The notes beneath the pieces were generated by a model. It searched no databases and had not been told where the DNA came from. It saw only the letters and a list, made by a program, of their open reading frames with translations. Position numbers and translations under genes: made by a program. Below are positions 1 to 64,000 of a DNA stretch of 64,000 nucleotides, in pieces (position 1 is the stretch's first letter; the number at the start of each line of letters is the position of its first letter). The DNA is taken from assembly GCA_016186325.1 (NCBI GenBank), contig JACPLW010000005.1, forward strand, positions 17,191 to 81,190. Direction: 5' to 3'. The stretch comes from Parcubacteria group bacterium. Lineage in GTDB: Bacteria > Patescibacteriota > Minisyncoccia > UBA10092.

Positions 1-1090
1 TCTGATCAATCAATGTGTTTTCCAAAGCTGAAAGGCGATCTTCAAAAACCAAAAATCCGGCGGTGGTAGTAGCATAAAATGGGAATGCTTCCGCCTTCGC
101 TAAAGCTTCGGCGGACAAGTCGGGGAGCACGTCAAGCGCTAGAGCATCTTCAAAAGTAGTAATTTTTGGAAATCCTTCTTTTGGCTGAATCAGTTTTGAC
201 TTACCGGATTCTAAAGTACCGACGGCCAGTTCTTGAATCGGTTTGGTTTTAAAAAGCGAAAGCATCCAATTGGAAAATTCCGGAATATCTTTAGGAAATC
301 CTTGCAGCATTTCGGTAACTAAAGCCGCTTGCCCTGAGTTTTGTCGAAGGGCCTGATACTTAGAAGTACTTAAACCGTTAAGTAAACTTAAACTCTTAAA
401 CGGCGAAATAATGCCGAAGACGGATGTGAGCGAGAAAATTAAAAAAACCGCAGTAAAAGCCGAAGCCAAAAATAGTTTAAGACTAGACCATGATTTTAAA
501 GATGCGAGAACGCCAAAATATCTGCTGGCTTTCTGAAATTCATAGACATCGTTAGATTTTATATTCTCTTTTACAGTTTCAAGAATTGCCAATTTTTCAT
601 CGGGTTTAAGTTCTCTTGAAGAAATTATGATTTCACGGCCTAGCGCAAAGTCTCTAAATTTCGAAATCTCTAAATCTCCAAATTTTGCTTGCCCTTCGTA
701 GCCCCGCAAAGCGGGACGAAGGAGGGAAATGTCTTCAACGCTCGCTTCAACTTTCTTTAATCTTTCAATGACTTCTTGCTTGTCCGCCGCAACTTTAGCA
801 AAAGTGGATTCAAGAACCAATCTGGTTTTAAGATTTTCAAACTCTGATTTTTCTTCTTCTTTAAGAGTTGCACTATCTGTTGCCTGCGTGAAACGCCCAA
901 CCGATCGTTGGTACTCTAGAAGCCACTCATTAGTTGTTACCCAATTCCGCCCAAGCTTAACTGCCCGAAGTTTCCCTCGGCGAATCAAAACGTTCACATA
1001 ATCCCGTGAAGTACTTAAAATCTTTCCGGCTTCGGAAAGCGGAATATAGTTTAAATTTTTATAATCTGAATTTTTTATTTCATTCTGCAT
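1..1090 (-). CDS. Excisionase-type helix-turn-helix domain protein, partial (C-terminus runs off the window start); paralog of the gene at 31167..31781
   Basis: Manual reverse-strand translation from the ATG at 1090 gives MQNEIKNSDYKNLNYIPLSEAGKILSTSRDYVNVLIRRGKLRAVKLGRNWVTTNEWLLEY. The N-terminal HTH aligns with the 31167..31781 protein. No stop before position 1, so the ORF track does not list it. Confidence 0.45.
   Translation of the reverse strand, partial: MQNEIKNSDYKNLNYIPLSEAGKILSTSRDYVNVLIRRGKLRAVKLGRNWVTTNEWLLEYQRSVGRFTQATDSATLKEEEKSEFENLKTRLVLESTFAKVAADKQEVIERLKKVEASVEDISLLRPALRGYEGQAKFGDLEISKFRDFALGREIIISSRELKPDEKLAILETVKENIKSNDVYEFQKASRYFGVLASLKSWSSLKLFLASAFTAVFLIFSLTSVFGIISPFKSLSLLNGLSTSKYQALRQNSGQAALVTEMLQGFPKDIPEFSNWMLSLFKTKPIQELAVGTLESGKSKLIQPKEGFPKITTFEDALALDVLPDLSAEALAKAEAFPFYATTTAGFLVFEDRLSALENTLIDQ
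694..722. repeat. GC-rich palindromic mini-element, in-frame in the HTH gene
   Basis: ccttcgtagccccgcaaagcgggacgaagg encodes ...LRPALRGYEG... on the minus strand. Confidence 0.5.
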
Positions 1091-1185
1091 TTTTCAAGTT
1101 TATATCGTATTTCAGATCATTTGATCTGATATCCTATCATGTTTAAATTATATCAAATTTACTTGCATATTTTGCTTATAAATAA

Positions 1186-1213
1186 ACAAAAATCCCGCTA
1201 TTCAGTGAATAGC
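1186..1213 (-). terminator. Candidate rho-independent terminator downstream of glmS
   Basis: On the minus strand, a 9-bp stem ccgctattc/gaatagcgg with 3-nt loop is followed by a T-rich run (gatttttgtttattt). Confidence 0.4.
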
Positions 1214-1286
1214 GGACTATTCTCCAATTATTGATATCCGACATCAATAATTGGATTGCCCTTATTAAGGCAAAAAACTTGCGATA

Positions 1287-3305
1287 TTACTCAACTGTTA
1301 CACTTTTTGCCAAATTACGCGGCTTATCCACGTCTATTCTTCTTAAGGTCCCCATATAATACGCGAATAACTGCAATGGAATAACCGCCAGAATCGGCGT
1401 CAGCATTTCTAAAGTTTTTGGTATATAGAGCCAATCATCCGCGATATGTTTAATATTTTTATTTCCTTCGGTTGTAATGGCGATGATTTTCCCACGCCTT
1501 GCTTTTATTTCTTCCATGTTAGAAGCCATCTTATCATATACGCTATCAACCCCGCCCCGCAGCTGCGGGGCGGGGTCAACGGGCGCGATAGCCACAACCG
1601 GGAAGTTTTCATCAATCATGGCAATCGGCCCGTGTTTCATTTCGCCGGCTCCGCATCCTTCGGCGTGAATATATGAAATCTCTTTAAGCTTTAGCGCGCC
1701 TTCTAATGCCGTGGGAAAATTATACTTTCTTCCGATATATAAAAAGTTTTTTGCACTGGAGTATTTTTCAGCAATCAATTTTATCTTATTTTTTTGTTTG
1801 AATATTTCCTTAATCAGCATCGGAAGTTTTTCAATTTCCAGAGTGATCTTTTTACCATCTTCAATCGATAAATTATTCCTTTGTCGGCCTAAGAATACCG
1901 CCAAAAGCGCTAAAATAATTAATTGGGAAGTGAATGCTTTTGTCGAAGCCACTCCTATTTCCGGCCCGGCATGATTATATATGCCCGCATCAGTTTCCCG
2001 CGCTATCGTTGAGCCGATAACGTTGACGATTCCGAGAGCAATTTGGTTATTTTTTAATTTTTTATCATTGATTTTGTTTCGATTTAGATTTTTTGATTCC
2101 GGCGCGGTTTTATCTTGAAAATTTTTCAAAACCGACAAAGTATCGGCTGTTTCCCCCGACTGGGAGATGGCTACCATGGCTAAATTTTGTCCGTCGGCTG
2201 GAGGATTCCTATAACGCAATTCAGAAGCCAGTTCCACTTCGCAAGGAATGCCACTCGCCTCTTCAATCATCAATTTTCCGATAATTCCGGCTAAATAAGC
2301 GGTTCCGCATCCGGTGACTATAATCCTGTTGATTTCTTTTAATTTATTTTTCACGCTTTCTAAACCTCCGAGTTTAACATTCCCATCTTCTTTGACCAAT
2401 CGGCCTCGAAAACTGTTTGAAATTGATTCCGGCTGCTCAAAAATTTCCTTCAACATAAAATGTTCGTAACCGCCTTTTTGTGCATCACTTAATTTCCATT
2501 TAAGTTGCTCCTTTCTTTTTGAAATATCTAAATATTTAAATCTTGAAACTTTCACCTTAGCGTTTTTTTCATCTTGACGATATATCTTATTGTGAGAGGT
2601 AGATAAAAAAGATATCGGATTTACATATGCTGAAATATCTACGATTTTTACGTTATACTTTGTTAAAACCGCAATCTCGCCGTCGTTCATATAAATAACG
2701 TCCTTAGTTCGACCGATAATTGCCGAAGCATCCGATGCTATCAAGTTTTCATCACTCCCAATTCCTATTATAAGAGGACTGGAATTGCGCGCGGTGATTA
2801 TTCTATCGGGCCAATCAGCCGCCATAACCGCCAAGCCATAAGTTCCATGAACCTGTTTGAGCGCCATTGCCACGGCTTGTTTAAAATCAACATATCGTAG
2901 ATTTTCTTCTATAATATGGGCTAAAACTTCAGTGTCGGTTTCAGATTTAAATATATGACCATGCCTAATTAAAACTCCTTTCAGTGATTTATAATTCTCA
3001 ATTATTCCATTGTGACAGACAAATATACGATTGGCGCAATCGGTATGGGGGTGAGCATTTTTCTCACTCGGCTCGCCGTGAGTTGCCCAGCGCGTATGCC
3101 CAATGCCAATATTTCCATTCCAACCTGATGAAATCTTTCTTTCTAATTCTATAATTCTGCCTTTGGCTTTTGCCAAATGAATTTTATCATCGTTAAAAAC
3201 GACAATGCCGGCTGAATCATAACCGCGATATTCAAGACGCTTTAAACCATCAATTAAAATAGGGACGGCTTTTTTATTACCTACATAACCGATAATGCCG
3301 CACAT
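1287..3305 (-). CDS. glmS: Glutamine--fructose-6-phosphate aminotransferase (isomerising)
   Basis: N-terminal MCGIIGY (class II glutamine amidotransferase Cys1) and two SIS domains. It carries two lineage-specific insertions relative to E. coli GlmS: an AT-rich K/N-rich segment and a GC-rich palindrome. Confidence 0.9.
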   Translation of the reverse strand: MCGIIGYVGNKKAVPILIDGLKRLEYRGYDSAGIVVFNDDKIHLAKAKGRIIELERKISSGWNGNIGIGHTRWATHGEPSEKNAHPHTDCANRIFVCHNGIIENYKSLKGVLIRHGHIFKSETDTEVLAHIIEENLRYVDFKQAVAMALKQVHGTYGLAVMAADWPDRIITARNSSPLIIGIGSDENLIASDASAIIGRTKDVIYMNDGEIAVLTKYNVKIVDISAYVNPISFLSTSHNKIYRQDEKNAKVKVSRFKYLDISKRKEQLKWKLSDAQKGGYEHFMLKEIFEQPESISNSFRGRLVKEDGNVKLGGLESVKNKLKEINRIIVTGCGTAYLAGIIGKLMIEEASGIPCEVELASELRYRNPPADGQNLAMVAISQSGETADTLSVLKNFQDKTAPESKNLNRNKINDKKLKNNQIALGIVNVIGSTIARETDAGIYNHAGPEIGVASTKAFTSQLIILALLAVFLGRQRNNLSIEDGKKITLEIEKLPMLIKEIFKQKNKIKLIAEKYSSAKNFLYIGRKYNFPTALEGALKLKEISYIHAEGCGAGEMKHGPIAMIDENFPVVAIAPVDPAPQLRGGVDSVYDKMASNMEEIKARRGKIIAITTEGNKNIKHIADDWLYIPKTLEMLTPILAVIPLQLFAYYMGTLRRIDVDKPRNLAKSVTVE
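1550..1575. repeat. Perfect 26-nt GC palindrome, in-frame in glmS, flanked by a TCAAC direct repeat
   Basis: ccccgccccgcagctgcggggcgggg encodes DPAPQLRGG, an insertion relative to E. coli GlmS (VVAPNNELLEK region). Confidence 0.6.
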
Positions 3306-3321
3306 GTTATTACATACAACA

Positions 3322-3358
3322 CAAAATTCAGCTCCGCGGTTGCGGAGCTGAATTTTAA
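3322..3358. terminator. Hairpin terminator between leuS stop and glmS start
   Basis: Perfect inverted repeat attcagctccgc ggtt gcggagctgaat with T-runs on both sides; likely serves leuS on the minus strand. Confidence 0.5.
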
Positions 3359-3374
3359 ATAAAAGTTTATTCCC

Positions 3375-5819
3375 CTATATTACAACATTTATCAATCGTC
3401 CCGGCACAAATATGGTTTTTTTAATTTTAGCGCCACTAATGTATTTTTTAATAATTTCTCGCGATAAAACTATTTCTTCAACTTCAGGGCGTTTCAATTT
3501 TTTTGAAACGCGAACTTTATCGCGCATTTTGCCATTTACTTGAATTACTAGATCGTATTCCTCTACTTCAATAAATTTCGGGTCATATTTTGGCCATACT
3601 TCAAGATGAATCGATTTTCCCCGACGCTTTCGGTCGGAGCTCCGATCCCGAAGGGCGTCGGAGTTATTTCCTATTTTTTGCCAGAGTTCTTCCGTAAAGT
3701 GCGGCGCAAAAGGAGATAGAAGTTTCAAAAAAATTTCGGCCGTATTTTTTGTTATATCGGTTTTTTCAATCTCATTAAAAAGAATCATTAAAGCGCTGAT
3801 TGCCGTATTGAATCTGAAATGCTCTATATCATCCCCTACTTTCTTAATCGTCTGATGTAATAATTGCTGGTATTTGGTATTTGGTATTTGGTATTTGGTA
3901 TTTTGAGATTTAAAATTTAAAAATTTATTCCACACTCGATCTAAAAATCTCTTTATTCCTAAAATCCCGTTAGGATTCCACGGTCCGCCGTTGCTGTACT
4001 CGCCCATAAAACACAAATACATTCTAACCGTATCGGCGCCGTATTTTTTAACCAATTCGTCCGGGTCAACAACATTGCCGCGAGATTTAGACATCCTCTG
4101 TCCATCGCTCCCCAAAATATCGCCCTGATGACGCAAAGATACAAAGGGTTCGTCAAATTCAAGATAACCGGAATCCCGAAGAGCTTTAACAAAAAATCTT
4201 GAATAAAGGAGATGTAAAACCGCATGCTCAGCGCCTCCGACGTACATATCAACCGGCAGCCAGGCTTTTAATTTGTCTTTTGAAGCAAATTGTTTTTTGT
4301 TTTTCGGATCGGTGTAGCGCAGAAAGTACCACGAAGAATCCACAAACGTGTCCATTGTATCCGTCTCTCTGGTTGCCTTGCCCTTGCAATTCGGACACTT
4401 TACATTAACAAAACTTTTTACGCGCGCTAATGGCGACTTGCCTCCGGCGACCGGTTTAAAGTTTTTAAGCGGCGGTAGTTTTACCGGTAATTTATTTTCC
4501 TGAACCGGTACTATCCCGCATTTCTCGCAATAGATAATTGGAATAGGGGCGCCCCAATACCGCTGGCGGGAAATGACCCAGTCGCGCATTTTATATTGAA
4601 TTGAAAAACTACCAAGCCCCTTTTCCTTAAGTTCTTCGGTGATTTTTTTCCCTCCTTCGACAGACTCTAAACCTGTAAACTCGCCGGAATTTACCAATAA
4701 CCCGTCTTCTATTACATTTATAGTTGGCAAATTAAATTTTTTGGCAAATTCAAAGTCCCGCTCATCATGGGCAGGCACCGCCATAATGGCGCCCGTGCCA
4801 TAGTTCATTAAAACATAGTCCGATACCCAAATTGGAATTTCCTCCTGATTTGCCGGGTTAAAAGCAAAAGAGCCGGTAAAAACGCCTGTTTTTTCTTTCT
4901 CTAAGCTCGTTCTTTCGAGCTCTGTTTTAAGATGAGCATTCGCAATATAATGGCGGACATCTTCTTTTTGTTCCTTGGTTGTAACTTTTTCCACCAATGG
5001 ATGTTCCGGCGAAAGTACCATATAAGTAGCGCCAAAAAGCGTATCAGCCCGTGTTGTAAACACTGGAATTTCTAATTTCAAATTTCTAATTTCGAATTTA
5101 ATCAAAGTTCCTTCCGATTTCCCTATCCAGTTTTTCTGCATCAGTTTGGTGCGCTCCGGCCAATCCAACTTATCCAAATCTTTCAGTAATTCTTCCGCGT
5201 AATCCGTAATCTTTAACATCCATTGGTTAACTTCTTTTTGGATAACCAAAGTATCGGGGTGGCGCCAGCATCGGCCGTCAATAACCTGCTCGTTTGCTAA
5301 AATTACCTGATCTTTAGGACACCAGTTAGCTAATGCCTTTTTCTTGTAAGCAAGCCCCGCTTTATGCATTTGAAGAAACATCCACTGGGTCCATTTGTAG
5401 TATTTGGAATCAGCTGTAATCACCTCGCGCGAAAAGTCATAGATATTGCCCATTGACTTAAGCTGTTCTCTCATTGTTTTGATATTTTTATAAGTCCAAG
5501 TTTTTGGGTGAATTTTGCGCGCAATCGCCGCATTTTCGGCCGGAAGACCGAAAGCGTCAAAACCGATGGGGCTCAAAACATTGTAACCCTGCATTCTTTT
5601 AAGACGCGCGAAAACATTGGCCGGCGCATAATTATACCAATGCCCCATATGAAGATTGCCCGACGGATACGGAAACATCGTAAGATGGTAAAAATTTCTT
5701 CGCCCTCCGAAGCCTTTGGCGAAGGATGGGTTTTTGTCCTTAACTTTATAAATACCGGATTTTACCCAGTATTCTCTCCACTTTTTTTCTACTTTTATAG
5801 CGTTATACTTTTCAATCAT
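3375..5819 (-). CDS. leuS: Leucyl-tRNA synthetase
   Basis: Class I HMGH and KMSKS motifs (MSKSRGN) and overall LeuRS architecture. It contains an extra SFAKGFGGR segment before the MFPYPSG motif and an in-frame heptamer tandem repeat. Confidence 0.9.
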   Translation of the reverse strand: MIEKYNAIKVEKKWREYWVKSGIYKVKDKNPSFAKGFGGRRNFYHLTMFPYPSGNLHMGHWYNYAPANVFARLKRMQGYNVLSPIGFDAFGLPAENAAIARKIHPKTWTYKNIKTMREQLKSMGNIYDFSREVITADSKYYKWTQWMFLQMHKAGLAYKKKALANWCPKDQVILANEQVIDGRCWRHPDTLVIQKEVNQWMLKITDYAEELLKDLDKLDWPERTKLMQKNWIGKSEGTLIKFEIRNLKLEIPVFTTRADTLFGATYMVLSPEHPLVEKVTTKEQKEDVRHYIANAHLKTELERTSLEKEKTGVFTGSFAFNPANQEEIPIWVSDYVLMNYGTGAIMAVPAHDERDFEFAKKFNLPTINVIEDGLLVNSGEFTGLESVEGGKKITEELKEKGLGSFSIQYKMRDWVISRQRYWGAPIPIIYCEKCGIVPVQENKLPVKLPPLKNFKPVAGGKSPLARVKSFVNVKCPNCKGKATRETDTMDTFVDSSWYFLRYTDPKNKKQFASKDKLKAWLPVDMYVGGAEHAVLHLLYSRFFVKALRDSGYLEFDEPFVSLRHQGDILGSDGQRMSKSRGNVVDPDELVKKYGADTVRMYLCFMGEYSNGGPWNPNGILGIKRFLDRVWNKFLNFKSQNTKYQIPNTKYQQLLHQTIKKVGDDIEHFRFNTAISALMILFNEIEKTDITKNTAEIFLKLLSPFAPHFTEELWQKIGNNSDALRDRSSDRKRRGKSIHLEVWPKYDPKFIEVEEYDLVIQVNGKMRDKVRVSKKLKRPEVEEIVLSREIIKKYISGAKIKKTIFVPGRLINVVI
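3870..3904. repeat. Heptanucleotide tandem repeat (gtatttg)x4-5 inside leuS
   Basis: ggtatttggtatttggtatttggtatttggtatttt; encodes QNTKYQIPNTKYQ. Confidence 0.6.
5701..5730. repeat. GC-rich element in-frame in leuS (shares GAAGCCTTTGGC with the tatD copy)
   Basis: cgccctccgaagcctttggcgaaggatggg encodes the extra PSFAKGFGGR before MFPYPSG. Confidence 0.45.
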
Positions 5820-6673
5820 ATTTTAAATAAAGCTTTAGCATTATTATGAGTTTGGGTCGCGACTTTGTCAAAACTTAAGCCCTTCCATTCGGCAATTTTT
5901 CGCGCCACAAATTCAACGTAAGCCGGTTCGTTGCGTTTTCCTCGATGCGGCGCCGGCGCCGCAAATGGCGAATCGGTTTCAATAAGAATTTTATCAAGTG
6001 GGACATACTCCACCGCCTCTTTATATTCGTCGGCAAACGTTATTGGTCCGGCAAAAGAAATATAAAATCCTAAATCTATAAATTTTTCAGCGGTTTCTTT
6101 GGAACCGACAAAAAAATGGGCAACGCCGTTACCGCTTGAATCAGGAATTGTGAAGTATGAATTAAGAATATCAATCGCGTCTTCGTAAGCATCTTGACTT
6201 CCAGCCGATGGACGGCAATGTAAAATAATCGGCTTGTTTAATTCTTTCGCCAGTTCAATTTGTTTAATAAAAATATCTTTCTGTTGACTTTTAGTTCTTG
6301 TTTGCGACAATCCGCCTTTGCCAAAGGCTTCGGCGGATGCTCTTTTTTGAAACCGCTCGTTTCGCTCGCGGGCAAAAAAGGCATAATCCAGTCCGCACTC
6401 GCCTATAGCGACGACACTTTGATCTTTTGCCAATTCTCTATATTTACCAATATCAAAATTTTCTTCTAAATTATCATTCGGGTGTAAACCAATAGAAGCC
6501 CATAACAAATCCGGGTATTTTTTAGTTAGTTCAATGGCTTTCTTAGATTCCTCTAAATCAGTTCCAACGCTTATAGCTTTAATACCCGCTTCTTTTAGCC
6601 GGCCAATCATTTCCTCACGATCATCATCGTATTGAGGAAGATGAAGGTGACAATGAGAGTCAAATAATGTCAT
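5816..6673 (-). CDS. tatD: TatD-family metal-dependent deoxyribonuclease/hydrolase
   Basis: N-terminal DSHCHL metal-binding motif and TatD layout. An extra AEAFGKGG segment is encoded by a GC palindrome. Confidence 0.8.
   Translation of the reverse strand: MTLFDSHCHLHLPQYDDDREEMIGRLKEAGIKAISVGTDLEESKKAIELTKKYPDLLWASIGLHPNDNLEENFDIGKYRELAKDQSVVAIGECGLDYAFFARERNERFQKRASAEAFGKGGLSQTRTKSQQKDIFIKQIELAKELNKPIILHCRPSAGSQDAYEDAIDILNSYFTIPDSSGNGVAHFFVGSKETAEKFIDLGFYISFAGPITFADEYKEAVEYVPLDKILIETDSPFAAPAPHRGKRNEPAYVEFVARKIAEWKGLSFDKVATQTHNNAKALFKI
6312..6336. repeat. GC-rich nested palindrome in-frame in tatD
   Basis: ccgcctttgccaaaggcttcggcgg (outer ccgcc/ggcgg, inner ctttg/caaag) encodes AEAFGKGG. 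Confidence 0.5.
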
Positions 6674-8139
6674 TTTAATCTCGGAAAAATGTTGTTTCCT
6701 TTTTTGACTTCTATTTTGTTTCCGACAAACTTTATCTGTGCCTTAATTTTTTCTGCTGTCTCTGGCAAAAACGGCTCAATTAAATCGGAAAACGCTCGGA
6801 TTAAGAAAGAGGCATTGATAACAACTTTTTTCAAATCGTCGCCTTTTAGATTCCAAGGTTTGGTTTCATTAATATAGTTGTCTACGGAATAAACAAGAGC
6901 GAAAGCTGCGCCCAGTGCTTCGTTAAGTTTGATATCACCAATTAATTCACCATACCGCTCACAAATATCATTTTTAGTATTCTTATTCCGTTCTATTACT
7001 TCATCTTCCGAATAGATAATAGGAGAAATCGTTTCACCCAATTTCGCAACACGCGCCACCATATTGCCAATGCCGTTAGCAAGGCCGCTATTATACCTTT
7101 CTTTAAGTTTTTCGTAAGTAAAATCGCCATCGCCGGTTGGCTGAATATCCCACAAAAGATAATAACGCAAAGCATCGGTGCCGTATTTTTTAACTACCTC
7201 GACTGGGTCAACTATATTTCCGACTGTTTTTGACATTTTTTCTCCGTCTACGGTTATGAACCCGTGAACAAAAATTGTTTTAGGAAGCGGCAAACCAGCT
7301 GAAAGAAGCATCCCAGGCCAAATAGCCGCATGGAATCTTAAAATATCTTTGCCGATAACATGCAAATCGGCTGGCCACATTTTTTTAAACTCCGAATTTT
7401 CTTCATTATATCCAATTGCGGTAATATAATTTGAGAGCGCATCACACCAAACGTACATTGTATGTTCCGGGTCGTCCGGTACTGGGATACCCCACTCCAA
7501 GTCTTTACGAAGACGGGAAAAACTTACATCTTCCAACCCCTGATCAATTAAAGACAAAATTTCGTTTTTGCGGGTCTCGGGAATTATTTTTAATTCATCA
7601 TTCTTAATCAATGACTCTATATCCTTTGAATATTTTGAAAGACGAAAAAAATAATTTTCTTCCTCTATTACTTCCGGTTCTTTTTTATGATCGCTGCATT
7701 TGCCGTCAACCAAATCTTTTTCGGTGACAAAAGCTTCGTGTCCCACGCAGTAAAGCCCGCGATATTTCTTTTTATATAAATCGCCGGATTCCGCCAGCTT
7801 AAGCCATAACTTTTGCGCGCCTGGCCAATGACGTTTCTGGTCGCTTGTTCTGATAAAATCATCAAACGATAAATTAAGAACTTTTTTAAGTTCCTTAAAT
7901 TTCTCCGCGTTTTCATCCACAAAATCTTTTGGATTTTTCCCGGCCGCTTCCGCTGCCCGCACGATTTTTGCGCCATGCTCATCAGTACCGGTCAGAAACA
8001 AAACTTCATCGCCTTTTATCCGGCGGTACCTTGCCAGAACATCTGCCTGAATTTTTTCCAAAGCATGGCCAATATGCGGCTTCGCATTCACATAATCGAT
8101 TGCAGTCGTAATATAGAATTTTATTTTGATTTTATTCAT
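6670..8139 (-). CDS. metG: Methionyl-tRNA synthetase (short form lacking the C-terminal tRNA-binding domain)
   Basis: HIGH-type motif (PHIGHA) and KMSKT motif (GEKMSKTVGN). Confidence 0.85.
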   Translation of the reverse strand: MNKIKIKFYITTAIDYVNAKPHIGHALEKIQADVLARYRRIKGDEVLFLTGTDEHGAKIVRAAEAAGKNPKDFVDENAEKFKELKKVLNLSFDDFIRTSDQKRHWPGAQKLWLKLAESGDLYKKKYRGLYCVGHEAFVTEKDLVDGKCSDHKKEPEVIEEENYFFRLSKYSKDIESLIKNDELKIIPETRKNEILSLIDQGLEDVSFSRLRKDLEWGIPVPDDPEHTMYVWCDALSNYITAIGYNEENSEFKKMWPADLHVIGKDILRFHAAIWPGMLLSAGLPLPKTIFVHGFITVDGEKMSKTVGNIVDPVEVVKKYGTDALRYYLLWDIQPTGDGDFTYEKLKERYNSGLANGIGNMVARVAKLGETISPIIYSEDEVIERNKNTKNDICERYGELIGDIKLNEALGAAFALVYSVDNYINETKPWNLKGDDLKKVVINASFLIRAFSDLIEPFLPETAEKIKAQIKFVGNKIEVKKGNNIFPRLK

Positions 8140-8191
8140 ATAACAATGGTAATATATTAGTTAAAATATAGGAAACGTAAGAATTTTACAA

Positions 8192-8686
8192 ATGACCCTA
8201 GCTTCACATATAATAATCTCCGGCCTTTTAGGGGCAACCACTAATAATTACTTCTTAGCAGCTACTCTTGGCTTTCTCAGCCATTTTATCGTTGACGCCA
8301 TACCGCATTGGGACAATTACCTTTCGCCCGATTTCGAGTCAAGAGCCAAATCAAAAAAGATTCTATTTTTAAAAGATAGATTTTTATACAAAGAACTGGG
8401 CAAGATAGCGATTGACATTTTGATTGGCCTAAGCGTTTTGTCCTTGATGTTTTTCAAAAATTATGAGATTGGCGATCTTTCCTACGCGGCTATTGCGGTT
8501 TTTTTCGGAGTTCTCCCCGATCCCTTGCAACTTTTATACCTTATGACAAATTGGCGCCCCCTGAAACCAAACCACAAGATACAACTTTATCTACATACTT
8601 TAATATATAAAGAAAAACCGAGTTTTTGGCTCGGTATTACAACTCAAGTAACAACAATAATATTAGTCTTTATATTCACAATATAA
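8192..8686 (+). CDS. Integral membrane protein, possibly a YdjM/DUF457-like metal-dependent membrane hydrolase
   Basis: Multiple hydrophobic segments; a His/Asp-rich HFIVDAIPHWD motif; weak similarity only. Confidence 0.3.
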   Translation: MTLASHIIISGLLGATTNNYFLAATLGFLSHFIVDAIPHWDNYLSPDFESRAKSKKILFLKDRFLYKELGKIAIDILIGLSVLSLMFFKNYEIGDLSYAAIAVFFGVLPDPLQLLYLMTNWRPLKPNHKIQLYLHTLIYKEKPSFWLGITTQVTTIILVFIFTI

Positions 8687-8687
8687 A

Positions 8688-9725
8688 CTAAGATAATTCC
8701 GGATGGGAAATGTTTTTTCTTTTTGCCAGACCCTCAAAAAACTCATCAACCACCGCCGCGAGCGGCACGGCCAGAATAATTCCTAAAATTCCGCCGAGTT
8801 TGGCGCCGATTAAAATCGCTAAAATAACGGTGACCGGATTTAATCCGACCAGTTTTTTTATTAAAAGCGGAACAAGCACGTGATTTTCCAATTGCTGAGC
8901 GGCAATAAAAAATACGAGCGTCCAAATCCCTAAAATCGGCGATTGTGACAAAGCCAAGAGTGTCGCAACCGCGCCGCCAACAATCGGACCGACAAACGGC
9001 ACTATTTCAAAAATACCAACAATTACAGCCGCCAGAAACGCGTACTTTACTCCGAGAATCCAAAGGCCGATACCCACCACAAGAGCCATAATAAAACTCA
9101 AAAGTATCTGTGCCTGCAACCAGCGCCCCATTTTCTTCTGGGCGCGAATCCAAAGGCCATGTATAGAGGCCTCAAACTGCGGCGGCATCATTGACCGCAA
9201 AAAGTCATCAAGAGCGCCTTTTGAAAGCGCAAGATAAAAAGAGATAACAAGAATCACGACAAAGGAAACAATGCCGCCGAAAATCTCCGAAACATAAGAA
9301 AGCAGAGAAGTAAAACTGGGAATTTGTTCCGTTAACTGATCGAGCAGGTCGTGAATGTTAGCCGAAAGACCGGGTAAAAATGTAATGGTCCCGGCCGCTT
9401 CTTCAAGCTTTCCAAAATAAGTCGGGTAATTCTCTGTGAAATCTTGAAACTGATCAAGTAAAAGCGGGAAAATAATGTAAATAACTGCCGCAAAAAATAC
9501 AAAAAACAAGATGTAAAGAAAAATCAAAGATAAAAGCCGGGGCACCTTTTTGCTTTCGCCGTAAACAAGAAGCGGCTCCAGAGCCGAGGCGATTATAATT
9601 GCAAAAATCAAAATACCAATGATGTCGCGAACCATATAAACCAAAACCGCCAAAACGCCTATGCCGAGAACTAAGAATATAGTTTTGGGTGAAATTTCTA
9701 TAATTGTTTTTGATTCGCTTGCCAT
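8688..9725 (-). CDS. AI-2E family (PerM/YhhT-like) transporter
   Basis: About 345 aa with around eight TM segments, a topology typical of UPF0118/AI-2E proteins. Confidence 0.5.
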   Translation of the reverse strand: MASESKTIIEISPKTIFLVLGIGVLAVLVYMVRDIIGILIFAIIIASALEPLLVYGESKKVPRLLSLIFLYILFFVFFAAVIYIIFPLLLDQFQDFTENYPTYFGKLEEAAGTITFLPGLSANIHDLLDQLTEQIPSFTSLLSYVSEIFGGIVSFVVILVISFYLALSKGALDDFLRSMMPPQFEASIHGLWIRAQKKMGRWLQAQILLSFIMALVVGIGLWILGVKYAFLAAVIVGIFEIVPFVGPIVGGAVATLLALSQSPILGIWTLVFFIAAQQLENHVLVPLLIKKLVGLNPVTVILAILIGAKLGGILGIILAVPLAAVVDEFFEGLAKRKNISHPELS

Positions 9726-9726
9726 T

Positions 9727-10992
9727 TTATAGCTTTAAAAGACTCTGTAAATTTTTTCCATCTTTAACCGGCCCAATCATTGCCAGATTAAGTTTTTCCG
9801 GCCGGAAGATGTCGTTAGCCGCGTCATAAACGTCGGTAGCGGTAACTTGCTGCACTTTCTTGATTATATCATATGGCCCTAAAATTTCATTCTTTAAGAT
9901 TTCCTGAAAGCCGTAAAAACTTGCCAATTCGTCCGACGTTTCAATACTTAAAATCAAACTTCCTTCTATTCTTTCTTTGGCTTTATCAAGTTCATTTTTA
10001 CTAACCTTATTTTGTTTTATCTTTTTGTATTCGCCTAAAATAGCCGTTAGTATCGCCTCAATTCGTTGGTTATCAATACCGGCCCAGGTGGTTAAATTGC
10101 CGGTATCAGTAGCTCCATCATGCGAAGTCCTTACATAATAGGCGGCGCCCATTTTATCGCGCAAAAGATCAAATAATCTTGACGACATCCCTCCGCCTAA
10201 AATTGTAGCCAGTACTTCCAGAGCAAACCTTCTTTCATCAAAAATACTATAAGCACGAACGCCGACAGCAATATGCGTTTGGTCTGTTTTCTTATAAAAT
10301 GTTTTGACTTGTGGTTTATTTTGGTATTCTTTTGTCGGAAGTTTTTCCTTTCCGGAACGGCTACTAATCGTTTTAAAAAGATTTTTTGCTTTTTTTAAAA
10401 TGTAATCTGGATTAATTTTTCCAGCGACGACAAGGATAGTTCTCGGAGCAACATAATGATCGCTATGATATTTAACGAAATTATTTCTTTGCAGTTTCGC
10501 GATTATTTCTTTTTTTCCCGCCGTATCCCAACCGGCCGGCTGGTCACCATATAATAACTCTGTCCAAATATCGTCAATCTTTCTAATGGGGCTGTCTTCA
10601 TACATGTTTATTTCTTCAATAATCACCCCCCTTTCTTTGTCTATTTCTTTCTGATTAAAAACCGGATTTAAAGTGATATCGGAAATAATATCTAAAATCA
10701 TGTCCGAATGTTTAGCATCGGCCTTGGCATAGTAACCGGTGTATTCTTGGCTGGTAAAAGCATTGAATTGGGCGCCGATTCTATCAAGAGGTTCAACAAT
10801 GGATAGTGATGTCGGATGTTTTTTCGTTCCTTTAAAAGTCATGTGTTCCAAGAAATGGGATATCCCGTTGATTTCCTTGGTTTCGTATTTTGAGCCGGTG
10901 GCAACTAAAACTAAAACCGTTACCGTTTCGGTTTTTAGCATTGGCACGGTGATTATTCTTAAGCCATTTGGTAATGTGGTTTTTTTATACAT
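9727..10992 (-). CDS. M16-family (pitrilysin/insulinase-like) zinc peptidase
   Basis: Inverted zinc-binding motif HFLEHM (HxxEH) near the N-terminus; size about 420 aa. Confidence 0.8.
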   Translation of the reverse strand: MYKKTTLPNGLRIITVPMLKTETVTVLVLVATGSKYETKEINGISHFLEHMTFKGTKKHPTSLSIVEPLDRIGAQFNAFTSQEYTGYYAKADAKHSDMILDIISDITLNPVFNQKEIDKERGVIIEEINMYEDSPIRKIDDIWTELLYGDQPAGWDTAGKKEIIAKLQRNNFVKYHSDHYVAPRTILVVAGKINPDYILKKAKNLFKTISSRSGKEKLPTKEYQNKPQVKTFYKKTDQTHIAVGVRAYSIFDERRFALEVLATILGGGMSSRLFDLLRDKMGAAYYVRTSHDGATDTGNLTTWAGIDNQRIEAILTAILGEYKKIKQNKVSKNELDKAKERIEGSLILSIETSDELASFYGFQEILKNEILGPYDIIKKVQQVTATDVYDAANDIFRPEKLNLAMIGPVKDGKNLQSLLKL

Positions 10993-11100
10993 AGTTTAAA
11001 AAATTAACCTAATTATTCTAATTAACCTAATTGACCTAAAATTTAGAAACTGGGATTTGGGATTTGACTAGAAATTAGAATAATTAGAAATTAGAATAAT

Positions 11101-12492
11101 TTAATCTTCAAGTTGTTTTTTAAAATAATCCACTAAATCTTTAACTGCTACCCTTTCCTGCTTCATCATGTCCCTATTGCGAACTGTGACTTTTTTGTCT
11201 TCAAGCGAGTCAAAATCTACGGTTATGCAAAATGGCGTCCCAATTTCATCTTGCGCATAATAACGTTTCCCGATATTGCCGCGGTCATCCCAAGCGACCA
11301 TAAAATTTTGTTTTAATTCGTCGTAAATCTCTTTCGCTTTATTCACCAATTCGGGCTTATTTGCCAAAAGCGGAAAAACAGCAACCTTATAGGGTGCTAA
11401 TTTTGACGGTAACTTTAGTAAAACTCTGTCATTATCTTCTGCGTAATGTTCTATTAAAACCGCTAAAATGGATCGATCGACCCCCCAAGTCGGTTCAATC
11501 ACATGCGGCCAAAATTCTTCACCGGTTTGAGAATCCCTGTAAGGCGCTGTTTCTTTATAATGATTTCTCAAATCAAAATCGGTTCGATAAGCCAAACCGT
11601 AAAGTTCGTTCTTACCGAAGGGAAAATCATATTCAAAATCTATTGTCCGCTTTGAGTAATGGGCGCGTTTATCTTCGGGTACTTCAAGTTCATAAATATG
11701 TTTTTTATCCAAGCCTAAATCTTTTTCCATCCAATCATGCATTTCTTTCCTCCAATATTCAAAATGTTCCTGCCAATCTTTGTCCTTTTTCGGCACCGGA
11801 ATAAAATATTCAATTTCCATCTGTTCAAATTCACGAGTTCTGAAAATAAAATTCCCCGGCGTAATTTCATTCCTGAATGCTTTGCCGATTTGGGCAATGC
11901 CAAACGGCACGGTTTTTCTGCTTGTATCCAAAACATTTTTAAAATCGACAAACATTCCTTGGGCCGTTTCTGGACGCAAATAAACAACATTCTCTCTACT
12001 TTCTACAGGCCCGAGATTAGTTTTAAACATTAAGTTAAACTGCCTTGGGATAGTCCAGTCATGAACTCCGCCATTCGGACATTTAATATTTAATTTAATA
12101 AGATTCTTTAGTTGCTTAATAGGATCAATATCGTGAACAATAGGTTCAGGATATTCCAGAGCAATTAAAATATCGCTCCGCTCACGATAATTACATTTTT
12201 TACACTCAACCAATGGATCGTTAAAAGTCGCAACATGCCCGCTCGCTTCCCAAACTTTTGGATTCATTATTAAAGCCGAATCAATACCAATGATATCGTC
12301 GCGATTTTGAACAAACTTTTTCCACCACAGTTGCTTAATATTGTTTTTAAGTTCAACGCCTAATGGACCATAATCCCAGGAATTAGCCAATCCGCCATAA
12401 ATTTCACTGCCGGGAAAAATAAATCCCCGCCTTTTGGCAAGCGATACAATTTTTTCCATTAAATTTTCTTGGTTATCTTTTGTTTGCGCCAT
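11101..12492 (-). CDS. glyQS: Glycyl-tRNA synthetase, alpha2 (GlyQS) type
   Basis: Class II GlyRS N-terminus (RRGFIFPGSEIYGGLANSWDYGPLG) and a length of about 460 aa. Confidence 0.85.
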   Translation of the reverse strand: MAQTKDNQENLMEKIVSLAKRRGFIFPGSEIYGGLANSWDYGPLGVELKNNIKQLWWKKFVQNRDDIIGIDSALIMNPKVWEASGHVATFNDPLVECKKCNYRERSDILIALEYPEPIVHDIDPIKQLKNLIKLNIKCPNGGVHDWTIPRQFNLMFKTNLGPVESRENVVYLRPETAQGMFVDFKNVLDTSRKTVPFGIAQIGKAFRNEITPGNFIFRTREFEQMEIEYFIPVPKKDKDWQEHFEYWRKEMHDWMEKDLGLDKKHIYELEVPEDKRAHYSKRTIDFEYDFPFGKNELYGLAYRTDFDLRNHYKETAPYRDSQTGEEFWPHVIEPTWGVDRSILAVLIEHYAEDNDRVLLKLPSKLAPYKVAVFPLLANKPELVNKAKEIYDELKQNFMVAWDDRGNIGKRYYAQDEIGTPFCITVDFDSLEDKKVTVRNRDMMKQERVAVKDLVDYFKKQLED

Positions 12493-12606
12493 TTATATAA
12501 ACTGATTAAACTCAAAAATAATTTCAGAAACTATAAGCCATAATAACATAATTTCTAACTAATTTACAATATTAAACAAATATTTGTTTACGATTAAAAA
12601 TCGATT

Positions 12607-12642
12607 CCCCTCAATTTATTGCTATAGCAAGAAATTGAGGGG
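12607..12642. promoter_or_regulatory. 36-bp near-perfect palindrome with a CTATAG core (candidate operator upstream of glyQS, or terminator of the PaaX-like gene)
   Basis: Read directly: cccctcaatttattgctatagcaagaaattgagggg. A 16-bp perfect AT palindrome aaacaaatatttgttt lies at 12574..12589. Confidence 0.4.
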
Positions 12643-12669
12643 ACAAAATTTTATTAACTAATTTCTTTA

Positions 12670-13230
12670 TTAAACAATTTTAAAAAATTGCCGCAAGTCA
12701 CCCTCCCGCTTATCTATAGACTCTACAGTACAATAATTCACATAACGACTAATTGACAGAAACTCGCAAATAAAATCTATCTCGTTTTGACAATCATAAG
12801 GATAAACAAAAACGCTCTCTTGTAAATGATACAGCCCCAAATCTCTTAATTTATTGGATAGAGCGTTTCTTTCTTTTTTCTTTTTTTCCGGAATATCAAA
12901 AATTACCAATCGCCATTTTTTATCCCACTCTTTAGTATTTAATAACTCTATGTCATCATAATCAAATCGTTTTAATAAATTTCTGCCATTAGCGGTAATT
13001 TTTACATAAATATTATCGCCCTTTTCTACCAATTCTACCAATCTTTTATTGTTCAACCGTTTTACGGCATCATGAATACGTCGTTTATCAATTTTATCCC
13101 AATTTCTGCGCCAGCGCATTAATGGTTTTAAAAGTTGGGCAACATTGGGCGCGAATAGCGACGATAAAATTAATGTGCCGGAAGCGGCTATAAATAAAAC
13201 GTCTCTGGTTAACGATTTTTTGTGCAGCAT
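12670..13230 (-). CDS. PaaX-like transcriptional regulator homolog (N-terminal hydrophobic segment, winged helix, PaaX/Cas2-like fold domain)
   Basis: The motif WRLVIFDIPEKKKKERNALSNKLRDLGLYHLQESVFVYP matches the PaaX core (W..VVYD.PE..R..LR..L...GFG.LQ.SVW..P). A winged-helix-like segment precedes it. Paralog at 25847..26416. Confidence 0.45.
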   Translation of the reverse strand: MLHKKSLTRDVLFIAASGTLILSSLFAPNVAQLLKPLMRWRRNWDKIDKRRIHDAVKRLNNKRLVELVEKGDNIYVKITANGRNLLKRFDYDDIELLNTKEWDKKWRLVIFDIPEKKKKERNALSNKLRDLGLYHLQESVFVYPYDCQNEIDFICEFLSISRYVNYCTVESIDKREGDLRQFFKIV

Positions 13231-13305
13231 GTAGTTTTTTTAATTTTGTATACTAAGTTATATTTTTCATTAACTATTTAGTAATCACTTGTTTATATTA
13301 CCAAC

Positions 13306-13351
13306 ATAATATCCTCAATTCCTGACTATAGCAGGGAATTGAGGATATTAT
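13306..13351. promoter_or_regulatory. About 46-bp imperfect palindrome with the same CCTCAATT...CTATAGC...AATTGAGG core, 75-120 nt upstream of the PaaX-like gene
   Basis: Read directly: ataatatcctcaattcctgactatagcagggaattgaggatattat. Confidence 0.4.
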
Positions 13352-13423
13352 AAGAGATATCAATGTTCATAAATATTGTAATACTGTTCACATATAAGTC
13401 GAGTTAAAACTTTTTCAGAGTGT

Positions 13424-13452
13424 TAACTAAAAAAGCTGGGATTTCCAGCTTC
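13424..13452 (-). terminator. Rho-independent terminator after the lipoprotein gene
   Basis: On the minus strand, hairpin agctgg/ccagct followed by tttttt. Confidence 0.5.
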
Positions 13453-13459
13453 GTAAGGG

Positions 13460-13960
13460 TTATTTATCAAATAATGTCCATTTACTGAACCACGTTTCAA
13501 TCCCGTCGAGTGTAATTGCAGCGCCTATGGGTTTCCCGTCAGCACCGAAAGTCACCTCTACTTTATCAGGACTTTGGGCATGATGGATTAGCCAACTGCC
13601 ATCTGGCTGCGGTACGGCAATCATGTGATCTGGGGTATCGCCCGAAACTGGATCACGATCTTTGTCGCACGACCAAGCTTTAAATCCTACTTTTCCAAAA
13701 TATGAATATACCCCGAGCTTCATTCCATTGTAATGGATATAATATTTCCGCGTACCGATTGTTACGTTCTCTCCGTTCTTCGTTTGCACTTCAATCAAGT
13801 AATCTGAGGGAATATCTGCGCGCTTTGCCCAACCAGAACTTTTTTCATCTGGCACTGCACCATCGGGCAAAGGAATACATTTATTTGCTGAATTTACCGG
13901 TAACTGAACACAAGCTGCAAACAGTAAAACAACGGGAATCAAAAAAACCGACTTTAACAT
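13460..13960 (-). CDS. Putative lipoprotein
   Basis: Signal peptide with a lipobox-like LLFAAC sequence; no recognisable domain. Confidence 0.4.
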   Translation of the reverse strand: MLKSVFLIPVVLLFAACVQLPVNSANKCIPLPDGAVPDEKSSGWAKRADIPSDYLIEVQTKNGENVTIGTRKYYIHYNGMKLGVYSYFGKVGFKAWSCDKDRDPVSGDTPDHMIAVPQPDGSWLIHHAQSPDKVEVTFGADGKPIGAAITLDGIETWFSKWTLFDK

Positions 13961-14045
13961 TATAAACCTCCTTGGGTAATATTATAAAAGTACGATAATA
14001 TCTTCTCTATATTAAATTGATAAGTATATTTTGTCAACGACAAAT

Positions 14046-15833
14046 TTACGGCTGAACGCGGCTTTTGAGAATTCCGACGCCGGGATCATCGGGCATGTCG
14101 GTCTTTACCGCCGGCGCTATTGCCGAAATAGGATTTCCGGTAAACAAATCATTGCCGCTTAAGATAGCGTCATTTATAACCGGCACAACACTTCCAATCT
14201 TTGTAACCGAAGGAGTTAAGGAAAGCTGAAAAATCGCTTCATAAGGATCAAGAAGAACGCCTGTTGCCGCCTGAATTTTTCCGATATTCCAGGATAGTTC
14301 ACTGGTTCTTTCGTTAAATTCCAGTAGAGCGCTTCCAGCTCCCGCTTTTTTATCAAGCCACTTTACGCCTTCTGGAAGTGTCGCCTTAACAACAACATTG
14401 TTGAGATCGTTAGAATAATTTGTAACCAGCCAATGGATGGTAAAAGTCGTGGTTTGATTTACGCGCGGCGGGATTGGCCCGGAGTTCTTTAAAACCGAAT
14501 CATAGTAATACCCTCTCGCCTTCAAATCAGCCGCGGTATTAACCTTGATGGCGATATCACTAGTTGCCGAAAGAGATTTAACAGCAAGCGAAGGCGGAAT
14601 AGTAAGCGTTTCCATGGTCGCCGAGACCTGAAGCAAGAAATTTTTATCGCGGAAAGTTCTGATAATGTAACGAGGCCTGACATTGACGTAAAAACTGACT
14701 TCGCCAGATTCATTAGGAGACAAATTCTTAAACTGCGGTTGATTGGCGGCGTTCCAGACAATCACATTGGTTACACTGTTATAAAAGCCGTCGGTTTTTA
14801 AAGTCGGCAAATCATACATTAAACCGTCAAGATTGGCTTTCAAAACTATGTCGGACAAAGCAACGCCGGTATTATTTTCGTAACTTATTTTAAACTGCAA
14901 GGAATCTCCGAGATTAGCCGTGATTGACGTCCCGTTATTAACGAATATATCAAGCCTAAGCGGAGAAGAGGCCAGATTGATTTGCGGCAAGGTTTCCAAA
15001 AATTTAAAGAATTTACCGTCTTGGGAGACTCCAATCGCCAAACTAAACTGAACATTCGTAACATTTTTTAAAATACCCGAAACAACGATATCTCCTTCTT
15101 CGTTCGGGTTCAAGTCGCCTAAATTCCAACTATTATTGTTTTTGGACGGCAACTTGTCGGAAGAAATAAAATTAAATTCGGAAGGATAAACAATTTCAAT
15201 TACCGCGTTTTTAAAAACATGTTCGGTATTGTTCTTATAATGAACGATGAAGTTATTCTTTATATTTGGCAATACCGATTCGGGTGTTTTAAAGTCAATA
15301 AATAGAGCGGAGCCATAAATAGCTACTTCTTTTGTTGACTCGTTTTCAAAAGTTGAGCTGGTGTTTTGCGGTTTGTAACTTAGGCTAACTTCAAGTTTTT
15401 GAATGCTTTTATCGGTCCCGATAAAAGCTAGATTTATTTCTTGTTTGCCGCCGCCGCCGATGCCGATATTCCCCAGATCAATACTCTGGATAACTTTGCC
15501 GCCGGGAACCATTGCATTCTGCGGATAGCGAACGGTCAAAACTGCGTTTTGAAGAATTTGTTTGGTATTGTTCCAGTAAGACACGGAATAAGAAGCGGGC
15601 TCGCCGCTAGCAACCTGTGCCGGCCCAGAAACTCCAAAGTCAACCTGGGATTTTTTAAAAGATGTCAGCCAAAAATAAAAACCGACACCGCTAAAAACGA
15701 CGATTGTTAAGAATACAATGCTTGAAATAAACAAACTCTTTTTTTGCCTTGGGGAAAAAAAACGGATTGCTTGAGACAGCGAAGGGCCGGAAAGCTCCGG
15801 TGAAGTTTGCGAAGAAGAAGGAATTTCTACCAT
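14046..15833 (-). CDS. Large membrane-anchored/secreted surface protein (hypothetical)
   Basis: N-terminal TM segment after a charged leader; long N/S/T-rich extracellular region. Confidence 0.4.
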   Translation of the reverse strand: MVEIPSSSQTSPELSGPSLSQAIRFFSPRQKKSLFISSIVFLTIVVFSGVGFYFWLTSFKKSQVDFGVSGPAQVASGEPASYSVSYWNNTKQILQNAVLTVRYPQNAMVPGGKVIQSIDLGNIGIGGGGKQEINLAFIGTDKSIQKLEVSLSYKPQNTSSTFENESTKEVAIYGSALFIDFKTPESVLPNIKNNFIVHYKNNTEHVFKNAVIEIVYPSEFNFISSDKLPSKNNNSWNLGDLNPNEEGDIVVSGILKNVTNVQFSLAIGVSQDGKFFKFLETLPQINLASSPLRLDIFVNNGTSITANLGDSLQFKISYENNTGVALSDIVLKANLDGLMYDLPTLKTDGFYNSVTNVIVWNAANQPQFKNLSPNESGEVSFYVNVRPRYIIRTFRDKNFLLQVSATMETLTIPPSLAVKSLSATSDIAIKVNTAADLKARGYYYDSVLKNSGPIPPRVNQTTTFTIHWLVTNYSNDLNNVVVKATLPEGVKWLDKKAGAGSALLEFNERTSELSWNIGKIQAATGVLLDPYEAIFQLSLTPSVTKIGSVVPVINDAILSGNDLFTGNPISAIAPAVKTDMPDDPGVGILKSRVQP

Positions 15834-15850
15834 AAATTTATTTAGATTTA

Positions 15851-16348
15851 TTATAGCACATTGAAATCCCCCAGATAATACCTGGCTTCTTCAAAATTAT
15901 CCCCAAACCCCATTATTTTAGTAAAGCCGGATTTAAAATCGCTTAAAAATTTGTCAGCACTGCCATTTTCAACATCTCTTGCTTTTAAAAAACCTTCAAG
16001 AATAAAATTCCACAACACTTCGTCTTTTTGCGGCTCTTTTAACATTGTCAAAGCAAAATTAGCCATTTTTGTAAAAAGCGTAATTTTATCGGGAGCAGTA
16101 TTGTTAAGCAGCGGCCCATGCGAAAGAGCGGTAGTAATAATAAGTTCGCCGCCTTTTTTTGAAATCAGTTCAACCCAAACAAAATTAAACGGTTCAAGAT
16201 GGCCCGTAAGTTTGGCATTGATTTTTCGAACACTTCCCGCCGTAGCCCTCACCTTGCCGAAATCTTGCGTATATAAATGATAAAGGCGATCAGCTTCAAA
16301 AATATCCTCCCGTTTTAAAACAAGCGCGTTAGTTTGATAAGAATTCAT
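15851..16348 (-). CDS. RecO-like DNA repair protein (N-terminal OB-fold region, short)
   Basis: N-terminus ALVLKREDIFEADRLYHLYTQDFGKVRATAGSVRK resembles the RecO N-terminal domain. Confidence 0.45.
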   Translation of the reverse strand: MNSYQTNALVLKREDIFEADRLYHLYTQDFGKVRATAGSVRKINAKLTGHLEPFNFVWVELISKKGGELIITTALSHGPLLNNTAPDKITLFTKMANFALTMLKEPQKDEVLWNFILEGFLKARDVENGSADKFLSDFKSGFTKIMGFGDNFEEARYYLGDFNVL

Positions 16349-16354
16349 TTTTAA

Positions 16355-16385
16355 AAATAAAAAATCCTATTAGGATTATCTAATA
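16355..16385 (-). terminator. Hairpin terminator between the clpP-like and recO-like genes
   Basis: On the minus strand, stem cctattag/ctaatagg followed by ttttt. Confidence 0.4.
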
Positions 16386-16389
16386 GGAC

Positions 16390-17028
16390 TTACAAAAGAG
16401 CAAACTCACTAAAAGAGTTGAGGACATGATCGACCAATCCGTAAGCAACACTCTCTTTGGCGTCCATCCAAAAATCAAGACGGTTGATGTCGCTCTCAAT
16501 CAGGTCTGGCGCCTTATTCGTATGCCGGGATAAAATGCCGATGTAAAGAGTTTTGACTTTGTTGAACTCTCTGACTTGATTTTCAACCTCTTTCGGATCA
16601 CCGCCGAAATGACTTCTGGGCATATGAATCATCGTCCGAGAATTCGGAAGTATATATCTGTGGCCCGGCTCGCCGCCTACTAGAATTGGAACCGCTGCCG
16701 AAGCCACTACTCCCGTGGCAACTGTGTAAATAGGCGAGCGCGACGCCTTCATAATGTCATAAAGATTAAGGTAGGCCGACGCCAAACCGCCGGGCGAATC
16801 AATCATCAGCTTAATAGGTTCGCGATTGAGCGAATCAAGATAAATAATTTGGTCTATAACACTGCGTGGAGAAGACGCCCAGTCAAAGGGTATTGAACCG
16901 TCGTTGTAATAAGCAAGGCCGCCCGTTCCATCAAGCTGGCAATCAAGAAAAAGCAGGCGTTCTTCAAAAAACAACTGACGAAGGAATCTTGCGTTACTGC
17001 GTTTGAAATTATTGTTGCTCACCAGCAT
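16390..17028 (-). CDS. clpP: ATP-dependent Clp protease proteolytic subunit
   Basis: S14 family motifs: IDSPGG, VASAAV (catalytic Ser), MIHMP (His), AYGLVD (Asp region). The N-terminal region is extended. Confidence 0.6.
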   Translation of the reverse strand: MLVSNNNFKRSNARFLRQLFFEERLLFLDCQLDGTGGLAYYNDGSIPFDWASSPRSVIDQIIYLDSLNREPIKLMIDSPGGLASAYLNLYDIMKASRSPIYTVATGVVASAAVPILVGGEPGHRYILPNSRTMIHMPRSHFGGDPKEVENQVREFNKVKTLYIGILSRHTNKAPDLIESDINRLDFWMDAKESVAYGLVDHVLNSFSEFALL

Positions 17029-17094
17029 GACGGAGCCTCTTTCTATTTTTATTTAAAAGATCAAATTGACAGTACTCTTAAGTTACAAGTTAAT

Positions 17095-20000
17095 TTACAT
17101 TTTGGCAATACCTATCCAGATATCCTTGCTTTCCAACTTAAAATGACGGTCAATAAGCAAACCGTCTTTAATTACGCCGACAAATTCAATTTTTCTCGCG
17201 CCGACTTCGGAAGTTAAAGTTTTTTCCCATTTCGAAATAATTTTTTGGATATTTTCTTCTCCTTTCATATAAACCACTATCGTTTCTTTAGGCGTTAAAC
17301 CTCCGTCTTTTCTCATACCTTGAATCTGGCGGGCTATTTCTCTGGTCAAGCCCTCTTCTTTCAGTTCGGTGGTAATTTTTGTGTCTAATTCTATTTTATC
17401 GCCAAAAACAATTTCTTTGACATTTACCTCATCTTTAATAAGATCTAAAAGTTCTGGGTATTTTTTCAACCCGGTTTCGGCAATGGTAAGCGCTTGAAGC
17501 GGCTGGCGCACTTTGATGCCCGCTTCCGCCCGAAGAGCCAGTGCTTCGGCAGAAATTTCTCTAACTAGGCCCATTTGTTTTTCTAATTTTAAATCAATAA
17601 GTTTTTTATCGGCTTTTGGCCAGTCGCATAGATGAACCGATTCCGGCATTTTATCTCTTTTCAAAAACAAATAAATTTCTTCCGATAAAAACGGCAGAAA
17701 CGGAGAAATAACTTTTACTAAATTCAAAAGCACGAAATAAAGCGTTTCGGCAGCCTCCTCTTTTTCTTTTTTAGATTTTGGCCTCTGAAATCTCTCCCGA
17801 GAACGCCGTATATGCCAAAGGGAAAGATCGTCAATAAAGAATTCTTCGATAGCCCTGCTGGCGTAAGCCGGATTATACTTATCCAGATTTTGGGTAACCT
17901 TTTCTATCAGATTATTCAGACGCGACAAAATCCAAAAGTCTAACAAATTTTGAGGATTGGTGCCGCGCCCGCCTAAATTTCCGGTGGAAATTTTGGCGGG
18001 TAAATAAGTTTTAAAAAAAATAAAACTATTCCAAAAATTAATAAGTTTCCTTTCGGATTCTTTAGCGGCGCCGTACCCAAATTTTAAGTTATCCGCCGGA
18101 TTCTGTTTAACATACATCCAGCGCATAACGTCAACGCCGATTTTTTCCGCCGCCTCGTCAAACCAGATGGCATTTCCTTTTGATTTATGCATCTCCTCTC
18201 CTTTTTCATCCCGAACCGAAGCATAACCGAAAACTGTTTTCATTGGCGGTAATTTTTCTAAAACAGTACTCATTACGATAAGAGAATAAAACCAATTTTT
18301 AAATTGTCCGGGAAAAGACTCGCAAACCAATTCTGCGGGAAACCATTTGCGCCAAAATTTTTTGCCCGGCACGTTACTGCCATCGGGCAGTTTTACGTGC
18401 TCATTAAAATATCTCATCGTTGAGTAGGGAACGATTCCGGCATCCAGCCAGGGATTGCCGACATCGAGAATACGCGAAGTTTTTTCATCGCACTTGGGAC
18501 ACTTAATCTTAATTTCGTCAACGTAGGGCCGATGCAAATCTAAATCGCCTTCATTATTATAGGGCCAATTATGGCCCGCCATTTCAACAACGGAACCAGT
18601 TACTCCGTCAATGCTAAACTTTTCAAATGCTTCTTCATTTTTATAACCCTGGTAGGAACTGGCGGCCGCAATTATCGGATTAGCATGGCTTACTATCAAA
18701 ATCGTTTTGCCTTCATATTTCCTGTCCGTTTCTTTCAAAAAATCCATCATCCTTTTTTTGACATCTTTTAAGTTTTCACCGCCGCTTGGTCTGACGACAT
18801 ATTGATCCACCTTGCCACCAAAAAGCGAATGCCAATCCCCATGAGTGCGCCCGTTATAAGCCCCGGAGTCGTGTTCACGGAGCCGCTTGTCATAAATTAT
18901 TTTTTGGCCCAAAGCGCCGGAAATAATTTGGGCGGTTTCTTTCGTCCGCAATAAGTCGGAAGAAAACACCAAATCCACGCTTTTTTTCTTAAACCACGGA
19001 ACAAGTTTTTCAATTTCTTTAGCACCCCTTATGGTTAATAAGTACTTCTTTTTTTCCGGATAAGAAGAAATGATTTTTAGCCGATTGTTTTCCGCCTCGC
19101 CGTGACGCAGAAAAATATAATGATTAAGTTTTTTTGGCGAGAACTTGTCAAAATCAGCGAGCGAACCGATAACCTCAAAATTGCCGCACCGGCACTCAAA
19201 AATGGGCAGCGCCAATCCCCAATATCTTTTCTTGCTAATCAACCAGTCGGACATATTTTTCAGCCAGTCGATTTCCCTCTCCAGACCAAAAGAGGGAATC
19301 CATTTTATTTTTTTAGCTATTTTTATAAGCGGATTCCTTAACTTGTCCATTGATATGTACCACTCATCGGCAATTTTCCATACCAATTCGGTTTTGCACC
19401 TCCAGCAGATAGGATAACGATGGGTATATTTGGGGGCGCTAAAAAGAAATCCGGCGGTTTTTATGTAATCAATTATTATTTCGGGGCGTTCTTTCGCGTT
19501 TTGGCCGCTAAATTCTCCAAGCCCTTTCACATAAAAAGCTGCGTCATTAATCAAATCAATTGCCGGAATTTTTATTTTTTTCCCCAATCTGTAATCTTCG
19601 GTGCCTTGACCGGGTGCGATATGAATCAACCCCGTTCCTTCGGTTTCACTAACCGGCAAAATTCGTGAGTCGGTGGCAACAACCTTGTGAATAAAGCCGG
19701 ATAAAGCTTTTTTAACAGCTGGCAAGTTATCAAAAGGTGATTTGTAAGTTAAATCGACTAACTCTTTTCCTTTAAAAGTCCTGATAATTTTAAGGTTTAA
19801 TCTTTCAGCTGCTTCTTTTATAAGATAATAGGAAGCTCCGCTTCCAAGTTCACTTGGAAGCGGAGCTTCCAAGTCAGTTGCTTCCACGTAAATTTTGTCG
19901 GGATCTACGGCTACCGCCGCGTTTCCGGGAAGAGTCCAGGGAGTTGTCGTCCAAACCAAAAGATAGGTATTTTTTTTGAAAATGTTGGAAGCTCGGTTTC

Positions 20001-20628
20001 CAACAATAGGATATTCTATGTAAACGGAATCATGGGTAACTTCTTTATAATCCTCGGTAAGTATCTCATGCTGGGAAATGGCCGTACCGCAACGCCAGCA
20101 CCAGGGAACAACATCGTGCCCTTTGTAAAGCAGTCCTTTTTCTTTACATTTTTTCAAAAAGTGCCAGATGGCAACATTGTTTTCATTAGACATTGTGTAG
20201 TAACTGTTCTTCCAATCCATCCATTGGCCCAACCTGATTGATTGATTTGTTTGAATCGCGGAATACTTTCTCACGCGCTCTTTACACTTTTCAACGAATT
20301 TGGCAATGCCATATTTTTCAATGTCTTTTTTTGACTTAAAACCCAATTCTTTTTCCACCTCAACTTCAACCCAAAGCCCTTGGGCGTCAAATCCGTTTTG
20401 AAACCTCTGGTCAAATCCTCGCGCCGCTTTATATCTTTGGAACAGATCTTTGTAGGTTCTCCCCCACGCGTGATGAACTCCCATTGGATTATTGGCGGTA
20501 ATCGGCCCGTCTAAAAACGACCAACTTTTTTGGCCTTTAATTTTTTTCCGCAGCTTCTCAAAAATTTGATTATTTTGCCAAAAATCAAGGATTCTTTCTT
20601 CAGTTTTGGGACCAAAAGATTCTATCAT
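17095..20628 (-). CDS. ileS: Isoleucyl-tRNA synthetase (type 2) with an inserted histidine-phosphatase (PGAM/SixA-like) domain
   Basis: HIGH-like motif PMGVHHAWG; editing-domain motif TTPWTLPGN; KMSKS motif EEMHKSKGN. About 165 aa between residues ~500 and ~665 (nt ~18636..19131) carry FLRHGEAENN, LRTKETAQII and LIVSHANPI, the histidine phosphatase hallmarks. Confidence 0.9.
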   Translation of the reverse strand: MIESFGPKTEERILDFWQNNQIFEKLRKKIKGQKSWSFLDGPITANNPMGVHHAWGRTYKDLFQRYKAARGFDQRFQNGFDAQGLWVEVEVEKELGFKSKKDIEKYGIAKFVEKCKERVRKYSAIQTNQSIRLGQWMDWKNSYYTMSNENNVAIWHFLKKCKEKGLLYKGHDVVPWCWRCGTAISQHEILTEDYKEVTHDSVYIEYPIVGNRASNIFKKNTYLLVWTTTPWTLPGNAAVAVDPDKIYVEATDLEAPLPSELGSGASYYLIKEAAERLNLKIIRTFKGKELVDLTYKSPFDNLPAVKKALSGFIHKVVATDSRILPVSETEGTGLIHIAPGQGTEDYRLGKKIKIPAIDLINDAAFYVKGLGEFSGQNAKERPEIIIDYIKTAGFLFSAPKYTHRYPICWRCKTELVWKIADEWYISMDKLRNPLIKIAKKIKWIPSFGLEREIDWLKNMSDWLISKKRYWGLALPIFECRCGNFEVIGSLADFDKFSPKKLNHYIFLRHGEAENNRLKIISSYPEKKKYLLTIRGAKEIEKLVPWFKKKSVDLVFSSDLLRTKETAQIISGALGQKIIYDKRLREHDSGAYNGRTHGDWHSLFGGKVDQYVVRPSGGENLKDVKKRMMDFLKETDRKYEGKTILIVSHANPIIAAASSYQGYKNEEAFEKFSIDGVTGSVVEMAGHNWPYNNEGDLDLHRPYVDEIKIKCPKCDEKTSRILDVGNPWLDAGIVPYSTMRYFNEHVKLPDGSNVPGKKFWRKWFPAELVCESFPGQFKNWFYSLIVMSTVLEKLPPMKTVFGYASVRDEKGEEMHKSKGNAIWFDEAAEKIGVDVMRWMYVKQNPADNLKFGYGAAKESERKLINFWNSFIFFKTYLPAKISTGNLGGRGTNPQNLLDFWILSRLNNLIEKVTQNLDKYNPAYASRAIEEFFIDDLSLWHIRRSRERFQRPKSKKEKEEAAETLYFVLLNLVKVISPFLPFLSEEIYLFLKRDKMPESVHLCDWPKADKKLIDLKLEKQMGLVREISAEALALRAEAGIKVRQPLQALTIAETGLKKYPELLDLIKDEVNVKEIVFGDKIELDTKITTELKEEGLTREIARQIQGMRKDGGLTPKETIVVYMKGEENIQKIISKWEKTLTSEVGARKIEFVGVIKDGLLIDRHFKLESKDIWIGIAKM

Positions 20629-20632
20629 AATT

Positions 20633-22372
20633 TTACATCTTATCAGGAGCTTTTATCCCCATCAAGTTCAAAGCGTTTCCTAAAACGATTTTAGTTGCCG
20701 TAACCAAAGCCAATCGCGCGGAGGTTAACTTTTTGTCTTCTGTAATCACTCTTTCTTTTTCATAGAAATTGTGGAACTCCCGCGCCAGTTCCAGAGCATA
20801 GCGCGGCAAGCGATGGACTTCGTAATTTATCGCGATATCACTTAAAACCTCGGGAAACTCGGTGAGTTTCCTAATTAAATCAAATTCGGCATTTGTTTTT
20901 AATGCACTAAATTCAGAGCTTAAGACCTCGGCTTTAGAGACCTTTGCTTTGCGCAAATTAGAGACCTTTGCTTTGCGCAAAATTGAGGAAAGCCGCGCGT
21001 ACGCGTACTGCACATAATAAATCGGATTTTTTTGCGAACGTTCTTTGGCTAGCGATAAATCAAAATCCATGTGAGTATCGGATGAATACATCAAAAAGAA
21101 AAATCTCACGGCATCAAGCCCAATCTCACCAACCAGCTCGTCTAAAGTAACAAAAATTCCGGCTCGCTTTGAAACCTTTGCTTTTTTACCGCCGGAAACG
21201 AGGCGGACAAACTGAATCAGCACTATTTTTAAGCGCTCCGAATTAATCCCCAATGCTTTTAAAGCCCCCATCAAGCGCGGAATGTCTCCATGATGGTCGG
21301 CTCCCCAGATATTTATCGCTTTATTAAATTTTCTTACTTCAAATTTATTTAAATGATAAAGAATGTCAGACATAAAGTATGTTTCGTCGCCATTACTTTT
21401 TATCAAAACCCGGTCTTCGGTATCGCCTAATTCCGACGTTTTCATCCAAGTGGCGCCATCTTTTTCATAAATTAAATCTTTGCGCATTAAATCTTCCATT
21501 ACTTTTTCATACTGTCCCCCCTTATAAAGGGACTTTTCAGAAAACCAAACATCAAAATTTATTCCGAGCTTTTTTATAACCGGCTTTATATGCGTATTTA
21601 AAATTAAATCAACCGATGCCTGCCCGGCTTCTTCAATGCTAAAATTTTTGTCTATCTGTTTTGCCAAGTCGTTAATATAATCTCCTTTATATAAATTTTC
21701 TAATTCGGTTTTTTCTAAACTCAAATTCTCGCCCTGCGCTAGCTTGATTGATCTTCCAAGAGCAAGAATTTGGCCACCCCTATCATTTATATAAAACTCG
21801 CGAGTAATGTTATACCCTTGTGTTTCCAAAATATTAGCCAGCACATCACCATAAAACCCTCCTCGGCCATTAGCCATTGTTAAGGGCCCGGTGGGATTGG
21901 CAGAAATAAATTCAACTTGAACTTTGTAATTTTTACCGACATCAGAATTTCCGTATTTATTTTTTTCTTTCAGAACTTCCTTAAGTTGATGACGGAGACA
22001 TTCGGGCGACAGAAAAAAATTAATAAAACCGTTCACGGCATCAATTTTTGAAAATTCTTTCTTGTCCGCCGAAACTTTCTTGCCCGCCACAGCTTTAGCG
22101 TAGGAGGGAGTGAAGGCGGATATTTTTTGGCTATTTAACTTTTTAACTAATTCTTCGGCAATTATTTGCGGTGATTTTTTTCCGCCTGAGGCGAGATCTC
22201 GCCCCTTTTGGGCGGATAAAATTTTGGCAAGCAAAAAAGCGACGTTTGACGAATAGTCGCCATGTTCTCTATTCTCGGTAACTTTAACTAAAACCTCTCC
22301 CCTAAACTCCGGAGCGATTTTTCGAATAATGTCGTTTAGATAGGTTTTTATAAGCTCTTTCATTCCATACAT
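20633..22372 (-). CDS. argS: Arginyl-tRNA synthetase
   Basis: Class I ArgRS motifs (FISANPTGPLTMANGRGG); carries a 24-nt in-frame tandem duplication (LRKAKVSN twice). Confidence 0.9.
   Translation of the reverse strand: MYGMKELIKTYLNDIIRKIAPEFRGEVLVKVTENREHGDYSSNVAFLLAKILSAQKGRDLASGGKKSPQIIAEELVKKLNSQKISAFTPSYAKAVAGKKVSADKKEFSKIDAVNGFINFFLSPECLRHQLKEVLKEKNKYGNSDVGKNYKVQVEFISANPTGPLTMANGRGGFYGDVLANILETQGYNITREFYINDRGGQILALGRSIKLAQGENLSLEKTELENLYKGDYINDLAKQIDKNFSIEEAGQASVDLILNTHIKPVIKKLGINFDVWFSEKSLYKGGQYEKVMEDLMRKDLIYEKDGATWMKTSELGDTEDRVLIKSNGDETYFMSDILYHLNKFEVRKFNKAINIWGADHHGDIPRLMGALKALGINSERLKIVLIQFVRLVSGGKKAKVSKRAGIFVTLDELVGEIGLDAVRFFFLMYSSDTHMDFDLSLAKERSQKNPIYYVQYAYARLSSILRKAKVSNLRKAKVSKAEVLSSEFSALKTNAEFDLIRKLTEFPEVLSDIAINYEVHRLPRYALELAREFHNFYEKERVITEDKKLTSARLALVTATKIVLGNALNLMGIKAPDKM
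20937..20985. repeat. 24-nt tandem duplication with a palindromic TTTGCGCAAA core, in-frame in argS
   Basis: agagacctttgctttgcgcaaatt twice, giving LRKAKVSN LRKAKVSK. Confidence 0.6.
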
Positions 22373-22420
22373 ATTTTAACCCGATTTTGATAAAAATAAA
22401 ACTACTGATAGAATTCGGGT

Positions 22421-22888
22421 ATGGCAATATTCTCCGAAAACCGAAAGGCTCACTTTGATTACGAAATCCTAGAAATTTTTGAGGCAGGCTTAGTGTTGTC
22501 TGGCGCCGAGGTTAAGTCAATAAAAGGAGGGCGCATGAACTTAGCCGGCTCTTACGTTAACTTCCATAATGGCGAACCCTATCTAATCGGCGCTTCAATC
22601 GCTCCTTATCAGCCAAAGAACCAGCCATCCGACTACGACCCGTCTCGCTCAAGAAAATTGCTTTTGAATAAAAAAGAAGTTGACTATATTTCCGGTAAAA
22701 CAAAACAAAAAAGCTTGACTTTAGTGCCTTTAAAGGTATATAATAAAGGCCGCCGAATTAAACTGGAATTTGGTTTGGTCAGGGGTAAAAAGCAGTATGA
22801 CAAACGCGATGCTATAAGCCGACGAGAAATAGAGAGAGAAATCGACAGAAAAATTAAACAAGAGCATGGGAGTGACGGGCTTCGATAG
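22421..22888 (+). CDS. smpB: SsrA-binding protein
   Basis: Typical SmpB sequence (GAEVKSIKGG, basic C-terminal tail). Confidence 0.9.
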   Translation: MAIFSENRKAHFDYEILEIFEAGLVLSGAEVKSIKGGRMNLAGSYVNFHNGEPYLIGASIAPYQPKNQPSDYDPSRSRKLLLNKKEVDYISGKTKQKSLTLVPLKVYNKGRRIKLEFGLVRGKKQYDKRDAISRREIEREIDRKIKQEHGSDGLR

Positions 22889-23275
22889 AACTTGAAAATT
22901 AAATATGCAGGACGAGGATATCTCGTAACCTTGAAAATCCGTCCCGCAGTTGCGGGATGCGACAATCCCCGAGATCCAGCAAATAACTGGCAAAACAAAT
23001 TTAACTCCTGCTTTAGCTTTTGCTTAAGTAGGTTTTACCCCGCGAAGCTTTAGCGTAGTGGGGCATCGGTCGCCTGACGCCCAGTAGGACGATACCGGTG
23101 TCAACAATTGGGCTCTAACCTGAAAATTCTTCGGTTCGGGTTGAACTAAAGAAGAAATTGGGAACCTTCCATTTTGACTGTTTCAAGGAGGATTTTCAAA
23201 AAATTCAAACAGCCTACGCCTGTAGAAATATTTAATTAAAAATTCTAGATGCGAGTTCAACTCTCGCCACTTCCA
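22868..23275 (+). ncRNA. ssrA: tmRNA (ssrA), one-piece; 5' end overlaps the last 7 codons of smpB; CCA not encoded
   Basis: 5' GGGAGTG-ACGGGC-TTCGATAG resembles the tmRNA 5' acceptor strand plus TTCGA D-analog. 3' end GCGAG-TTCAACT-CTCGC (T-arm, T-loop identical to E. coli tmRNA), then CACTTCC (pairs with GGGAGTG) and discriminator A. Internal tag-like frame ...ggc aaa aca aat tta act cct gct tta gct ttt gct taa gives GKTNLTPALAFA followed by a stop. Confidence 0.7.
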
Positions 23276-23448
23276 TTCGACTCGTCTCTCGCTAACGCTC
23301 GAGACTCGCTCATGGCAAGCCACTCGTTGTAATTAACTTGAGTCGCTCACTATTGAACAAGTCGAATGTCCCGAGCGTAGTCGAGGGACACAATAAAATA
23401 TCAGATAATTATCTGGTATTTTATTTTTATAGATGCTATATAATTTTT

Positions 23449-23715
23449 ATGCATTACGTTTATATGATAAAAAATTCTTCTGGCAAATTGTATGTTGGTG
23501 TAACAGAAGATTTAAATAAAAGACTTTACTACCACAACACTAAACAAGGTGCTAATTTTACTAAATATAAATCTAAATTTGAAATAGTTTTTGAAGAAAA
23601 ATATCCCACTCTTGCAGAAGCACGAAAACGTGAGGCTCAAATTAAGAAATGGCGCAGAGAAAAGAAAAAAATACTAATAAAAAGATTCATTGCCGGATTG
23701 TCTACTAAATTATAA
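23449..23715 (+). CDS. GIY-YIG nuclease superfamily protein (small, stand-alone)
   Basis: MHYVYMIKNSSGKLYVGVTEDLNKRLYYHN matches the GIY-YIG core (YVY...GKLYVG...L..RL..H). The true start is probably this internal Met rather than the ORF-track start at 23338. Confidence 0.6.
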   Translation: MHYVYMIKNSSGKLYVGVTEDLNKRLYYHNTKQGANFTKYKSKFEIVFEEKYPTLAEARKREAQIKKWRREKKKILIKRFIAGLSTKL

Positions 23716-23756
23716 AAAACGGAAAACCCGCCGTTCACTTTTGTTACTAGATGGGG

Positions 23757-23785
23757 TTGACTTATGCATAAAACCCGTGTATATT
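23757..23785 (+). promoter_or_regulatory. Sigma70-like promoter for the infC-rpmI-rplT operon
   Basis: TTGACT, 17-nt spacer, TATATT, about 40 nt upstream of the infC start. Confidence 0.45.
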
Positions 23786-23825
23786 GGATTTTATCAGAAA
23801 CTTAAATATAAATTTCTAACGGGAC

Positions 23826-24341
23826 TTGTTAAAAAAACTTAAAATCAACAATCAAATAACCGCCGTAGAGTTGAGAGTAACAGATGAAGACGGGGAGCAA
23901 ATCGGCATTATGAGCCGTGAAGAGGCGTTAAAGTTAGCCCAAGAAAGGGGCCTTGACTTGATTGAAGTGGCGCCAATGGCCAAGCCGCCGGTAGCCCGGA
24001 TCTTCGACTACGGCAAATATCTTTACCGTGAGCAAAAGGAAGAAAGAAAACAAAGGGCTAAACAGAAAAAAGACTCTTCAAAAATCATCCGGCTCAATTT
24101 GAACACCGGTTTGAATGACTTAAAAATCAAGGCGGAAAAAGCAAGCGAGTTTCTAAAAGAAGGCACCCACGTTCAAATAGAACTTGTTTTAAAGGGCCGC
24201 GCCAAATACCATAAGACTTTTTCCGATTTAGGCAAGAAAAAAATTGAGGATTTTCTAAAATTAATCAGCACGCCAAATAAAGTTATTTCGGAACTAAAAA
24301 AACAGCCTCGAGGATTTAACATCACAATTATCAAACAGTAA
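23826..24341 (+). CDS. infC: Translation initiation factor IF-3 (apparent TTG start)
   Basis: VRVTDEDGEQIGIMSREEALKLAQERGLDLIEVAPMAKPPVARIFDYGKY is canonical IF-3. Confidence 0.85.
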   Translation: MLKKLKINNQITAVELRVTDEDGEQIGIMSREEALKLAQERGLDLIEVAPMAKPPVARIFDYGKYLYREQKEERKQRAKQKKDSSKIIRLNLNTGLNDLKIKAEKASEFLKEGTHVQIELVLKGRAKYHKTFSDLGKKKIEDFLKLISTPNKVISELKKQPRGFNITIIKQ

Positions 24342-24387
24342 AGACATTTTTTTATAAAGCGTTGCGGGCAGGCAGAATAAAATTAAT

Positions 24388-24591
24388 ATGCCTAAAATAA
24401 AAACCAACAAATCAATACAAAGCCGCATTAAAATAACCGGAGGGGGTAAATTATTAAGGCGCCCAACACATCAGTCGCACTTCAATGCCAAAGAATCTTC
24501 TAGACAAACACGAATAAAACATGGGGTTAAGCAGGTAAAAAAAAGTGATTATAAATCGTTTATAAAATATCTTCCGTATGCCAAGAGTTAA
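24388..24591 (+). CDS. rpmI: 50S ribosomal protein L35
   Basis: MPKIKTNKSIQSRIKITGGGKLLRR; 67 aa; in the conserved infC-rpmI-rplT order. Confidence 0.9.
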   Translation: MPKIKTNKSIQSRIKITGGGKLLRRPTHQSHFNAKESSRQTRIKHGVKQVKKSDYKSFIKYLPYAKS

Positions 24592-24928
24592 ACGAGGGAA
24601 AATAGCGTTAAAAAGACGCGAAAAAATATTAAAATATACCAAGGGTTTCAAGTGGGGCCGTAAATCAAAAGAAAGAGCCGCTAAAGAAGCTCTGCTTCAC
24701 GCGTGGGTTCACGCTTACCGCGACCGGAAAGTCAAAAAAAGAACTAACCGCGCTCTTTGGCAAATTCAGATTAATGCCGCGGTAAGACCGGAAGGATTAA
24801 ATTATAGCCGATTTATGCACGGCCTCAAAAAAGCCAAAATTGAAATTGACAGGAAGATTTTATCGGAACTGGCGCGCAGCCATCCCGAAATTTTTAAGGA
24901 AATAATAGAAAAAGCTAAAATAAGTTAA
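24578..24928 (+). CDS. rplT: 50S ribosomal protein L20
   Basis: MPRVKRGKIALKRREKILKYTKGF... is canonical L20. Confidence 0.9.
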   Translation: MPRVKRGKIALKRREKILKYTKGFKWGRKSKERAAKEALLHAWVHAYRDRKVKKRTNRALWQIQINAAVRPEGLNYSRFMHGLKKAKIEIDRKILSELARSHPEIFKEIIEKAKIS

Positions 24929-24932
24929 AAAA

Positions 24933-24962
24933 GAAAAAAGCCGCTTTTAGCGGATTTTTTCT
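24933..24962. terminator. Rho-independent terminator after rplT (could act in both directions)
   Basis: aaaagccgcttttagcggattttttctttttt: stem ccgct/agcgg flanked by an A-run and a T-run. Confidence 0.5.
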
Positions 24963-25201
24963 TTTTTAAGTAATAGTGTTTTTTTATCCGCACCGCGATT
25001 GTAGCCGCCAATTTTCCCGTCCGAACGAATCACTCTATGACAAGGAATTTTTGGATCAAAATTTTTATTTAAAATATTGCCGATCGCGCGCCACGCCTTC
25101 GGTTTCCCCGCCTCCTGGGCAATTTCTTTATAGGTCGCCGTTCTCCCTTTGGATACTCTCCTAACTGCCCTAAAAACTTTTTCTTTAAAACTATATTTCA
25201 T
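24947..25201 (-). CDS. MGMT-family (methylated-DNA-protein-cysteine methyltransferase DNA-binding domain) small protein
   Basis: The PCHRVI active-site motif is present (IPCHRVIRSDGKIGGY). The functional start is likely the internal Met (MKYSFKEKVF...) rather than the ORF-track start at 25324. Confidence 0.55.
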   Translation of the reverse strand: MKYSFKEKVFRAVRRVSKGRTATYKEIAQEAGKPKAWRAIGNILNKNFDPKIPCHRVIRSDGKIGGYNRGADKKTLLLKKEKIR

Positions 25202-25245
25202 AATAAAAAATAAAAAAATAACAAATGAGTAAATGTAGCCGGTCA

Positions 25246-25282
25246 TGCGATAGTTGGACAAACTGCAATTTAATACTAACTC
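25246..25282. promoter_or_regulatory. Copy 1 of a ~32-nt repeated element (tgcgat-gttggacaaactgca-tttaa), upstream of the MGMT-like gene
   Basis: Matches 25797..25828 at 29 of 32 positions. Its reverse complement contains TTGTCC, an 18-nt spacer, then TACATT. Confidence 0.4.
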
Positions 25283-25734
25283 TCTAGATAAATCGGTTGC
25301 CCGCTTTCTAATGATTCCAGGCACTTTACAACCCTTACCATGGCTTTCGGATTTAATAATTTTATAGCTTCCTGCGGCTTAGAAAATTTATATTCGCTAA
25401 TCTCCTTTTGGTCTATATTTATGCATTTAATCTTTTCTATTCCCAAAATTCCACCGAAAAATATAAATTTTAATGCATCGCCTTTTTCACGATTATGGGT
25501 GTAATCAACCAATAAGAGATCTTTAATTTTAACGTACAATCCTATTTCTTCTTTCACTTCGCGTCTACAACCCGCTAGTGGCGACTCGTCTTTATCAACT
25601 ATTCCTCCTGGTAAAGTCCAATTTGGTTTATAAGATGGTTTAACAATTAAAATTTCTTTTTTCTTGTTAAGAAACAGAGCCGCTGACGCAACTCTTTTCC
25701 TTGGTAAATTTTTATAAAATTTTTTATCTATCAT
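25276..25734 (-). CDS. NUDIX hydrolase
   Basis: Nudix box GGIVDKDESPLAGCRREVKEEIGL (G-x5-E-x7-REVxEExG). Confidence 0.8.
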   Translation of the reverse strand: MIDKKFYKNLPRKRVASAALFLNKKKEILIVKPSYKPNWTLPGGIVDKDESPLAGCRREVKEEIGLYVKIKDLLLVDYTHNREKGDALKFIFFGGILGIEKIKCINIDQKEISEYKFSKPQEAIKLLNPKAMVRVVKCLESLESGQPIYLES

Positions 25735-25796
25735 TATATTTTCTTTAATTTAAATTTTTTAATCCAGTCCTAATCTTCTAACTTAATTTCAGTTAT

Positions 25797-25828
25797 TCGT
25801 GCGATCGTTGGACAAACTGCATTTTAAA
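25797..25828. promoter_or_regulatory. Copy 2 of the ~32-nt repeated element, upstream of the NUDIX gene
   Basis: tgcgatcgttggacaaactgcattttaaactc. Its reverse complement gives TTGTCC, an 18-nt spacer, then TGAAAT. Confidence 0.4.
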
Positions 25829-25846
25829 CTCTTGCTAAATCAAACA

Positions 25847-26416
25847 TTAAAGTAAGCCGAACCTATTCCTTAAGTCGAACTCAATATCGACATCTCTCAC
25901 TCTTAAGTATCTTATATAAGGTACTAATTCAAAAATCTCAGCTATAAAATCAATTTCATTTTTACATTCATGGGGATGGATAAAAACACTTTTTTGCATT
26001 GGATAAAAACCAATTTCCTTAAGTTTTACAGCCAGCGCCGTTCTTCCTTTTTTCTTATCTTCGGGAATATCAAAAGTTACTACGCGCCATAATCTATCCC
26101 ATTTTAGAGGTTTTTTGATTTCAATTTTATCTAAATTGTAAACTAAAACCTTTTTTTGACCCACTTCAGTTAAGACAAGGCGAACAGTGCCATCTTTATT
26201 TTCTTTATAATCTATAATTTTTGCCTTGTATAATTTCTTTATTGATTCTCTTAAACTGCGCTCATTTACCTTTCTCCACTCTTTGGCAACGTCTTTCAAA
26301 ATCTTAAAGTAGGCATCGGGACGGCCCGTCAAAGATAAAACGAGTCCCGCTTGCAAAAGCAATAAAACTTTTTTTCCCACGTGTCCTAAATGTCGCATTA
26401 TCCAAGATAGTATCAA
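25847..26416 (-). CDS. PaaX-like transcriptional regulator homolog (paralog of 12670..13230)
   Basis: WRVVTFDIPEDKKKGRTALAVKLKEIGFYPMQKSVFIHPHECKNEIDFIAE; N-terminal hydrophobic segment plus a wHTH-like region. Confidence 0.45.
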   Translation of the reverse strand: MILSWIMRHLGHVGKKVLLLLQAGLVLSLTGRPDAYFKILKDVAKEWRKVNERSLRESIKKLYKAKIIDYKENKDGTVRLVLTEVGQKKVLVYNLDKIEIKKPLKWDRLWRVVTFDIPEDKKKGRTALAVKLKEIGFYPMQKSVFIHPHECKNEIDFIAEIFELVPYIRYLRVRDVDIEFDLRNRFGLL

Positions 26417-26542
26417 AAAATTTTGCGGTCGGTCAAGCGATCGCAGGACGAGCTACAAATCAACTGAAACAAAAAAATATTGAAACCAAAACCTTTAAAC
26501 AAATACCACGCGCGGTAAAATCGAAGGGGAAATGTCGCTATT

Positions 26543-28267
26543 TTACTTTAATAATTTTAACATTTCTTTCCACGGCCTCGTGTTAACAATATCCGATGAC
26601 TTGGCCCAGCCGCGGCGCGCTTGAGCGATGCCAAATTCCAAGTAATGGAAACTGTTTTTTGAGTGAGCATCGGTATCAATGGATAGTTTTACTCCGGCCC
26701 CAACCGCTTTGCGAATATATTCGTCTTTCAAATCAAGACGGTGGGGATCAGCGTCAATCTCAAGAACGGTGCCGGTTTCTTTAGCTATTTTAATGATTTC
26801 ATCTATATCAACATCGTAGGGTTCGCGCTTTTGAATTAATCGGCCGGTGGGATGAAATAATATATCGGCATTTTTATTTATCATCGCCTTTATAATTCGT
26901 TTTGTTTGTTCTGCACGGGAAAGATTGAAATGCGAATGAACTGCGATCCCGACGACATCAAGCTTGGCTAAAACCGCATCTTCTATATCAAGCGAGCCAT
27001 CTTTTAATATATTGACTTCAGCACCTTTTAAGATCCTGAATTTTGTCCCGCCGATGCGGGATTGAATTTTATCTATTGCAGCCATTTGTTTTAGTAATTT
27101 TTTTTCGTCGGAGCCGCCGGTCATCGCCAAACTTTTTGTGTGATCGGTAATGGCAATATATTCTAACCCCGCATCAAACGCGGCTTTTGCCATTTCTTCT
27201 ATCGAGTTTTCACCATCAGTCCAATTAGTTTGGACTTGAAGATCCCCTTTTATTTCGTTGTATCCTATAAGTTTCGGAAGTTTATTTTTTAGAGCGACCT
27301 GAATTTCACCGCTATCAGTCCTTATTTCCGGAGGCGGTGTTTGCATTTTCAATGTTTTATAAATTTCTTCTTCGGTTCTTCCGACAATTAACTTTTTTCC
27401 TTTAAAAAGTCCGTACTCATTCAATTTATAACCCATTTTCTCGGCTAAGGCTCTCAAAGTTATATTATGCCGCTTGTCACCGGTAAAATACTGTAAAGTA
27501 GCTCCGAAACTTTTATCGGCCACAACACGAATATCGGCATCCATACCATTTTTTAGCCGCACCATTGTTTTCGTAGACCCAGAAGAATAAACATGGGCGA
27601 TTTCCGGAATTTTCAAGAAAAAATCTGTCACTTCTTGTGGTTTGCTCGAAGTTACTAAAATATCCAAATCACCGACTGTTTCCTGCATTCTTCTGATAGA
27701 GCCGGCGATCGCTACGCGATCTACCGATTTTATTTTTTTCAACCGGTCTTCTATTGTTCTTGCAAGCGGTAAAACATCTCCCAAAAGAAACCGCCCGCTG
27801 GATTTTTTTAAAAACTCAATGCCTTTTAAAATTTTTTGTTCCGTTTTGCCGCCGAAACCCGCCATTTTGGCGATTTTTCCGGCTTTGGCCGCTTTTTCCA
27901 AATCACCGATATTTCTAACTTTAAGTTTCTTATAAAGCCTGAAAATCGCTTTTGGCCCAACGCCTTCAACTCTCGACAATTCGCTTATGTTGACCGGCAA
28001 TGATTTTTTTAACATTTGATAATATTTTAAATGACCGGTTTTAATAAGTTCTTCAATCTTTTCCGCGATAGAAATGCCAACGCCGGGGATATCTTCAACG
28101 GCTTTTAATCCGCCTTTTTTATATATTTCCGCTACTTCCTCTTCAAGATTTTCAATGGAATAACCGGCTTTTTCGTACGCGCGAGGTTTGAAAGGTATCC
28201 TTTTTATTTCTAAATATTCGCCTATTTCATAAATAATTTTCGCTATTTCTTTGTTGCTTAGTTTCAT
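26543..28267 (-). CDS. Family X DNA polymerase with C-terminal PHP domain (PolX)
   Basis: Helix-hairpin-helix N-terminus (IPGVGISIAEKIEE), a pol-beta-like nucleotidyltransferase core (GSIRRMQETVGDLDILV), and C-terminal PHP histidine-rich motifs (ITDHTKS, AVHSHFN). Confidence 0.85.
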   Translation of the reverse strand: MKLSNKEIAKIIYEIGEYLEIKRIPFKPRAYEKAGYSIENLEEEVAEIYKKGGLKAVEDIPGVGISIAEKIEELIKTGHLKYYQMLKKSLPVNISELSRVEGVGPKAIFRLYKKLKVRNIGDLEKAAKAGKIAKMAGFGGKTEQKILKGIEFLKKSSGRFLLGDVLPLARTIEDRLKKIKSVDRVAIAGSIRRMQETVGDLDILVTSSKPQEVTDFFLKIPEIAHVYSSGSTKTMVRLKNGMDADIRVVADKSFGATLQYFTGDKRHNITLRALAEKMGYKLNEYGLFKGKKLIVGRTEEEIYKTLKMQTPPPEIRTDSGEIQVALKNKLPKLIGYNEIKGDLQVQTNWTDGENSIEEMAKAAFDAGLEYIAITDHTKSLAMTGGSDEKKLLKQMAAIDKIQSRIGGTKFRILKGAEVNILKDGSLDIEDAVLAKLDVVGIAVHSHFNLSRAEQTKRIIKAMINKNADILFHPTGRLIQKREPYDVDIDEIIKIAKETGTVLEIDADPHRLDLKDEYIRKAVGAGVKLSIDTDAHSKNSFHYLEFGIAQARRGWAKSSDIVNTRPWKEMLKLLK

Positions 28268-28878
28268 AATTTATCATTTTCGTGTTGATGATCCATTTCA
28301 ACTACCGTACTGTAAAGTGAAATCATAATTACCACGCCGACTAAAGATAAAACACCAACAATAATAAAAAGATTTTGAAAACCCAGGCGTTCCGCTAAAA
28401 TACCTCCTATGGCAGCCGCGCCTGCTGCCGCAAGACCGACACCGATATTTTCTAAAGTCCATTCAGTACCTTCTTTTTCTTTATCGATATGACGCGTAAA
28501 AATCGCATACCAACCCGGATTGGCTAAGGCACCGCCAATACCCAAAATAACCTGGGCTAAATATAAATGAGCGGGTGTTTCTACAAACAAATAAATAAAA
28601 GGTACGATACTTACCAGTGTTGAGCCGGCAACCATAAAAAGAAAATCGTCTCTTTCGCCCTTGTGGCGATCTATATAGCGAGCCACAGGCATCTGCGCTA
28701 AAGCTCTCGTCAATAAGTTGATTGTGGCGGCAAATCCTACGGTAGTAATAGTGGCGCCGATAATTTGATTCGTAACGAAAATAGCAAAAATAGGGCCGAT
28801 TAACCCGAAGGCGGAAAAAAACATTATATCACCCAGCACTAAAGTTCTTATTACTTTATTAACTAATGATGTAAACAT
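28264..28878 (-). CDS. Small polytopic membrane protein (MFS-like half-transporter or fragment)
   Basis: About six predicted TM segments and a basic loop (ARYIDRHKGERDD) resembling MFS motif A. Confidence 0.3.
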   Translation of the reverse strand: MFTSLVNKVIRTLVLGDIMFFSAFGLIGPIFAIFVTNQIIGATITTVGFAATINLLTRALAQMPVARYIDRHKGERDDFLFMVAGSTLVSIVPFIYLFVETPAHLYLAQVILGIGGALANPGWYAIFTRHIDKEKEGTEWTLENIGVGLAAAGAAAIGGILAERLGFQNLFIIVGVLSLVGVVIMISLYSTVVEMDHQHENDKL

Positions 28879-28900
28879 GTATTTTATTCTAACACATTAG

Positions 28901-28972
28901 CGTCCCTGCGAGGAATTGAACCTCGATCTCAGCCTTCGGAGGGCTGCGCTCTATCCGTTGAGCTATAGGGAC
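28901..28972 (-). tRNA. tRNA-Arg (anticodon CCG)
   Basis: Reverse complement folds as a cloverleaf: acceptor GTCCCTA/CAGGGAC; D-arm GCTC-AACGGATA-GAGC; anticodon stem CAGCC/GGCTG with loop CTCCGAA; T-arm CGAGG-TTCAATT-CCTCG; discriminator G; no encoded CCA. Confidence 0.8.
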
Positions 28973-28987
28973 TTATAAAGAACGGAT

Positions 28988-30157
28988 TCAAAAAACGTTA
29001 TACCAGATTTCAAGCGCTGCTCCCAAAACCGCAAACAATCCGATGGCATAATAAGTAAAATTTGGTAAGTTAATTTCGTAAGCCGGTTTTATTTCCGACG
29101 TTTTTGATTTTTTATGAATCAATAAAACCGTAACTGCTTGAAAACCAAAAAACACCGCCCCAATAAGACCGATTATAGTTATAAAATTTCTAGCGCCCAA
29201 TAAAAATAAAGATATCGGGATCAAGCCGGTCAGAAGCCAGGCGAGCCATTTATTTAGTTTAAAGTCATACCATAAAGTTTCCTTAAAATATACGCCATGG
29301 CTTAGCGAGGCGCCGGCAATAGCGAGAAGGCCCAAGAGCGATCCAAGAAATAAAATGCTTCCGGAGTTTAGAGCGCGCGCCAAACCAGATATGGCATCAG
29401 CGGAGGTAAGAGAACCGGAAACGCCGACAACGATAAAAATAAAAGCCAAATAAATAATTGGCGGAATCAGCGTTCCATAAAGTATTGCTCGTTTTAATTT
29501 ATTTTTCGTAGTTCCTAAAATGTCTTCCATCTCCGGTATCACGGCGTAGCCCGTAATGGCGAATAATATGATGCCGTAAGGCAATAATAAATTTTTTATA
29601 TTTATCTCTTTAAAATTTTCTGGATTTACGTAACCGGCGCCCAGTAATGAAATTATAACGATTATAAAAATTATAATGGAACTTACGAAAAATTCGGCCC
29701 GACCAAAGATTTTCGGTCTGGCTAAAACCGCGAAAAACCAAAAAAAGAAAAAGGTTAATGAACCCCAGAAAGCGCTTTTGTTAAAAATCAAAGCAAGAAA
29801 TTCGCCGCCCAATATTATATAAACAAGCAACACGCCGGCGCTCCCCAATAAAACGGAAATTTTAACAGCCCACTCCCATCTCGTTCCTAAATACTCTTTA
29901 GCAAATCCAACCAATCTTTTTCTTCCTTTAGTCCTTAATGCAATTTCTCCCAGAATCTCTTGAATTATCAATACCATTAAAACTAGTAAAATTAATTCAA
30001 AAAATCCAATTAAAAATCCTGAATGAAAAAAGGCAAATGGCAAACTAAAAATGCCGGCGCCAATAGTAGTGCCGACAAGAGCAAAAACCGCTAACCAAAA
30101 ATTTTTATCAAGTTTATTAATCATCACAATGTTCACCAAAAAAGATGCACCCATCAT
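28988..30157 (-). CDS. Amino acid permease family membrane transporter
   Basis: About 11 TM segments; an N-terminal GTTIGAGIFSLPFAF motif typical of amino-acid/aromatic amino-acid permeases. Confidence 0.5.
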   Translation of the reverse strand: MMGASFLVNIVMINKLDKNFWLAVFALVGTTIGAGIFSLPFAFFHSGFLIGFFELILLVLMVLIIQEILGEIALRTKGRKRLVGFAKEYLGTRWEWAVKISVLLGSAGVLLVYIILGGEFLALIFNKSAFWGSLTFFFFWFFAVLARPKIFGRAEFFVSSIIIFIIVIISLLGAGYVNPENFKEINIKNLLLPYGIILFAITGYAVIPEMEDILGTTKNKLKRAILYGTLIPPIIYLAFIFIVVGVSGSLTSADAISGLARALNSGSILFLGSLLGLLAIAGASLSHGVYFKETLWYDFKLNKWLAWLLTGLIPISLFLLGARNFITIIGLIGAVFFGFQAVTVLLIHKKSKTSEIKPAYEINLPNFTYYAIGLFAVLGAALEIWYNVF

Positions 30158-30439
30158 AACTTAAAAAAACAACGAAAATCAATTTGGCCGCGACTCTCAC
30201 TGACAATCGGACTGTGAATAAGAAGAATCATAAGCATTAATCACCAAGGTCGTTGTGACCATAAGAAACAACTAAATCATTAAGTCACATCGCGCTACAT
30301 TTGCCTTAATGAGGCAAAATCCTGCGTTATGTGTAAATAAAATAAAAATCTAACCAGGCCTTTATTTTATAAGTTAGAATATTCCACCGGCGAGGCCTTG
30401 ACACGATTTTTTGATTTTAAAGTAAATCCACCACTTGTG

Positions 30440-30930
30440 GATAACTCCAACATGTCGCTTACCGGGAAGGGGCCCCGCTTTGCGGGGCAAAGCAAGAATC
30501 GAAGTCCGACCTTGCATCAGACTTAATAACATCTTCTTAACAATCTTTAAACATTCTGTTAACAGCATATAAACATGGAAATAAATAATAAATAATTCAT
30601 TTTCCTCGCCCCGTATACAACTTGTTGTTGTACGGGGCTCGCGCGCTCGCTCCGCCAGCTCTTCGCTCGCTGTCCGATGAAAGCGTTTTACCCCGCCATG
30701 GCGGGGACCATGCTAAAACGCTTTCATAAGTTTCGGAAAATAATTTATTTATCATTTCTCCACTCAAAAACAAGTGAATTCGGGCTCAGTTATTTTTTGA
30801 GGCAGGATATATTTGTTCTCGAGCGGGGTTATGAGCGCGAAGCGGGCATGGTGTCCCGCGAAGCGGGACGAGCGAGCGCGAATCCCTGAGCGAGCATCCC
30901 GCAACTGCGGGGAGCGAGGAAAGCGAGAGA
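30440..30930. repeat. Non-coding island packed with GC-rich palindromes/hairpins (element nest or structured RNA)
   Basis: Contains ggggccccgctttgcggggcaaagc, ccccgtatacaac...gtacgggg, atgaaagcgtttta-ccccgccatggcgggg-taaaacgctttcat, tcccgcgaagcgggacgagcgagcgcg and atcccgcaactgcgggga. Long-range complements (tttcctcg with cgaggaaa; cgcgctcgctc with gagcgagcgcg). No ORF above 70 aa. Confidence 0.5.
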
Positions 30931-31166
30931 ATAAATATATTCTGACGATAGAAGTACGTGAGGAAAATGATTTATTTGTTATTTCTTTGCTATTTCCAAG
31001 AATGATATAGGCGGGCGAAAAAATATTAAATTCGGCTATAATAAACGTCGCGACATGATAACTTCTATCCGCCCGGCTGGCAGATAAAATTTAGCCATGG
31101 TAGCCGCTTAGATGGCAACACATGGCCTAATGACGGAGTAGAAATGTGGAAAGCAGTCACTTAAAT

Positions 31167-31781
31167 TTAAGCAGCTTCTTTTTCGTTACTATCCAGCAGA
31201 TTAAGAATTTGCTCTCTTTCAGCATTTTCCATTTTTCGTATCGGTAAAATTAAATATGGCGGTTCAAAAGGCAGAAAAAACGTTTTCTCTTGGCGGGTAT
31301 CGGGTTGGAATTTTTCTTTCATTTTAAGAGTCTCATCTTCTTGCAAGCTTGACAGTTCTTTTAAAATCTCTTTCTGTAGCCAGTTTTTCGGCGCCTCTAT
31401 AAAAGAGGCGCTCGATTTTTCTTTGTTAGATAGGCCGGGACTTTTTATTATTTTTGAGGAATCATTGTATTTTTGTAAAAGATTTTCGCTTTTTTGAAAA
31501 GCATTTTCGTGTTTTTGGACATATTTTATTTCTTTTTTCGAAGATAGCGCATCTGATATAAACTGGTTTGAAAGTTTATTTTTAGCCGTAGAATGATTGG
31601 GGTCAGAATATTTTTTAATATATTCAAGAACCCATTCACTGGTTGTAATATAATAACTACCCAATTTCTTACCCTTGAGCTTGTTTTGCCGAATCATTAA
31701 GCCCAAATGGTCGCGAGTATAGCCGTAAAGCTGGGCCGCTGTTTTAAGCGATAAATATTTCACAGAATCATTGGTTTCCAT
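31167..31781 (-). CDS. Excisionase-type HTH domain protein with low-complexity C-terminal region
   Basis: N-terminus LSLKTAAQLYGYTRDHLGLMIRQNKLKGKKLGSYYITTSEWVLEY is paralogous to the partial gene at 1..1090. Confidence 0.45.
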   Translation of the reverse strand: METNDSVKYLSLKTAAQLYGYTRDHLGLMIRQNKLKGKKLGSYYITTSEWVLEYIKKYSDPNHSTAKNKLSNQFISDALSSKKEIKYVQKHENAFQKSENLLQKYNDSSKIIKSPGLSNKEKSSASFIEAPKNWLQKEILKELSSLQEDETLKMKEKFQPDTRQEKTFFLPFEPPYLILPIRKMENAEREQILNLLDSNEKEAA

Positions 31782-31992
31782 AAGATCCTAAATTAATATA
31801 GTTATTTTAAGCAGTTTATACAATTTAGGCAGTTGTGATATCTTAATAAAATGGCTGAAATATCTGAAAAATCTTATCGTAAGAGCGATATGAAATAAGT
31901 CCTTTTTTTATTATACCAAAAAATGAAAGCTCCGTATCGCCGGATCTGTGGACAACTCCAACATTCGATTTGCGAAGTCGGAGCTATTATAT

Positions 31993-32331
31993 TTAGAAAC
32001 TAACTTCAAATTGTCGTTTTACCAGGCCGTATGATCCCAGCGACTTGATAGTAAAGTTTGGATAACTACCGGTCACAGTTGTCGAAATTGAAGCACCATT
32101 AGACATTGTTGGCGACGGAACTGGTGCGCCCTTTCTGATTTGGTATAATTGCCATTCAATCCCGGAATCGGCCGCATAGATGGCAATGGTTGAGTCTCCT
32201 GTATCGCTGGCTAGTTTTACCTGAGTAGCAACTATATTGGCAATTAAACCCGCGACCAATAAAACAATGGAGGAAATGACAACCGTCAAAATAAGAGCGA
32301 TGCCTGATTGATTTTTATTTATTTCTTTCAT
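31993..32331 (-). CDS. PilX-like minor pilin / pilus assembly protein
   Basis: N-terminus QSGIALILTVVISSIVLLVAGLIANIV resembles PilX; last gene of the pilin cluster. Confidence 0.4.
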   Translation of the reverse strand: MKEINKNQSGIALILTVVISSIVLLVAGLIANIVATQVKLASDTGDSTIAIYAADSGIEWQLYQIRKGAPVPSPTMSNGASISTTVTGSYPNFTIKSLGSYGLVKRQFEVSF

Positions 32332-32900
32332 GATTGTATAAATCTTTCACTGATTGTAGTTTGAATCTTGGAGTTAACAGATTGATTGCCGACCTTACTT
32401 GTAACACCGGTTGTTATTGTCACTCGAGGTTGCAAGCCGTCTCCTGCCGTCTGTCCTATTAAATAAAAATTTAAATAATCAACCGTTACTTCCGACCCAA
32501 CCACTGAAAAGTAACTAGACCCCCCATTGGAGGATTTTTCAATGATTCGATTGTTTAGCCGATAGATAACCGATTCACCCCTGGCGTTTGTAAATGAAAG
32601 AGAATTAACGCTCCCGCCAAAATTTTTGCCGGTTCTGATTTCCCGTGCCATTGATTCAATGGTAAAACGAACATTATCGCCAACGTTGCGCAAAGCAATA
32701 ATGCGCCGCTGGTTAATTGTCGCTAAAATAAAAATCCCCAAAACAACGGTTACAATCAAACCGAATATGCCGGTAGCAACCATTAACTCTATTAAAGTTA
32801 AGCCTTTTTCTGCCGTATTTTTTTTAAATTTTTTACTTAAAAACTTCATAACGTTAGACAAATCATTATTTCCAATTAAATAAATGTTCCTCAATGACAA
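32328..32900 (-). CDS. Type IV (pseudo)pilin with prepilin leader
   Basis: Class III signal GLTLIELMVATGIFGLIV (G then hydrophobic helix with a Glu). Confidence 0.6.
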   Translation of the reverse strand: MSLRNIYLIGNNDLSNVMKFLSKKFKKNTAEKGLTLIELMVATGIFGLIVTVVLGIFILATINQRRIIALRNVGDNVRFTIESMAREIRTGKNFGGSVNSLSFTNARGESVIYRLNNRIIEKSSNGGSSYFSVVGSEVTVDYLNFYLIGQTAGDGLQPRVTITTGVTSKVGNQSVNSKIQTTISERFIQS

Positions 32901-33375
32901 CGGAATACGACTGATTTCTTCTTTGCCAGCTTAGAGTAGAAATAACTCTTATTTCATAGCTTGAAAGGTTTAGGACTGAAATTTTTCGTTTAAAAATCGT
33001 TTGACTGCTTCCGGCCGAATAATCATAAACGCCATTTGAACTATTAAGCCTAAGGAATACGTCATTATAGGGACTTAACGAAAGCGAATTATAGGCAACA
33101 TTATAATCTCCGTTCAATAAACCGTTATTCCATGATAAGTTTTGAAGCCAATTATTATCTCTTACATTTCTTACGACTTCTATGCCTTCTGCGGCTAAAT
33201 TAGAGGCTACCAGCCGATCACCAAAATTTGACGCCGAAACTAACGAGCTGTTTATAAGTGTTAACGATGAAACAAGCGCTGTTACAATAACGCCCGTAGC
33301 CACAATTGTTTCAAGCAGAGTAAAGCCTGATTCTTTTTTGTTACTTATAAAATAATCTTGACTTATTTTTTTCAT
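32866..33375 (-). CDS. Type IV (pseudo)pilin with prepilin leader
   Basis: SGFTLLETIVATGVIVTAL. Confidence 0.6.
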   Translation of the reverse strand: MKKISQDYFISNKKESGFTLLETIVATGVIVTALVSSLTLINSSLVSASNFGDRLVASNLAAEGIEVVRNVRDNNWLQNLSWNNGLLNGDYNVAYNSLSLSPYNDVFLRLNSSNGVYDYSAGSSQTIFKRKISVLNLSSYEIRVISTLSWQRRNQSYSVVIEEHLFNWK

Positions 33376-33400
33376 AAATTTAGCCGATACATCTAAAAAA

Positions 33401-34027
33401 TCATTGAAAAGAAACTAAACCGGCTTTATTAACATTTACTTTCCGTGTTGCGGAGTTTTTATTCATTAAAACTATAGTTACTAAAGCTTGATCTGGGGTA
33501 AATCTTACGATTGGATCGGGTGGCGTAAAAACCGCATCCGACAAATTACCGCTTAAACTGCTTATTTTAATCCCTGATTCCAAATTTATCGTCTCAAAAT
33601 CTTCGGTGCCATTGGCGGCTCTTATGAAATCTCTATCCGAACAATCAGGCAAGACCGCCGAATCGGCAAAAATGATGTAACTTGTTGAATTAGCGCCCGT
33701 AAAGTGAACGCCCCAGCCGCAGGGAATGCCGCTAGTTTTATAATTTTTAGATGAAAGCGCAAAAGATTGGGTGCGACGTAAATCCAAAGATAGTTTTTGA
33801 GCCGAACGAAAAAGCGCCGAATTTTGCTTTTCGAGTCCAATATTAAAAATAACGATGGCAGAAATTACAACAATGACGGAAACAACAACCATAATTTCAA
33901 TAAGAGTGAATCCTTTACTCATCCCGTTAGAAATTTTATATTGATTAATCAATTCGTTATTAAGTTCAGTAATTATTTTTACTCTTAAAACTGAGAAAAA
34001 TGGAAATAGATTTCTAACGGGACTCAT
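33401..34027 (-). CDS. Type IV (pseudo)pilin with prepilin leader (long N-terminal extension, or an internal start)
   Basis: KGFTLIEIMVVVSVIVVISAIVIF. Confidence 0.55.
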   Translation of the reverse strand: MSPVRNLFPFFSVLRVKIITELNNELINQYKISNGMSKGFTLIEIMVVVSVIVVISAIVIFNIGLEKQNSALFRSAQKLSLDLRRTQSFALSSKNYKTSGIPCGWGVHFTGANSTSYIIFADSAVLPDCSDRDFIRAANGTEDFETINLESGIKISSLSGNLSDAVFTPPDPIVRFTPDQALVTIVLMNKNSATRKVNVNKAGLVSFQ

Positions 34028-34448
34028 ATATTATTGAGATTTTATCGCCGTCTTGCAGGAAGATTTCATACGGCTTTAACATTTTTTTGCCGTTTAAATA
34101 CCAATACCATGATTTTTCACTGTTTTTAACAAAGCTTTCAATGGCCGAAAGATTGCTTTTCTCATCAAGCCTGTAAGAAAAATCTCCGGCCTTTGATGCT
34201 TGAATTAGCGTGTCAATCGGCGTTTCGTTTTTGACTATGTCGCCCTCAAAACTTCTTATTTTACCGTTCCCAAAATCAATCGTTAAAACTACACTGCCAA
34301 TAATTTCCATTTTTAGCTGATCGGCCACCGGGACAATTAACTCTTTTTTAAGAGAAAAGCCGACAACAAAACCAACGACAGTTAAAAGCAAGACGGCGCT
34401 TAGCATTAAAAAATAATCGTTATTTTTTTGTTTTTTTATGTTAGTCAT
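34014..34448 (-). CDS. Membrane-anchored hypothetical protein within the pilus locus
   Basis: Single N-terminal TM segment; no recognisable domain. Confidence 0.3.
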   Translation of the reverse strand: MTNIKKQKNNDYFLMLSAVLLLTVVGFVVGFSLKKELIVPVADQLKMEIIGSVVLTIDFGNGKIRSFEGDIVKNETPIDTLIQASKAGDFSYRLDEKSNLSAIESFVKNSEKSWYWYLNGKKMLKPYEIFLQDGDKISIIYESR

Positions 34449-35243
34449 CTAAAAAATGATAAAGCTTAATATTAAATCCGACAGAAAAAAAGCGATAATA
34501 GCGCCTGTAACCAAAAACGGTCCGAAAGCAACTTGGCTTTTTAGGGTCTTCTTGCCAAGCCCTACTAAGATTATACCAAATGTGGCGCCAAAAATAAAAG
34601 CCAGCGTTAAAGCAACGGCAGTTGATAAGGGATTTAAAAATAAAGCGATTAAAACAGCCAGCTTGGCATCGCCAAGGCCCATAGCCTTGCCATGAGAAAA
34701 ATAAAAAAGCAAAAAGAAAAATAAAAACGCGATTACGGCAACTGAAAGCGGCCAAACAAGTATTTCAATATTTTGAAATTTGAAAGAGTTAAAAACGTTA
34801 TATAAAAAAACAACGATAGTAACCGGATAGACGATTTTATCGGGAATAATTTTCCATTTAAAATCACAAACTGCGATAACTAAAAGCGCTGAAAAAATTA
34901 AAATTTCATAAAATGTATTCAGCAATTGGAAATTAGAAATTGGAAATTGGAAATTGTCGAGATTCTTGCTGAACACTAAAATCCATATCAGACCGGAAAG
35001 AATCTCGACTGTGGGATATTGCCAAGAAATCTTTTTACGGCAATACCGGCAACGACCGCGAAGGTACAAAAAACTTAATAAAGGCATTAAATCATACCAC
35101 TTTAAGCTGGTTCTACATTCAAGGCACATTGAACGGCCAAAAAACCCACTCTTCAGTTGAAGGGTGGGTTTTTTCAAGCGGTAAATAACAACGTTTAGAA
35201 AACTGCCAAAAACTAAGCCCAAGATAAAAACTAGATAAGACAT
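34449..35243 (-). CDS. pilD: Prepilin peptidase (A24 family)
   Basis: N-terminal tetra-Cys region (CLECR...CRYCRKKI); polytopic with conserved Asp-containing segments (AVCDFKWKIIPD; GLGDAKL). Contains an in-frame heptamer tandem repeat. Confidence 0.8.
   Translation of the reverse strand: MSYLVFILGLVFGSFLNVVIYRLKKPTLQLKSGFFGRSMCLECRTSLKWYDLMPLLSFLYLRGRCRYCRKKISWQYPTVEILSGLIWILVFSKNLDNFQFPISNFQLLNTFYEILIFSALLVIAVCDFKWKIIPDKIVYPVTIVVFLYNVFNSFKFQNIEILVWPLSVAVIAFLFFFLLFYFSHGKAMGLGDAKLAVLIALFLNPLSTAVALTLAFIFGATFGIILVGLGKKTLKSQVAFGPFLVTGAIIAFFLSDLILSFIIF
34928..34955. repeat. Heptanucleotide tandem repeat (ggaaatt/agaaatt)x4 inside pilD
   Basis: ggaaattagaaattggaaattggaaatt; encodes LDNFQFPISNFQ on the minus strand. 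Confidence 0.6.
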
Positions 35244-35273
35244 GGATCAAGTTTAGGCTTCGCGCTTTAGGAT

Positions 35274-35846
35274 TTATTGAGCAATATCGTAACAGGCCTT
35301 GCCGGCAACGCCGCCACAACTTGCCGTATCGGCACCGGCAAATCCGGAGGTGTAGGCACTTGTATAAGGGCAGGCGCTACCGGTTGTGGAAGTACAATCT
35401 CTATCCTGGTTTAAAAGTAAACTTGTAGTGTCTTCTAAACTGGTGCCAATATGATATGACTGCGGGCCAATAGTGCCAGCGGGCGTATAATACGCATACC
35501 AATAACAGTTATCGGAATTGGCAGTGCAAACCGTGCCTGTAGGAGACAAAGGATCTTGCGGCCATGTTGCTATTTCGCCATTTGTAACTAAGTTACCCAA
35601 TACAGTCGGATATTTGCCGTTTTTGCCATAATAATCCTCTACAGCGGTTTGCAATGTTCTGACATCGGCAATTCTTTTGGTGTCTCGCGCCCTCTTTCTG
35701 GCGCCGGTGAGATTAACAACAATAATAGACGCCAAAAGGCCTATAATACCGATAACTACCAAAAGTTCCAGCAAAGTAAATCCTGCTTGCTTTTCCGGAG
35801 AGATAGATGTTGGGTATTTTTTATTTGATTTTTTAAATATAAACAT
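35274..35846 (-). CDS. pilA: Major type IV pilin
   Basis: AGFTLLELLVVIGIIGLLASIIV prepilin signal; Cys-rich C-terminal globular domain (disulfide-bonded D-region); directly upstream of pilD. Confidence 0.7.
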   Translation of the reverse strand: MFIFKKSNKKYPTSISPEKQAGFTLLELLVVIGIIGLLASIIVVNLTGARKRARDTKRIADVRTLQTAVEDYYGKNGKYPTVLGNLVTNGEIATWPQDPLSPTGTVCTANSDNCYWYAYYTPAGTIGPQSYHIGTSLEDTTSLLLNQDRDCTSTTGSACPYTSAYTSGFAGADTASCGGVAGKACYDIAQ

Positions 35847-35879
35847 AAATTTATTTAATAATGATTAAATCGACCTTTT

Positions 35880-37112
35880 TTAGAATGCGTTAACTAAATT
35901 ATATATCGGCAAAAGAATTGCCGCAACTAAGATACCCACACCCGCCCCCAGAACAACAATTAGAATCGGCTCAATAAGATTAACGATATTGTCAAACGCG
36001 CGGTTAACCTCTTCTATAAAAAAAGTTGCAACTTGTTTTAAAATCGTATCTATTTTCCCGGTTTGTTCGCCAATTAAAATCATTTGAGTGACCATCGGCA
36101 GAATCTCGGAATGTCGGGCAAAAACAACGCTGATGGTACTACCCTTTCTTACTGCCTCATTCGCTTCAAGGATAATGCGCTTATAAACCGCGTTCCCGAC
36201 AACATCGGCAGTTATTTCAAGAGATTGGGAAATGGCAATGCCGGCTGACACGAGAGTTGATAATGTTTCCGCGAATCGCGCCAAATAAATTTTTTTAAGA
36301 AGCGCTCCAAAAATGGGCAAACGCAACTTAAGACCGTCAAACGTATAATGCCATTCGGGTGATTTTTTTATCGAAATCCAGCCGAAATAACCTAAAATTC
36401 CCAAAGCAAGAAAAACAATCCACCCCCATGTTTTAGTAAAATTAGAGGTGCCAATCAAAATTCTGGTAACAAGCGGCAACTGTTGGCCGGATTCCACCAA
36501 TATGGAAGTTATATTCGGAATAACAAATATTAACATTAACATACCTACTAAAATAAAAGCGGCAAGAATGAAAGCCGGGTAAATCATGGCTCCCCTGGCC
36601 TTAGCGTTTAAAAGGTATTGGCGACTGATGTAATCCGCCAAGTAGACAAGCGTCTCTTCAAGACGGCCAGAAATCTCTCCGGATCTTACCATCTGAATAT
36701 AAAAATTTGAAAATGCTTTTGGATACTTAGCGAGCGCTCGGGAAAAAACCATTCCGGCATCAACATCATTTGCAATACCGTCAACAACTTGAGAAAAATA
36801 AGGATTATCTATTTGCCTGGACAAAACTCTCAGTGACTGAACCAAAGGAACCTTAGCGGCAATCAAGACCGCTAACTGTTTTGTAAAAAGAACAATGTCT
36901 TCGGTTTTTATCCTACTGAAGAATAGAGATACTATCTGATTTAATCGCGCAAGCGTCAACCGTTCCTCCGCTTCTTCAAACGGTTTAACTTCCGTAATTA
37001 TTAAGTGTTGATTTTGTAAAACAGAAATCGCCGCCTCAAGTGAGGGCGCTTCGACAAAATCAGATTCAACTTTGCCTTCCGGCGTTCTAGCCGTGTATTG
37101 GAATTTAGGCAT
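35880..37112 (-). CDS. pilC: Type IV pilus assembly platform protein (GspF/PilC family)
   Basis: Two T2SS-F-like repeats with three TM segments; about 410 aa. Confidence 0.8.
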   Translation of the reverse strand: MPKFQYTARTPEGKVESDFVEAPSLEAAISVLQNQHLIITEVKPFEEAEERLTLARLNQIVSLFFSRIKTEDIVLFTKQLAVLIAAKVPLVQSLRVLSRQIDNPYFSQVVDGIANDVDAGMVFSRALAKYPKAFSNFYIQMVRSGEISGRLEETLVYLADYISRQYLLNAKARGAMIYPAFILAAFILVGMLMLIFVIPNITSILVESGQQLPLVTRILIGTSNFTKTWGWIVFLALGILGYFGWISIKKSPEWHYTFDGLKLRLPIFGALLKKIYLARFAETLSTLVSAGIAISQSLEITADVVGNAVYKRIILEANEAVRKGSTISVVFARHSEILPMVTQMILIGEQTGKIDTILKQVATFFIEEVNRAFDNIVNLIEPILIVVLGAGVGILVAAILLPIYNLVNAF

Positions 37113-37244
37113 CCCCCACCCTTTCTAAATAAATTTTAAACGCGACCTTTGTTTGAGGTTTGTAATAATTATCATTAAATTTAATATATTTTTTCTTAGT
37201 CATAGTTTCAAATTAAAAAAGCGAAATTTAGAAAGGGTGGGGGA

Positions 37245-38312
37245 TTAATGACTAATCATCGTTTGAAACTCTGCCGGATTTGAGGCGTAGGCCATCGCCG
37301 TTTCGGGCGCCACTTCACCGCGACGAACCAACTCCGCCAAGCTGTGATTTAAAGAAATCATACCACTTTCTAGCGAAGTTTCAATTACCAAATCAATTTG
37401 ATGGGCCTTATCTTCCCGAATTAGGTTAGAAGTGGCGTTATTACTAAACATTACTTCAGTTGCCGGTATCCGACCTCCGGAAATTTTTGGAAGAAGCCGC
37501 TGGGAAATTATTCCCGAAAGCGCGTTGGCAAGTTGCGAGCGTATTTGGTTTTGTTGGTCCGCGGGAAAAACATCAACAATTCTGTCAATGGTCTGACTGG
37601 CGCTATTGGTATGAAGAGATGAAAACACCAGATGCCCGGTTTCAGCCGCGGTCAGAGCCGACGCAATGGTTTCCGGGTCGCGCATCTCGCCTATCATTAT
37701 AACATTTGGATCTTCTCTTAGAAGAGAGGCAAGGGCATTATAAAAATTTTTAGTATCAGAGCCTACCTCTCTTTGATTAACTAAAGACTTATTGCCAATA
37801 AAAAGATATTCGATCGGATCTTCAATTGTAATAATATGTTCGGCGCGTAAATTATTTATTTCGTCAATGATAGATGCCAAGGTGGTTGACTTACCATGGC
37901 CGGATGGACCGGTAACCAAAACAAACCCTTGTTCTAGCTTTGAAATTTTATGGATTACGGCCGGCAAGTTTAGTTCTTCAATAGTTTTGATTTTTGAAGG
38001 AATTAATCTTAAAGCCGCGCTGGTAAAGCCCTTTTCAAGAAATACATTTACCCTAAAACGCGCTTTATCCTTAAAATTGTAAGAAAAATCAATCTCTTTT
38101 CTTTCGAGAAATGCGTCTTTTTTTTCGCCTAAAAGAAGATAAGCCAAATCGGCAGAATGTTCTTCTGTTAAAATTGAAAATTCTTCAAGCGGCGTAAGAG
38201 CGCCGTCAATCCTTAAAATCGGTTTGTATCCTGTATTTAAATGTAAGTCTGAAGCGTTGAATTTTAACGCGCTTAACATTAAATCTTCTAATTCCTGCTG
38301 GATGGTTGGCAT
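37245..38312 (-). CDS. pilT: Twitching-motility (retraction) ATPase PilT
   Basis: Walker A GPSGHGKSTT; Asp box and His box; length about 355 aa typical of PilT. Confidence 0.8.
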   Translation of the reverse strand: MPTIQQELEDLMLSALKFNASDLHLNTGYKPILRIDGALTPLEEFSILTEEHSADLAYLLLGEKKDAFLERKEIDFSYNFKDKARFRVNVFLEKGFTSAALRLIPSKIKTIEELNLPAVIHKISKLEQGFVLVTGPSGHGKSTTLASIIDEINNLRAEHIITIEDPIEYLFIGNKSLVNQREVGSDTKNFYNALASLLREDPNVIMIGEMRDPETIASALTAAETGHLVFSSLHTNSASQTIDRIVDVFPADQQNQIRSQLANALSGIISQRLLPKISGGRIPATEVMFSNNATSNLIREDKAHQIDLVIETSLESGMISLNHSLAELVRRGEVAPETAMAYASNPAEFQTMISH

Positions 38313-38354
38313 GTTTTATAATAAATAATTTAGAATTTTAACAAGATTTTATCT

Positions 38355-39926
38355 TTATGTCTTCTGTTCTTCGGCAGCGCTTACCACCAGAATAAGTTCG
38401 TTAAATCCTATCACTCCTTCCAGAACTTTTCTAATGCCGTCTTGAAACATCGTTATCATCCCCTGCCTTTTGGCTTCGGCCGTAATTTTTGATTCGGTAG
38501 GTCCCGAAATAATAATCTCTTCAAGGCTTGGCGTCATTTCCAAAAGTTCAAATACGGCAATCCGCCCTCTGGTTCCTTTGTGGCCGCACTTAGAACAGCC
38601 CTCCGCTTTATAAATCTTTACTTCTTCCCTTTTTATTTTCAGCCGTGATTCTTCCGGCATAGAATCAATGGCGTTTAAAATCACTTTTTTTATCGGTTCG
38701 GGCGCTTCAACTTCTTTTTTACAATCCGGACAAAGCCTTTTCACTAACCTTTGGGCCAAGGCCACATTTAGCGCCGAAGGTATAAGATATGGTTCAACGC
38801 TCATATTTATAAGGCGCGGAATGACACCGACGGCGTCATTGGTATGAAGTGTTGATAAAACGAGATGCCCGGTCAAAGCCGCTTGGGTTGCCAAACCGGC
38901 GGTTTCGGCGTCACGAATTTCGCCGACCACAATAATATTTGGATCCTGCCGCAAAATCTGCCGAAGGCCATTAGCGAAAGTGTATTCCAGTTCCGGCCTT
39001 ATTTGCGACTGATTAACACCCTCAATGTAATATTCCACCGGATCTTCCAAGCTTACGATGTTTACCGATTCGGAATTTAAAATCTGCAATATGCCGTAAA
39101 TAGTAGTAGATTTTCCGGAACCGGTCGGGCCAGTCATTAAAATCATTCCGAATGGTTTCCTAATACCTCTCTCAATAACCTCAAGGTTGCGGCCGACAAT
39201 GCCGAGTTCCGAAAGGGTCCGGAGTCCGATGGTCGGATCCAAAATCCTCATCGTAACTTTTTCGCCGCGGGCAGTAGGCAATACCGCAACACGAAGATCT
39301 ACTTCTCTTTCATCGGCCATTGTCGTAAAACGGCCATCCTGCGGCCGCCGCGTTTCGTCAATTTTCAAGTTGGAAAGAATTTTTACGCGGGCAACGATTG
39401 CCGGCGCAATTTCAACCGGTAATATCACAACGGTTTGAAGAACGCCATCAAGCCTGAAGCGAACCCGAAGTTTTTTCATCAATGGCTCAATGTGGATATC
39501 GGATGCTTTTGATTCAATGCCATGCCTTAAGATTGTCTCCACCATTCGGATTATCGGCGCTTCTTCAACCTTATCGGTTTTCAACACTGTTTCAGGCAGT
39601 TTAATTCTTTCTTCGGCCAATTCTTTTCTTAAGCCTTCCAGAGCTTCGCCCACTTCTTCTTTTAAACCGGCGTATTGTTTTATCAACTGAGACCAATCGT
39701 CTTCACTAATCTTAAAAACTCTGGCCACCAGGCCATTCCGAGATGCTAAAAAATTAAGCGCCTCTTGCGCTTTGACATCGCCGGTATCAACCAAGCCTAC
39801 ATCCAGCACATTCTCCGAAAGAGCCAGGGGGATCATTTTGTAGTACTGAGCCGCTTCTTCAGGAATTAAAACCAAAACATCCGGCGATATTTTTTGTTCC
39901 TTATCGATTTTTATCTTTTCCGCCAC
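38355..39926 (-). CDS. pilB: Type IV pilus assembly (extension) ATPase PilB/GspE
   Basis: N-terminal GspE-N domain; Walker A GPTGSGKSTT; tetra-Cys zinc finger (CPDC...CSKC). Confidence 0.85.
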   Translation of the reverse strand: MAEKIKIDKEQKISPDVLVLIPEEAAQYYKMIPLALSENVLDVGLVDTGDVKAQEALNFLASRNGLVARVFKISEDDWSQLIKQYAGLKEEVGEALEGLRKELAEERIKLPETVLKTDKVEEAPIIRMVETILRHGIESKASDIHIEPLMKKLRVRFRLDGVLQTVVILPVEIAPAIVARVKILSNLKIDETRRPQDGRFTTMADEREVDLRVAVLPTARGEKVTMRILDPTIGLRTLSELGIVGRNLEVIERGIRKPFGMILMTGPTGSGKSTTIYGILQILNSESVNIVSLEDPVEYYIEGVNQSQIRPELEYTFANGLRQILRQDPNIIVVGEIRDAETAGLATQAALTGHLVLSTLHTNDAVGVIPRLINMSVEPYLIPSALNVALAQRLVKRLCPDCKKEVEAPEPIKKVILNAIDSMPEESRLKIKREEVKIYKAEGCSKCGHKGTRGRIAVFELLEMTPSLEEIIISGPTESKITAEAKRQGMITMFQDGIRKVLEGVIGFNELILVVSAAEEQKT

Positions 39927-39937
39927 GTTTATAATTT

Positions 39938-40282
39938 TTAATATGGAACAAACGGATTGACTCGTCCAAGCGAGTCGGCAATTATCGGAAGTCCTCCGTA
40001 AATTTTCAGCGATTTATAAAAATCGCCGTCAAAAACATCAAAACGAAATCCCGGTAATTCGCCAACTTTTAATTCAAGAGGATTTAAAACCGGCGCCGGC
40101 GAAATAATCGGGGTTTTCAAAGACAGGCCGACTCCTTTATAAAAGAAAAAATAAGCGCCGGCTCCTAAAACCAAAATGGCAAATAACCCAATTAAATAAG
40201 ACAGGTAAGATTTATTGGAAGATGCCGGAGGTTTGAAAGCTCCAAAAGTACCTGATGACATTGTGCTGGGGATATTAACCAT
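39938..40282 (-). CDS. Small membrane protein, pilus-associated (PilP-like?)
   Basis: One TM segment; operon context only. Confidence 0.3.
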   Translation of the reverse strand: MVNIPSTMSSGTFGAFKPPASSNKSYLSYLIGLFAILVLGAGAYFFFYKGVGLSLKTPIISPAPVLNPLELKVGELPGFRFDVFDGDFYKSLKIYGGLPIIADSLGRVNPFVPY

Positions 40283-40284
40283 AA

Positions 40285-40863
40285 TTATTGATAGTAAGTG
40301 CTTATTATTAAATTAAATTCCAAGTTATCGGTCCGGGCACCGATTTGACCCGGTCCCACTCCAACAAAAGAAATGCCGACAACATCAAAAATTCTTAAAC
40401 TCTTTTCCATAGCCTTGAGATAATTCTGAAAATCAAAATACGATCCTTTAATTTTTACTTCCATCACCAATGTCTTGATATTTTCGCTTTTAAAATCTTC
40501 TGGTTTAAAATTAACTCCCAAAAATTCCATGCCGGTTTCCGAAGCCAGGGCTTCAAGGTTTATGAGAAGCTCCGGGATATTTTGGCCCGCCGGAATGGCT
40601 TTATTAAAAGAAGCGATATCGGCGCTCCGTTCATTATATTGACCAATCAATCGCTCTAAATTTGCCGTAAGTTTTTTTCTTTCGGCCAGGTTTTCTTCAT
40701 TCTGTTTTTTTACTTCAAGCGCGGCATTGATATGGCCGTAGAGCGGCATTAAAACCCAAAAGCCTATTGCCAGGGCAACAAGAATTAAGACCAATGGAAA
40801 AATCAAATATCTAAAAATGTTGATGTTCATGCCGTTTTTATCTAATAAATATTTTTGGATCAA
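40285..40863 (-). CDS. PilO-like pilus assembly protein
   Basis: N-terminal TM segment plus coiled coil; gene order pilM-N-O. Confidence 0.4.
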   Translation of the reverse strand: MIQKYLLDKNGMNINIFRYLIFPLVLILVALAIGFWVLMPLYGHINAALEVKKQNEENLAERKKLTANLERLIGQYNERSADIASFNKAIPAGQNIPELLINLEALASETGMEFLGVNFKPEDFKSENIKTLVMEVKIKGSYFDFQNYLKAMEKSLRIFDVVGISFVGVGPGQIGARTDNLEFNLIISTYYQ

Positions 40864-41362
40864 GCAACATTACCAATTCAAAGTCCAAACCGCTTGTTCC
40901 AAAATTAATGCCTTTCACTTCCAAATTTTTGACGTTTTCGTTTTCGCGCAAGGCCACCATTTGTTTGGCTAGAGCAGTATAGTTTTGCGCCGAACCCTTA
41001 AGTTGCATAGCGCTTTTTTCGCGATCAACATCAAATTTAGTGAAAACTACTTTTGAATAAGTAAGCGAACCGATAAGTTCCATCATCTTAGAAAGATAAC
41101 TATGATTTGCCACAAGGCCGCTAAAAGCGGTAAGCGAATCGGCTAAGTTTGCTATTGTCATTTCGTCGCCCTTGCTGACTTTTGCCGCCTCAACTTTTAT
41201 TTGATTGTTGATGTTGACTATATCCGTCTCAATCCCGGACAAATAAACCCTAAAAAATATGAACGCGGAAATAGTCAAGAAAAAAAATACCAAAGAAACC
41301 CTAAGCGGCCACCGCCAGGTTATTGTATAACTTTTTGATTTTTGTGTTGCCAGTTCTACCAT
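40838..41362 (-). CDS. PilN-like pilus assembly protein
   Basis: N-terminal TM segment plus periplasmic coiled coil, immediately after pilM. Confidence 0.4.
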   Translation of the reverse strand: MVELATQKSKSYTITWRWPLRVSLVFFFLTISAFIFFRVYLSGIETDIVNINNQIKVEAAKVSKGDEMTIANLADSLTAFSGLVANHSYLSKMMELIGSLTYSKVVFTKFDVDREKSAMQLKGSAQNYTALAKQMVALRENENVKNLEVKGINFGTSGLDFELVMLLDPKIFIR

Positions 41363-41365
41363 ATT

Positions 41366-42445
41366 TTATTGAAGAGATCTTAGCGCCAAACCAGCTGCTA
41401 CCGTAAATTCATGTCCTATTTCATCAATTATCGGCTTAAAATTTGGGGGATAAGCTATTCGGCTGAAAGGATCGCCGGCCGCAACATCAATTTTCAATTG
41501 GCCCTCAAAGTATTCCGCAAGGCCGGGCATTTTAGCGGCGCCGCCGTAAATAATCAATCTCTCAATTTTTTTCTTGGTTTTTGTAAAATAAATTTCAATA
41601 ATATTTTTAATGGCAAGGGCAACCGTATCAAGAAGCGGGATGAGCACCGCGGCTATTTGAGCATTATTGTCTAAAGTTTTCAATCCATTTTCCTTTTTTA
41701 TTTCTTCGGCCCGGCGCCAGCTTACGTTGAGATTATTTGAGAGAACCCTCGTCAAATCTTCGCCGGAAGTTTCGATGGAATGGCTTATTCTTAGAAATCC
41801 GCCATCAACAATGCTTATAGTGGTATCGCGAGAGCCCATATCGACTAAAACCGTCGGAGTCGGATCATTTCCCATTAAAGCCCGGACAGCCGAAATGGTC
41901 TCAAGTTCAACCGCTAAAAGCTTCAAATTGGTTTCTCCGGCAACTGAAGCGTATTCATTTATCAGTTCTCTCGGAATAGCCACAAGAAGAATGAGTATTT
42001 TCCCGCTGCCATTTGAACCAATCAAAGACCAGTCAATAGCAACGCTGTCAAGCGATACCGGAATATACTTTTTGGCCTCAAACTGAACCGCGCTCTTAAT
42101 TTCCGCTTCGGACATTTGCGGCAATTCCATTACCGTAAGAAAACTTGAAAAAATCGGCATCGACATATTGATTTCCTTTGCGGTTATTCCGCTTTCTTTA
42201 AGGAGCCGCCTTAGCATCAAAACAGCCTCGCCGCCAAAAATTTTTTGAGTTTTTTGCGTTGGCGGACCTTGAACCGAATTTGTCGCCGAGAGCGAGTAAT
42301 TTTCCAAAATCCCGTAATTTTGGAGCTTGGGCCGGCCATTCTCAATTGAAAGTTCAATTATTTTTATTGATAAGGTACCGATATCAACACCTAAATAGTT
42401 TTTCGGCCCTAACTCAAAACCAAACAATTTAAAAGGTGGTGCCAT
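41366..42445 (-). CDS. pilM: Type IV pilus assembly protein PilM (actin-like ATPase fold)
   Basis: LGVDIGTLSIKIIEL N-terminal actin-fold motif; about 360 aa; first gene of the locus. Confidence 0.7.
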   Translation of the reverse strand: MAPPFKLFGFELGPKNYLGVDIGTLSIKIIELSIENGRPKLQNYGILENYSLSATNSVQGPPTQKTQKIFGGEAVLMLRRLLKESGITAKEINMSMPIFSSFLTVMELPQMSEAEIKSAVQFEAKKYIPVSLDSVAIDWSLIGSNGSGKILILLVAIPRELINEYASVAGETNLKLLAVELETISAVRALMGNDPTPTVLVDMGSRDTTISIVDGGFLRISHSIETSGEDLTRVLSNNLNVSWRRAEEIKKENGLKTLDNNAQIAAVLIPLLDTVALAIKNIIEIYFTKTKKKIERLIIYGGAAKMPGLAEYFEGQLKIDVAAGDPFSRIAYPPNFKPIIDEIGHEFTVAAGLALRSLQ

Positions 42446-42548
42446 AAGAGGGGTTTACAAACTGAATGTTTAATTCTATTATATCATAAAAAATGAAACT
42501 CAAAGTAAATATACTTATCCACATTCTAAAAAATTTAGGAATAATGAA

Positions 42549-44882
42549 ATGAATCTCTCGCCATCATTCAAAAACAGGTTAACGTCGCGGGCGGAAAATG
42601 TCCTAAAATTCGCTGAAAATTTGGCTAATAGCAGCTCAAATTTTGAGCAGAAAAAAGCCAGGCTTTCAGTCGGACATCTTTTAGAAGCAATTTTTACGAT
42701 TCGCGGCAGTTTAGCTTACAATATTTTACAAAATCACAATCTTAAATTGAGTGATTTTTCTTTCCCTTCAAGAAATGACTTGCCACTAAAAATGGCCCTA
42801 AAAAGCGCCCTGGAAGAAGCGATGAAATATAATTACAGCCATATTGGTACCGAGCACTTGCTTTGGGGGGCTTTAAAAGAAATGAGGGACTGTGTTAAAA
42901 CAGAGAGACTTCAAATGGTGGTAAACACCGAAAACCACCTAAAAGAAATTTTTTCGGTTTCAGGAAGAACAAGTAATTTAAAAAACGCGGATCTTCCAAA
43001 ATCTAGGACATACGGCCAGAACATTTTTGACAAACTGATTATTGACGCTTATAAAAACTTGGTAAATCTGCCCGACGTTTTGAATAACGACCATGCAAAA
43101 GAACCGTCATCGGCTCTAGAAACTTTCGGCACGGAACTGGTTGAAGCGGCAAAAAAAGGAACAATTGATCCGACGATCGGCCGGGAAAAAGAAATCAAAA
43201 GAATCGTAACCATAATGAGCCGGCACAACAAAAATAACCCGATGCTTATCGGAGAACCGGGCGTCGGGAAAACTGCTTTAGTTTACGGCTTGGCTCAAAA
43301 AATCGCGACTTCTGACGTGCCGCCATTTTTATTAAAAAAAAGTATTTATCAGCTTGATCTCGGGGCCATTGTCGCCGGCACTACTTTCAGGGGCGAATTT
43401 GAAGCCAGAATAAAAGACATTCTCTACGAGGCCGAAGAAAAGAATGCCGTTATTTTTATTGACGAGTTTCATACTGTAATCGGCGCCGGCGCCGCCCAAG
43501 GTTCGCTTGATGTCGCCAATATAATCAAACCCCTGCTGTCTATGCGTAAAATCCAAATCATCGGCGCCACTACCATAGGCGAATGGCGAAAACACATTGA
43601 AAAAGATGCCGCTCTTGAAAGACGTTTTCAGCCGATAACAATAGATGAACCAACAGAAACCCAAACAGAAGAAATCCTTTTAGGGCTTCTTCCTGTCTTA
43701 GAAAAACATCACAATTTAAAAATTACGCCCGAAGCCATAAAATCCGCAGTGGTTTTGGCAACAAGATATTTAAACGAAAGGTTTTTGCCCGACAAGGCAA
43801 TCGACCTTCTTGATGAAGCCGCCGCTCTAAAATCGCTGGAAAATAACCTGCCGGCTGTTTTAAAAGGCAACGATGTCGCTAGGGCGCTGAATATCATCAC
43901 GGGAATCCCGATTAAAAACCTAGCCGGCCCAAAAAACGACTTAACGGCGACGCCCGACTTGACTAAAATCGAAAAGAAACTGGGCCAAAAAATCATCGGG
44001 CAAAAAGAAGGGGTAAGAATAATCGCGGAAACCCTAAGGCGCGCCAATGCCGGCTTAAATAACAAAGAAAGGCCGCTCGGATCATTCCTCTTCATCGGCC
44101 CGACCGGAGTTGGCAAAACCGAATTAGCTAAAATTTTACATCAAGAAATCTCGCCCTCAACTCAAATAATCAAATTTGACATGTCCGAATTTTTGGAAGC
44201 CCATTCAATCGCCAAGCTTATCGGATCGCCGCCGGGTTACATCGGCTATGAAGAGCCGGGCAATCTCACGGAAAAAATAAGAAGAAATCCTTACGCCGTA
44301 GTTCTTTTTGACGAAATTGAAAAGGCTCATCCTCAAATTGCCAATATTTTGCTCCAGATTATTGAAGAAGGAAATTTAACCGATAATCACGGTCGCCTAA
44401 CCAGCTTTAAAAATGCCATTATAATATTGACATCCAATCTCGGGTCAAAAGAATTCAGCCGCGAAGCCAAGCGATTCGGCTTTATTTCAAATCACAAAAA
44501 ATCTTTGCGCGATAAGTATAGCGAAATAAAAGAAGCCGGCTTGAAAGCGCTGCGCCGGCATTTTGTTCCAGAACTATTATCGCGCCTTGACGAAATTATT
44601 GTTTTTAATCCTTTAGGGCCAAGCGAGGTGAGAAAAATCGCCATGCTGGAAATGAAAAAAATGACCGAAGAAGCTCCCGATTATAAGATCACTGTAAAAA
44701 ACGGCGTTTTTGACTTTATAATTACTAAAGCCGGATTCCACCAAAACGGCGCCAGAGAAATAAAGCGCTTGATAAATAAAACGATTGCCAATCCTCTGGC
44801 AGAATTTCTTCTTAATAAAAAAAATCATGGCAGAAAAAACCTGGACATTAACGTCAAAAATAACAAAGTTGTTATTTCATGA
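42549..44882 (+). CDS. Clp/Hsp100 AAA+ chaperone ATPase (ClpC/ClpA-like, two AAA modules)
   Basis: Clp N-domain repeats; Walker A1 GEPGVGKTA and Walker A2 GPTGVGKTE; no long ClpB-type middle domain. Confidence 0.8.
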   Translation: MNLSPSFKNRLTSRAENVLKFAENLANSSSNFEQKKARLSVGHLLEAIFTIRGSLAYNILQNHNLKLSDFSFPSRNDLPLKMALKSALEEAMKYNYSHIGTEHLLWGALKEMRDCVKTERLQMVVNTENHLKEIFSVSGRTSNLKNADLPKSRTYGQNIFDKLIIDAYKNLVNLPDVLNNDHAKEPSSALETFGTELVEAAKKGTIDPTIGREKEIKRIVTIMSRHNKNNPMLIGEPGVGKTALVYGLAQKIATSDVPPFLLKKSIYQLDLGAIVAGTTFRGEFEARIKDILYEAEEKNAVIFIDEFHTVIGAGAAQGSLDVANIIKPLLSMRKIQIIGATTIGEWRKHIEKDAALERRFQPITIDEPTETQTEEILLGLLPVLEKHHNLKITPEAIKSAVVLATRYLNERFLPDKAIDLLDEAAALKSLENNLPAVLKGNDVARALNIITGIPIKNLAGPKNDLTATPDLTKIEKKLGQKIIGQKEGVRIIAETLRRANAGLNNKERPLGSFLFIGPTGVGKTELAKILHQEISPSTQIIKFDMSEFLEAHSIAKLIGSPPGYIGYEEPGNLTEKIRRNPYAVVLFDEIEKAHPQIANILLQIIEEGNLTDNHGRLTSFKNAIIILTSNLGSKEFSREAKRFGFISNHKKSLRDKYSEIKEAGLKALRRHFVPELLSRLDEIIVFNPLGPSEVRKIAMLEMKKMTEEAPDYKITVKNGVFDFIITKAGFHQNGAREIKRLINKTIANPLAEFLLNKKNHGRKNLDINVKNNKVVIS

Positions 44883-45682
44883 ACTTGAAAAATCTTCTGC
44901 TTGATCTGATTTTCCCTCGCCATTGCCTTGGTTGTAGAGTTGAACTCACGTCAAAACAGGCCTCGCTTATTTGCGCGGCCTGTTTTGACAAAATCATTTT
45001 AAATTCCGCCCTAAAATGCCACATATGCGGCTTAAGAATCGGCCGAATGGAGGTACACAAAAACTGCCGGAAAAAAACGAATATAAAAACTATATTTTCG
45101 GCCGGCCATTATAGCGATCCGATTTTAAGAGAAGCAATCCATGTTTTTAAATACCGCTCTATAGAATCTCTTAAAGAAATTCTGGCGGAATTAATGGTTA
45201 AATACATTAAAAAAGAGCGTCTTCTAAGCGAGTTCACCGATTCGATTTTGGTGCCGATTCCACTTACTCTAAGACGAAGAGTGATCCGCGGCTTTAACCA
45301 AAGCGAACTTCTGGCTAACGAGCTCTCAAAATTCCTTAACTGTCCGGTTGTGAACATGCTAACGCGAAAAAAATTTACGGCGCCGCAAGCCGACATTTCG
45401 GATTGGCAAAAAAGAAAAGAAAATGTTTCCGGCGCTTTTGCCTTATCCCCCCGCCCAGATTTTTCTGGGCGAGGCTCGCCCACTTTGTGGGCGGCATCTT
45501 ATCCACCCGCCAAAGGCGAGGCTCGCCCCGCTGCTGCGGGGCGGCAAAACTATCGATGTCCGACATCAATAATTTTAGTTGACGATGTTTCAACCTCCGG
45601 CGCCACTTTGGAAGAAGCAGCGTTGATCTTGAAAAAAGCCGGAGTAAAAGAAATTTACGGGTTAGTCGTCGCTAGGGGCTAG
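44879..45682 (+). CDS. comF: Competence protein ComF (phosphoribosyltransferase domain) carrying a ~100-nt GC-rich in-frame insertion
   Basis: N-terminal Cys4 (CLGC...CAAC); C-terminal PRTase motif IILVDDVSTSGAT. About 30 extra GC-encoded residues (SPRPDFSGRGSPTLWAASYPPAKGEARPAAAGRQ) sit between the GAF and ILVDDV motifs. Confidence 0.75.
   Translation: MNLKNLLLDLIFPRHCLGCRVELTSKQASLICAACFDKIILNSALKCHICGLRIGRMEVHKNCRKKTNIKTIFSAGHYSDPILREAIHVFKYRSIESLKEILAELMVKYIKKERLLSEFTDSILVPIPLTLRRRVIRGFNQSELLANELSKFLNCPVVNMLTRKKFTAPQADISDWQKRKENVSGAFALSPRPDFSGRGSPTLWAASYPPAKGEARPAAAGRQNYRCPTSIILVDDVSTSGATLEEAALILKKAGVKEIYGLVVARG
45446..45546. repeat. Composite ~100-nt GC-rich multi-hairpin element in-frame in comF
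   Basis: gcccagatttttctgggc; gggcgaggctcgccc (twice); ccccgctgctgcgggg. About 75% GC against a roughly 35% GC background. Confidence 0.6.
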
Positions 45683-46983
45683 CGCGGAATGATTTCTCTA
45701 AACTCCGGCAAAGCTAACGGAGAAATGGTAATTACCACTGATTTGGGAATTGAACCTCCTGGACCGGTGCAGGTCAAAGTGTAAGTAACGCTTGGCGGCG
45801 GCGAAGGTATCACCGTTTGACCAACAGAGTTATTCAAAGCCTTGGGGCCATTCCAATCGCTTTGAGTTGGATTACTTGAAGCGTTACAAGAAGTGGTATA
45901 AGTAGAATCCCACTTTAAAATTGAGCTTTGGCCTTGAAAAATGGAAGTTGGATTGGCCGAAAAATTAAGAGTTGGCGGACAACTGGGAGTATCAACATTC
46001 AAAGAATTCGATCGCCTAGTCCCGGCACTATTGTAGGCCTCAATCTGATAAAGATAGGAAGTATTTTGGCTGACGGTTGTGTCGGTAAAATTCAAAGCGA
46101 TATAGGGCTGATAAGGAGAAATGTCAACGCGAGCAGAGCCTCTTAAAATTCTATAGGCATCTGCTCCGCTTGAAGCAGTCCAAGTTAACCCCACAGAATT
46201 GCAAGCGATACTGCCTTGGCTTAGATTAAAACTTCCAGGTATCGAAATATAACCGGCCGTGACCGTTTTATTAGCGGTCATGGTCACATTGCATGTGCGG
46301 TTTCCACTCCCGCTGACGCTGTTGCATCCTGACCAGCTTGAAAAGTCGGCGGAGCCTTTGGTAGCGGGAGCAGTAAGAGAAAGACTGGTGCCATCTGTTA
46401 CAGTTTTGGTGTAGTTGGTCGTACCGCCATAAGTCGAGGGTGAACCGGTAATAGCAACGCTTGAAGCTCCGGAGGAGTTAACCGAGAGGGTGTAGTTGGC
46501 TGGAGCACAATTCGGAGTGATAAAAGATCGATTAGAGATTACACTGCTTCCATCGCGTAAAGCATATATGTAAGTAGTATTCGAATCTAAAGGATCCAGG
46601 GTTACGCTTCCACTTGCGGGAAGCGTAAACCAATCCCATCCCGCAGAATTATACATTCCAGACGGAGTATAAACTATCGAATCGCACCAGTAATTTTTGC
46701 ATACATCAAGATTTACTGCATGATTAGAATTAGAATTAGTCCAGCTGATTGTAGCCCGCGCGGTCTCGCCCACGCATGTAGGAGAGGATGCCGAAGAAGA
46801 TAAGCAGGCCGGAACCGATACACCGGCCCTGGTTTCCTGGGTCCACTGGGGAGAATCTGGGACGGCGGATAATTTTACGGCAGAAAAATTCGCCGATACC
46901 AAAACGTCGGCGGCAATAAATAGCCCGCCCAAAATTATAGCCGCTGAAATAATTATTTTTTTAGAAAAAAATGTGTTTGCCAC
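45679..46983 (-). CDS. Secreted Ser/Thr-rich surface protein (hypothetical)
   Basis: N-terminal signal/TM segment; S/T/N-rich repeats; no catalytic motif. Confidence 0.35.
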   Translation of the reverse strand: MANTFFSKKIIISAAIILGGLFIAADVLVSANFSAVKLSAVPDSPQWTQETRAGVSVPACLSSSASSPTCVGETARATISWTNSNSNHAVNLDVCKNYWCDSIVYTPSGMYNSAGWDWFTLPASGSVTLDPLDSNTTYIYALRDGSSVISNRSFITPNCAPANYTLSVNSSGASSVAITGSPSTYGGTTNYTKTVTDGTSLSLTAPATKGSADFSSWSGCNSVSGSGNRTCNVTMTANKTVTAGYISIPGSFNLSQGSIACNSVGLTWTASSGADAYRILRGSARVDISPYQPYIALNFTDTTVSQNTSYLYQIEAYNSAGTRRSNSLNVDTPSCPPTLNFSANPTSIFQGQSSILKWDSTYTTSCNASSNPTQSDWNGPKALNNSVGQTVIPSPPPSVTYTLTCTGPGGSIPKSVVITISPLALPEFREIIPR

Positions 46984-47038
46984 TGATTAGAGTATACCAA
47001 AATATTTATTAAAAAACCCTAACCGTTATCCACAATCG

Positions 47039-47851
47039 TTAATTATTGGCGCGACCAAGATTCTCATTTATTGCTTTTATGAAATCCGAAAGCCCTTCAT
47101 TGGCGCTTTCCGGATTATTTCCTGGATATGCGCGGCGCCATTCTTCAGAAGTAAGATCTTGCGCCAATTCTTTGGCTTTTTTAAAAGATTCCGCGGCAAC
47201 AGATTTTTTTTTAAGGTTTAATTGCGCCACGCCTAAGGCATTCCAGAGCCAGGGATTGTTTTCTCCCTCCAGTATTTCTTTTAACGCCATACTGACTATT
47301 TTTTCCGCTTCCATATATTTGCCTTGTTTTGACAAAACCCATGCCAAATCGTTATATCCGGCCCATTCACTTGGCGCCCACCTGGTGAATCGCCCAAAAT
47401 CTTCTCCAGCTTTTTCCAGGTCGCCCGCCTGATTTCTATACCCATAAATCAATCCCCGCACGTAAAGTGAGCGTAAATTTTCCGGATTAGCTGCCAGTTC
47501 TCTATTTATTTCTTCAAGCGCCCCGTTGTAGTCGCCTTTTACAAAAATAATCCGTGCCAGCTGATAGTGCCCCCAAAGAATTTTTGGATTTGCTGCGACC
47601 GCTTTTTCAAAAGCGATTTGGGCTTTTTTTAAATTGTATTCGCCTTGCCAAAGCGTGGCGCCAAAATAATAATTTCCTAAAAGCAGGGCAAAATCCGCGT
47701 CTTTACTTACCAGCCAGAGCGCGGCGTTCGGTTTGCCGTATTTTTGCCAGGCAATTTTTGCCAGGGCGTCCCGCGACAGCGCAAACCCCAAAAACGCAAT
47801 GACTCCTATTGAAAACCATAAGGGCCACTTATTAATTTTTAGGTTAATCAT
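47039..47851 (-). CDS. Membrane-anchored TPR-repeat protein
   Basis: N-terminal TM segment, then repeated 34-residue TPR-like units (W-LG-Y-A-F-A-P patterns). Confidence 0.5.
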   Translation of the reverse strand: MINLKINKWPLWFSIGVIAFLGFALSRDALAKIAWQKYGKPNAALWLVSKDADFALLLGNYYFGATLWQGEYNLKKAQIAFEKAVAANPKILWGHYQLARIIFVKGDYNGALEEINRELAANPENLRSLYVRGLIYGYRNQAGDLEKAGEDFGRFTRWAPSEWAGYNDLAWVLSKQGKYMEAEKIVSMALKEILEGENNPWLWNALGVAQLNLKKKSVAAESFKKAKELAQDLTSEEWRRAYPGNNPESANEGLSDFIKAINENLGRANN

Positions 47852-48909
47852 TCCAGTTTCAAAAGCTCAATCGTGAATTGCTCGCGATATCGAACCACAA
47901 AAATATTTTTCTCCGCGAATTTTTCGGTAAAGCTTAGATATTCCTCAAGATACTTTTTGGCGTTAATTTCATCGCCTTCCGCCAAATAAGAAAGAGCTAA
48001 AACCTGGGGACAAAAAGAATCAACGTAAGAATCGCCGGCAGGATCCGCTTTTTCGGCAACCGCGATCGCTTTACTATGATTTTCGCCGGCAGCATAAGCC
48101 GCCGAGAGAAAGCAATCCAAACCGCCGGCTTTTTTTATCTCGCCTTCGGCCAGAGTAAATTTTTTCTGACGGCCGTAATCCAAAGCCAAGAGCGAGTGAG
48201 CGATTCTGACTTCTAAAGATTGATCCGATAAATCCTTGTTTTCTACAACAAGCGCCGCATATTTTGAGGCGCTCGCGTAATCGCCTTTATATGAATAAAG
48301 GCGGGCTAAGAGCGTATGCACGCGAAACAGATTTCGCCCGTTAATATCGCTGGAACTGACAGCCGACGGTTCAATGGCGGGCAATAAAATATCCAGAGCT
48401 TCCTGCGGTTTGTTGGAACGACTAAAATAATCCAATGCCACAAAATACCGCGCCGCAAAAGCTCTCATTGGATTTAATTCAATGTATTTTAAAAATAAAG
48501 GCACCGATTTTTCATATTGTTTCAGCATGTAATAAGAAAAACCGGCATCATTGAGTGCTATTAAAGATATGTCCTTATTCTTACGCTCCAGACCGGAAGC
48601 AATCGCTTTTTCAAAATGAACTGCGGCGCCGGAATAGTCGGCACCGGGATAAAGTAAATCTATTCCCGGCGTCTCGGTTATTTTTCCCAGCGCAATTTTC
48701 CCTAAATAAAAATGCGACTCGGAATTTCTTGGATTGAATTTCAAAGACGCGTCCAAAAGCGGCTTTGCTTTAATAAAATCGCCTTTTAAAAACTCCGTTG
48801 CTCCTTGTTTTAAATAATACGCGCTTAGAAGCTGCGTACCGGCCAAAAAAATAAAAAGACCGGCTAAAACGACGATGCCCAGTCCAATCCATAAATTTTT
48901 TTTATTCAT
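47848..48909 (-). CDS. Membrane-anchored TPR-repeat protein
   Basis: N-terminal TM segment and multiple TPR-like repeats. Confidence 0.5.
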   Translation of the reverse strand: MNKKNLWIGLGIVVLAGLFIFLAGTQLLSAYYLKQGATEFLKGDFIKAKPLLDASLKFNPRNSESHFYLGKIALGKITETPGIDLLYPGADYSGAAVHFEKAIASGLERKNKDISLIALNDAGFSYYMLKQYEKSVPLFLKYIELNPMRAFAARYFVALDYFSRSNKPQEALDILLPAIEPSAVSSSDINGRNLFRVHTLLARLYSYKGDYASASKYAALVVENKDLSDQSLEVRIAHSLLALDYGRQKKFTLAEGEIKKAGGLDCFLSAAYAAGENHSKAIAVAEKADPAGDSYVDSFCPQVLALSYLAEGDEINAKKYLEEYLSFTEKFAEKNIFVVRYREQFTIELLKLE

Positions 48910-50314
48910 AATCTTTTAAACTCGTAAGCGAAGCCAAATGTTTTTTGGCCTCGCCGGAAAGTTTTTCCTGCCAATCCCCTGCAAGCTTTTTATATTCCGG
49001 CCGAAGCGCGGTATAAAATCCGGTAGACTCTAAAAGATAAGTTTCCTTTTGGCCGAAACCAATGGGACGCTTCGGATTTTCAAAACTCACCTCCACTGTG
49101 TCTCCGGGAATTAAATGGGTTTCTTTTTTTTCTTCTCCCCTAAGCTCGGTAGAAACGTCTCCCAACCGCGAGTGCAGCGCTTTTTTAATAGAAAGTTCTT
49201 CCCCAAATGCAGCAGTTAGATTAGTGGCCTTAGCAACTCCTATAAAACTAAGCCGGTGCCGTTTTGTAAAATCGGCTCTTACAACCAGCGAACCGTCTCC
49301 TGAAACCGCTTCTTTTGGCAAAGAAACAATCTCGGCGCCGTGCCTGAAACTTCTTGGTTTCTGAACTATAAGCGGAGTAAATTTCCCGGAAGAATTGCGA
49401 TAAGAAATATCAATTGACTTACTCGACATACTACCCGATCCTATGATAAGCGGCAAAAATGCCAAGCCTTCCGCCGGAAGCCAGCCCTTAAGGAGTAAAT
49501 AAAGTCCGCTAAAAACCGCAATTTTCGCAAAAGCGTAAGAACGAACAAGGGCGGAAAAGAAATTATGCTCTCTGGCTTTTTCGCCCGCCATATAGTCGCG
49601 ATATACAGAGCGCAAAACCAACAAAAGATTTTCATTTTTTGCGACACTTCGGAAGCCAAATTCAATTGAATCGCCTTTTTGAAAAAGGTCTTCGCGGCTC
49701 TCGGCAATGCTATTCCAAAGCCGGTCCTTTTTTTGGTTATAAAGATGGTTAATAGATTTTTTAGCGTTAAGGACTGAATTTGAAGGAAAAACGAGCTCTT
49801 TTTCAAATTCTTTCTTGCGCGCAAGATACGGCTCTTTTTTAACGGCATCTATAATTATTTCTTCATCTTTAGAGTGAACGATTCTTAAAAATTTAATCCG
49901 ATGGATAAACGATTCTTCCGGTTCAATTTCTAAAAGGCGCAGAGTTAGCGCTCCGTTGTATTTTTGAGGAGATGAAGAAAGTTTTAACATATCCGGCGCA
50001 GGAGCGCTCCACTTGTAGAAGATGTTAGCTAAGCCCGGTTCAAGCGTCTTGAACTCAGACGGGAGAAAGTCGTTTTCAATTTTGAATTCTTCACCGTCAA
50101 AATAAGCGACGTGGGGACAAGCCGTACGAGTAGTAGGAGCATCGGCATTGGCCTCATCCGCGCCAAACATACTTTTAGATAAAGAATCCTTTTCCGATGA
50201 TTTTTTCCCTTTAACTAAATTGGCAACATTAATAAACACCCAACCGAAAACCAAGAGCAGGACGAGGAGTGACGCTTTTAAAATAAAAGTAAAAGACGAG
50301 AAAAATTTTTTCAT
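48902..50314 (-). CDS. Membrane-associated hypothetical protein
   Basis: N-terminal TM segment; internal hydrophobic pair; no recognisable domain; co-directional with the YcaO/SagB genes. Confidence 0.3.
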   Translation of the reverse strand: MKKFFSSFTFILKASLLVLLLVFGWVFINVANLVKGKKSSEKDSLSKSMFGADEANADAPTTRTACPHVAYFDGEEFKIENDFLPSEFKTLEPGLANIFYKWSAPAPDMLKLSSSPQKYNGALTLRLLEIEPEESFIHRIKFLRIVHSKDEEIIIDAVKKEPYLARKKEFEKELVFPSNSVLNAKKSINHLYNQKKDRLWNSIAESREDLFQKGDSIEFGFRSVAKNENLLLVLRSVYRDYMAGEKAREHNFFSALVRSYAFAKIAVFSGLYLLLKGWLPAEGLAFLPLIIGSGSMSSKSIDISYRNSSGKFTPLIVQKPRSFRHGAEIVSLPKEAVSGDGSLVVRADFTKRHRLSFIGVAKATNLTAAFGEELSIKKALHSRLGDVSTELRGEEKKETHLIPGDTVEVSFENPKRPIGFGQKETYLLESTGFYTALRPEYKKLAGDWQEKLSGEAKKHLASLTSLKDYE

Positions 50315-50384
50315 ATACTTAATAATATAGTATATTGGTTTAGGTTACTTTGTAAATTTATAATTATCCACAGAAGGTCGCAGC

Positions 50385-51098
50385 TTAACCTCTCTTCGGC
50401 CATCCTAAAGAAAGCTGATAAAAAACAGTTTCTTCTTCATCTAAATCAAGCTCTTTTTGGACAACCTCATAATCCACTCCGCCCAGGGCCAAAATGCCCA
50501 AACCCACTGCCGCTCCTATCAGATAAATATTTTGTCCAATATGGCCGGCTTCAAGCATCCCGAATTTATATCCCAAGTTTCCGTATTTTTTCATTGTTCT
50601 GTCGCCGATAAAAGAAAGAAAAATAAGCGCGGCGGCGTTTTTGGCAAATTCATATGGCAGGGCTTCCGCGATTTTAGAAACATCGGAATGCCAAATTTCT
50701 TCAAGCGCGTGCTCTTTAAAATTATAATGATACGCCCCCTTTTCCAAGTCCTCGCCGCGAAAAACAACCGCGTACAGCTCTACCGGATAGCGCGCCCCGC
50801 CCGATGGATATGGCCGATGTAAAATATTCTTCCCGTCTTCCGATTTATGAAGTATACCCATGCTCCAAAAAAGCAGAGTTCCGAGAATTTCTTTAGAAAC
50901 GGGTCTCGCGGAAAATTCGCGCTCTGTCTTTCTTTTTAAAATAGCGTCGGACAGTTCAATGTTAAGCCGGGCGGGTTTTGGTAGCAAAATTTTCAGAGAA
51001 CGCGGGTATTCCTTAAAAGAAACTGTTTTCCACTCGGGCGATTCCGGGTCAATCAAGGGGCGGTTTTTATTAAAAAAATCAAAAAATGAATCGCTCAT
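50385..51098 (-). CDS. SagB-type dehydrogenase (nitroreductase-fold; azoline oxidase-like)
   Basis: Hallmark RPYPSGGARYPVELY motif of SagB/McbC-type dehydrogenases; FMN-binding nitroreductase fold. Confidence 0.7.
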   Translation of the reverse strand: MSDSFFDFFNKNRPLIDPESPEWKTVSFKEYPRSLKILLPKPARLNIELSDAILKRKTEREFSARPVSKEILGTLLFWSMGILHKSEDGKNILHRPYPSGGARYPVELYAVVFRGEDLEKGAYHYNFKEHALEEIWHSDVSKIAEALPYEFAKNAAALIFLSFIGDRTMKKYGNLGYKFGMLEAGHIGQNIYLIGAAVGLGILALGGVDYEVVQKELDLDEEETVFYQLSLGWPKRG

Positions 51099-52489
51099 AA
51101 AAATGGATGAGGTATTGGGTTTACATCTTTTCTTTTTATTCCCGAATACCTAAAACGCTCGTCAAGATAAAGATAATAAAGTTCCGGAATTAAAACTTTT
51201 GTAATCTTAAGGCCGGAGTCCTTGGCGGCTTTAGTGGCGTAATCAACGCCGTAGGCCTTCATCCCGCGCACCATTAAAATTTGTTTAAGTAACTCCATTT
51301 TTTTTTGATTACTTGCGCCGCCAAATTCATTTCTTTCAATTTTTTTTATCGGGCCGTCCAAAAGAAAATCAACCTCTCTCATCCGCGACTTATCGCACCA
51401 ATAAACCCTTCTTTCTTCAATGTTTTCAATTAACGGCACTTTTTTATTGACCGCCTCAATTTGCTCCCGAGAAACCGAATTCCAGTATCCGGCCCGAAGC
51501 CCTTCCAAAAGAGAATGTATTATCGCCGACTCGATATTCAAATCGGCTCCGGCTCCAAGGAAAATAGCGGGCCGGCCGATGGCATTATCGCGAATAACGG
51601 TGAGCACAACTGGAATTCCTAAATCGGCAGTTATATCTAAAAGCGCGAAATCAATTTTATATCTGCGATATTCGCCGATAATTTTAGCGATAGTTTTATT
51701 GCCTAAATTTTCAAGACCGCCTATATCAATTTTTGGCGGAGTTATCTTATTCAGCCAGTGAATCATCAGGGCATCGCGCTCTATTGCTTCTAGAATTGCG
51801 TGTTCCAAGGCCTGCTCCCGCGATACTCCGGCCGCAGCCCCGTTGGTAGTCGTCTGTCGAATAAGCGGCTCCTCCGGCAATCTTTCGTATCCCAAATAAA
51901 CGAGCTGGGCGGGAACAAAATGTTTTTTATTATCAAATAAAGAATAACACGGCGCCCAGCCAAATCGTGAATTTTCATCAACTTGAAAACCGCGGAAAGC
52001 GCGCGGGTCAATCGCACCATTTGATTTTAATTCTTTCCACGAGCCATAAATGAAATTTCTTTTATCATAAAGAGTTAAAGAATGCCACTCAATTAATTCG
52101 GCAAACGCTTTGATTGCCGCCATATCGTAATTCAGAGCGTATCCGGAAGCGGTTTTACCTTTGCCGAATTTTAAATTCAAAGCCGGAACGCTGGGCCAAT
52201 CGGGTATCGGCTTGGGAAACGAGATTTGTTCCAATATACCCTCTTCATACAAGTATTTAATTAGCGAATGAAATCGCGGGGGAACACGGTCAAGACCGGA
52301 ATCGGTTTTCTTCACATAAATATTTTGGCCGTTTAATTTCTCTAAAGCAAGAGCCGTGCCTTTAAAAATGTGAACCAAAAACTCGGTTAAAAAACTATTT
52401 ACAGAAAAAGGCGGTCCAAGAGAACGCGCGTAATTTTCCCAAAAGTCGCCTAATCTTTCGGCGCGCAAAAATTCACCCTTGTTCTCCAT
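51095..52489 (-). CDS. YcaO-domain protein (cyclodehydratase family) with ~130-aa N-terminal extension
   Basis: YcaO signature TNGAAAGVSREQALEHAILEAIERDA. Start placed at the internal Met (MENKGEFL): the ORF-track start at 52546 would overlap the divergent epimerase start. Confidence 0.7.
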   Translation of the reverse strand: MENKGEFLRAERLGDFWENYARSLGPPFSVNSFLTEFLVHIFKGTALALEKLNGQNIYVKKTDSGLDRVPPRFHSLIKYLYEEGILEQISFPKPIPDWPSVPALNLKFGKGKTASGYALNYDMAAIKAFAELIEWHSLTLYDKRNFIYGSWKELKSNGAIDPRAFRGFQVDENSRFGWAPCYSLFDNKKHFVPAQLVYLGYERLPEEPLIRQTTTNGAAAGVSREQALEHAILEAIERDALMIHWLNKITPPKIDIGGLENLGNKTIAKIIGEYRRYKIDFALLDITADLGIPVVLTVIRDNAIGRPAIFLGAGADLNIESAIIHSLLEGLRAGYWNSVSREQIEAVNKKVPLIENIEERRVYWCDKSRMREVDFLLDGPIKKIERNEFGGASNQKKMELLKQILMVRGMKAYGVDYATKAAKDSGLKITKVLIPELYYLYLDERFRYSGIKRKDVNPIPHPFL

Positions 52490-52540
52490 GTGTTTTAATT
52501 CTATTATCTTAATGTATTTATAACACCAAAAATAGACAAA

Positions 52541-53443
52541 ATGCAAAACATTTTAATAATCGGCGGTTCGTATTTTGTCGGGCCAATTATTATGGATAAA
52601 CTGTTAAAACAAGGGTTTGAACTTACTGTTTTTAATCGTGGCCGGGTAAAAACCGAGTATCCGGCCGGCGTTAACTTCATCCGCGGCGACAGAAACAACG
52701 GTTTCAATATAACCGAACACTTTGACGCAGTTATAGACATGTGTTCTTATACCGGAAAGCAAACACGGCAAGCAATTAAAGAATTAAAATTTGATCTCTT
52801 CATTCATATGGGAACCGCCGCCGCTTATAAAAAAACTGTCCCCTTGCGGGGGATCTCCCGAATGGAGAAAACTCTTCTGCTTACCGAAGATTCACCTCTT
52901 GGCGATTGGCCGCTTTGGGGCGATTATAATAAAGGCAAAGTGGAATGCGAAAAAGTTCTTAAAGAAAGCGGAATAAAATACGCCGCGATGCGTCCGGTTT
53001 ACATTCTCGGGCCACATAATTATCTTCCGAGAGAAAGCTTTATTTATTCAAAAATAGGAAAAAGCGAACCGATAATCATCCCCGGAAACGGCCACGCTTT
53101 AATACAACTTGTTTGGGCAAACGACGTCGCAGAATCAATAATAATGCTTGTCGAAAAAAAACTTGCGGGCGCCTTTAATTGCGCCGGAGATGAAACAATA
53201 ACGCTCGTTGATTTGGTTAAGATGATGGGGAAAATCGCCGGTCAAGAACCGGTTTTACGATTTAATCCGCTTACCGATGGAGAAAATTTTAACGATGCAG
53301 AATTTCCTTTTGCCAACGAGAATTTTATCGTGTCAAATGAAAAATTAAAAAGCGTCGATATGGTTTTTGCTCCCTTAGAAAATTTTTTGCGGGAAGATTA
53401 TGAAAACTACTACAAAACCGCTTTAATTGACATATTTGCTTAA
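52541..53443 (+). CDS. NAD-dependent epimerase/dehydratase (extended SDR)
   Basis: Rossmann GGSYFVG N-terminus; carries a short GC-rich palindrome (tccccttgcggggga). Confidence 0.8.
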   Translation: MQNILIIGGSYFVGPIIMDKLLKQGFELTVFNRGRVKTEYPAGVNFIRGDRNNGFNITEHFDAVIDMCSYTGKQTRQAIKELKFDLFIHMGTAAAYKKTVPLRGISRMEKTLLLTEDSPLGDWPLWGDYNKGKVECEKVLKESGIKYAAMRPVYILGPHNYLPRESFIYSKIGKSEPIIIPGNGHALIQLVWANDVAESIIMLVEKKLAGAFNCAGDETITLVDLVKMMGKIAGQEPVLRFNPLTDGENFNDAEFPFANENFIVSNEKLKSVDMVFAPLENFLREDYENYYKTALIDIFA

Positions 53444-53496
53444 AAATGGTATTATGAACAAAAGAGGCAAAATCCCGAAGCGAAGGGAGAAAGCTA

Positions 53497-53934
53497 GTGA
53501 ACAGGCAGATTGTTCTTTCATTTGGGTGGTTTATAATATTAGCGGTTACTATCGGCGCCTGCGCTTCCGCGGGCTATTATAAGAACGATAGATTCGATAA
53601 CGACCCTATCTCCTACCTTGTCGGAGAATGGGAAGGCACTATCAATGCCGGAGAAAGTTCTCTCTCGACATTCAGAAAACTTACAATTTACCCGCAATCG
53701 GCAAATTCAACCCTAAGCGCGCATTACGGAATTCCGGGAACGCGCTGGCAGGGTCCGGCCCAGGTTTACGTTGAAACTTTCGACGGAAAAATAGGAATTA
53801 GATTCCGAACGGGATCAGGTTCGAGAATCGACCTATGGCTTGCGCGCATTGGCAATGACTTGATCCTCGACGGTACGTTCAATACACCATCGGGCGTGCC
53901 GTATCAATTTATGCTTACGAAAAAACGCGAGTAA
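53497..53934 (+). CDS. Putative lipoprotein (GTG start)
   Basis: Signal peptide with a lipobox-like TIGAC; RBS aagggag upstream of the GTG. Confidence 0.35.
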   Translation: MNRQIVLSFGWFIILAVTIGACASAGYYKNDRFDNDPISYLVGEWEGTINAGESSLSTFRKLTIYPQSANSTLSAHYGIPGTRWQGPAQVYVETFDGKIGIRFRTGSGSRIDLWLARIGNDLILDGTFNTPSGVPYQFMLTKKRE

Positions 53935-53946
53935 AACCATTAAAAA

Positions 53947-53990
53947 ATCGCCTATGCCTATTTACGGGTATAGGCGATCAACTTTTTAAT
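53947..53990 (+). terminator. Rho-independent terminator after the lipoprotein gene
   Basis: atcgcctat ... ataggcgat stem followed by a T-run. Confidence 0.45.
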
Positions 53991-54014
53991 AAAGCAATAT
54001 ATCCAAAAAAGATT

Positions 54015-55016
54015 ATGGAAACAACAAAAATCAGCGTGGTAATAGCAACATACAACCGCGATCATCTCGTAACCAGAGCGCTTGCGGCTTTGGCCAGGCA
54101 AAATTTACCGAAAGGTTTTTTTGAAATTATCGTTGTGAACGACGGTTCTACCGATGGAACTGAAGAAGAAGTTAAAAACTTCATTAAAAAAAACACATCA
54201 TCCTACATTACTTTAATAACCCTTGAAAAAAACCTCGGCTCTTCGTTTGCCAGAAACACGGGAATACTCTCCTCAAAAGGAGAATTCATTGCCATAACCG
54301 ATGACGACTGCATTGTCCCGTCCGACTGGCTTTCTCAATTCTTGAAAGCGTTTGAGACAAACCCGGAAATCATTGCCGTCGGCGGATTTAAAAAACCGCA
54401 TCGCGATAATGGATTAAAACCGAGCCGCTACGACATTTTTATGTTCTGGCGCCGGCTTCCATTTATGAAAACAGAATGCAAATCTGTTGAAATGAACCCA
54501 TTTAACAACTGCGGAGATACGGCAAATGTGTGCTACCGGAAACAAGCGCTTGAGGCCGTCGGCGGCTTTAATAACGACATAAGAACATTTAACGACTGGG
54601 AACTAAAAATCCGGCTCCATCAGCTTGGTTCACCTCTTCTCTATCGTCCAATATTTATTCCGCATGAAGCTGATTTAAAATTCGGTAAATTTCTTAAATA
54701 TTGGCTTCGGCTGGGATATGATTGTTTTCTTATTTCAAAAATCCATCCGGAGCACCCCGTTTTCAATACTTCGCTGCGAACTACTTTGAGACGAATAATA
54801 GCCGGCGTATCACGTATTATAAAAGCTCCGAGTGATGAAATTTTTTCCCCCTACGGGGGATCCCCCGCCCGCTTCGCCGGAGCTTCAGCGAGGCGAGAAG
54901 GGGGACAAAAAAAAATTTCACAAACCCTATTTTTTATTTTTCTTGAAATAATTCTGAACACATGCCTGTGGCTTGGAAAATATATAACGCCAAAAATTAA
55001 AAAAGCTCTTTTATAA
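54015..55016 (+). CDS. Family 2 glycosyltransferase with GC-rich element near the 3' end
   Basis: ISVVIATYNRDH...EIIVVNDGSTDGT GT-A motifs and a DDD-like motif (ITDDDC). Confidence 0.75.
   Translation: METTKISVVIATYNRDHLVTRALAALARQNLPKGFFEIIVVNDGSTDGTEEEVKNFIKKNTSSYITLITLEKNLGSSFARNTGILSSKGEFIAITDDDCIVPSDWLSQFLKAFETNPEIIAVGGFKKPHRDNGLKPSRYDIFMFWRRLPFMKTECKSVEMNPFNNCGDTANVCYRKQALEAVGGFNNDIRTFNDWELKIRLHQLGSPLLYRPIFIPHEADLKFGKFLKYWLRLGYDCFLISKIHPEHPVFNTSLRTTLRRIIAGVSRIIKAPSDEIFSPYGGSPARFAGASARREGGQKKISQTLFFIFLEIILNTCLWLGKYITPKIKKALL
54846..54906. repeat. GC-rich hairpin element in-frame near the 3' end of the GT2 gene
   Basis: tccccctacggggga followed by cccccgcccgcttcgccggagcttcagcgaggcgagaaggggg. 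Confidence 0.5.
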
Positions 55017-56370
55017 CTATAGTAATGCGTTTTAAAAACGGTAATGATTTTATTTTTAAAAACGCCTGTTGACTGTAATAATCCATTATTTTTCTATCCG
55101 ACCGGCCCGTAACACCAAGAGCATTTGAATATCCCCTAAACGCCTGGTATTCCGCTTCAAACACGTGATATAAAATCGGCTTTTCCGGGAGGCGCTTTAG
55201 AAAAACGAGTTTTTTAATGGCCGCGGCGGCGCGCTCGCCGCATTTTCCATCGCTATAAGCAAAAATTTCTTCCCGCAATTTTTTTCTTGCTTCCTGAAAC
55301 TGCCGACCATCAGCTAATGCCTGTTCCAACGCGTTTTTAAATTCTACCGCTTTTTTAAGAGCAACAACCGAACCGTCTTCTTTTATCCTTTGTTCAATGC
55401 TCCCCGAATAAGTCAGAGCGCCTTCGGGCAGGCGGAATTTAAATGATTTTAATTTTTTGTGGCTTTCATTTAAATATTTTTCCGACAAAAAATCCGTAAC
55501 CACAACCGGTTTATCGGTTAAAACGGCGTCAAAAATTGCGCTGGAGTTATCGCTTACCACTACATCAGCAACTTTAAAAAATGGCTGGGTATCGCTTTCA
55601 TCCTGGAAAAGCAGAATACCGTCATGTTGCAACTTCTTTATACGATCAGGTTCTTCGAGCGGGGTATAATAATGGGGCTTTACCAAAATATTATAATACG
55701 ACGCGTTTTTCACGAGCTCCACGGCAAGTTCGTCTATGGAGGAAAGATCGCCGTGAGTCGGAAGATAAAGAACGGTTTTTTTTGAAGGGTCCAATTTTTT
55801 TTTAATTTCTGAAACCGCGTTTTTGTCCACGGCATCATTAAACCAATCGTCAAATTTCGGATAACCGACAATCTCCGCCCAAGTTAAGAATTTAATAATT
55901 TCATATACGCGCGGTCCCAGGCAAAGATACAGGTCCCAGTCCCTGTGACGAGACCAGAACATAGTGAGCTCTTTCCCCGCACCGTAATTCATATGAACTT
56001 TGCGCGCCTTATCGGTCTGGGGGATAACCAGACAGCCGCTTCTCCATAACCCCACCAAAGCTTTATAATTTGAAAAAAAATCCGTAAGATATCTTTGTTG
56101 CTGATAGTCCTCATAATTAAGAATCCTGAAATAAACTCCTTGTTGTGTCAAAAGCCGAACACAATTTTCAATAATTTCCGGCGACGGACGGAGTGGAAAA
56201 AACCGGCCGCAGTCAACGATAAACTCCGCTTCGTCTTTAAGGTGCTCGTATACATTCTTAAACACGTTAAACTGAAAAGGATAAAAAACAACAAACCCGA
56301 TTTTGGCGTTCGGATTAGGGCTGTCTTGGTACTTTTTATTCTCATTAAAACTAATTTCCATAGAGATCAT
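54997..56370 (-). CDS. CDP-glycerol glycerophosphotransferase-like (TagB/TagF family) protein
   Basis: Weak family resemblance (YLPTHGD... SDNSSAIFDAV... PVVVTD) and context with a cytidylyltransferase. Confidence 0.4.
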   Translation of the reverse strand: MISMEISFNENKKYQDSPNPNAKIGFVVFYPFQFNVFKNVYEHLKDEAEFIVDCGRFFPLRPSPEIIENCVRLLTQQGVYFRILNYEDYQQQRYLTDFFSNYKALVGLWRSGCLVIPQTDKARKVHMNYGAGKELTMFWSRHRDWDLYLCLGPRVYEIIKFLTWAEIVGYPKFDDWFNDAVDKNAVSEIKKKLDPSKKTVLYLPTHGDLSSIDELAVELVKNASYYNILVKPHYYTPLEEPDRIKKLQHDGILLFQDESDTQPFFKVADVVVSDNSSAIFDAVLTDKPVVVTDFLSEKYLNESHKKLKSFKFRLPEGALTYSGSIEQRIKEDGSVVALKKAVEFKNALEQALADGRQFQEARKKLREEIFAYSDGKCGERAAAAIKKLVFLKRLPEKPILYHVFEAEYQAFRGYSNALGVTGRSDRKIMDYYSQQAFLKIKSLPFLKRITIVIKELF

Positions 56371-57146
56371 TTTTTTAAAAAATGTTTAATCATTGCGATA
56401 TCGTATGGAAAAGTTATTTTATGAATTGGATGTTCGGACTCAATAAGTCGAATTCGGATTTTCCGATTAAAATGCTTCAACAACTCAATATTATCCGCCA
56501 AGTCAAATATTTTTTTATCAACAGATTTTTTGTGAGCCTCATAAAGGTCTTTGAACCGAAAACACTGAGGGGTAAAGCCGCAATAGGCGGCTTCTTTGGG
56601 CACGGCTCGATGTATGTGCTTGCCATCGGCTTCAAGAATAAGGTCGGGCGCTTTTCCGGCGACAACCGCTCCGCCGCAACGAACGGCTTCGCGAATAACG
56701 CTGCTAATTACGTTTCCTGAAATTGTCGGACGAGCGGCGTCGTGAAAAATAACATAATCCGGCGGGTATCCTTTTTCCCTAAAATCAAAAAGTGCTCGTG
56801 AAGACGACAATTTTCGCGTTTTTTCACACGGGATCACCCTGACTTTTTCACTATTTAATTTTTCTTGAATAAGGCGTTTAACATATCTTACTTTTTGTTC
56901 AGGAACAACAACAATGATTTCGTTGATAAATTTATCGGCAATAAATTTTTCCAAAGAATAAAAAAGTACCGGTTTACCGCCAATTTTTAAAAATTGCTTA
57001 AACCGTCCCCCCATGCGCTCTCCCCCGCCTCCTGCCAGAAGCACGGCCGCAACAGTTGGTTTTTTTTTACCTTTTATCATGAAAAATAAAGACCTCCGTT
57101 TACGTGAATGCATTGGCCGGTAATATATGAAGCATCGTTGGAACAA
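56367..57146 (-). CDS. IspD/TarI-family sugar-alcohol-phosphate cytidylyltransferase
   Basis: AAVLLAGGGGERMGG nucleotidyltransferase P-loop; about 260 aa. Confidence 0.65.
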   Translation of the reverse strand: MFQRCFIYYRPMHSRKRRSLFFMIKGKKKPTVAAVLLAGGGGERMGGRFKQFLKIGGKPVLFYSLEKFIADKFINEIIVVVPEQKVRYVKRLIQEKLNSEKVRVIPCEKTRKLSSSRALFDFREKGYPPDYVIFHDAARPTISGNVISSVIREAVRCGGAVVAGKAPDLILEADGKHIHRAVPKEAAYCGFTPQCFRFKDLYEAHKKSVDKKIFDLADNIELLKHFNRKIRIRLIESEHPIHKITFPYDIAMIKHFLKK

Positions 57147-57847
57147 AGAAAAGATACAACACTTGAAACTTCCTCAGGTTTTCCGAACCTTTTGAGTGGA
57201 ATTTTTTCTAATTTATTAGAGGATGCCCCGTCTCCAAATCGCCGAAGCATATTGGTATTAATATAGCCGGGAACAATGGTGTTAACAAGAACTTTTGGCG
57301 CCAGCTCGAGCGTAAGAGCCCTGGCAAGACCCATGATCGCACTTTTTGAGACTACATATGCAGTGCGACTTTTTGACCCGATAAAAACATTTGACGATGA
57401 AACAAAAATAATTCGGGGAGACGCCGAGCCGTGAAGCAATGGTAAAAAGTTCCTGGTAAGAACGGTTGCACCAAAAAGGTTTGTTTCAAGAACGCTTCTA
57501 AAATCTCTATCCTTAAAACTCGCAAAATTTTGCGTAAGATTAATGCCGGCGCTATTTATCAAGACATCAAGTTTTCCCCGCGTTTTTTTTACAAGCTTAA
57601 CCATTCGGATAATATCTTTTTCTTTTGTAATATCACCCTGGAGAAGCAAACACGGCGTATTTTTTGCTTTTAATTCGCCCGCAAGTGACAATGCCGGCCT
57701 TTTTGTTTTTTTATCTTTAAAATTTATGGCAACAAAAAATCCGTCATCGGCCAATCGCAACGCGATAGCTCTCCCTATCCCGCTTGAGGCACCGGTTATC
57801 AGTGCGGTTTTTGTATATAACGAACTTTTTTTTTCGGTGTTACTCAT
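57077..57847 (-). CDS. Short-chain dehydrogenase/reductase (SDR)
   Basis: TGASSGIG cofactor motif; YxxxK catalytic region. Confidence 0.75.
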   Translation of the reverse strand: MSNTEKKSSLYTKTALITGASSGIGRAIALRLADDGFFVAINFKDKKTKRPALSLAGELKAKNTPCLLLQGDITKEKDIIRMVKLVKKTRGKLDVLINSAGINLTQNFASFKDRDFRSVLETNLFGATVLTRNFLPLLHGSASPRIIFVSSSNVFIGSKSRTAYVVSKSAIMGLARALTLELAPKVLVNTIVPGYINTNMLRRFGDGASSNKLEKIPLKRFGKPEEVSSVVSFLCSNDASYITGQCIHVNGGLYFS

Positions 57848-57851
57848 AATT

Positions 57852-58928
57852 TTAACTTTTTAATATATCGTATTTCGTAAACATCTTGCCAAGGTTAAAA
57901 CTAAAAAAACGAATAAGCGTCATAAATTTATAAGGTCTATGTAACAAGTGTCTTTTAAGAACGGAGAATGTGTAGGGATTGCGTAAAGATAGATTCGGCC
58001 TGATTTTTTCCAAAACATCTTTGTTTAATTTCATGAAAAGCCAGTAATTCGCGCCACGGCGAAAATAAAGTTTCGCTAAAGAACTCAATTTTAGATGGGA
58101 CAAATGAATAACGTGCGTGGGCAGATAGAGAATTTTATTGTTACCATGCAAAATCCGCAGTGCCAAATCGTTGTCTTCATATCCGGGCCAACGGAATTCT
58201 TCCCTAAAACCACCCATTTTTTCTAATATATCCCTGCGATACGACATATTAGCCGTATTATATGCGAAGGTCTCAAAACATACCATCGGATCGTTACTTA
58301 TTATTTCATGCGATAAAAGAAATGGGCTTATTCGGGAATCATAAAAAAAACTGACATAATAAATAAATTTTGCCACAACATTGCGCTCAAGCTTTTCTTT
58401 CGGCGGGATCTGCCAGCCCCCTACCCCTGCGACACCCGGATATCTATTATGACCGTCTAAAAGCGTCTCCATCCAATCCGGCAAAACAATGCAATCATCG
58501 TCTGTAAAAAAAATAATTTCTCCCCTTGCTTCTTTTATACCAAAGTTTCTGGCTTTAGCCGGCCCGCCATTTTCAATTTTGAAATACCTGATTTCCGGTT
58601 TTGCTTGCCCGCCGAAGCCTCGGCGTAAGCGGGTATTTTGTATTTTGTATTTTGCGATTTGCGACTCGGTGTCATCGGTTGAGCCGTCGTCAACCACAAT
58701 GATCTCGTAATTATCTTTGGGAACGGTTTGTTTTATTAAATGGCTTAGGGCGTTTATAAGACACTTAGAGCGATTATATGTCGGCACAATAATGGAACAG
58801 AAGAAATATGTATTTTGTGCGGCAGCATCCACGCCGTTGAATGGTTTGAGTTTTTTAAAGACGCTCCTTTTCCTATCATATCTTTCTTCCGTGAGAGTAA
58901 ACACTGCGTTCCCTATTTCATTTTTCAT
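57852..58928 (-). CDS. Family 2 glycosyltransferase
   Basis: SIIVPTYNRSKCL...EIIVVDDGSTDDT; DDC motif; contains an in-frame (gtatttt)x3 heptamer repeat. Confidence 0.7.
   Translation of the reverse strand: MKNEIGNAVFTLTEERYDRKRSVFKKLKPFNGVDAAAQNTYFFCSIIVPTYNRSKCLINALSHLIKQTVPKDNYEIIVVDDGSTDDTESQIAKYKIQNTRLRRGFGGQAKPEIRYFKIENGGPAKARNFGIKEARGEIIFFTDDDCIVLPDWMETLLDGHNRYPGVAGVGGWQIPPKEKLERNVVAKFIYYVSFFYDSRISPFLLSHEIISNDPMVCFETFAYNTANMSYRRDILEKMGGFREEFRWPGYEDNDLALRILHGNNKILYLPTHVIHLSHLKLSSLAKLYFRRGANYWLFMKLNKDVLEKIRPNLSLRNPYTFSVLKRHLLHRPYKFMTLIRFFSFNLGKMFTKYDILKS
58632..58665. repeat. Heptanucleotide tandem repeat (gtatttt)x3 plus gcgatttgcga inside the GT2 gene
   Basis: gtattttgtattttgtattttgcgatttgcgac. 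Confidence 0.5.
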
Positions 58929-60018
58929 AAAAAGTTTTTATAAGCGCAAAAACCCGATGGATATCCTCTTCGGCAATATTGGAGCCGGTCGGCAAAACCA
59001 AAGATTCTTCCGCTATTCTCTCAGCAACCGGAAAATCGCCTTTTTTATAATCCAAATAACAAAACGCTTCAAAATGTGGAAGCGGGACGCCGTATTGAAT
59101 CCGGCTATCCACTCTGTTTTCACGCAAAAATTTATGTAATTCATTTCTTTTTTTAGTCAAAACAACGTAACGGTATCCGTTAATAAAATAGTTTTGCGGC
59201 ACCAATGGAATAATTAAATCGCCGATGCCCTCAAGAAGCCGCGAATATAAGAAGTAATTTTCGCGTCGTCGCCTAATAATACCGTCTAAATTTTCCATTT
59301 TAACATTCATAATCGCGGCATGAAACGGAGAAAGACGGCTGGCCACTCCGATAGTCGGATGTTTAGCGCTAAGATTCTCAAAAGTTGTTCCGTACATTCT
59401 CAAAAGAGAAATTTTATCGGCAATTGTCTTATTATTTGTGATTATCGCTCCGCTATCTCCGAATCCGTTTAAAATTTTTGACGGATTAAAGCTTAGACAG
59501 GCGATATCACTATAATATCCCGGGTGACGATTTTTATATTTTGAACCGACGGCCTGCGCCGCGTCTTCTATCAAAAATAAATTATGTTTTTTAGCCAATT
59601 CAGAAATTTTTTCCATGTCCGCCATTATTCCGTTAAGATGGGTGACAATAATACCCTTTGTTTTTAGAGTTATAGCTTTTTCAATTAAATTTGGATTGAT
59701 GTTGAAACTGCTTAATTCAATATCAACAAAAACCGGTTTGGCGTTAATCCAGGCAATCGCTCCGGCAGTCGAAAAAAAACTCACCGCCGGTACAATTACC
59801 TCGTCTTCGGGACCGATATTGAATGCCTTAAGAGAGAGAATTAAAGCATCGGTGCCGCTAGCCACCCCCAAGGCATATTTAGCGCCGGTGTATTCCGCGA
59901 GAACTTTTTCAAAAATCCTTACCGGCTTTCCCAACATAAAATCGCCGACGTTTTTCCCCTTCAAAACAATTCCAGCCAAAGCATTGATGATTTTTAATTT
60001 TAGGAATAGTTCATTCAT
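58918..60018 (-). CDS. DegT/DnrJ/EryC1/StrS-family PLP-dependent sugar aminotransferase
   Basis: Fold-type I aminotransferase motifs typical of the DegT family (ALGVASGTDAL; Lys-containing SFNPSK). Confidence 0.8.
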   Translation of the reverse strand: MNELFLKLKIINALAGIVLKGKNVGDFMLGKPVRIFEKVLAEYTGAKYALGVASGTDALILSLKAFNIGPEDEVIVPAVSFFSTAGAIAWINAKPVFVDIELSSFNINPNLIEKAITLKTKGIIVTHLNGIMADMEKISELAKKHNLFLIEDAAQAVGSKYKNRHPGYYSDIACLSFNPSKILNGFGDSGAIITNNKTIADKISLLRMYGTTFENLSAKHPTIGVASRLSPFHAAIMNVKMENLDGIIRRRRENYFLYSRLLEGIGDLIIPLVPQNYFINGYRYVVLTKKRNELHKFLRENRVDSRIQYGVPLPHFEAFCYLDYKKGDFPVAERIAEESLVLPTGSNIAEEDIHRVFALIKTFYEK

Positions 60019-60022
60019 TGGG

Positions 60023-61375
60023 TTATAAATTTCGTATTAAAATCGGGGTTTTACCATTGGCGGACGGATTTATTGTTGCCACTTCTTCTAATATGACTTG
60101 AAACTGGCGCTTTAAGGCCTCATACAGTAAGTTACTTAAATGTTTCTTTTCTGTCTCGGTTAAAGCGATATTCGGAATGTAACGAAACACTATCAGATTT
60201 TTATCCCGCAATTCAAACTGGTATTGCGCGATCCTGTCATGGTAACCCTCATCAATGTGCAGCGCCAAATCAAGAACGGACACGTTTTTATTAGAATTAG
60301 GGAACTGGATAATTTCCGACTCCCGACCATAAAGAGTAATAGTTTTTGATTTGCGGCCGCAAGAGCATAATTCGTTATTTATTACTGCCCTATCGCCGAT
60401 CCTATATCTTATAAACGGCATCGTAAAATTTTCAAAAAAAGTTACAACTACATTGCCCTCGCAACCATCGGGAACGACCTCGCAGCCGTCCGACACAACT
60501 TCAAAATAATTCATCCACGGCGCCAAATGCAACTTGCGGTATTCACATTCAATCCCTAAAAGCGAGGTCTCCCGACTGCCGTAACAGGTAAAAGTCGGGC
60601 ATTTAAAAAATCTGAAAATATTGTTTCGTTCCAGTTCGCTTATGTGTTCGCCACGGTACATTAAAGTTTTAAAAATTATGTCTGGGGCTTCTTTTCGGGT
60701 TAAAAATAGAAATCTCCTCAAATCGCTTCCGTTGGCGATAAGCGTTGCCGGCCTTAACTTTAGATAAGGATAAATGACGGACTGCCGGAATTTATAGTCG
60801 CCCCACTGGGTACTACTGAATCGCCCGCCAAAATTATCCAAATCATGATGGCTTTCTAAGCCCAATATCACTATGTGGCCATGATAGGAATTGCCAGAGT
60901 ATCTTAATTCGTGGGAAGTATTTACTTCTCGCCGCAGATTGTCGCGTAAGTCCTGATAAAACTTCAGCGGCTCGCCGGTAGAGCCGGAAGTAACCGCTTC
61001 TCTAAAACGCCAGCGAGGAATATTTTTGGCAACAAACGTTTCAATTGGATTTTTTTTTATTTCGGTTCTGGTAATTAGAGGAATTTTCTGCAACTGTGAA
61101 AAATCTTTAAACGTTTCCGGATTGAAATTAGTTTCTTTAAAAACTCTCCGCCAATAAGGAACGTTGCTTCCGGCGTGAGTTAAAATTTTTTTAAGTTTTA
61201 TAAGCTGAATTTCTTTCCAATCACTTTCTGAAAAAAAATCCGACTGCGCCAGCGCCCAATTTTGTATGGTCTTGTCAAAATATTTTAAAACTTTTGAATC
61301 TCTACTAAATGCTTCCACCGATAAAGGAGAATTGCAGATAATATGTTTTGCAATTTTTTGTGTGTATGAAAGCAT
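60023..61375 (-). CDS. CapK/PaaK-like adenylate-forming enzyme (phenylacetate-CoA ligase family)
   Basis: TSGSTGEP AMP-binding motif and family size. Confidence 0.6.
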   Translation of the reverse strand: MLSYTQKIAKHIICNSPLSVEAFSRDSKVLKYFDKTIQNWALAQSDFFSESDWKEIQLIKLKKILTHAGSNVPYWRRVFKETNFNPETFKDFSQLQKIPLITRTEIKKNPIETFVAKNIPRWRFREAVTSGSTGEPLKFYQDLRDNLRREVNTSHELRYSGNSYHGHIVILGLESHHDLDNFGGRFSSTQWGDYKFRQSVIYPYLKLRPATLIANGSDLRRFLFLTRKEAPDIIFKTLMYRGEHISELERNNIFRFFKCPTFTCYGSRETSLLGIECEYRKLHLAPWMNYFEVVSDGCEVVPDGCEGNVVVTFFENFTMPFIRYRIGDRAVINNELCSCGRKSKTITLYGRESEIIQFPNSNKNVSVLDLALHIDEGYHDRIAQYQFELRDKNLIVFRYIPNIALTETEKKHLSNLLYEALKRQFQVILEEVATINPSANGKTPILIRNL

Positions 61376-61381
61376 AGCATC

Positions 61382-61831
61382 TCAATCGAAATCTACTTCA
61401 TATATTTCCCACGGTATAACAGTAAAGTCAGAGCGCCTGATCCACAACGGATCAATTTTAAAATATCGCGTTTCGTCCATATCGGAAAATTTTGCAAAGT
61501 CCGGAAATCGCGCAATATGAATTATTTTACATTCTGCAAGCTCTTCTCCGCTCAATTCAGAAACTATGCCTTCGTATTGAACCGTTATATTTTGATCCCA
61601 GCCTATTACAACGGCAACGTTTCTATTATTCTTGAAATTCTCATACTTCCTAAACCGATTAGAAGTATCAAAGATCAAATTTAATTCATTTTTAACAGAA
61701 AATTTAATAGCCGCTGCTTCCGGCTTGCCTTCAGGATTCACCGTGGCGAGTACTGCTAAATTGTGTTTTTTAATAAAATCCGCGATTAGTTTTTTTTCGT
61801 TTTGATTATTGATTGCCATAATAAAATTCAA
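61382..61831 (-). CDS. Pyridoxamine 5'-phosphate oxidase-like FMN-binding split-barrel protein
   Basis: About 150 aa; LAVLATVNPEGKPEAAAIKF pattern of the PNPOx-like family. Confidence 0.55.
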   Translation of the reverse strand: MNFIMAINNQNEKKLIADFIKKHNLAVLATVNPEGKPEAAAIKFSVKNELNLIFDTSNRFRKYENFKNNRNVAVVIGWDQNITVQYEGIVSELSGEELAECKIIHIARFPDFAKFSDMDETRYFKIDPLWIRRSDFTVIPWEIYEVDFD

Positions 61832-61924
61832 TTACTTATACTCATTACATTCCATTATATCATAGCGATCCGTTGTATACAGACGGTTGTGAATATATCA
61901 GAAATAATTTATTATATAGACGCC

Positions 61925-63067
61925 ATGGAAAAACAAAGGTCGATACAAAAAGAATCCGAAGCGGAAATGTCGAGGCCCGAGAATAAAATTTCCCGGCGGG
62001 AATTTTTAAAAACGGCCGGAGCAAGTTTTGCCGCAGCGATTCTTGCCGGCAACGCCAAAGAAGCGCTGGCTTTGATTGAAAAGACGTCCGAAACCAAAGA
62101 AAAAGAAGATGGCGAACCGAAAATATCTTTTGATATATTTTATTCTTTTCACGATACCGCAAAAGATGCGGAGGGGCTTGCGGAACGAATTAAAAAATCG
62201 GATATTTATATGCCCGAGCTTTTCGGTTGGAACGAACGGTATCTTAACGACACTAAAGCTATTGCCGAAGGCAAGATGACTCCAGATGAACTCATGTGGA
62301 AAAGGTTGCGAGGATTTGATCAGGAATATCCTTATTCTTTTGATTACGCCGAAGCCAAAGCTCTATATAAATCGAGTAAATATGTCGCCTATGTTGATGT
62401 ACCGAGAGAACATCCGCTTTTTGATAAAGGAGCAGATGCACGAGAAGAACTCGGAAGAATTGATTTGACTAAGAATTTCTCAGAGTTAGCCGTGTCTTTT
62501 AACGAAAGCGTAAGGCGTTGGGCAGATGTCCAAAAAGAGCGAGAAGTATATATTCTTTCTGAATTGGGGAGATTCGCCGATAGCATCAAAGATGGCCGCA
62601 TGCCGAAATTAAAAGGAAAAAAAGAAATAAAAATATTAATAGCGCTTGGTGCGATGCACACCGGCGTGTATCATGAACTTTCGCGCACCGAAAAAGAAAC
62701 ATCGCGCAAATTTCACACTATGCCGCTCATATTCGGAAAGTTCGCCAGTGAACTTGCGCGCCGTTTTATGTTCGGTAAAGATACCGATGAGACGCTTGCG
62801 ACGCAAGCGCTATTCGGCGCAGTATTTAGCTCAATGGTTAGTAATCGTAGTGACAGAAGTATTCGCGGTTCATATGAGGTATCGCTTATTGAACGAAAAA
62901 TTGTCCCCCAGTTTTCTATTGATGAAATGAAAAAAATATTTGCCGAAGCGCGCATCGCGGAAGACCCACAAAAAAAGTTTCTTGACGCGTCGCTTGAAAA
63001 GTTGAAAGAAAAAGGCATTCGTCTGCCGTCTTCCGAAAAAGAACTGGATACTTTTTTAAATGGATAA
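61925..63067 (+). CDS. Tat-signal secreted hypothetical protein
   Basis: Twin-arginine motif SRREFLKTAGASFAAAILAG after the internal Met; the upstream part of the ORF-track ORF (61802..) overlaps the divergent gene and is unlikely to be translated. Confidence 0.4.
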   Translation: MEKQRSIQKESEAEMSRPENKISRREFLKTAGASFAAAILAGNAKEALALIEKTSETKEKEDGEPKISFDIFYSFHDTAKDAEGLAERIKKSDIYMPELFGWNERYLNDTKAIAEGKMTPDELMWKRLRGFDQEYPYSFDYAEAKALYKSSKYVAYVDVPREHPLFDKGADAREELGRIDLTKNFSELAVSFNESVRRWADVQKEREVYILSELGRFADSIKDGRMPKLKGKKEIKILIALGAMHTGVYHELSRTEKETSRKFHTMPLIFGKFASELARRFMFGKDTDETLATQALFGAVFSSMVSNRSDRSIRGSYEVSLIERKIVPQFSIDEMKKIFAEARIAEDPQKKFLDASLEKLKEKGIRLPSSEKELDTFLNG

Positions 63068-63917
63068 AATCACGGAATCGCAAAAAGGAGAAATCATGGA
63101 ATCGCTTGGTTTTAAAGGAACGCTTGAAGATATAAAGAAGGTTTGGAGCGGGTACGCTAAGGGATGGGGCGATAGGTGGTCTCCCTGGCGGCCATCATCA
63201 GGAGATATTGGCGTATATCAAGCGCTGGCCGAAGAAAAGTTAAGTGGTCGAGTACTCCTGTTTGGCGCAACGCCCGAATTGAGAGATTTAATTGCGCAGA
63301 ACGGCGGGGACATAGTTTTAATCGATATCTGCCCGGAAATGGTTGGGGCGGCCACTAAATTCCTTAATCATTCAAATCCAAAAAATGAAACATGGATTAT
63401 AGCCGATTGGTGCGAAATGCCTTTCTCTTCAGATTATTTTGATTTAATGATCGGAGATTTTATGTGGTGGCTGCTTTCCGTGCCACGGCAAAAAACCCTT
63501 CGCGACCAAATAGCGCGAATTTTAAAACCGGGAGGAAATTTTGTTTCTCGTATTCATTTTTGCGACTTGGCGCGCGCCGGCCAAAACATAGAAGAGATAA
63601 TAAAAACAAATTTGCTCCGATTACATCACGACAATAGCAATAGGCCGCAATTGCGTGAAATGATTATAGCTAAAATTGTTGACGCGACAGCCGATTTTCA
63701 CGCCAAAAGATTAAACATAAAAACAGCTATTCCCGTATTTGAAAAAATTATTTCAGAAACCAGTGACGAATTCTTGCGAGGCTTTATAGAAGAACTTTTT
63801 TCGCGCTGCAAAAACCGCACCGACTGGACGGCGCAGACAAAAGACAAAAGAAGAAATATTCGCCTGTTTAGAAGAAAAACTTCTCTTTGTAGACGAAAAA
63901 TTTGCCTCGGATTATGA
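63060..63917 (+). CDS. Putative class I SAM-dependent methyltransferase
   Basis: Rossmann-like VLLFGATPELRDLIAQNGGDIVLIDICPEMV motif I region and an acidic motif II region. Confidence 0.4.
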   Translation: MDKITESQKGEIMESLGFKGTLEDIKKVWSGYAKGWGDRWSPWRPSSGDIGVYQALAEEKLSGRVLLFGATPELRDLIAQNGGDIVLIDICPEMVGAATKFLNHSNPKNETWIIADWCEMPFSSDYFDLMIGDFMWWLLSVPRQKTLRDQIARILKPGGNFVSRIHFCDLARAGQNIEEIIKTNLLRLHHDNSNRPQLREMIIAKIVDATADFHAKRLNIKTAIPVFEKIISETSDEFLRGFIEELFSRCKNRTDWTAQTKDKRRNIRLFRRKTSLCRRKICLGL

Positions 63918-64000
63918 AGATGCTAAATTTTTTCCAATTATTAAATTTATAAAAAATTAGAAAGCCGGATGTAAATATGGAAGATTTCTGGCAAAAAAAA

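Follow-up and report, generated by a model that had tools for sequence, protein, structure and literature searches.

We analysed a 64,000-nt stretch of DNA (here, the window; GC content ~40%) from an Azambacteria-like member of the Patescibacteria. GC-rich hairpin repeats of 20–60 nt sit in-frame in essential genes of this stretch, and are also found in its tmRNA gene and in non-coding DNA. The features concerned, in window coordinates, are the following.

693–722, minus strand: hairpin in an HTH_17-type gene; 30 nt, CCTTCGTAGCCCCGCAAAGCGGGACGAAGG, with an unpaired (G)TAG beside a CCCGC/GCGGG stem
1546–1580, minus strand: glmS insertion; TCAAC direct repeats (1546–1550 and 1576–1580) around a palindrome; empty site in L081
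3618–3662, minus strand: second leuS insertion; 45-nt double hairpin, peptide SDALRDRSSDRKRRG
5698–5732, minus strand: first leuS insertion; hairpin CTTCGCC...GGCGAAG, with seven extra residues (NPSFAKG) at 5712–5732
6290–6382, minus strand: tatD insertions; block 1 hairpin TCCGCCTTTGCCAAAGGCTTCGGCGGA at 6311–6337, block 2 at 6353–6382 (AFFARERNER)
22061–22120, minus strand: argS insertion; 60 nt, starting with TCCGCC and ending with GGCGGA (SAFTPSYAKAVAGKKVSADK)
22941–22958, plus strand: hairpin in the tmRNA pseudoknot-1 loop, GTCCCGCAGTTGCGGGAT
23031–23062, plus strand: second tmRNA insertion; 32 nt, GGTTTTACCCCGCGAAGCTTTAGCGTAGTGGG, missing in the L087 tmRNA
30459–30495, no strand: insertion inside a conserved non-coding block; 30 nt, containing GCCCCGCTTTGCGGGGC, window-specific in a three-way alignment with L087 and L088
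30570–30945, no strand: variable GC hairpins of a conserved non-coding region, including GCATGGT-plus-hairpin modules at 30676–30727 and 30846–30869
37113–37243, no strand: MITE-like element; 131 nt, perfect 18-nt terminal inverted repeats CCCCCACCCTTTCTAAAT
45451–45495, plus strand: comF module 1; 45-nt double hairpin, peptide (R)PDFSGRGSPTLWAA
45506–45544, plus strand: comF modules 2 and 3; CCCGCCAAAGGCGAGGCTCGCC, common to the window and L086
52838–52867, plus strand: epimerase insertion; 30-nt double hairpin TCCCC-TTGCG-GGGGA / TCTCC-CGAAT-GGAGA, peptide VPLRGISRME
54846–54905, plus strand: GT2 insertion; 60 nt, TCCCCC-TAC-GGGGGA followed by TCCCCC-[33 nt]-GGGGGA (SPYGGSPARFAGASARREGG)

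A preliminary description of this DNA had proposed a family of GC-rich palindromes inserted in-frame into housekeeping genes. All the sequences it listed are present where it placed them, and we found further insertions at a second leuS site, in argS (one) and in tmRNA (two). Among the sequence words it had singled out, CCCGC/GCGGG is strongly enriched: CCCGC-N2-6-GCGGG occurs nine times in the window against 0.30 expected, a count reached in 0 of 100 shuffles. Enrichment of the GAGCGAG module is weak (10 versus 4). Perfect GC-rich hairpins with a stem of at least 6 bp number 18 in the window, against ~8 in simulated sequence. GC-rich stretches per se are not enriched (81 in the window versus ~107 simulated), which rules out GC-rich islands as the signal; the signal lies in palindromes and recurring words rather than in GC content. 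Most elements fold significantly better than their shuffled counterparts, the exceptions being the first leuS insertion, tatD block 2 and the second tmRNA insertion. Exact subfamilies have a low copy number in the window, 2–5 by Hamming scan. Among the loci compared, hairpin enrichment was confined to those of the candidate phyla radiation (CPR), and a scan for the double-hairpin architecture returned 8 matches versus 0 simulated in close relatives, 2 versus 0 in the window and 5 versus ~5 in non-CPR controls. Thus, the double-hairpin architecture and the hairpin enrichment are specific to the clade of the window. Unbiased surveys of lineage-specific indels showed GC-rich, strongly folding inserts to be a distinct class. 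Three further hairpins were set aside as candidates: one in PolX (27045–27062) is unproven as an insertion, adding only two residues within a variable loop, and the GC palindromes at 5946–5963 (tatD) and 43481–43494 (clpB-like) encode conserved residues and are therefore native.

Extra codons that are absent from close relatives bear out in-frame insertion for glmS, leuS (two sites), tatD, comF, the epimerase and GT2, and presence/absence alleles were found among close relatives. The glmS element is a perfect 28-nt palindrome (1549–1576; fold z of the insert DNA −6.3), and the net insertion, 1551–1580, is exactly 30 nt, encoding the 10 aa VDPAPQLRGG. These residues are missing in 20 of 24 aligned homologues; the remaining four (three in the alignment, one found separately) carry another insertion, of 8 aa, in this position. 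L081 provides a precise empty site with a single GTTGA, where the window has two copies of GTTGA around a 25-nt palindrome, confirming that the 5-bp direct repeat noted previously is a duplication. In L082 and L083, another palindrome lies at the window's insertion site, between identical flanks. The AlphaFold model of GlmS is of moderate quality (pLDDT 71) and hence was used solely to place the insert, which falls, as had been anticipated, in a loop, between strand 570–573 and helix 589–602; the E. coli GlmS structure 4amv lacks it. In different genomes, the peptide SAKGGSASGG is inserted at three different positions of glmS. A comparable event was detected in the nitroreductase gene of L084, which has a 30-nt palindrome and a duplicated ATAAAT(C), the window site being empty. 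Long palindromes therefore insert with a target duplication of 5–7 bp in two cases, and the length differs between them (5 nt in glmS, 6–7 nt in the nitroreductase). One arm of the nitroreductase palindrome, CCCCCCACCTTCCCG, resembles the terminus of the 131-nt MITE-like element, CCCCCACCCTTTC. This element lies between two pilus genes and is missing in L084, where those genes are 7 nt apart. Long palindromes with 5–7-bp duplications could be fused terminal repeats of MITE-like elements.

The first leuS insertion (fold z −1.3, not significant) is missing in L001, L004, L081, L083 and L210, and has the 14-mer GCCAAAGGCTTCGG in common with tatD, in opposite orientations. The second (fold z −3.1) is missing in L081, L083 and L210; its family E peptide is near-identical to NSDAREGRSPDRKRRG, which is inserted in PolX of P0332 and P0349. 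Relative to L081, tatD carries 12 extra residues at 6290–6325 and 10 at 6353–6382, and there are extra residues also relative to L001; block 1 has a fold z of −2.9 and block 2 is unstructured. A DNA alignment shows the argS insertion to be missing in the 80%-identical orthologue from L087. In the epimerase, the 10 extra residues (fold z −3.1; recovered by the architecture scan) are missing in L084, and the GT2 insertion (fold z −2.4) faces a clean gap of 20 aa in six homologues, among them P0361 (68% identity). The hairpin reported in the HTH gene is indeed there (fold z −3.9). It has a 15-mer in common with 30474–30488, and its architecture is near-identical to one in metagenome locus L132. 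Its status as an insertion is not provable, because the gene is poorly conserved there and the stretch is not alignable with the L081 orthologue.

The leuS gene of L210 contains a 30-nt double hairpin at a position where the corresponding sites of the window and L081 are empty. In this one clean case, the double hairpin has inserted precisely, without a target duplication, between a T-rich flank before it and an A-rich flank after it. One 30-nt double hairpin of this architecture, TTTTCCGCCAAAGGCGGATC, is found in no fewer than 120 other metagenomic contigs, and its flanks differ in nearly all of them; the 120 contigs total 0.77 Mb, and the best matches of their proteins to those of the window have 30–56% identity, so they are not close relatives. 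Among 101 copies, no target duplication rose above shuffled pairs and none was consistent. Hence, target duplication, as proposed in the preliminary description, stands for long single palindromes and fails for 30-nt double hairpins. The family-B data argue against each hairpin sequence being unique to its own site. A phage origin of the unit was rejected: cultured phage genomes gave no match, and IMG/VR gave one. Of 81 canonical copies, 53 (~65%) lie inside long ORFs, and 48 of these 53 use the Gly/Ser frame S-A-K-G-G-S-A-S-G-G; all six frames of the consensus are free of stop codons. The unit has a T-run upstream and an A-run downstream on both strands, and so cannot be an intrinsic terminator; intrinsic terminators were likewise discarded for the intragenic copies, which lack a downstream T-run. 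Some CCCGC hairpins of metagenome loci do resemble terminators.

The strong preference for one reading frame, the placement of inserts in loops and a flank arrangement that precludes terminator action are what one would see if the modules benefited the host, as Gly/Pro/Arg/Ser-rich loops or as RNA hairpins affecting mRNA stability or regulation, and were ordinary lineage-specific loop expansions. We consider this extremely improbable. Identical DNA occurs in unrelated proteins, tmRNA and intergenic DNA, copies occur in either orientation and in several reading frames, and each host gene's closest relatives lack the insert; moreover, the frame bias is equally expected of a selfish insert under purifying selection. 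The presence of copies in tmRNA and non-coding DNA, in both orientations and in different frames, indicates that the element operates at the level of DNA or RNA and not of protein.

In comF, the block at 45451–45544 adds 28 aa relative to an 87%-identical relative (whole-block fold z −6.0). L085 carries module 1 at the same site with 44/45 nt identical, where the remainder of the gene is 70% identical (P ~3e-6), indicating that the element is younger than its host gene; it is missing in L084 and L086. In module 3, the window alone has the hairpin CGCC-ACA-GGCG grown by 9 nt to CGCCCCGC-TGCT-GCGGGGCG. Sharing of one element at one comF site between proteins of 69% identity, when an 87%-identical relative lacks it, might reflect a drive through DNA uptake, in which hairpins favour uptake or recombination of fragments in a presumably competent host and homologous recombination spreads alleles at the same site between related lineages. 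The window carries genes for a type IV pilus and ComF, and the strong frame bias recalls that of uptake sequences within coding regions, as in the Haemophilus USS. However, the flanks of comF module 1 (76% and 64%) show no higher similarity than the remainder of the gene, uptake sequences usually build up by substitution and not by insertion, and copies at unrelated sites are left unexplained. We therefore regard this alternative as very unlikely.

The tmRNA pseudoknot-1 hairpin forms part of a 31-nt extension at a place where the Rfam consensus has 2 nt. The tmRNA of L087, otherwise 97–98% identical, has a different hairpin, GGTCGCCTTGGGCGAC, at this site, and an exact 18-nt copy of the window's hairpin is found at 30894–30911. 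The region at 30.4–30.9 kb had been described as a cluster of elements. Hairpins are indeed located there, among them GCATCCCGCAACTGCGGGGA at 30894–30913, but the region is not a mere cluster: it is a conserved non-coding region with varying hairpins, L088 and L082 having different hairpins at the homologous positions. An Rfam search of 30.1–31.2 kb returned no match at E values up to 1.

The core of the earlier proposal, that these are GC-rich palindromic mini-elements, in-frame, polymorphic for presence/absence and RPE-like in how they behave, survived every test run. Its notion of one family holds for a shared architecture of single or double hairpins, usually a unit of 30 nt whose stems follow the pattern TCCSCC/GGSGGA, and not for a homogeneous family. 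There are several related subfamilies: long single palindromes with CCCGC/GCGGG cores, 30-nt double hairpins with TCCSCC-N3-GGSGGA-type stems, 45-nt double hairpins, and at least one MITE of 131 nt. New sites have received copies both in the Azambacteria-like lineage and in numerous other genomes of uncultured organisms. We conclude that the elements are probably selfish, non-autonomous palindromic repeats that belong broadly with REP/REPIN, RPE and the cyanobacterial SDR. Since the genomes are ~90% coding, most insertions would land in genes, and selection would retain those that are in-frame in tolerant loops. A 30-nt unit without stops in six frames and with a flexible, Gly/Ser-rich translation would make survival of an insert likely. 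Precise loss by slippage between the short repeats flanking the hairpins, together with replacement of the hairpin at a site by another, would lead to a patchy distribution. The best anatomical fit for the mover would be a trans-acting HUH/RAYT-style activity that recognises folded single-stranded hairpins. No transposase-like domain was detected in the 37 window ORFs scanned, and a tblastn search with an IS200 TnpA probe, which matched its control locus, detected no such gene and no RAYT (Y1/HUH) gene in the 64-kb window or the element-bearing contigs, which formed part of the 2.2 Mb of fetched loci searched.

Some observations speak against selfish repeats. The same nucleotide site has been reused in glmS (two palindromes), tmRNA (two hairpins) and comF, which random transposition does not predict; comF module 3 and a hairpin of the L087 island have the look of stems grown in situ; target duplications were found in only the two cases; each exact subfamily has few copies in the window; and no transposase was detected in the ORFs and loci scanned. 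Replication or repair could spread the repeats without a transposase if a nascent strand stalled at a hairpin switched template by microhomology, copied another GC hairpin and returned. This would give templated insertions with short flanking repeats, conversion of hairpins at one site and lengthening of stems, and the elements would then arise as side products of DNA metabolism in a genome poor in repair functions and would not be dedicated mobile DNA. The hairpin swap in an otherwise nearly identical tmRNA, the occurrence of two different palindromes between identical glmS flanks, stem growth, the variable length of flanking repeats and the lack of a transposase among the ORFs scanned are all consistent with such a process, as is the location of the examined insertion sites, read from the sequence, in loops of pre-existing small inverted repeats. 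On the other hand, the boundaries of the 30-nt double hairpin are sharp and identical in more than 100 unrelated contexts, with flanking microhomology not above background; very divergent genomes have near-identical 45-nt elements; and the origin of GC-rich donor sequences in AT-rich genomes is left unaccounted for. We consider spread by replication or repair unlikely, and continue to favour selfish repeats. More tentatively, minimal double-hairpin elements of 15 + 15 nt might constitute a previously unrecognised class of mobile DNA, widespread in Patescibacteria and possibly in other uncultured lineages. Such elements would be coding-neutral by build (a 30-nt unit, no stop in six frames, a Gly/Ser linker in either orientation and no terminator activity), and the activity that moves them might be structure-specific, encoded by the host or by the element, distinct from a classical transposase and able also to swap hairpin cassettes at one site, even in tmRNA.

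CPR genomes have been thought of as streamlined and poor in mobile DNA. Colonisation of essential genes by in-frame palindromic repeats is known from Rickettsia and a handful of bacteria rich in REPs; our findings would extend it to the candidate phyla radiation, and offer a concrete source for the numerous short insertions in CPR proteins and structured RNAs that have gone unexplained. If the minimal double-hairpin class is real, it would be a principal origin of the lineage-specific insertions that set these proteins and RNAs apart. The inserts distort alignments, phylogenies and structure predictions, and their clear-cut presence or absence is a marker by which strains can be tracked; the 30-nt unit is also a natural experiment on the peptide linkers that proteins tolerate. 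Both the tmRNA hairpin swap and the reuse of individual sites point to a mechanism of mobilisation or conversion that has yet to be described.

As summarised in PMC3733652, RPE (Ogata et al. 2000/2002) are in-frame palindromic inserts, RPE-1 being characterised there as a "longer palindromic insertion". Like RPE, the elements described here are palindromic repeats lying in-frame in housekeeping genes of a reduced genome and tolerated at protein surface regions, and in glmS, leuS, tatD, comF, the epimerase, GT2 and argS the palindrome sits in-frame in an intact ORF. RPE-1 measures ~100–150 nt and encodes 30–50 aa. The window elements, compared by description, are much smaller, at 20–60 nt (7–20 aa), so that the likeness to RPE drawn previously holds for in-frame behaviour and not for size or consensus. 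RPE-4 and RPE-6 are CGTC REPs with 8–9-bp stems starting with A/T pairs, 4–5-nt loops and a CCA tail, whereas stems in the window have 5–12 bp of G/C, 2–5-nt loops and no CCA tail. RPE hosts are AT-rich alphaproteobacterial endosymbionts; the present elements occur in CPR and also invade tmRNA.

MITEs (15–30-bp terminal inverted repeats, 70–300 bp, non-coding, polymorphic for presence) are matched only by 37113–37243; most window elements are far below that size, and the double hairpins lack a target duplication. The SDR of heterocystous cyanobacteria, said to have been described by Elhai et al. in 2008, are reportedly ~21–27 nt long, palindromic, mobile and nested, and located in-frame in genes and also in RNA genes; we know of no transposase associated with them. 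Nesting and RNA-gene insertion are also seen in the window, judging the SDR side from description, but the sequences and the host phylum are different. Allomyces harbours DHE, which are mitochondrial double-hairpin elements. Sponge mitochondria carry RHE, repetitive hairpin-forming elements (PMC2800124). As with mitochondrial GC clusters, DHE and RHE, GC-rich single or double hairpins have here invaded the coding and RNA genes of compact, AT-rich genomes; those systems, with their rRNA gene insertions, are organellar, and the likeness is one of analogy alone, with no sign of common descent.

REP and REPIN sequences, including intragenic REPs with GTAG/CGTC tags (Di Nocera et al. 2013, PMC3733652; Bertels & Rainey 2011, PMC3116915), are 20–40-nt GC-rich stem-loops in many copies, often paired, with alternative bases that compensate one another in the stems and with variable or nested loops, and some copies are intragenic, encoding 20–30 extra residues. 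The window elements share this anatomy as multicopy palindromic stem-loops of 20–40 nt. An unpaired TAG preceded by G adjoins the stem at 693–722 and in L132; the YGTC found ahead of certain CCCGC stems belongs to the stem itself. However, the GTAG/CGTC tag is absent from the glmS, comF, epimerase, GT2 and 30-nt double-hairpin copies. REPs are mainly extragenic, whereas most copies here are intragenic, and our paired hairpins are directly abutting 15 + 15-nt units. REP superfamilies have been reported from eight phyla, with Patescibacteria not among them (PMC3733652), and our literature searches on palindromic or in-frame repeats of CPR and on the element sequence yielded nothing relevant, nor any description of such elements for Patescibacteria. 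Overall, the elements look like an undescribed relative of the REP and RPE selfish repeats.

The window is densely coding, with ~40% GC along its entire length; its genes include glmS, leuS, tatD, metG, argS, ileS, comF, PolX and type IV pilus genes, together with one tmRNA and one tRNA. By LeuS, the closest species representative is a MAG of Candidatus Azambacteria (70% identity). We compared the window with homologous loci from closer relatives, namely GCA_964553885.1 (L081), GCA_030650355.1 (L084, L087 and L210) and several Logan, ENA and JGI contigs; GCA_030650355.1 shares its gene order with most of the window, with pilus-region proteins >90% identical. The cumulative GC-skew curve bottoms out and reverses at ~61.4-62.0 kb, at a divergently oriented gene pair, which may mark the origin or terminus of replication. 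The window and its relatives also contain several paralogous genes with a PaaX_M / Cas2-like domain (window 12670-13230 and 25847-26416; L081:8993-9547; L084:13358-13909), scattered among housekeeping genes at variable positions.

The GC palindromes of the window are real. Every sequence quoted in the preliminary description was recovered where it had been placed. We observed nine instances of CCCGC-N2-6-GCGGG against 0.30 expected, and 18 perfect GC hairpins with a stem of ≥6 bp against ~8 in simulated sequence. The GC-hairpin excess extends to CPR relatives and is not seen in non-CPR control loci; the window shows no enrichment of GC-rich stretches in themselves. Most elements fold far better than shuffled sequences (z of -6.3 for glmS, -6.0 for comF, -3.9 for the HTH gene and -3.1 for the epimerase), the exceptions being leuS-1, tatD block 2 and tmRNA insert 2.

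Seven genes had been proposed to carry in-frame insertions, and comparison with relatives bears this out for six (glmS, leuS, tatD, comF, epimerase and GT2); the hairpin of the seventh, the HTH gene, lies in unalignable sequence, where insertion is unprovable. The 10 extra residues of GlmS are missing from 20 of 24 aligned homologues and from E. coli GlmS, while another insertion, of 8 residues, occupies the same site in three aligned homologues and in a fourth from a further homologue comparison. A predicted model of moderate quality places the insert between a strand and a helix. In DNA, L081 reads GCGCCCGTTGA followed by TAGCG, the window reads GTTGA, CCCCGCCCCGCAGCTGCGGGGCGGG, GTTGA, and L082 has, at the identical nucleotide position, GTTGA, CCCCGACGGTACCGTCGGG, GTTGA; L083 carries a decayed version of the L082 palindrome insert. 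The 5-bp repeat noted at glmS is a GTTGA that is doubled around the palindrome in the window relative to the empty site of L081. The other inserts are listed below; the one in argS was added by two unbiased indel surveys of the window against relatives:

leuS: two inserts, 7 and 15 aa, present only in the window among the relatives compared
tatD: two extra blocks
comF: 28 extra residues versus a relative of 87% identity
epimerase: 30-nt insert
GT2 gene: clean 60-nt insert
argS: insert, 22061-22120

In both surveys, inserts that are GC-rich and fold strongly stand apart as a class of their own from other lineage-specific indels. Relatives carry inserts of their own elsewhere: in metG, leuS and glmS of L081, a nitroreductase gene of L084, leuS of L210 and tatD of L001. 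A hairpin in PolX does not stand out clearly as an insertion.

The elements operate at the level of nucleic acid, not of protein. The tmRNAs of the window and L087 are 97-98% identical except at two places: at one, each has a different hairpin at an identical site, and at the other the window has a 32-nt insertion. Matches also link distinct loci: a 14-mer is common to leuS and tatD in opposite orientations, an 18-mer to tmRNA and a non-coding island, and a 15-mer to the HTH gene and the island.

Island: window 30158-31166, L087:4109-5077, L088:5909-6734 and, in part, L082:2415-2600; flanked by HTH_17 and amino-acid permease genes

Hairpins had been described as clustering in this island. They do occur there, but the 1-kb region itself is conserved, being shared with L087 and L088; a 30-nt insertion with GCCCCGCTTTGCGGGGC is specific to the window, and other hairpins vary between genomes at homologous positions. 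The island (~1 kb) is non-coding and keeps its position and much of its sequence in relatives. Its folding is strong (z of -7 for 30570-30765), it contains repeated modules of GCATGGT plus a variable hairpin inside co-varying outer stems, and no Rfam family matches it. One or more unknown structured RNAs may be encoded here. Within the island, 20 nt (31086-31105) match the glmS sense strand perfectly (2169-2188, codons QNLAMVA), a stretch found also at L087:4164-4183 and L088:5964-5983 with one C-to-T change, such that a G-U pair with their own glmS is kept. Judged from sequence, minus-strand RNA from this segment would pair with glmS mRNA and could be a trans-acting antisense regulator.

The proposal that the elements form one family holds in that they are related and have a common architecture; however, there are several subfamilies and no single consensus. 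What recurs is a 15-nt hairpin with a 5-6-bp stem (TCCSCC/GGSGGA type) and a 3-5-nt loop, mostly doubled to 30 nt, as in the epimerase, GT2 (with a nested insert), glmS of L081 and L083, and leuS of L210. A structural scan for double hairpins gave 2 in the window and 8 in 122 kb of close relatives, versus 0 simulated in each case, and 5 versus ~5 simulated, with no consensus among them, in non-CPR controls. The peptide of one 45-nt element is common to LeuS of the window and PolX of other genomes, and SAKGGSASGG occurs at three distinct GlmS positions.

Exact matches to TTTTCCGCCAAAGGCGGATC were found in at least 120 JGI metagenomic contigs, in which CCCGC hairpins are ~15-fold enriched; phage collections contain essentially no copies of the 30-nt element. 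Among the matches listed, nearly all flanks differ and the element has sharp boundaries (TCCGCC-AAA-GGCGGA, then TC(C/A)GCC-NNN-GGC(G/T)GA); 53 of 81 canonical copies listed lie inside long ORFs, 48 of these 53 in the frame S-A-K/R-G-G-S-A-S/F-G-G. All frames of the consensus are free of stop codons. Six contigs (L120, L130, L139, L163, L190 and L201) carry the double hairpin at one common loop (..YEVEF/SAKGGSASGG/..LPSGIYFY..) in apparent C-terminal secretion-sorting domains. Since the loop is shared, the element may not be confined to Patescibacteria, or may reside in a gene family that has expanded.

Insertion is precise at the sites compared with relatives, with a flanking duplication of 5 nt at glmS and 6-7 nt at the L084 nitroreductase gene, and none for the 30-nt double hairpin. 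An identical site can be used repeatedly, a hairpin can nest in the loop of another, and one element is far younger than its host gene (44 of 45 identical versus 70% identity). We found no transposase among the window ORFs scanned, and a tblastn probe of 2.2 Mb of fetched loci with IS200 TnpA detected none in the window or element-bearing contigs. The main rival explanation is spread by template switching between hairpins, which needs no transposase and would account for hairpin swaps and stem growth, but leaves unexplained the uniform boundaries in >100 contexts. We infer that the elements are non-autonomous selfish repeats mobilised in trans, that selection would then retain copies that preserve the host frame, lie in loops and are read in the Gly/Ser frame, and that copies would be removed by slippage between flanking repeats.

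Other small repeated or apparently mobile sequences are also present:

37113-37243: MITE-like element of 131 nt between two pilus genes, its terminal inverted repeats being perfect over 18 nt
within 23279-23830: ~360-nt segment between tmRNA and infC, missing in the near-identical L087
23449-23715: ORF of a small free-standing GIY-YIG nuclease, preceded by GC hairpins

The pilus genes flanking the MITE-like element are just 7 nt apart in L084, and its terminus is similar to one arm of the 30-nt palindrome that has entered a gene of L084. In its terminal repeats, its length and its absence from L084, this 131-nt element fits a genuine MITE. The GIY-YIG segment holds the only nuclease candidate near the elements and has the appearance of a mobile nuclease gene. 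In-frame inserts of a second family, which is AT-rich (window 2529-2594 in glmS and ~655-690 in the HTH gene; columns ~290-330 of the glmS alignment), encode ..(I/V)S(R/K)F(K/Q/R)(D/Y/N)(L/F)(D/N)IS.. from an AT-rich palindrome (TCAAGATTTAAATATCTTGA in glmS); these inserts vary among relatives, and some are themselves interrupted by a GC double hairpin. Tandem IPNTKYQ-type heptapeptide repeats (AATACCAAATACCAAAT...), in LeuS (window ~3870-3900) and at the start of a relative's HTH protein (L081:12067-12130), are another kind of small in-frame repeat. Peptides inserted recurrently in the glmS, PolX and comF alignments, namely LPTGDVPEGH (ComF zinc ribbon), FRSPTS..PEVGL, PAFAKALA, NLPLIPSLVRRGKG at N-termini and QGKPGG in PolX (18 sequences), suggest further element families in the clade; inserted peptides show an excess of Ser, Pro, Gly and Arg.

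We found no literature description of such elements for Patescibacteria, nor of the element sequence. The initial interpretation, of in-frame palindromic mini-elements resembling Rickettsia palindromic elements (RPEs), is supported. The elements behave as intragenic REPs (short palindromic repeats) and RPEs do, but differ from RPEs in size and consensus, and they fall outside the GTAG/CGTC REP superfamilies because most copies lack the tag. We take their behaviour to be like that of cyanobacterial small dispersed repeats and mitochondrial double-hairpin elements.

Follow-up and report, generated by a model that had tools for sequence, protein, structure and literature searches.

Two large palindromes that bracket a small gene in the 64,000-nucleotide stretch of Parcubacteria DNA analysed here (the window) are probably the cognate double-stranded DNA sites of the PaaX-like protein encoded between them, mini-PaaX, with the upstream palindrome overlapping the gene's predicted promoter and with paralogues forming private modules of the same kind. 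Comparison of sequences suggests that this site-gene-site layout recurs, with a private site sequence for each copy, in many Parcubacteria proteins that together make up a large family not described before. Bacteria of the candidate phyla radiation have tiny genomes and few recognisable regulators, and to our knowledge almost none of their regulatory DNA is known from experiment; a literature search returned nothing on this mini-PaaX family in Parcubacteria or Patescibacteria.

The mini-PaaX gene (12670..13230, minus strand) encodes a protein of 186 residues. Site A, the downstream dyad, lies 28 nt 3' of its stop at 12607-12642 (CCCCTCAATTTATTGCTA and TAGCAAGAAATTGAGGGG on either side of an axis between 12624 and 12625; family frame 12605-12644, with the same centre), and site B, the upstream dyad, lies 76-121 nt 5' of its start at 13306-13351 (ATAATATCCTCAATTCCTGACTA and TAGCAGGGAATTGAGGATATTAT about an axis between 13328 and 13329; 40-bp family frame 13309-13348, with the same centre). 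Neither is assigned a strand. Both are among the longest inverted repeats of the window (I2 and I6 of the repeat search). Every coordinate that an earlier sequence-only reading had given for these two palindromes proved correct, as did the CTATAGC core that it described as common to them, which falls exactly on the dyad axis in each. The motif CCTCAATT-N16-AATTGAGG has two matches in the 64-kb window and none in 100 dinucleotide shuffles, and a generic dyad scan of about 250 kb picked out 37 sites, where shuffles gave about 0.25; these counts rule out a chance origin.

Mini-PaaX contains the Pfam domain PaaX_M (PF20803; E = 8.9e-22, 77 bits against a cut-off of 24) and matches Cas2 weakly in the same database. 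A helical/winged-helix N-terminal region (about residues 1-90) precedes the Cas2-like PaaX_M domain (about residues 100-186), which AlphaFold2 predicts, with pLDDT of about 90, as a ferredoxin-like beta-alpha-beta-beta-alpha-beta fold. The N-terminal region is modelled as a helix-helix-helix-hairpin with low confidence (pLDDT 35-59); the Pfam scan of the protein found no winged-helix family above threshold, no PaaX_C and no PaaX N-terminal match, and a PadR winged-helix match to residues 42-88 is weak. The best Foldseek match was PaaX of E. coli W (8a39), followed by Cas2 (3exc). The protein is a winged helix joined to a Cas2-like PaaX_M domain, without a C-terminal ligand domain, and the PaaX_M match together with the top structural match upholds its first description as PaaX-like. 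The "unusual N-terminal hydrophobic segment" of that description fares less well, since it probably forms the first helix of the winged-helix bundle, in a part of the model that has low confidence: its best 19-residue Kyte-Doolittle mean is a borderline 1.62, and the homologous segment of a paralogue, at 1.42, is too weakly hydrophobic to span a membrane. A single N-in span would also place the DNA-binding domain outside the cell, so that hydropathy and topology together make a membrane anchor unlikely.

Across genomes the protein is 76-83% identical where the adjoining GlyRS is only 49-72% identical, and it is thus under tighter constraint than an aminoacyl-tRNA synthetase. The Asp aligned with the catalytic Asp of Cas2, at the end of strand 1 (FDIP), is invariant. 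The best 120 matches of a profile search for relatives all came from the same close subfamily. A phage or viral origin was rejected because an IMG/VR search gave no relatives of mini-PaaX, and a defence-system reading because PADLOC yielded only the same partial Cas2 matches.

In other Parcubacteria, 41 homologous genes form transcription units bracketed by two 40-bp dyads, and with metagenome loci added we count 101 dyads, 59 of which flank these 41 modules. A protein search of genome contigs gave 11 loci from five MAGs, so that per-genome counts are to be read as "at least"; the paralogue groups number six or more, and the 50%-identity clusters run to hundreds. In all homologues examined, the paired dyads of one locus share arms and core, and the paralogue groups differ from one another. 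Among the 26 subfamily-1 modules of an oriented table, both dyads were detected in 15, and these share the core in 15/15 cases and the arm type in 14/15, the exception being L014. Arm type is tracked by the first residues of the predicted recognition helix, which read D(K/R)RRI, DYKRI, DRRLI or KRQRI; part of this co-variation, and of the adjacency of dyads and genes, could come from shared ancestry of orthologous loci. The genes seen next to modules include glyS, an M16 peptidase gene, holA, def, rpsL, proS, polX and gyrA.

All of these dyads are tripartite, with symmetric arms, a symmetric core of 6-8 bp and a free 4-bp spacer, in invariant spacing. Symmetry is nearly always kept at positions 1-4 and 12-16, counted from the centre, 40-68% of the sites that flank modules have mismatches at positions 5-8, and CCTCAA...TTGAGG pairs are set at N=20 in 68/68 cases, including those with a decayed interior. 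This pattern bears on the possibility, in our view quite improbable, that the elements act at the RNA level, as transcribed hairpins serving as intrinsic or bidirectional terminators or mRNA stabilisers, with the protein either incidental or RNA-binding. Such a role would fit the predicted hairpin energies of -23 to -26 kcal/mol (z about -6 to -7; -25 kcal/mol for the downstream dyad of the window), the location of downstream dyads and many dyads away from modules just 3' of stops, some of them 14-50 nt beyond each of the two stops of a convergent gene pair, the GC-richer arms and following T-runs of the downstream dyads at L021, L023 and L036, and the convergent gatB/miaA junction, where different genomes carry different dyad types. 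The would-be loop, however, is self-complementary at almost every site listed, its central 4 nt reading TATA or TCGA (among the exceptions are L011, with TATG, and L016, with TATA/A), and the 4x4 spacer would be unpaired. The sense strand shows no bias of G.U versus A.C (20:20 and 25:18), indels occur in 0 sites, though hairpin loops normally vary in length, and in several downstream dyads nothing but the 8-bp arms is left, the 20 nt between them being unable to pair. Moreover, most sites lack a U-tract, the terminator scan calls neither window site and no Rfam family matches. A T-run near site A begins 6 nt after the stem; site B has none.

A canonical intrinsic terminator at 13432..13452 (minus strand; GAAGCTGGAAATCCCAGCTTTTTTAG; terminator scan) ends the ORF 13460..13960, so that the upstream dyad is not the terminator of that gene, and the same order of terminator and dyad is found at locus L041; with a canonical terminator before it and a promoter inside it, the upstream dyad as a plain terminator is ruled out, which likewise counts against an RNA hairpin. 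The dyad forms a block of ~43 nt that is invariant in four genomes, within a spacer that has otherwise diverged. A -35-like hexamer lies in the dyad core (13329..13334, minus strand; CTGCTA in the window, a 3/6 match, and TTGCTA in relatives, from the alignment and the oriented site table), and the -10 hexamer TATTAT (13306..13311, minus strand) follows 17 nt after it, abutting the gene-proximal arm. TATTAT is invariant on this side in the four genomes, whereas the position that mirrors it distally shows no such conservation, and TTGCTA-17-TATTAT as a whole is conserved on the gene-proximal side only. A second promoter predicted upstream of the dyad by the promoter scan of the window is not conserved.

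Throughout the family, upstream dyads stand 42-99 nt before the start codon. Dyads of 36-46 bp, whose arms are separated by about 27 bp, overlap the gene's own predicted promoter; promoter-like geometry was seen in 9/24 of the upstream dyads, against 3/26 of the downstream ones and 5/68 orientations of orphan dyads, that is, dyads of the same type in other intergenic regions. A predicted promoter inside the upstream dyad points to putative autorepression. The earlier proposal of an operator pair is sustained to the extent that the palindromes behave like protein-binding operators and unlike chance repeats or plain hairpins, judging by their footprints, bracketing, fixed arm spacing with a free 4-bp spacer and missing G.U bias, by the switch of type with the adjacent paralogue and by the overlap of the upstream dyad with a promoter.

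Family members have their downstream dyads 24-145 nt beyond the stop, and in orthologues of the window's downstream dyad the arms are kept at fixed spacing, the interior decays and no promoter is conserved. Beyond this dyad in the window lie a perfect 16-bp AT palindrome, AAACAAATATTTGTTT (12574..12589, no strand), a candidate glyS promoter (12540..12569, minus strand; TTGTAA-18-TATTAT with TG, from the promoter scan and alignment) and glyS itself (11101..12492, minus strand), which encodes a single-chain class II glycyl-tRNA synthetase (Pfam tRNA-synt_2b and HGTP_anticodon). The AT palindrome is as first described; it is one of five perfect 16-mer palindromes in the window, against 1.2 expected, and is largely kept in L001, with only TATTTG kept in L007 and L008. 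The extended -10 of the candidate promoter, TGTTATTAT, recurs in relatives as TGTTATT(A/C/T)T.

The sequence-only reading had seen in this arrangement a specific tie between the regulator and the glycyl-tRNA synthetase gene, in which the regulator would control glyS transcription through the downstream dyad. We consider this unlikely. The order module-dyad-glyS is indeed kept at about 20 loci, among which GlyRS identity ranges from 49 to 72%, the terminator scan finds no other terminator-like site between module and glyS, so that read-through from the putatively autoregulated promoter is possible, and in L007 and L008 the dyad ends about 12 nt before the putative glyS -35. But glyS follows the module in this orthologue group only, where the neighbouring genes are all syntenic anyway, and downstream dyads occur in all paralogue groups whatever comes next (holA, def, rpsL, a small ORF or a convergent gene). 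The distance from dyad centre to glyS start ranges from about 85 to 173 nt, showing no fixed geometry, and the downstream interior, including its promoter-like hexamers, decays as the arms are kept. An Rfam scan found no T-box or other leader of glyS at gathering score, and at E<=1 it returned only sub-threshold matches, mostly look-alikes of miRNA-precursor hairpins far under their cut-offs; a known RNA family or T-box leader was rejected on this result. Judging from these comparisons, the downstream dyad appears to belong to the module and not to glyS, as its 3' boundary and second putative site, possibly a looping partner, roadblock or terminator.

The window holds a second mini-PaaX, a 183-residue protein of subfamily 2 (25847..26398, minus strand; Pfam PaaX_M, 6.5e-19) that is 35% identical to the first; its ORF extends over 25847..26416, with the ATG at 26398 as the likely start, and its homologues number 464, typically of 183 residues. 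This paralogue had been reported to lack the palindromes, which holds for the CCTCAATT type, but it is flanked by CGATCG-core dyads of its own. The upstream one (26421..26460, no strand; GTAGCTCGTCCTGCGA and TCGCTTGACCGACCGC about the axis) carries a -35 element, TTGACC, at 26431-26436, followed by a -10 element, TACTAT, at 26407-26412; the orthologous upstream site in the syntenic locus L019, and those in L018 and L020, have TTGAAT at the same offset. Subfamily-2 upstream dyads bear TTGAAT or TTGACC at +5..+10, with the -10 element 17-18 nt on. The downstream dyad (25785..25824, no strand; TGCAGTTTGTCCAACGA and TCGCACGAATAACTG) compares with a subfamily-2 consensus of TGCAGTT-N7-CCGA/TCGG-N7-AACTGCA (L018-L020; the slash marks the axis). 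A third, weaker subfamily-2 dyad, found by a relaxed scan one gene further downstream (25231..25270, no strand; AAATGTAGCCGGTCATGCGA and TAGTTGGACAAACTGCAATT), agrees almost completely in its right half with the dyad whose centre is at 25804.

Orphan dyads occur in about 22/43 metagenome loci, in all kinds of intergenic region and often between convergent genes, where there is an about twofold excess; 3/19 convergent regions bear one as against 3/84 other regions (Fisher p=0.07), giving six orphan-bearing regions in 268 kb. Such a distribution across intergenic classes is unlike a classical repressor regulon. Two orphans have the arm type of a module elsewhere in the same MAG (L013:2126 that of L008, L010:5281 that of L017), and one dyad type is conserved within the tatD coding sequence. 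The intergenic placing of orphan dyads, often between convergent genes, suggests a boundary or roadblock role for them, or a small regulon.

Wide occurrence away from promoters had been named as a sign of a mobile repeat, and it was found in part, in the orphans between convergent genes. The corresponding reading, that the dyads are REP-like or att-like and that the Cas2-like protein, as a domesticated nuclease or recombinase, is responsible for spreading or rearranging them, seems to us very unlikely. A gene flanked by cognate palindromes, with its own type for each paralogue and dispersed intergenic orphans, has the RAYT/REP layout, and further points in its favour are the dyad that tatD carries in frame within a variable loop, accessory genes beside the upstream dyad that are bracketed by near-identical dyad copies (L041, L036/L038), the invariant Asp of FDIP and cores that resemble restriction sites (CTATAG, CTCGAG, CGATCG). 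Each paralogue type nevertheless occupies one conserved syntenic position among neighbours whose proteins are only 50-75% identical, and orphan positions are conserved too, as at the gatB/miaA junction, where the dyad types differ between genomes at a conserved position. Copy number is low, with about six orphan-bearing regions in 268 kb, mini-PaaX is more constrained than an aminoacyl-tRNA synthetase, Pfam and NCBIfam show no HUH, DDE, tyrosine or serine recombinase domain, and we saw no relatives in viral contigs and no target-site duplications. Integron attC-like cassettes, suggested by the bracketing and the variable accessory genes, were rejected on the missing integrase and the perfect-register dyads, and survive only as part of this recombination scenario. 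A further alternative, also doubtful, is that these proteins, instead of repressing particular genes, chiefly delimit transcription units when bound, as roadblock terminators or insulators placed at 3' ends and between convergent genes, each paralogue tuning itself through its promoter-bearing dyad, or else that the system is a domesticated Cas2-nuclease analogue of REP/RAYT.

On the reading that we favour, of mini-PaaX as a protein that binds its own flanking dyads, a two-fold-symmetric oligomer, dimerised through the Cas2-like domain, would read the tripartite 40-bp dyad. Its recognition helices would touch the outer arms at positions 9-17 from the centre (TCCTCAATT in the window), the central CTATAG, with its flexible pyrimidine-purine steps, would be read or bent at the axis, and the 4 bp between arm and core would be left unread. 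Because the gene's own predicted promoter sits in the upstream dyad, with the -35 in the core and TATTAT at the proximal edge, occupancy of that site should silence the gene in negative autoregulation. Protein bound downstream would most likely loop to the upstream site over about 700 bp, and/or keep RNA polymerase from passing from one to the other of module and glyS. Each Parcubacteria genome would carry several such paralogous modules with private arms, and orphan sites elsewhere, often at gene 3' ends. If so, the sequences may contain a protein-to-site code, with explicit arms, core and spacing, for what is perhaps a major transcription-factor family of Parcubacteria, and if orphan dyads at gene ends are protein roadblocks, they would be an unusual means of delimiting transcription units in streamlined genomes.

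The analysis also corrects a systematic database error, the PGAP name "CRISPR-associated endonuclease Cas2" for mini-PaaX genes. Mini-PaaX shares with Cas2 the ferredoxin-like domain and the conserved Asp that ends strand 1, and its TIGR01573 (Cas2) score of 28.7 exceeds the cut-off of 24.5; this match, however, covers residues 106-143 only. Cas2 is a stand-alone protein of ~90 aa, whereas mini-PaaX has 186 aa with a predicted DNA-binding N-terminal half and is found in several copies per genome beside housekeeping genes. There is no CRISPR array in the 64-kb window and no cas1 gene or Cas1 domain in the neighbourhoods listed. For these reasons the Cas2 name is a mislabel, and the partial domain match and the window's want of an array rule out a CRISPR reading.

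RAYT genes are single-copy genes with their own flanking palindromes; they occur as several paralogues with private palindrome families, are inherited vertically and have intergenic palindrome copies, often at 3' ends. Mini-PaaX resembles them in these respects, being flanked by cognate palindromes, one type per paralogue, with further copies between genes, but it is an unrelated protein without an HUH/Y1 (IS200/IS605-like) domain, Pfam and NCBIfam giving only PaaX_M and Cas2-like matches. Its dyads have perfect-register double-strand symmetry, whereas REP sequences are imperfect single-strand hairpins; dyad copies apparently number tens at most, not hundreds, and the upstream copy carries a promoter. 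Lrp/AsnC (FFRP) proteins likewise combine a winged helix with a small alpha/beta ferredoxin-like oligomerisation domain and appear among the weaker Foldseek matches, but they resemble mini-PaaX only weakly in fold (TM about 0.25-0.28), do not match it in sequence and have sites of a different architecture. Auxiliary operators that flank or lie inside the regulated unit are well known from lambda CI (OL/OR), LacI (O1/O2/O3) and GalR (OE/OI). The mini-PaaX modules share with these at least two dyads hundreds of bp apart, one of them overlapping a promoter, an arrangement compatible with looping; here, however, the loop would enclose the regulator's own gene, in a layout that is invariant family-wide.

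PaaX, of E. coli and Pseudomonas, is a repressor that responds to phenylacetyl-CoA. In PaaX (8a39, 3l09) a winged helix is likewise followed by a Cas2-like PaaX_M domain, and PaaX is the best structural match of mini-PaaX. According to a review (PMC9493321), E. coli PaaX is a repressor of its own promoter and binds a long inverted repeat with wide spacing, TGATTC-N27-GAATCA (about 39 bp); the dyads of mini-PaaX would be putative sites of a similar kind. No paa genes occur in the neighbourhoods listed, and mini-PaaX reaches 35.7 bits with TIGR02277, whose cut-off is 264.6, aligning to profile positions 32-150 of 279 only. The mini-PaaX protein, at 186 aa versus about 300-316 aa, differs from PaaX in having no inducer-binding C-terminal helical domain, and its sites differ in being tripartite with a central palindrome, in bracketing the gene and in forming private types for many paralogues per genome.

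In the window, which belongs to a genome of the Parcubacteria (CPR), the gene at 12670..13230 (minus strand), whose product has 186 aa, is bracketed by two large two-fold palindromes or dyads, one downstream (CCCCTCAATTTATTGCTA|TAGCAAGAAATTGAGGGG, 12607-12642), 28 nt past the stop, and one upstream (ATAATATCCTCAATTCCTGACTA|TAGCAGGGAATTGAGGATATTAT, 13306-13351), 76-121 nt ahead of the start. Both follow the pattern CCTCAATT-N16-AATTGAGG and have CTATAG centred precisely on the dyad axis; the pattern has 2 matches in 64 kb and 0 in 100 shuffles. The coordinates, layout and shared core given for the two palindromes by the sequence-only reading were borne out. The downstream neighbour is a single-chain class II GlyRS gene (glyS, 11101..12492). 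Since the gene on the other side (13460..13960) has a canonical terminator of its own at 13452-13432, the upstream palindrome was rejected as its terminator. This neighbour, an ORF of 166 aa that belongs to no Pfam family, bears a lipoprotein-like signal (..LLFAAC) and is variably present between a CLIPPER-domain gene and the dyad-bracketed unit, or module (window, 13460-13960; homologous loci of other Parcubacteria, L041:256-870 and L008:6033-6548), and absent in the homologous locus L007; in L041, two near-identical dyads bracket the ORF homologue itself.

Searches of Pfam with the protein returned only PaaX_M (the central Cas2-like domain of PaaX, 8.9e-22) and a short Cas2 match. In the AlphaFold2 model, residues 100-186 form a confident ferredoxin-like domain, and residues 1-100 form three helices and a beta-hairpin at low confidence. 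Among PDB structures the model is closest to PaaX of E. coli W (8a39), with 140 aligned columns; Cas2 proteins come next, together with 3kfw and 3l09, which are PaaX-like. When PDB sequences were searched with a profile, residues 42-88 weakly matched the recognition helix and wing of PadR, and there was another weak match to Cas2 3exc. Taken together, these matches identify the protein, which has an identical counterpart in database records, as a "mini-PaaX": a winged helix and a Cas2-like domain, with the C-terminal inducer-binding domain missing (it scores 35.7 against the NCBIfam PaaX equivalog, cut-off 264.6). The NCBI/PGAP label of the family, 'CRISPR-associated endonuclease Cas2', comes from a stretch of 38 residues (106-143 only) that barely exceeds the TIGR01573 (cas2) cut-off (28.7 against 24.5 bits). 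The 64-kb window contains no CRISPR array and, because CRISPR context is absent, this name is a systematic mis-annotation across Parcubacteria. The hydrophobic N-terminal segment that had been singled out is present, and with a Kyte-Doolittle value of 1.62 it is a borderline case for spanning the membrane; with reservations, we take it instead to be the first helix of the DNA-binding bundle, the homologue in the paralogue scoring 1.42, below span level.

The family is extensive and under tight conservation: more than 100 clusters lie at 64-83% identity, and 349 representative clusters (50% identity) are reached at E<1e-30. It is multi-copy, one MAG having four copies and another three. We found no description of it or of its sites in the searchable literature. 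The window itself holds a second copy, at 25847..26398, which is 35% identical to the first and belongs to a second subfamily of 464 homologues. This paralogue had been said to lack palindromes, which proved wrong in substance: it comes with dyads of its own, which have CGATCG as their core. Two are centred at 26440 and 25804, and a weaker third at 25250 (span 25231-26460); the next ORF (25276..25734) lies bracketed by those at 25804 and 25250. The design in this subfamily is TGCAGTT-N7-CCGA|TCGG-N7-AACTGCA.

Two dyads of one design bracket the gene in every locus fetched, with sequences that vary between groups. The arm/core combination is ATCCTCAATT/GCTATAGC in the window and its orthologues, ahead of glyS; GGTCGCATAA/CCTATAGG between fpg and holA (L010, L011); ATCCGCATAT/CCTCGAGG ahead of def or rpsL (L005, L013); GTATCA(T/C)AA with core CCTCGAGG or CCTATAGG in L009, L012 and L015, whose neighbours are not annotated; and GAACGCA/CCTATAGG divergent from proS (L016, L017). 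Each type keeps one syntenic position across genomes, and the modules are old paralogues rather than insertions of recent date. A search for sites of this general design found 37 in ~250 kb against 0.25 in shuffles and, with metagenome loci added, 101 sites, 59 of them flanking the 41 modules. Dyads of two or three paralogue types also cluster 47-125 bp apart within single intergenic regions (L013:14761-14931; L014:4677-4742; L013:10637 and following), and in two genomes a ATCCGCATAT dyad is paired with a GACCGCATAA-like one. The upstream and downstream dyads of L014 differ in type, which suggests cross-regulation among paralogues.

Palindromes of this kind might function as RNA hairpins, and those of the window have a strong predicted fold (about -25 kcal/mol), but their pattern of constraint speaks against it. 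Symmetry is almost always kept at positions 1-4 and 12-16, counted from the axis, whereas mismatches occur at positions 5-8 in 40-68% of the sites that flank modules; sense-strand mismatches show no preference for G.U over A.C (20:20 upstream, 25:18 downstream); and in nearly all sites listed, the four bases at the centre, where the loop would be, form a self-complementary TATA or TCGA. Arm-to-arm spacing is constant (N=20 in 68/68 CCTCAA...TTGAGG pairs), even where the interior of a downstream site has ceased to pair. The residues with which the predicted recognition helix begins vary along with arm type. The constraint thus looks like that of a protein on duplex DNA.

In a comparison of four genomes, the spacer ahead of the gene proved divergent save for an invariant ~43-nt block, TATCCTCAATTCC.TGCTATAG..AG.AATTGAGGATATTAT, so that conservation of the upstream site in related genomes was confirmed. 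TATTAT at the gene-proximal edge of the block is invariant and its mirror position is not; together with the core hexamer TTGCTA (CTGCTA in the window) and the 17-nt spacer between them, this points to a sigma-70-type promoter buried in the upstream dyad. Upstream dyads of the second subfamily carry TTGAAT or TTGACC at +5..+10 and a -10 element 17-18 nt later. The TTG is lost in most of their downstream copies and kept in L020, whose two dyads are essentially identical. In the window paralogue, TTGACC-18-TACTAT ends 8 nt before the ATG, and its mRNA may therefore be nearly leaderless. Of the upstream dyads, 9/24 have a promoter-like geometry, compared with 3/26 of the downstream ones and 5/68 orientations of orphans, which are dyads without a module gene nearby. 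Protein bound to the upstream dyad would be expected to occlude the promoter, giving negative autoregulation; the proposal that the palindromes are operators is supported for the regulator's own gene and is extended to a whole family.

That proposal had also tied the downstream site to glyS, a link that the comparison leaves unsupported. All groups have a downstream dyad 24-145 nt beyond the stop, regardless of the following gene, and where that gene is glyS the distance to its start ranges over 85-173 nt; there is no conserved promoter at the downstream dyad, and glyS has an apparent extended -10 of its own further down, TGTTATT(A/C/T)T. Where an extra gene sits beside the regulator (a MazG-like ORF in L036/L038, the 166-aa ORF homologue in L041), the dyads are shifted outward and bracket the whole unit. 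We therefore see the downstream dyad as part of the module rather than of glyS, and as its probable 3' boundary. It could pair by looping with the promoter dyad ~700 bp away, act as a roadblock between module and glyS, or both; read-through might still link the regulator to glyS expression, though the comparative data do not point to this link in particular. Between this dyad and the putative glyS promoter lies a 16-bp AT palindrome (AAACAAATATTTGTTT, 12574-12589), most of which is kept in L001, but only TATTTG in L007/L008.

Other features of the window include a perfect 19+19-nt inverted repeat (GGAAGCTCCGCTTCCAAGT tc ACTTGGAAGCGGAGCTTCC, 19831-19870) within the 1177-aa ORF 17095..20628, which is not a family dyad and is missing from the 70%-identical orthologue in L007; GC-rich perfect palindromes at 1549-1576, 5947-5962 and 30691-30706 (e.g. 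ACCCCGCCCCGCAG|CTGCGGGGCGGGGT; the genome has 40% GC); and genes for tmRNA (22868-23278, tag GKTNLTPALAFA) and tRNA-Arg(CCG) (28900-28972).

A metagenome scan for the window dyad type gave 43 loci, ~19 with module and glyS and ~22 with orphans, mostly perfect 36-40 bp palindromes. Apart from that of L063, which is close to the end of a contig, all orphans are intergenic. Convergent genes flank about ten of them, both stop codons being 14-50 nt away, as at gatB/miaA (conserved, ~72% protein identity), between a 191-aa gene and a UvrD/PcrA-type helicase gene, and between a glycosyltransferase-like gene and recG; another eight or so have co-directional neighbours (downstream of rplK, downstream of guaB), and two lie between divergent genes. 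Loci that were chosen without regard to dyad sequence have orphans in 3/19 of their convergent regions, 1/22 of the divergent and 2/62 of the co-directional ones (p=0.07). The gatB/miaA junction has a dyad of the first subfamily in some genomes and of the second in another. This distribution is unlike that of a classical promoter-proximal regulon; it would allow a role as boundary or roadblock and, with lower probability, a history like that of REP/RAYT. Wide occurrence away from promoters had been named as a sign of a mobile repeat, and the orphans between convergent genes bear this out in part; mobility is nevertheless opposed by the syntenic conservation of modules and orphans, by low copy number, by the lack of a transposase or recombinase domain and of viral relatives, and by mini-PaaX being better conserved (76-83%) than the adjacent GlyRS (49-72%). 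A family dyad, GACCGCATAAGATCTCTC|GAGA..., is also conserved in-frame within tatD of three related genomes (L007:14919-14958; L055:11044; L056:7707), in the loop after the TatD GECGLD motif (LDRIRSLEINYAVR); the window TatD (5816-6673) has an unrelated 34-aa insertion at the same place. In-frame palindromic elements of Rickettsia are comparable.

From these sequence comparisons, we rate the system as a probable autoregulated PaaX-type winged-helix repressor in a minimal, multi-paralogue form, with sites bracketing its gene. E. coli PaaX represses its own promoter and binds TGATTC-N27-GAATCA, a long, widely spaced inverted repeat like the dyads of this family (PMC9493321).

Follow-up and report, generated by a model that had tools for sequence, protein, structure and literature searches.

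What is a phosphatase doing inside an isoleucyl-tRNA synthetase (IleRS)? Few enzymes have been studied as much as the aminoacyl-tRNA synthetases, and the catalytic domains inserted in their cores (CP1, INS) are, to our knowledge, so far all editing modules. The 64-kb window analysed here (the term denotes the whole stretch of DNA, 64,000 nucleotides), which comes from a bacterium of the CPR/Patescibacteria with a small genome, holds an ileS open reading frame of 1177 aa (17095..20628, on the minus strand, as are all features given below), assigned to type-2 IleRS by TIGR00392 and an AF2 match, in which a preliminary description had placed a complete histidine-phosphatase module. A literature search found no description of a histidine phosphatase fused to IleRS, and recent papers on IleRS evolution do not mention a phosphatase insert, including one (PMC10485003) in which neither a phosphatase nor Patescibacteria are mentioned.

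The host synthetase and the site of insertion

Judged by its motifs and its model, the IleRS part of the fusion looks intact. TIGR00392 recognizes it above cutoff (657.3 versus 621.4 bits) as two stretches either side of the insert, and the Pfam family tRNA-synt_1 is split by His_Phos_1 into residues 13-481 and 727-846. The best structural matches of the full-length AF2 model (pLDDT 85.9, pTM 0.83) are P. megaterium IleRS2 (8C9D/8C8V) and T. thermophilus 1ILE, with a TMt of 0.81 for the IleRS2 fold and the whole chain also matching yeast IleRS, and a C-terminal DUF5915 (Pfam) marks the type-2 organization. Across an alignment of fused and unfused relatives the zinc-knuckle cysteines and the signature motifs are invariant and the CP1 editing motifs (WTTTPWT and EGTG.xH.APG..EDY) are conserved; WLISKKRYWG lies at aa 462 and CRCG at aa 479. 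The HIGH motif reads GVHH (G50-V-H-H53, 20470..20481, by motif and alignment), again in fused and unfused relatives alike, and belongs to the G/AXHH type, a functional non-canonical form of HIGH defined for IleRS2 (PMC10485003). Of the motifs quoted in the preliminary description, all occur at the places given for them in the ORF except KMSKS, which has no literal copy; its equivalent is the loop EMHKS (E812-M-H-K-S816, 18181..18195, by motif and alignment), which keeps the second Lys but has another residue for the first, and which is invariant in the clade, unfused members included. The window IleRS thus resembles the mupirocin hyper-resistant IleRS2 (Brkic et al. 2023, PMC10485003; PDB 8C8U-8C9D) in fold, in having GVHH for HxGH and in its DUF5915-type C-terminus, but has EMHKS for KMSKS, and the described enzymes have a short zinc-knuckle linker only.

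It is this linker that has been replaced. The insertion point lies just past the WxISKKRYWG motif, between the two halves of the second zinc knuckle (C479-x-C481 at 19186..19194 and C710-x-x-C713 at 18490..18501, both invariant in the fused/unfused alignment), where unfused relatives have 20 aa, in keeping with the short linker expected for orthologs, and the window protein has about 210, a net gain of about 190 residues. The whole inserted segment spans aa 489-696 (18541..19164) according to the alignment of fused and unfused relatives and tblastn; in the tblastn comparison with one unfused protein (P0071) the alignment breaks at 19144 and 18534, and motif and alignment agree that IleRS sequence restarts at DLHRPYVD (aa 697, 18517..18540).

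Identity of the inserted domain

Within this segment Pfam places His_Phos_1 (PF00300) at aa 505-688 (18565..19116), with an E value of 5.8e-34, 117.9 bits against a gathering cutoff of 21.7, and a match to profile positions 2-186 of 194. The proposed phosphatase module is thereby borne out, with AF2 and Foldseek in agreement; the interval first given for it (18636-19131, aa 500-665) falls inside the insert but cuts off the last quarter of the domain. Modelled alone, the domain is a confident alpha/beta fold (pLDDT 91.8) whose best matches are histidine phosphatases: Foldseek returned a probability of 1.00 and TM scores of 0.77-0.82 to PspA (4IJ5/4IJ6, at 0.80-0.82), PhoE (1H2E) and GpgP (4PZ9). 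Sequence matches in the PDB were 4IJ5, the best solved homolog, 1EBB/1H2E and 1FZT, and other solved homologs include a riboflavin-pathway phosphatase and TIGAR. The characteristic motifs lie at aa 506 (FLRHGEAENN), 531 (LTIRGAKEIE), 556 (SSDLLRTKETAQII) and 644 (LIVSHANPI).

Assignment to a subfamily is less direct. The top NCBIfam subfamily match was the archaeal-type dPGM (NF038349), yet at 94.6 against a cutoff of 225, and the domain also failed to reach the models for cofactor-dependent phosphoglycerate mutase (pgm_1, TIGR01258; 26.9 versus 81.7), metal-independent phosphoserine phosphatase (PspA, NF045917; 76.1 versus 350) and alpha-ribazole phosphatase (CobC, TIGR03162; 81.9 versus 162.9). 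SixA, to which the module had been likened, was absent from the 25 best of 27 NCBIfam matches, from the PDB sequence matches and from the top 50 fold matches, all of which place the domain nearer to PhoE and PspA. By sequence and predicted structure, then, the inserted domain is a complete branch-1 histidine phosphatase of the short PhoE/PspA type that falls below every curated subfamily cutoff. PhoE (B. stearothermophilus, 1EBB/1H2E), PspA (H. thermophilus, 4IJ5) and GpgP (M. tuberculosis Rv2419c, 4PZ9) are likewise about 190-210 aa long and share its fold and its RHG...R...E...H set, whereas the insert is just 21-25% identical to them and under all NCBIfam equivalog cutoffs, has, following the RHG strand, an S-x-[WY]-P-E loop of its own and is alone in being dedicated to an aminoacyl-tRNA synthetase, by fusion or operon. 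Branch-1 phosphatases are also joined to nucleic-acid- or nucleotide-handling enzymes in the Rv2228c-type RNase H/acid phosphatase (NF005567, whose 74-bit match to the insert is far below the cutoff of 326) and in PFK-2/FBPase-2, but those are end-to-end fusions without a tRNA synthetase rather than insertions in a catalytic core.

Conservation of the active site

The predicted active site comprises the catalytic R508-H509-G510 (19099..19107), with H509 as predicted phospho-acceptor, R561 as second phosphate-binding arginine (18946..18948, in SSDLLRTKETA), E585 as predicted general acid (18874..18876, in RLREHDSG) and H648 as second active-site histidine (18685..18687, in LIVSHANP), all assigned by residue conservation. 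We counted these residues in 146 fused homologs (down to about 30% identity) and 45 free-standing ones. R508 and H648 were kept in all 146 fused proteins and H509 and R561 in 145, while position 585 was E in 134 and D in 11; R508, H509, R561 and H648 were each present in 45/45 free-standing proteins. Taking E or D at 585, all five catalytic residues were kept in at least 145/146 fused and in 45/45 free-standing homologs. Such strong conservation in the fused homologs argues for selection on catalysis, and the phosphatase is apparently active. Among the Azambacteria the domain is 62-81% identical and the IleRS body 73-81%; protein identity between close relatives is about 80%, at which level synonymous sites would be saturated.

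Distribution and variants of the fusion

The architecture is widespread in Patescibacteria, as the survey of orthologs proposed in the preliminary description bears out. It is the same in 22 protein clusters of 70-100% identity from independent assemblies, and more than 100 representatives (at the 50% identity level) matched a flank-domain-flank query in one stretch, with 142 of 155 inserted segments at the same site. A scan of GTDB species genomes returned 376 stretches matching one motif variant, the only one sampled by its query (a 7-sequence alignment sharing VSHGDPLW); among the best 80 of these loci, 79 were fused ileS, nearly all labelled Patescibacteria. A word-indexed search with the insert alone had given one other fused fragment; the exhaustive representative search and the genome scan show that the fusion is common, and we reject the idea that it is rare. 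It occurs also in IleRS2 bodies only 31-40% identical to that of the window, and the link of phosphatase to ileS, as fusion or adjacent gene, is kept even where the genome measures about 0.64-0.69 Mb.

The arrangement varies considerably. Some IleRS relatives have the phosphatase at a second site or contain two or four copies of it, one ValRS carries four copies, and in one cassette swap the phosphatase domain has been exchanged at the same insertion site. One relative of the window protein (P0200) combines His_Phos and GNAT in one IleRS, and in another the phosphatase stands together with a P-loop AAA_18 domain, as in kinase/phosphatase pairs; GNAT, AAA_18-like P-loop and IS200-type transposase domains are thus all met with among the IleRS of related organisms. 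A curated precedent for an IleRS with an extra catalytic domain exists in NF040702 (ileS_w_GNAT, N-acetyltransferase domain-containing), which the window protein matches at only 282 against a cutoff of 1999, with no GNAT/acetyltransferase family found by Pfam; no comparable curated model for a phosphatase-bearing IleRS was matched.

A probable free-standing partner of ileS

The closest free-standing homologs of the domain (about 188 aa; in JGI annotation the stand-alone relatives carry the name 'broad specificity phosphatase PhoE') are encoded on the same strand upstream of an unfused ileS at all nine loci examined. At eight of these the two genes abut, with an overlap of 4-10 nt in five cases, usually ATGA at the ileS start, a 3-nt gap in one and close spacing in two more, and at the ninth the phosphatase gene lies 1.6 kb upstream of ileS, with no argS nearby. 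One two-gene pair, from Nealsonbacteria (CP179888.1), has a 187-aa phosphatase next to an IleRS of 962 aa, and the complete genomes with the module include CP179887 and CP179888. In sister lineages within the Parcubacteria the phosphatase gene sits between argS and ileS. In the window itself argS (20633..22372) is immediately upstream of ileS with a 4-nt gap, and recO (15851..16348) lies downstream, a position conserved in the gene order argS-(hisphos)-ileS-recO (both identified by Pfam and synteny), the neighbourhood being a general translation-gene cluster of smpB, infC-rpmI-rplT, argS and ileS. ileS is single copy within the 64 kb by tblastn and Pfam, and no second His_Phos, other PGM-like gene or glycolytic genes occur there, a span too small to judge the whole genome in either respect.

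The invariable position of the free-standing homologs suggests that the phosphatase is a dedicated partner of IleRS, whether as two genes or one, and the start-codon overlap suggests coupled, roughly equimolar synthesis. We found no separate phosphatase copy within 6 kb of a fused locus. No phosphatase gene accompanies the nearest unfused Azambacteria ileS at its locus, and the partnership is accordingly not strict at that position. We consider it probable that the fusion is the single-gene form of a two-enzyme IleRS-phosphatase unit and that the phosphatase is effectively an IleRS subunit; in the unfused state the two proteins would then associate physically. Against such a partnership, compact genomes can show operon adjacency without a functional link.

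Predicted catalysis and candidate substrates

In the model that we propose, a phosphatase of about 190 residues, placed in frame within a surface loop of the type-2 IleRS, would use the standard branch-1 histidine-phosphatase mechanism. By homology, R508, R561 and H648 would hold the terminal phosphoryl group, H509 would attack it to form a phospho-histidine, and E585 would protonate the leaving group, after which water would free the phosphate. The second insertion site, the two to four copies, the four-copy ValRS and the cassette swap together suggest that tethering outweighs exact geometry, as would suit a large substrate (tRNA, for instance) or plain co-localization.

We favour as substrate a phosphate carried by a nucleic acid or nucleotide that takes part in the aminoacylation cycle, at a confidence slightly short of even; against this class, all solved homologs among the PDB sequence and fold matches act on small metabolites and not on RNA ends or proteins. 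Within it, the unblocking of a tRNA acceptor end that bears a 2'/3'-phosphate or pyrophosphate is a tentative candidate, and hydrolysis of AMP or another nucleotide product a slightly weaker one. An unrelated central-metabolic compound has the same tentative standing as the tRNA end, while the synthetase protein itself, on the one hand, and no substrate or something else, on the other, both seem unlikely. Blocks on the 3' end of tRNA are left by ribonucleases or added by tRNA-pyrophosphorylating toxin enzymes, and one form that the favoured substrate class might take, speculative in itself, is a hitherto unrecognized on-synthetase 'end-healing' or quality control of tRNA, in which a blocking 2'/3'-phosphate or pyrophosphate would be stripped from the CCA end, allowing charging.

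Alternative explanations

An artefactual origin of the fusion, through chimeric assembly, a frameshifted two-gene call or an intein, has practically no probability left. ileS is one uninterrupted ORF, GC content does not differ between the insert (0.40-0.46) and its flanks, and the junctions lack repeats beyond short chance-level ones. The architecture, moreover, recurs in the 22 close clusters and in 79 species genomes; this recurrence across independent assemblies refutes an artefact, including the chimera that the preliminary description had named as a possible refutation, and together with the GC and junction data led us to reject a mobile element as well. Its claim of a permanent, non-intein insertion also stands: Pfam finds no Hint/intein family, the C-junction is incompatible with splicing (G-H-N-W-P-Y, i.e. 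H-N-W and not H-N-C/S/T), and the W..EG..HRP stretch aligns to the native linker of unfused IleRS. A role in anti-phage defence was likewise set aside, with no PADLOC match for the domain, one stand-alone homolog and two multi-domain variants. A catalytically irrelevant passenger, be it a spacer with a structural or tRNA-binding use or an insert that is neutral or selfish and sits in a permissive loop, would suit a loop that tolerates insertions as large as the GNAT, AAA_18-like and IS200-type transposase domains of related IleRS; it is nevertheless very improbable, given that the five catalytic residues persist among fused sequences of 30-45% overall identity just as they do in the free-standing proteins and that the domain has diverged at roughly the slow pace of the essential IleRS body.

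The main rival on substrate is a divergent glycolytic mutase or, more broadly, an ordinary central-metabolic enzyme (a divergent cofactor-dependent PGM, a phosphoserine phosphatase or a broad PhoE-type enzyme) that merely travels with ileS for co-expression or stoichiometry. The closest solved homologs are metabolic (PspA 4IJ5, PhoE, S. pombe PGM 1FZT, GpgP, the riboflavin-pathway phosphatase and TIGAR), the archaeal-type dPGM is the top subfamily match, and such an enzyme could fill the PGM gap of Parcubacteria, no other PGM-like gene being present in the 64-kb window. Set against this, no curated subfamily cutoff (dPGM_arch, pgm_1, PspA or CobC) is reached, and characterized PhoE/GpmB-like proteins of about 200 aa are mostly without mutase activity. 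Nor would one expect of a random enzyme the 9/9 placement upstream of ileS, insertion into the IleRS core in hundreds of species and in deeply diverged IleRS2 clades, or re-insertion and swapping at the same loop, tandem copies in numbers of two to four and occurrence in ValRS. We hold this explanation to be unlikely, though a serious contender. A protein phosphatase acting in cis, which would reverse an inhibitory phosphorylation of the IleRS active-site region by a toxin-type kinase, is more doubtful again. The superfamily does include protein phosphatases (PGAM5, Sts-1, SixA), toxins that phosphorylate aminoacyl-tRNA synthetases exist (HipA acting on GltX, HipT on TrpS), and tethering, extra copies and cassette swaps resemble conflict-driven diversification; but fold and closest homologs are of the minimal small-molecule type, no kinase partner was found at any locus examined and no PADLOC match was obtained, and ileS is surrounded by housekeeping translation genes.

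Implications for aminoacylation in Patescibacteria

The new element here is that, outside the fusions, the phosphatase has a gene of its own in translational coupling with ileS, which points to a conserved two-enzyme partnership and not to a curious fusion. Its linkage to IleRS in hundreds of Patescibacteria species, and its retention in tiny genomes, suggest that a connection between phosphate removal and isoleucine charging has been selected, a step found in no current model of the aminoacylation cycle. The essential enzymes concerned are carried under a merely generic PGAP name, 'class I tRNA ligase family protein'. A close parallel is the CP1 editing domain of IleRS, ValRS and LeuRS, likewise a hydrolytic module inserted in the Rossmann-fold core, which acts on a product of the synthetic site; CP1, however, is universal, has another fold and hydrolyses aminoacyl esters, whereas the His_Phos insert is lineage-restricted, of a phosphoryl-removing type and in a different loop, which we take to be probably the CP3 region. 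The partnership may represent a new step of tRNA repair or quality control, a product-removal trick for energy-poor cells, or the missing phosphoglycerate mutase of Parcubacteria. Should its role prove to be tRNA end-healing, class Ia synthetases would have, in the Candidate Phyla Radiation, a second module that functions much like an editing domain.

Architecture of the window IleRS

The ileS ORF (17095-20628, minus strand) encodes a 1177-aa protein in which the Pfam tRNA-synt_1 domain is split (aa 13-481 and 727-846) by an inserted His_Phos_1 domain (aa 505-688; E 5.8e-34 and 117.9 bits, the gathering threshold being 21.7), and is followed by Anticodon_1 (aa 897-1046) and DUF5915 (aa 1079-1152). 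The NCBIfam ileS model TIGR00392 matches above its cutoff (657.3 bits versus 621.4) in two stretches, one on either side of the insert. The profile search thus confirms the preliminary description, which had recognized a histidine phosphatase here from motifs that all lie in the translation at the residues given. That description ended the domain too early, missing its last quarter, and the motif it called KMSKS reads EMHKS (aa 812-816; 18181-18195, minus). The HIGH counterpart is GVHH (aa 50-53; 20470-20481, minus), a non-canonical G/AXHH form, and both motifs are invariant among fused and unfused Parcubacteria relatives (that is, IleRS with and without the phosphatase). The host of the insert is an IleRS2 bearing the G/AXHH signature, which was shown experimentally to give IleRS2 mupirocin hyper-resistance (PMC10485003); G/AxHH also occurs in 51 of 60 complete fused ileS ORFs from GTDB genomes. 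Two small lineage-variable insertions, each common to only some Azambacteria relatives, lie at aa ∼252-266 (about 19831-19875, minus; DLEAPLPSELGSGAS, modelled with low confidence) and aa ∼744-755 (about 18364-18399, minus; EHVKLPDGSNVPG).

Alignment of 15 fused and nine unfused relatives placed the segment missing from unfused orthologues at aa 489-696 (18541-19164), between IGS (486-488) and HRPY (699-702), where unfused enzymes have a linker of 20 aa versus about 210 aa in the window protein. The pairs C479-x-C481 and C710-x-x-C713, all four cysteines of which are invariant in the alignment, bracket the insert and show it to be an excursion from the zinc-knuckle loop just after WxISKKRYWG; this loop is presumably the CP3 region of yeast IleRS nomenclature. 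Its N-terminus, KKLNHYIFLRHG, matches that of free-standing proteins, MKLNNTYFILRHG, and it reaches their last strand, so that by alignment the insert corresponds to an entire stand-alone phosphatase. The post-domain W-P-Y..EG..HRPY aligns with the native linker W-E-K-F-EG..HRPW, assigning this stretch to IleRS rather than to the domain. No intein signature was found among Pfam families or junction residues, as originally claimed; GC content does not shift across the insert, and the only repeats around its junctions are short and at chance level.

Structure and conservation of the domain

An AlphaFold2 model of the full protein (102-sequence alignment; mean pLDDT 85.9, pTM 0.83) folds the insert, over aa 503-684, into a regular beta/alpha/beta domain. 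The full chain best matches the IleRS2 of P. megaterium (8C9D/8C8V, target-normalized TM 0.81) and also resembles the yeast and T. thermophilus enzymes (the latter 1ILE, 0.90). Modelled alone (pLDDT 91.8), the domain finds its best fold matches among small-molecule phosphomonoesterases of ∼200 aa, in agreement with PDB sequence matches: phosphoserine phosphatase PspA of H. thermophilus (4IJ5/4IJ6, TM 0.80-0.82), mycobacterial GpgP Rv2419c, a riboflavin-pathway histidine phosphatase (9MMH), PhoE (1H2E) and TIGAR. It is therefore PhoE/PspA-like and not, as first labelled, SixA-like. With this domain none of the curated NCBIfam phosphatase subfamily models reaches its own cutoff (dPGM_arch, 94.6 versus 225; CobC, 81.9 versus 162.9; PspA, 76.1 versus 350; pgm_1, 26.9 versus 81.7), which points to a distinct, uncharacterized subfamily.

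In branch-1 histidine phosphatases, two arginines and one histidine bind a terminal phosphoryl group, which passes to the RHG histidine before the phospho-enzyme is hydrolysed; an acidic residue donates the proton. The two arginines, both histidines and the acidic residue are all present and conserved in the insert, which by homology would perform the same phosphoryl-transfer chemistry. Among the 146 fused sequences, many of which share just 30-45% identity with the window domain, R508 and H648 are conserved in all, H509 and R561 in 145, E585 as E in 134 and D in 11, and N515 in 130; 45 free-standing homologues show the same pattern. Within Azambacteria, identity to the window protein is 62-81% for the domain versus 73-81% for the IleRS body, so the domain is constrained comparably to an essential enzyme. 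Judged by these patterns and the models, both phosphatase and IleRS look functional.

Distribution of the fusion

A word-indexed search with the insert alone returned only free-standing proteins of ∼190 aa and one fused fragment, but the rarity this suggested was misleading, as wider searches show the fusion to be common. A full-length search recovered the window protein itself (its source is a MAG at NCBI with the label 'Parcubacteria group bacterium') and 21 further fused clusters from Candidatus Azambacteria at 70-81% identity. It also recovered Azambacteria IleRS that lack the insert (P0071-P0075; 960-970 aa, 76-80% local identity). When aa 440-770 were searched exhaustively against 1.84 billion representatives, well over 100 proteins of about 1100-1275 aa matched flank, domain and flank in one stretch, and 142 of their 155 inserted segments map to one 30-residue interval of the unfused reference.

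Scanning GTDB species-representative genomes with a single motif variant, [IVL][VI][SG]HGDPLW, yielded 376 related stretches. Submitter labels among the best 80 include Paceibacterota, Harrison-, Colwell-, Lipton-, Jorgensen-, Brenner-, Uhr-, Azam- and Nealsonbacteria, Patescibacteria group, 'uncultured Saccharibacteria' and one 'uncultured Gammaproteobacteria'; in 79 of these 80 loci the domain lies inside a long ORF with IleRS flanks, and complete fused ORFs (n = 60) have a median length of 1180 aa. Outside Azambacteria, fused IleRS bodies are 31-40% identical to the window body (55% in one protein, P0087), their domains 27-46% identical to the window domain, and the signature is either HxGH or G/AxHH. 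The low body identity and the occurrence of both signatures indicate a fusion shared by several IleRS2 lineages that diverged deeply, and so wide a recurrence rules out an assembly artefact.

Free-standing phosphatases beside ileS

We read the genomic context of free-standing homologues 38-50% identical to the insert (most 44-50%), a sample picked by similarity to it, and in every locus examined the phosphatase gene is found upstream of, and on the same strand as, an ileS without the insert. The two genes abut in Portnoybacteria GCA_014728535.1, Staskawiczbacteria GCA_016181685.1, one ENA contig and two further ones, a 195-kb JGI contig, locus L061 and, found from the IleRS side, the complete Nealsonbacteria genome CP179888.1 and GCA_040961015.1. 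Six junctions read as DNA comprise stop-start overlaps of 4, 4, 4, 7 and 10 nt and one 3-nt gap. In a Pacebacteria contig the phosphatase lies 1.6 kb upstream, separated from ileS by three small ORFs and with no argS nearby, which ties it to ileS rather than to argS.

The order argS-(phosphatase)-ileS-recO-large surface protein is common to these loci and the window, where 4 nt separate the end of argS from ileS. No second phosphatase copy occurs within 6 kb of the fused gene in any of the best 80 loci, and at the nearest unfused Azambacteria ileS (P0071) argS is followed directly by ileS, with no phosphatase gene. The phosphatase thus exists in three states: separate and coupled, inserted, or absent at the locus. 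That certain lineages fuse two proteins while others encode them as translationally coupled neighbours is a classical sign of cooperation between them. Because of the fusions, the coupled operon and the mutual exclusivity of the two forms, we infer from gene organization that phosphatase and IleRS act as one unit.

Variant architectures

The Azambacteria IleRS P0070 has a body 78.8% identical to the window body and a domain only 26.7% identical, the latter standing closer, at 46-54% identity, to those of other fused proteins (among them P0225, P0192, P0227 and P0235, the last with a body only about 37% identical to that of the window). With its flanks FDK... and ...HNWPYNNEGDLDLHRPYVD unchanged, the cassette has been replaced at exactly the same loop. 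In the IleRS P0254 the His_Phos domain occupies a second site, separating the catalytic from the anticodon-binding domain; P0202 has a copy at each site, P0277 an extra AAA_18 P-loop (kinase-like) domain, and P0200 an added GNAT acetyltransferase and an in-frame IS200-type Y1 transposase domain. IleRS looks to be a hotspot at which these bacteria gain enzymatic modules. The association is not strictly limited to IleRS, since P0287, a ValRS (PPPNVTGNLHLGH, WCISRQIWWG) whose ORF is cut by the contig end, has four His_Phos domains, one before the WCISRQ motif and three in tandem after it. On a simple distance tree of 191 domains, fused and free states require eight parsimony changes versus about 40 after shuffling, a strong clustering that implies few transitions; the Azambacteria domain is about equally near to free-standing and to other fused proteins.

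Candidate substrates

Given the second site, the tandem arrays and the separate chain, exact placement beside the synthetic site is apparently not required, and the conserved feature is apparently tethering to the synthetase. Such a pattern would fit a large substrate common to both activities, such as tRNA, which extends across the entire enzyme, or plain co-localization and stoichiometry. Our prediction, held at a little less than even confidence, is a phosphate on a tRNA end or on a nucleotide of the aminoacylation cycle; of its specific forms, a blocked tRNA 3' end is rather unlikely, and AMP or another nucleotide slightly more so. An unrelated metabolic compound, to which we give about the same limited credence as to the blocked 3' end, would accord with the metabolite substrates of every solved homologue, with archaeal-type dPGM as top NCBIfam subfamily match, and with a CPR-wide survey reporting PGM as missing, 'possibly too divergent', in shallow Parcubacteria clades (PMC7304191). 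The link to ileS is, however, specific and persistent, and the domain recurs in ValRS. That the synthetase protein itself is dephosphorylated seems improbable, as, to the same degree, does some other substrate or none.

Other genes in the neighbourhood

A ClpP-family protease gene (16390-17028, minus) separates ileS from recO in the window. None of the related loci examined has it there, ileS being followed instead by recO or by a small ORF. About 4 kb downstream of an unfused ileS in Azambacteria GCA_030646675.1 (locus L004, 11882-12795), a bAvd accessory protein and a reverse transcriptase (RVT_1) suggest a diversity-generating retroelement. The window is rich in translation genes at 3375-8139 (leuS, 3375-5819; tatD, 5816-6673; metG, 6670-8139), 11101-12492 (a class II aaRS) and 20633-23275 (argS, 20633-22372; smpB, 22421-22888; tmRNA, 22868-23275, starting inside the smpB 3' end).

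A YcaO cyclodehydratase gene (51095-52546) adjoins a nitroreductase-family gene (50385-51098; both minus), a pairing typical of azole-forming RiPP (TOMM-like) clusters, beside two TPR proteins and two ORFs lacking Pfam matches. Proteins of ∼186-189 aa with a PaaX central or Cas2-like domain are encoded at 12670-13230 and 25847-26416 (both minus), one also matching CRISPR_Cas2 weakly. A type IV pilus set, common in CPR bacteria, occupies 34449-42445 (prepilin peptidase, pilin-like N_methyl, PilC-like T2SSF, two T2SSE ATPases, PilO and PilM).

Relation to known work

We found no description of an IleRS-phosphatase fusion in the literature searched, and PMC10485003 and a 2026 preprint about the evolution of IleRS domains are both silent on phosphatases and on Patescibacteria. 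From PGAP the fused proteins receive no name more specific than 'class I tRNA ligase family protein'. In NCBIfam an exception model (NF040702) covers IleRS with a GNAT domain, but nothing comparable among its curated models matched the form with the phosphatase. The window IleRS is a synthetase with an accessory catalytic domain, and while such sequences, with their Pfam domains, were already public, what appears to be new is the recognition of a widespread partnership between IleRS and a phosphatase.
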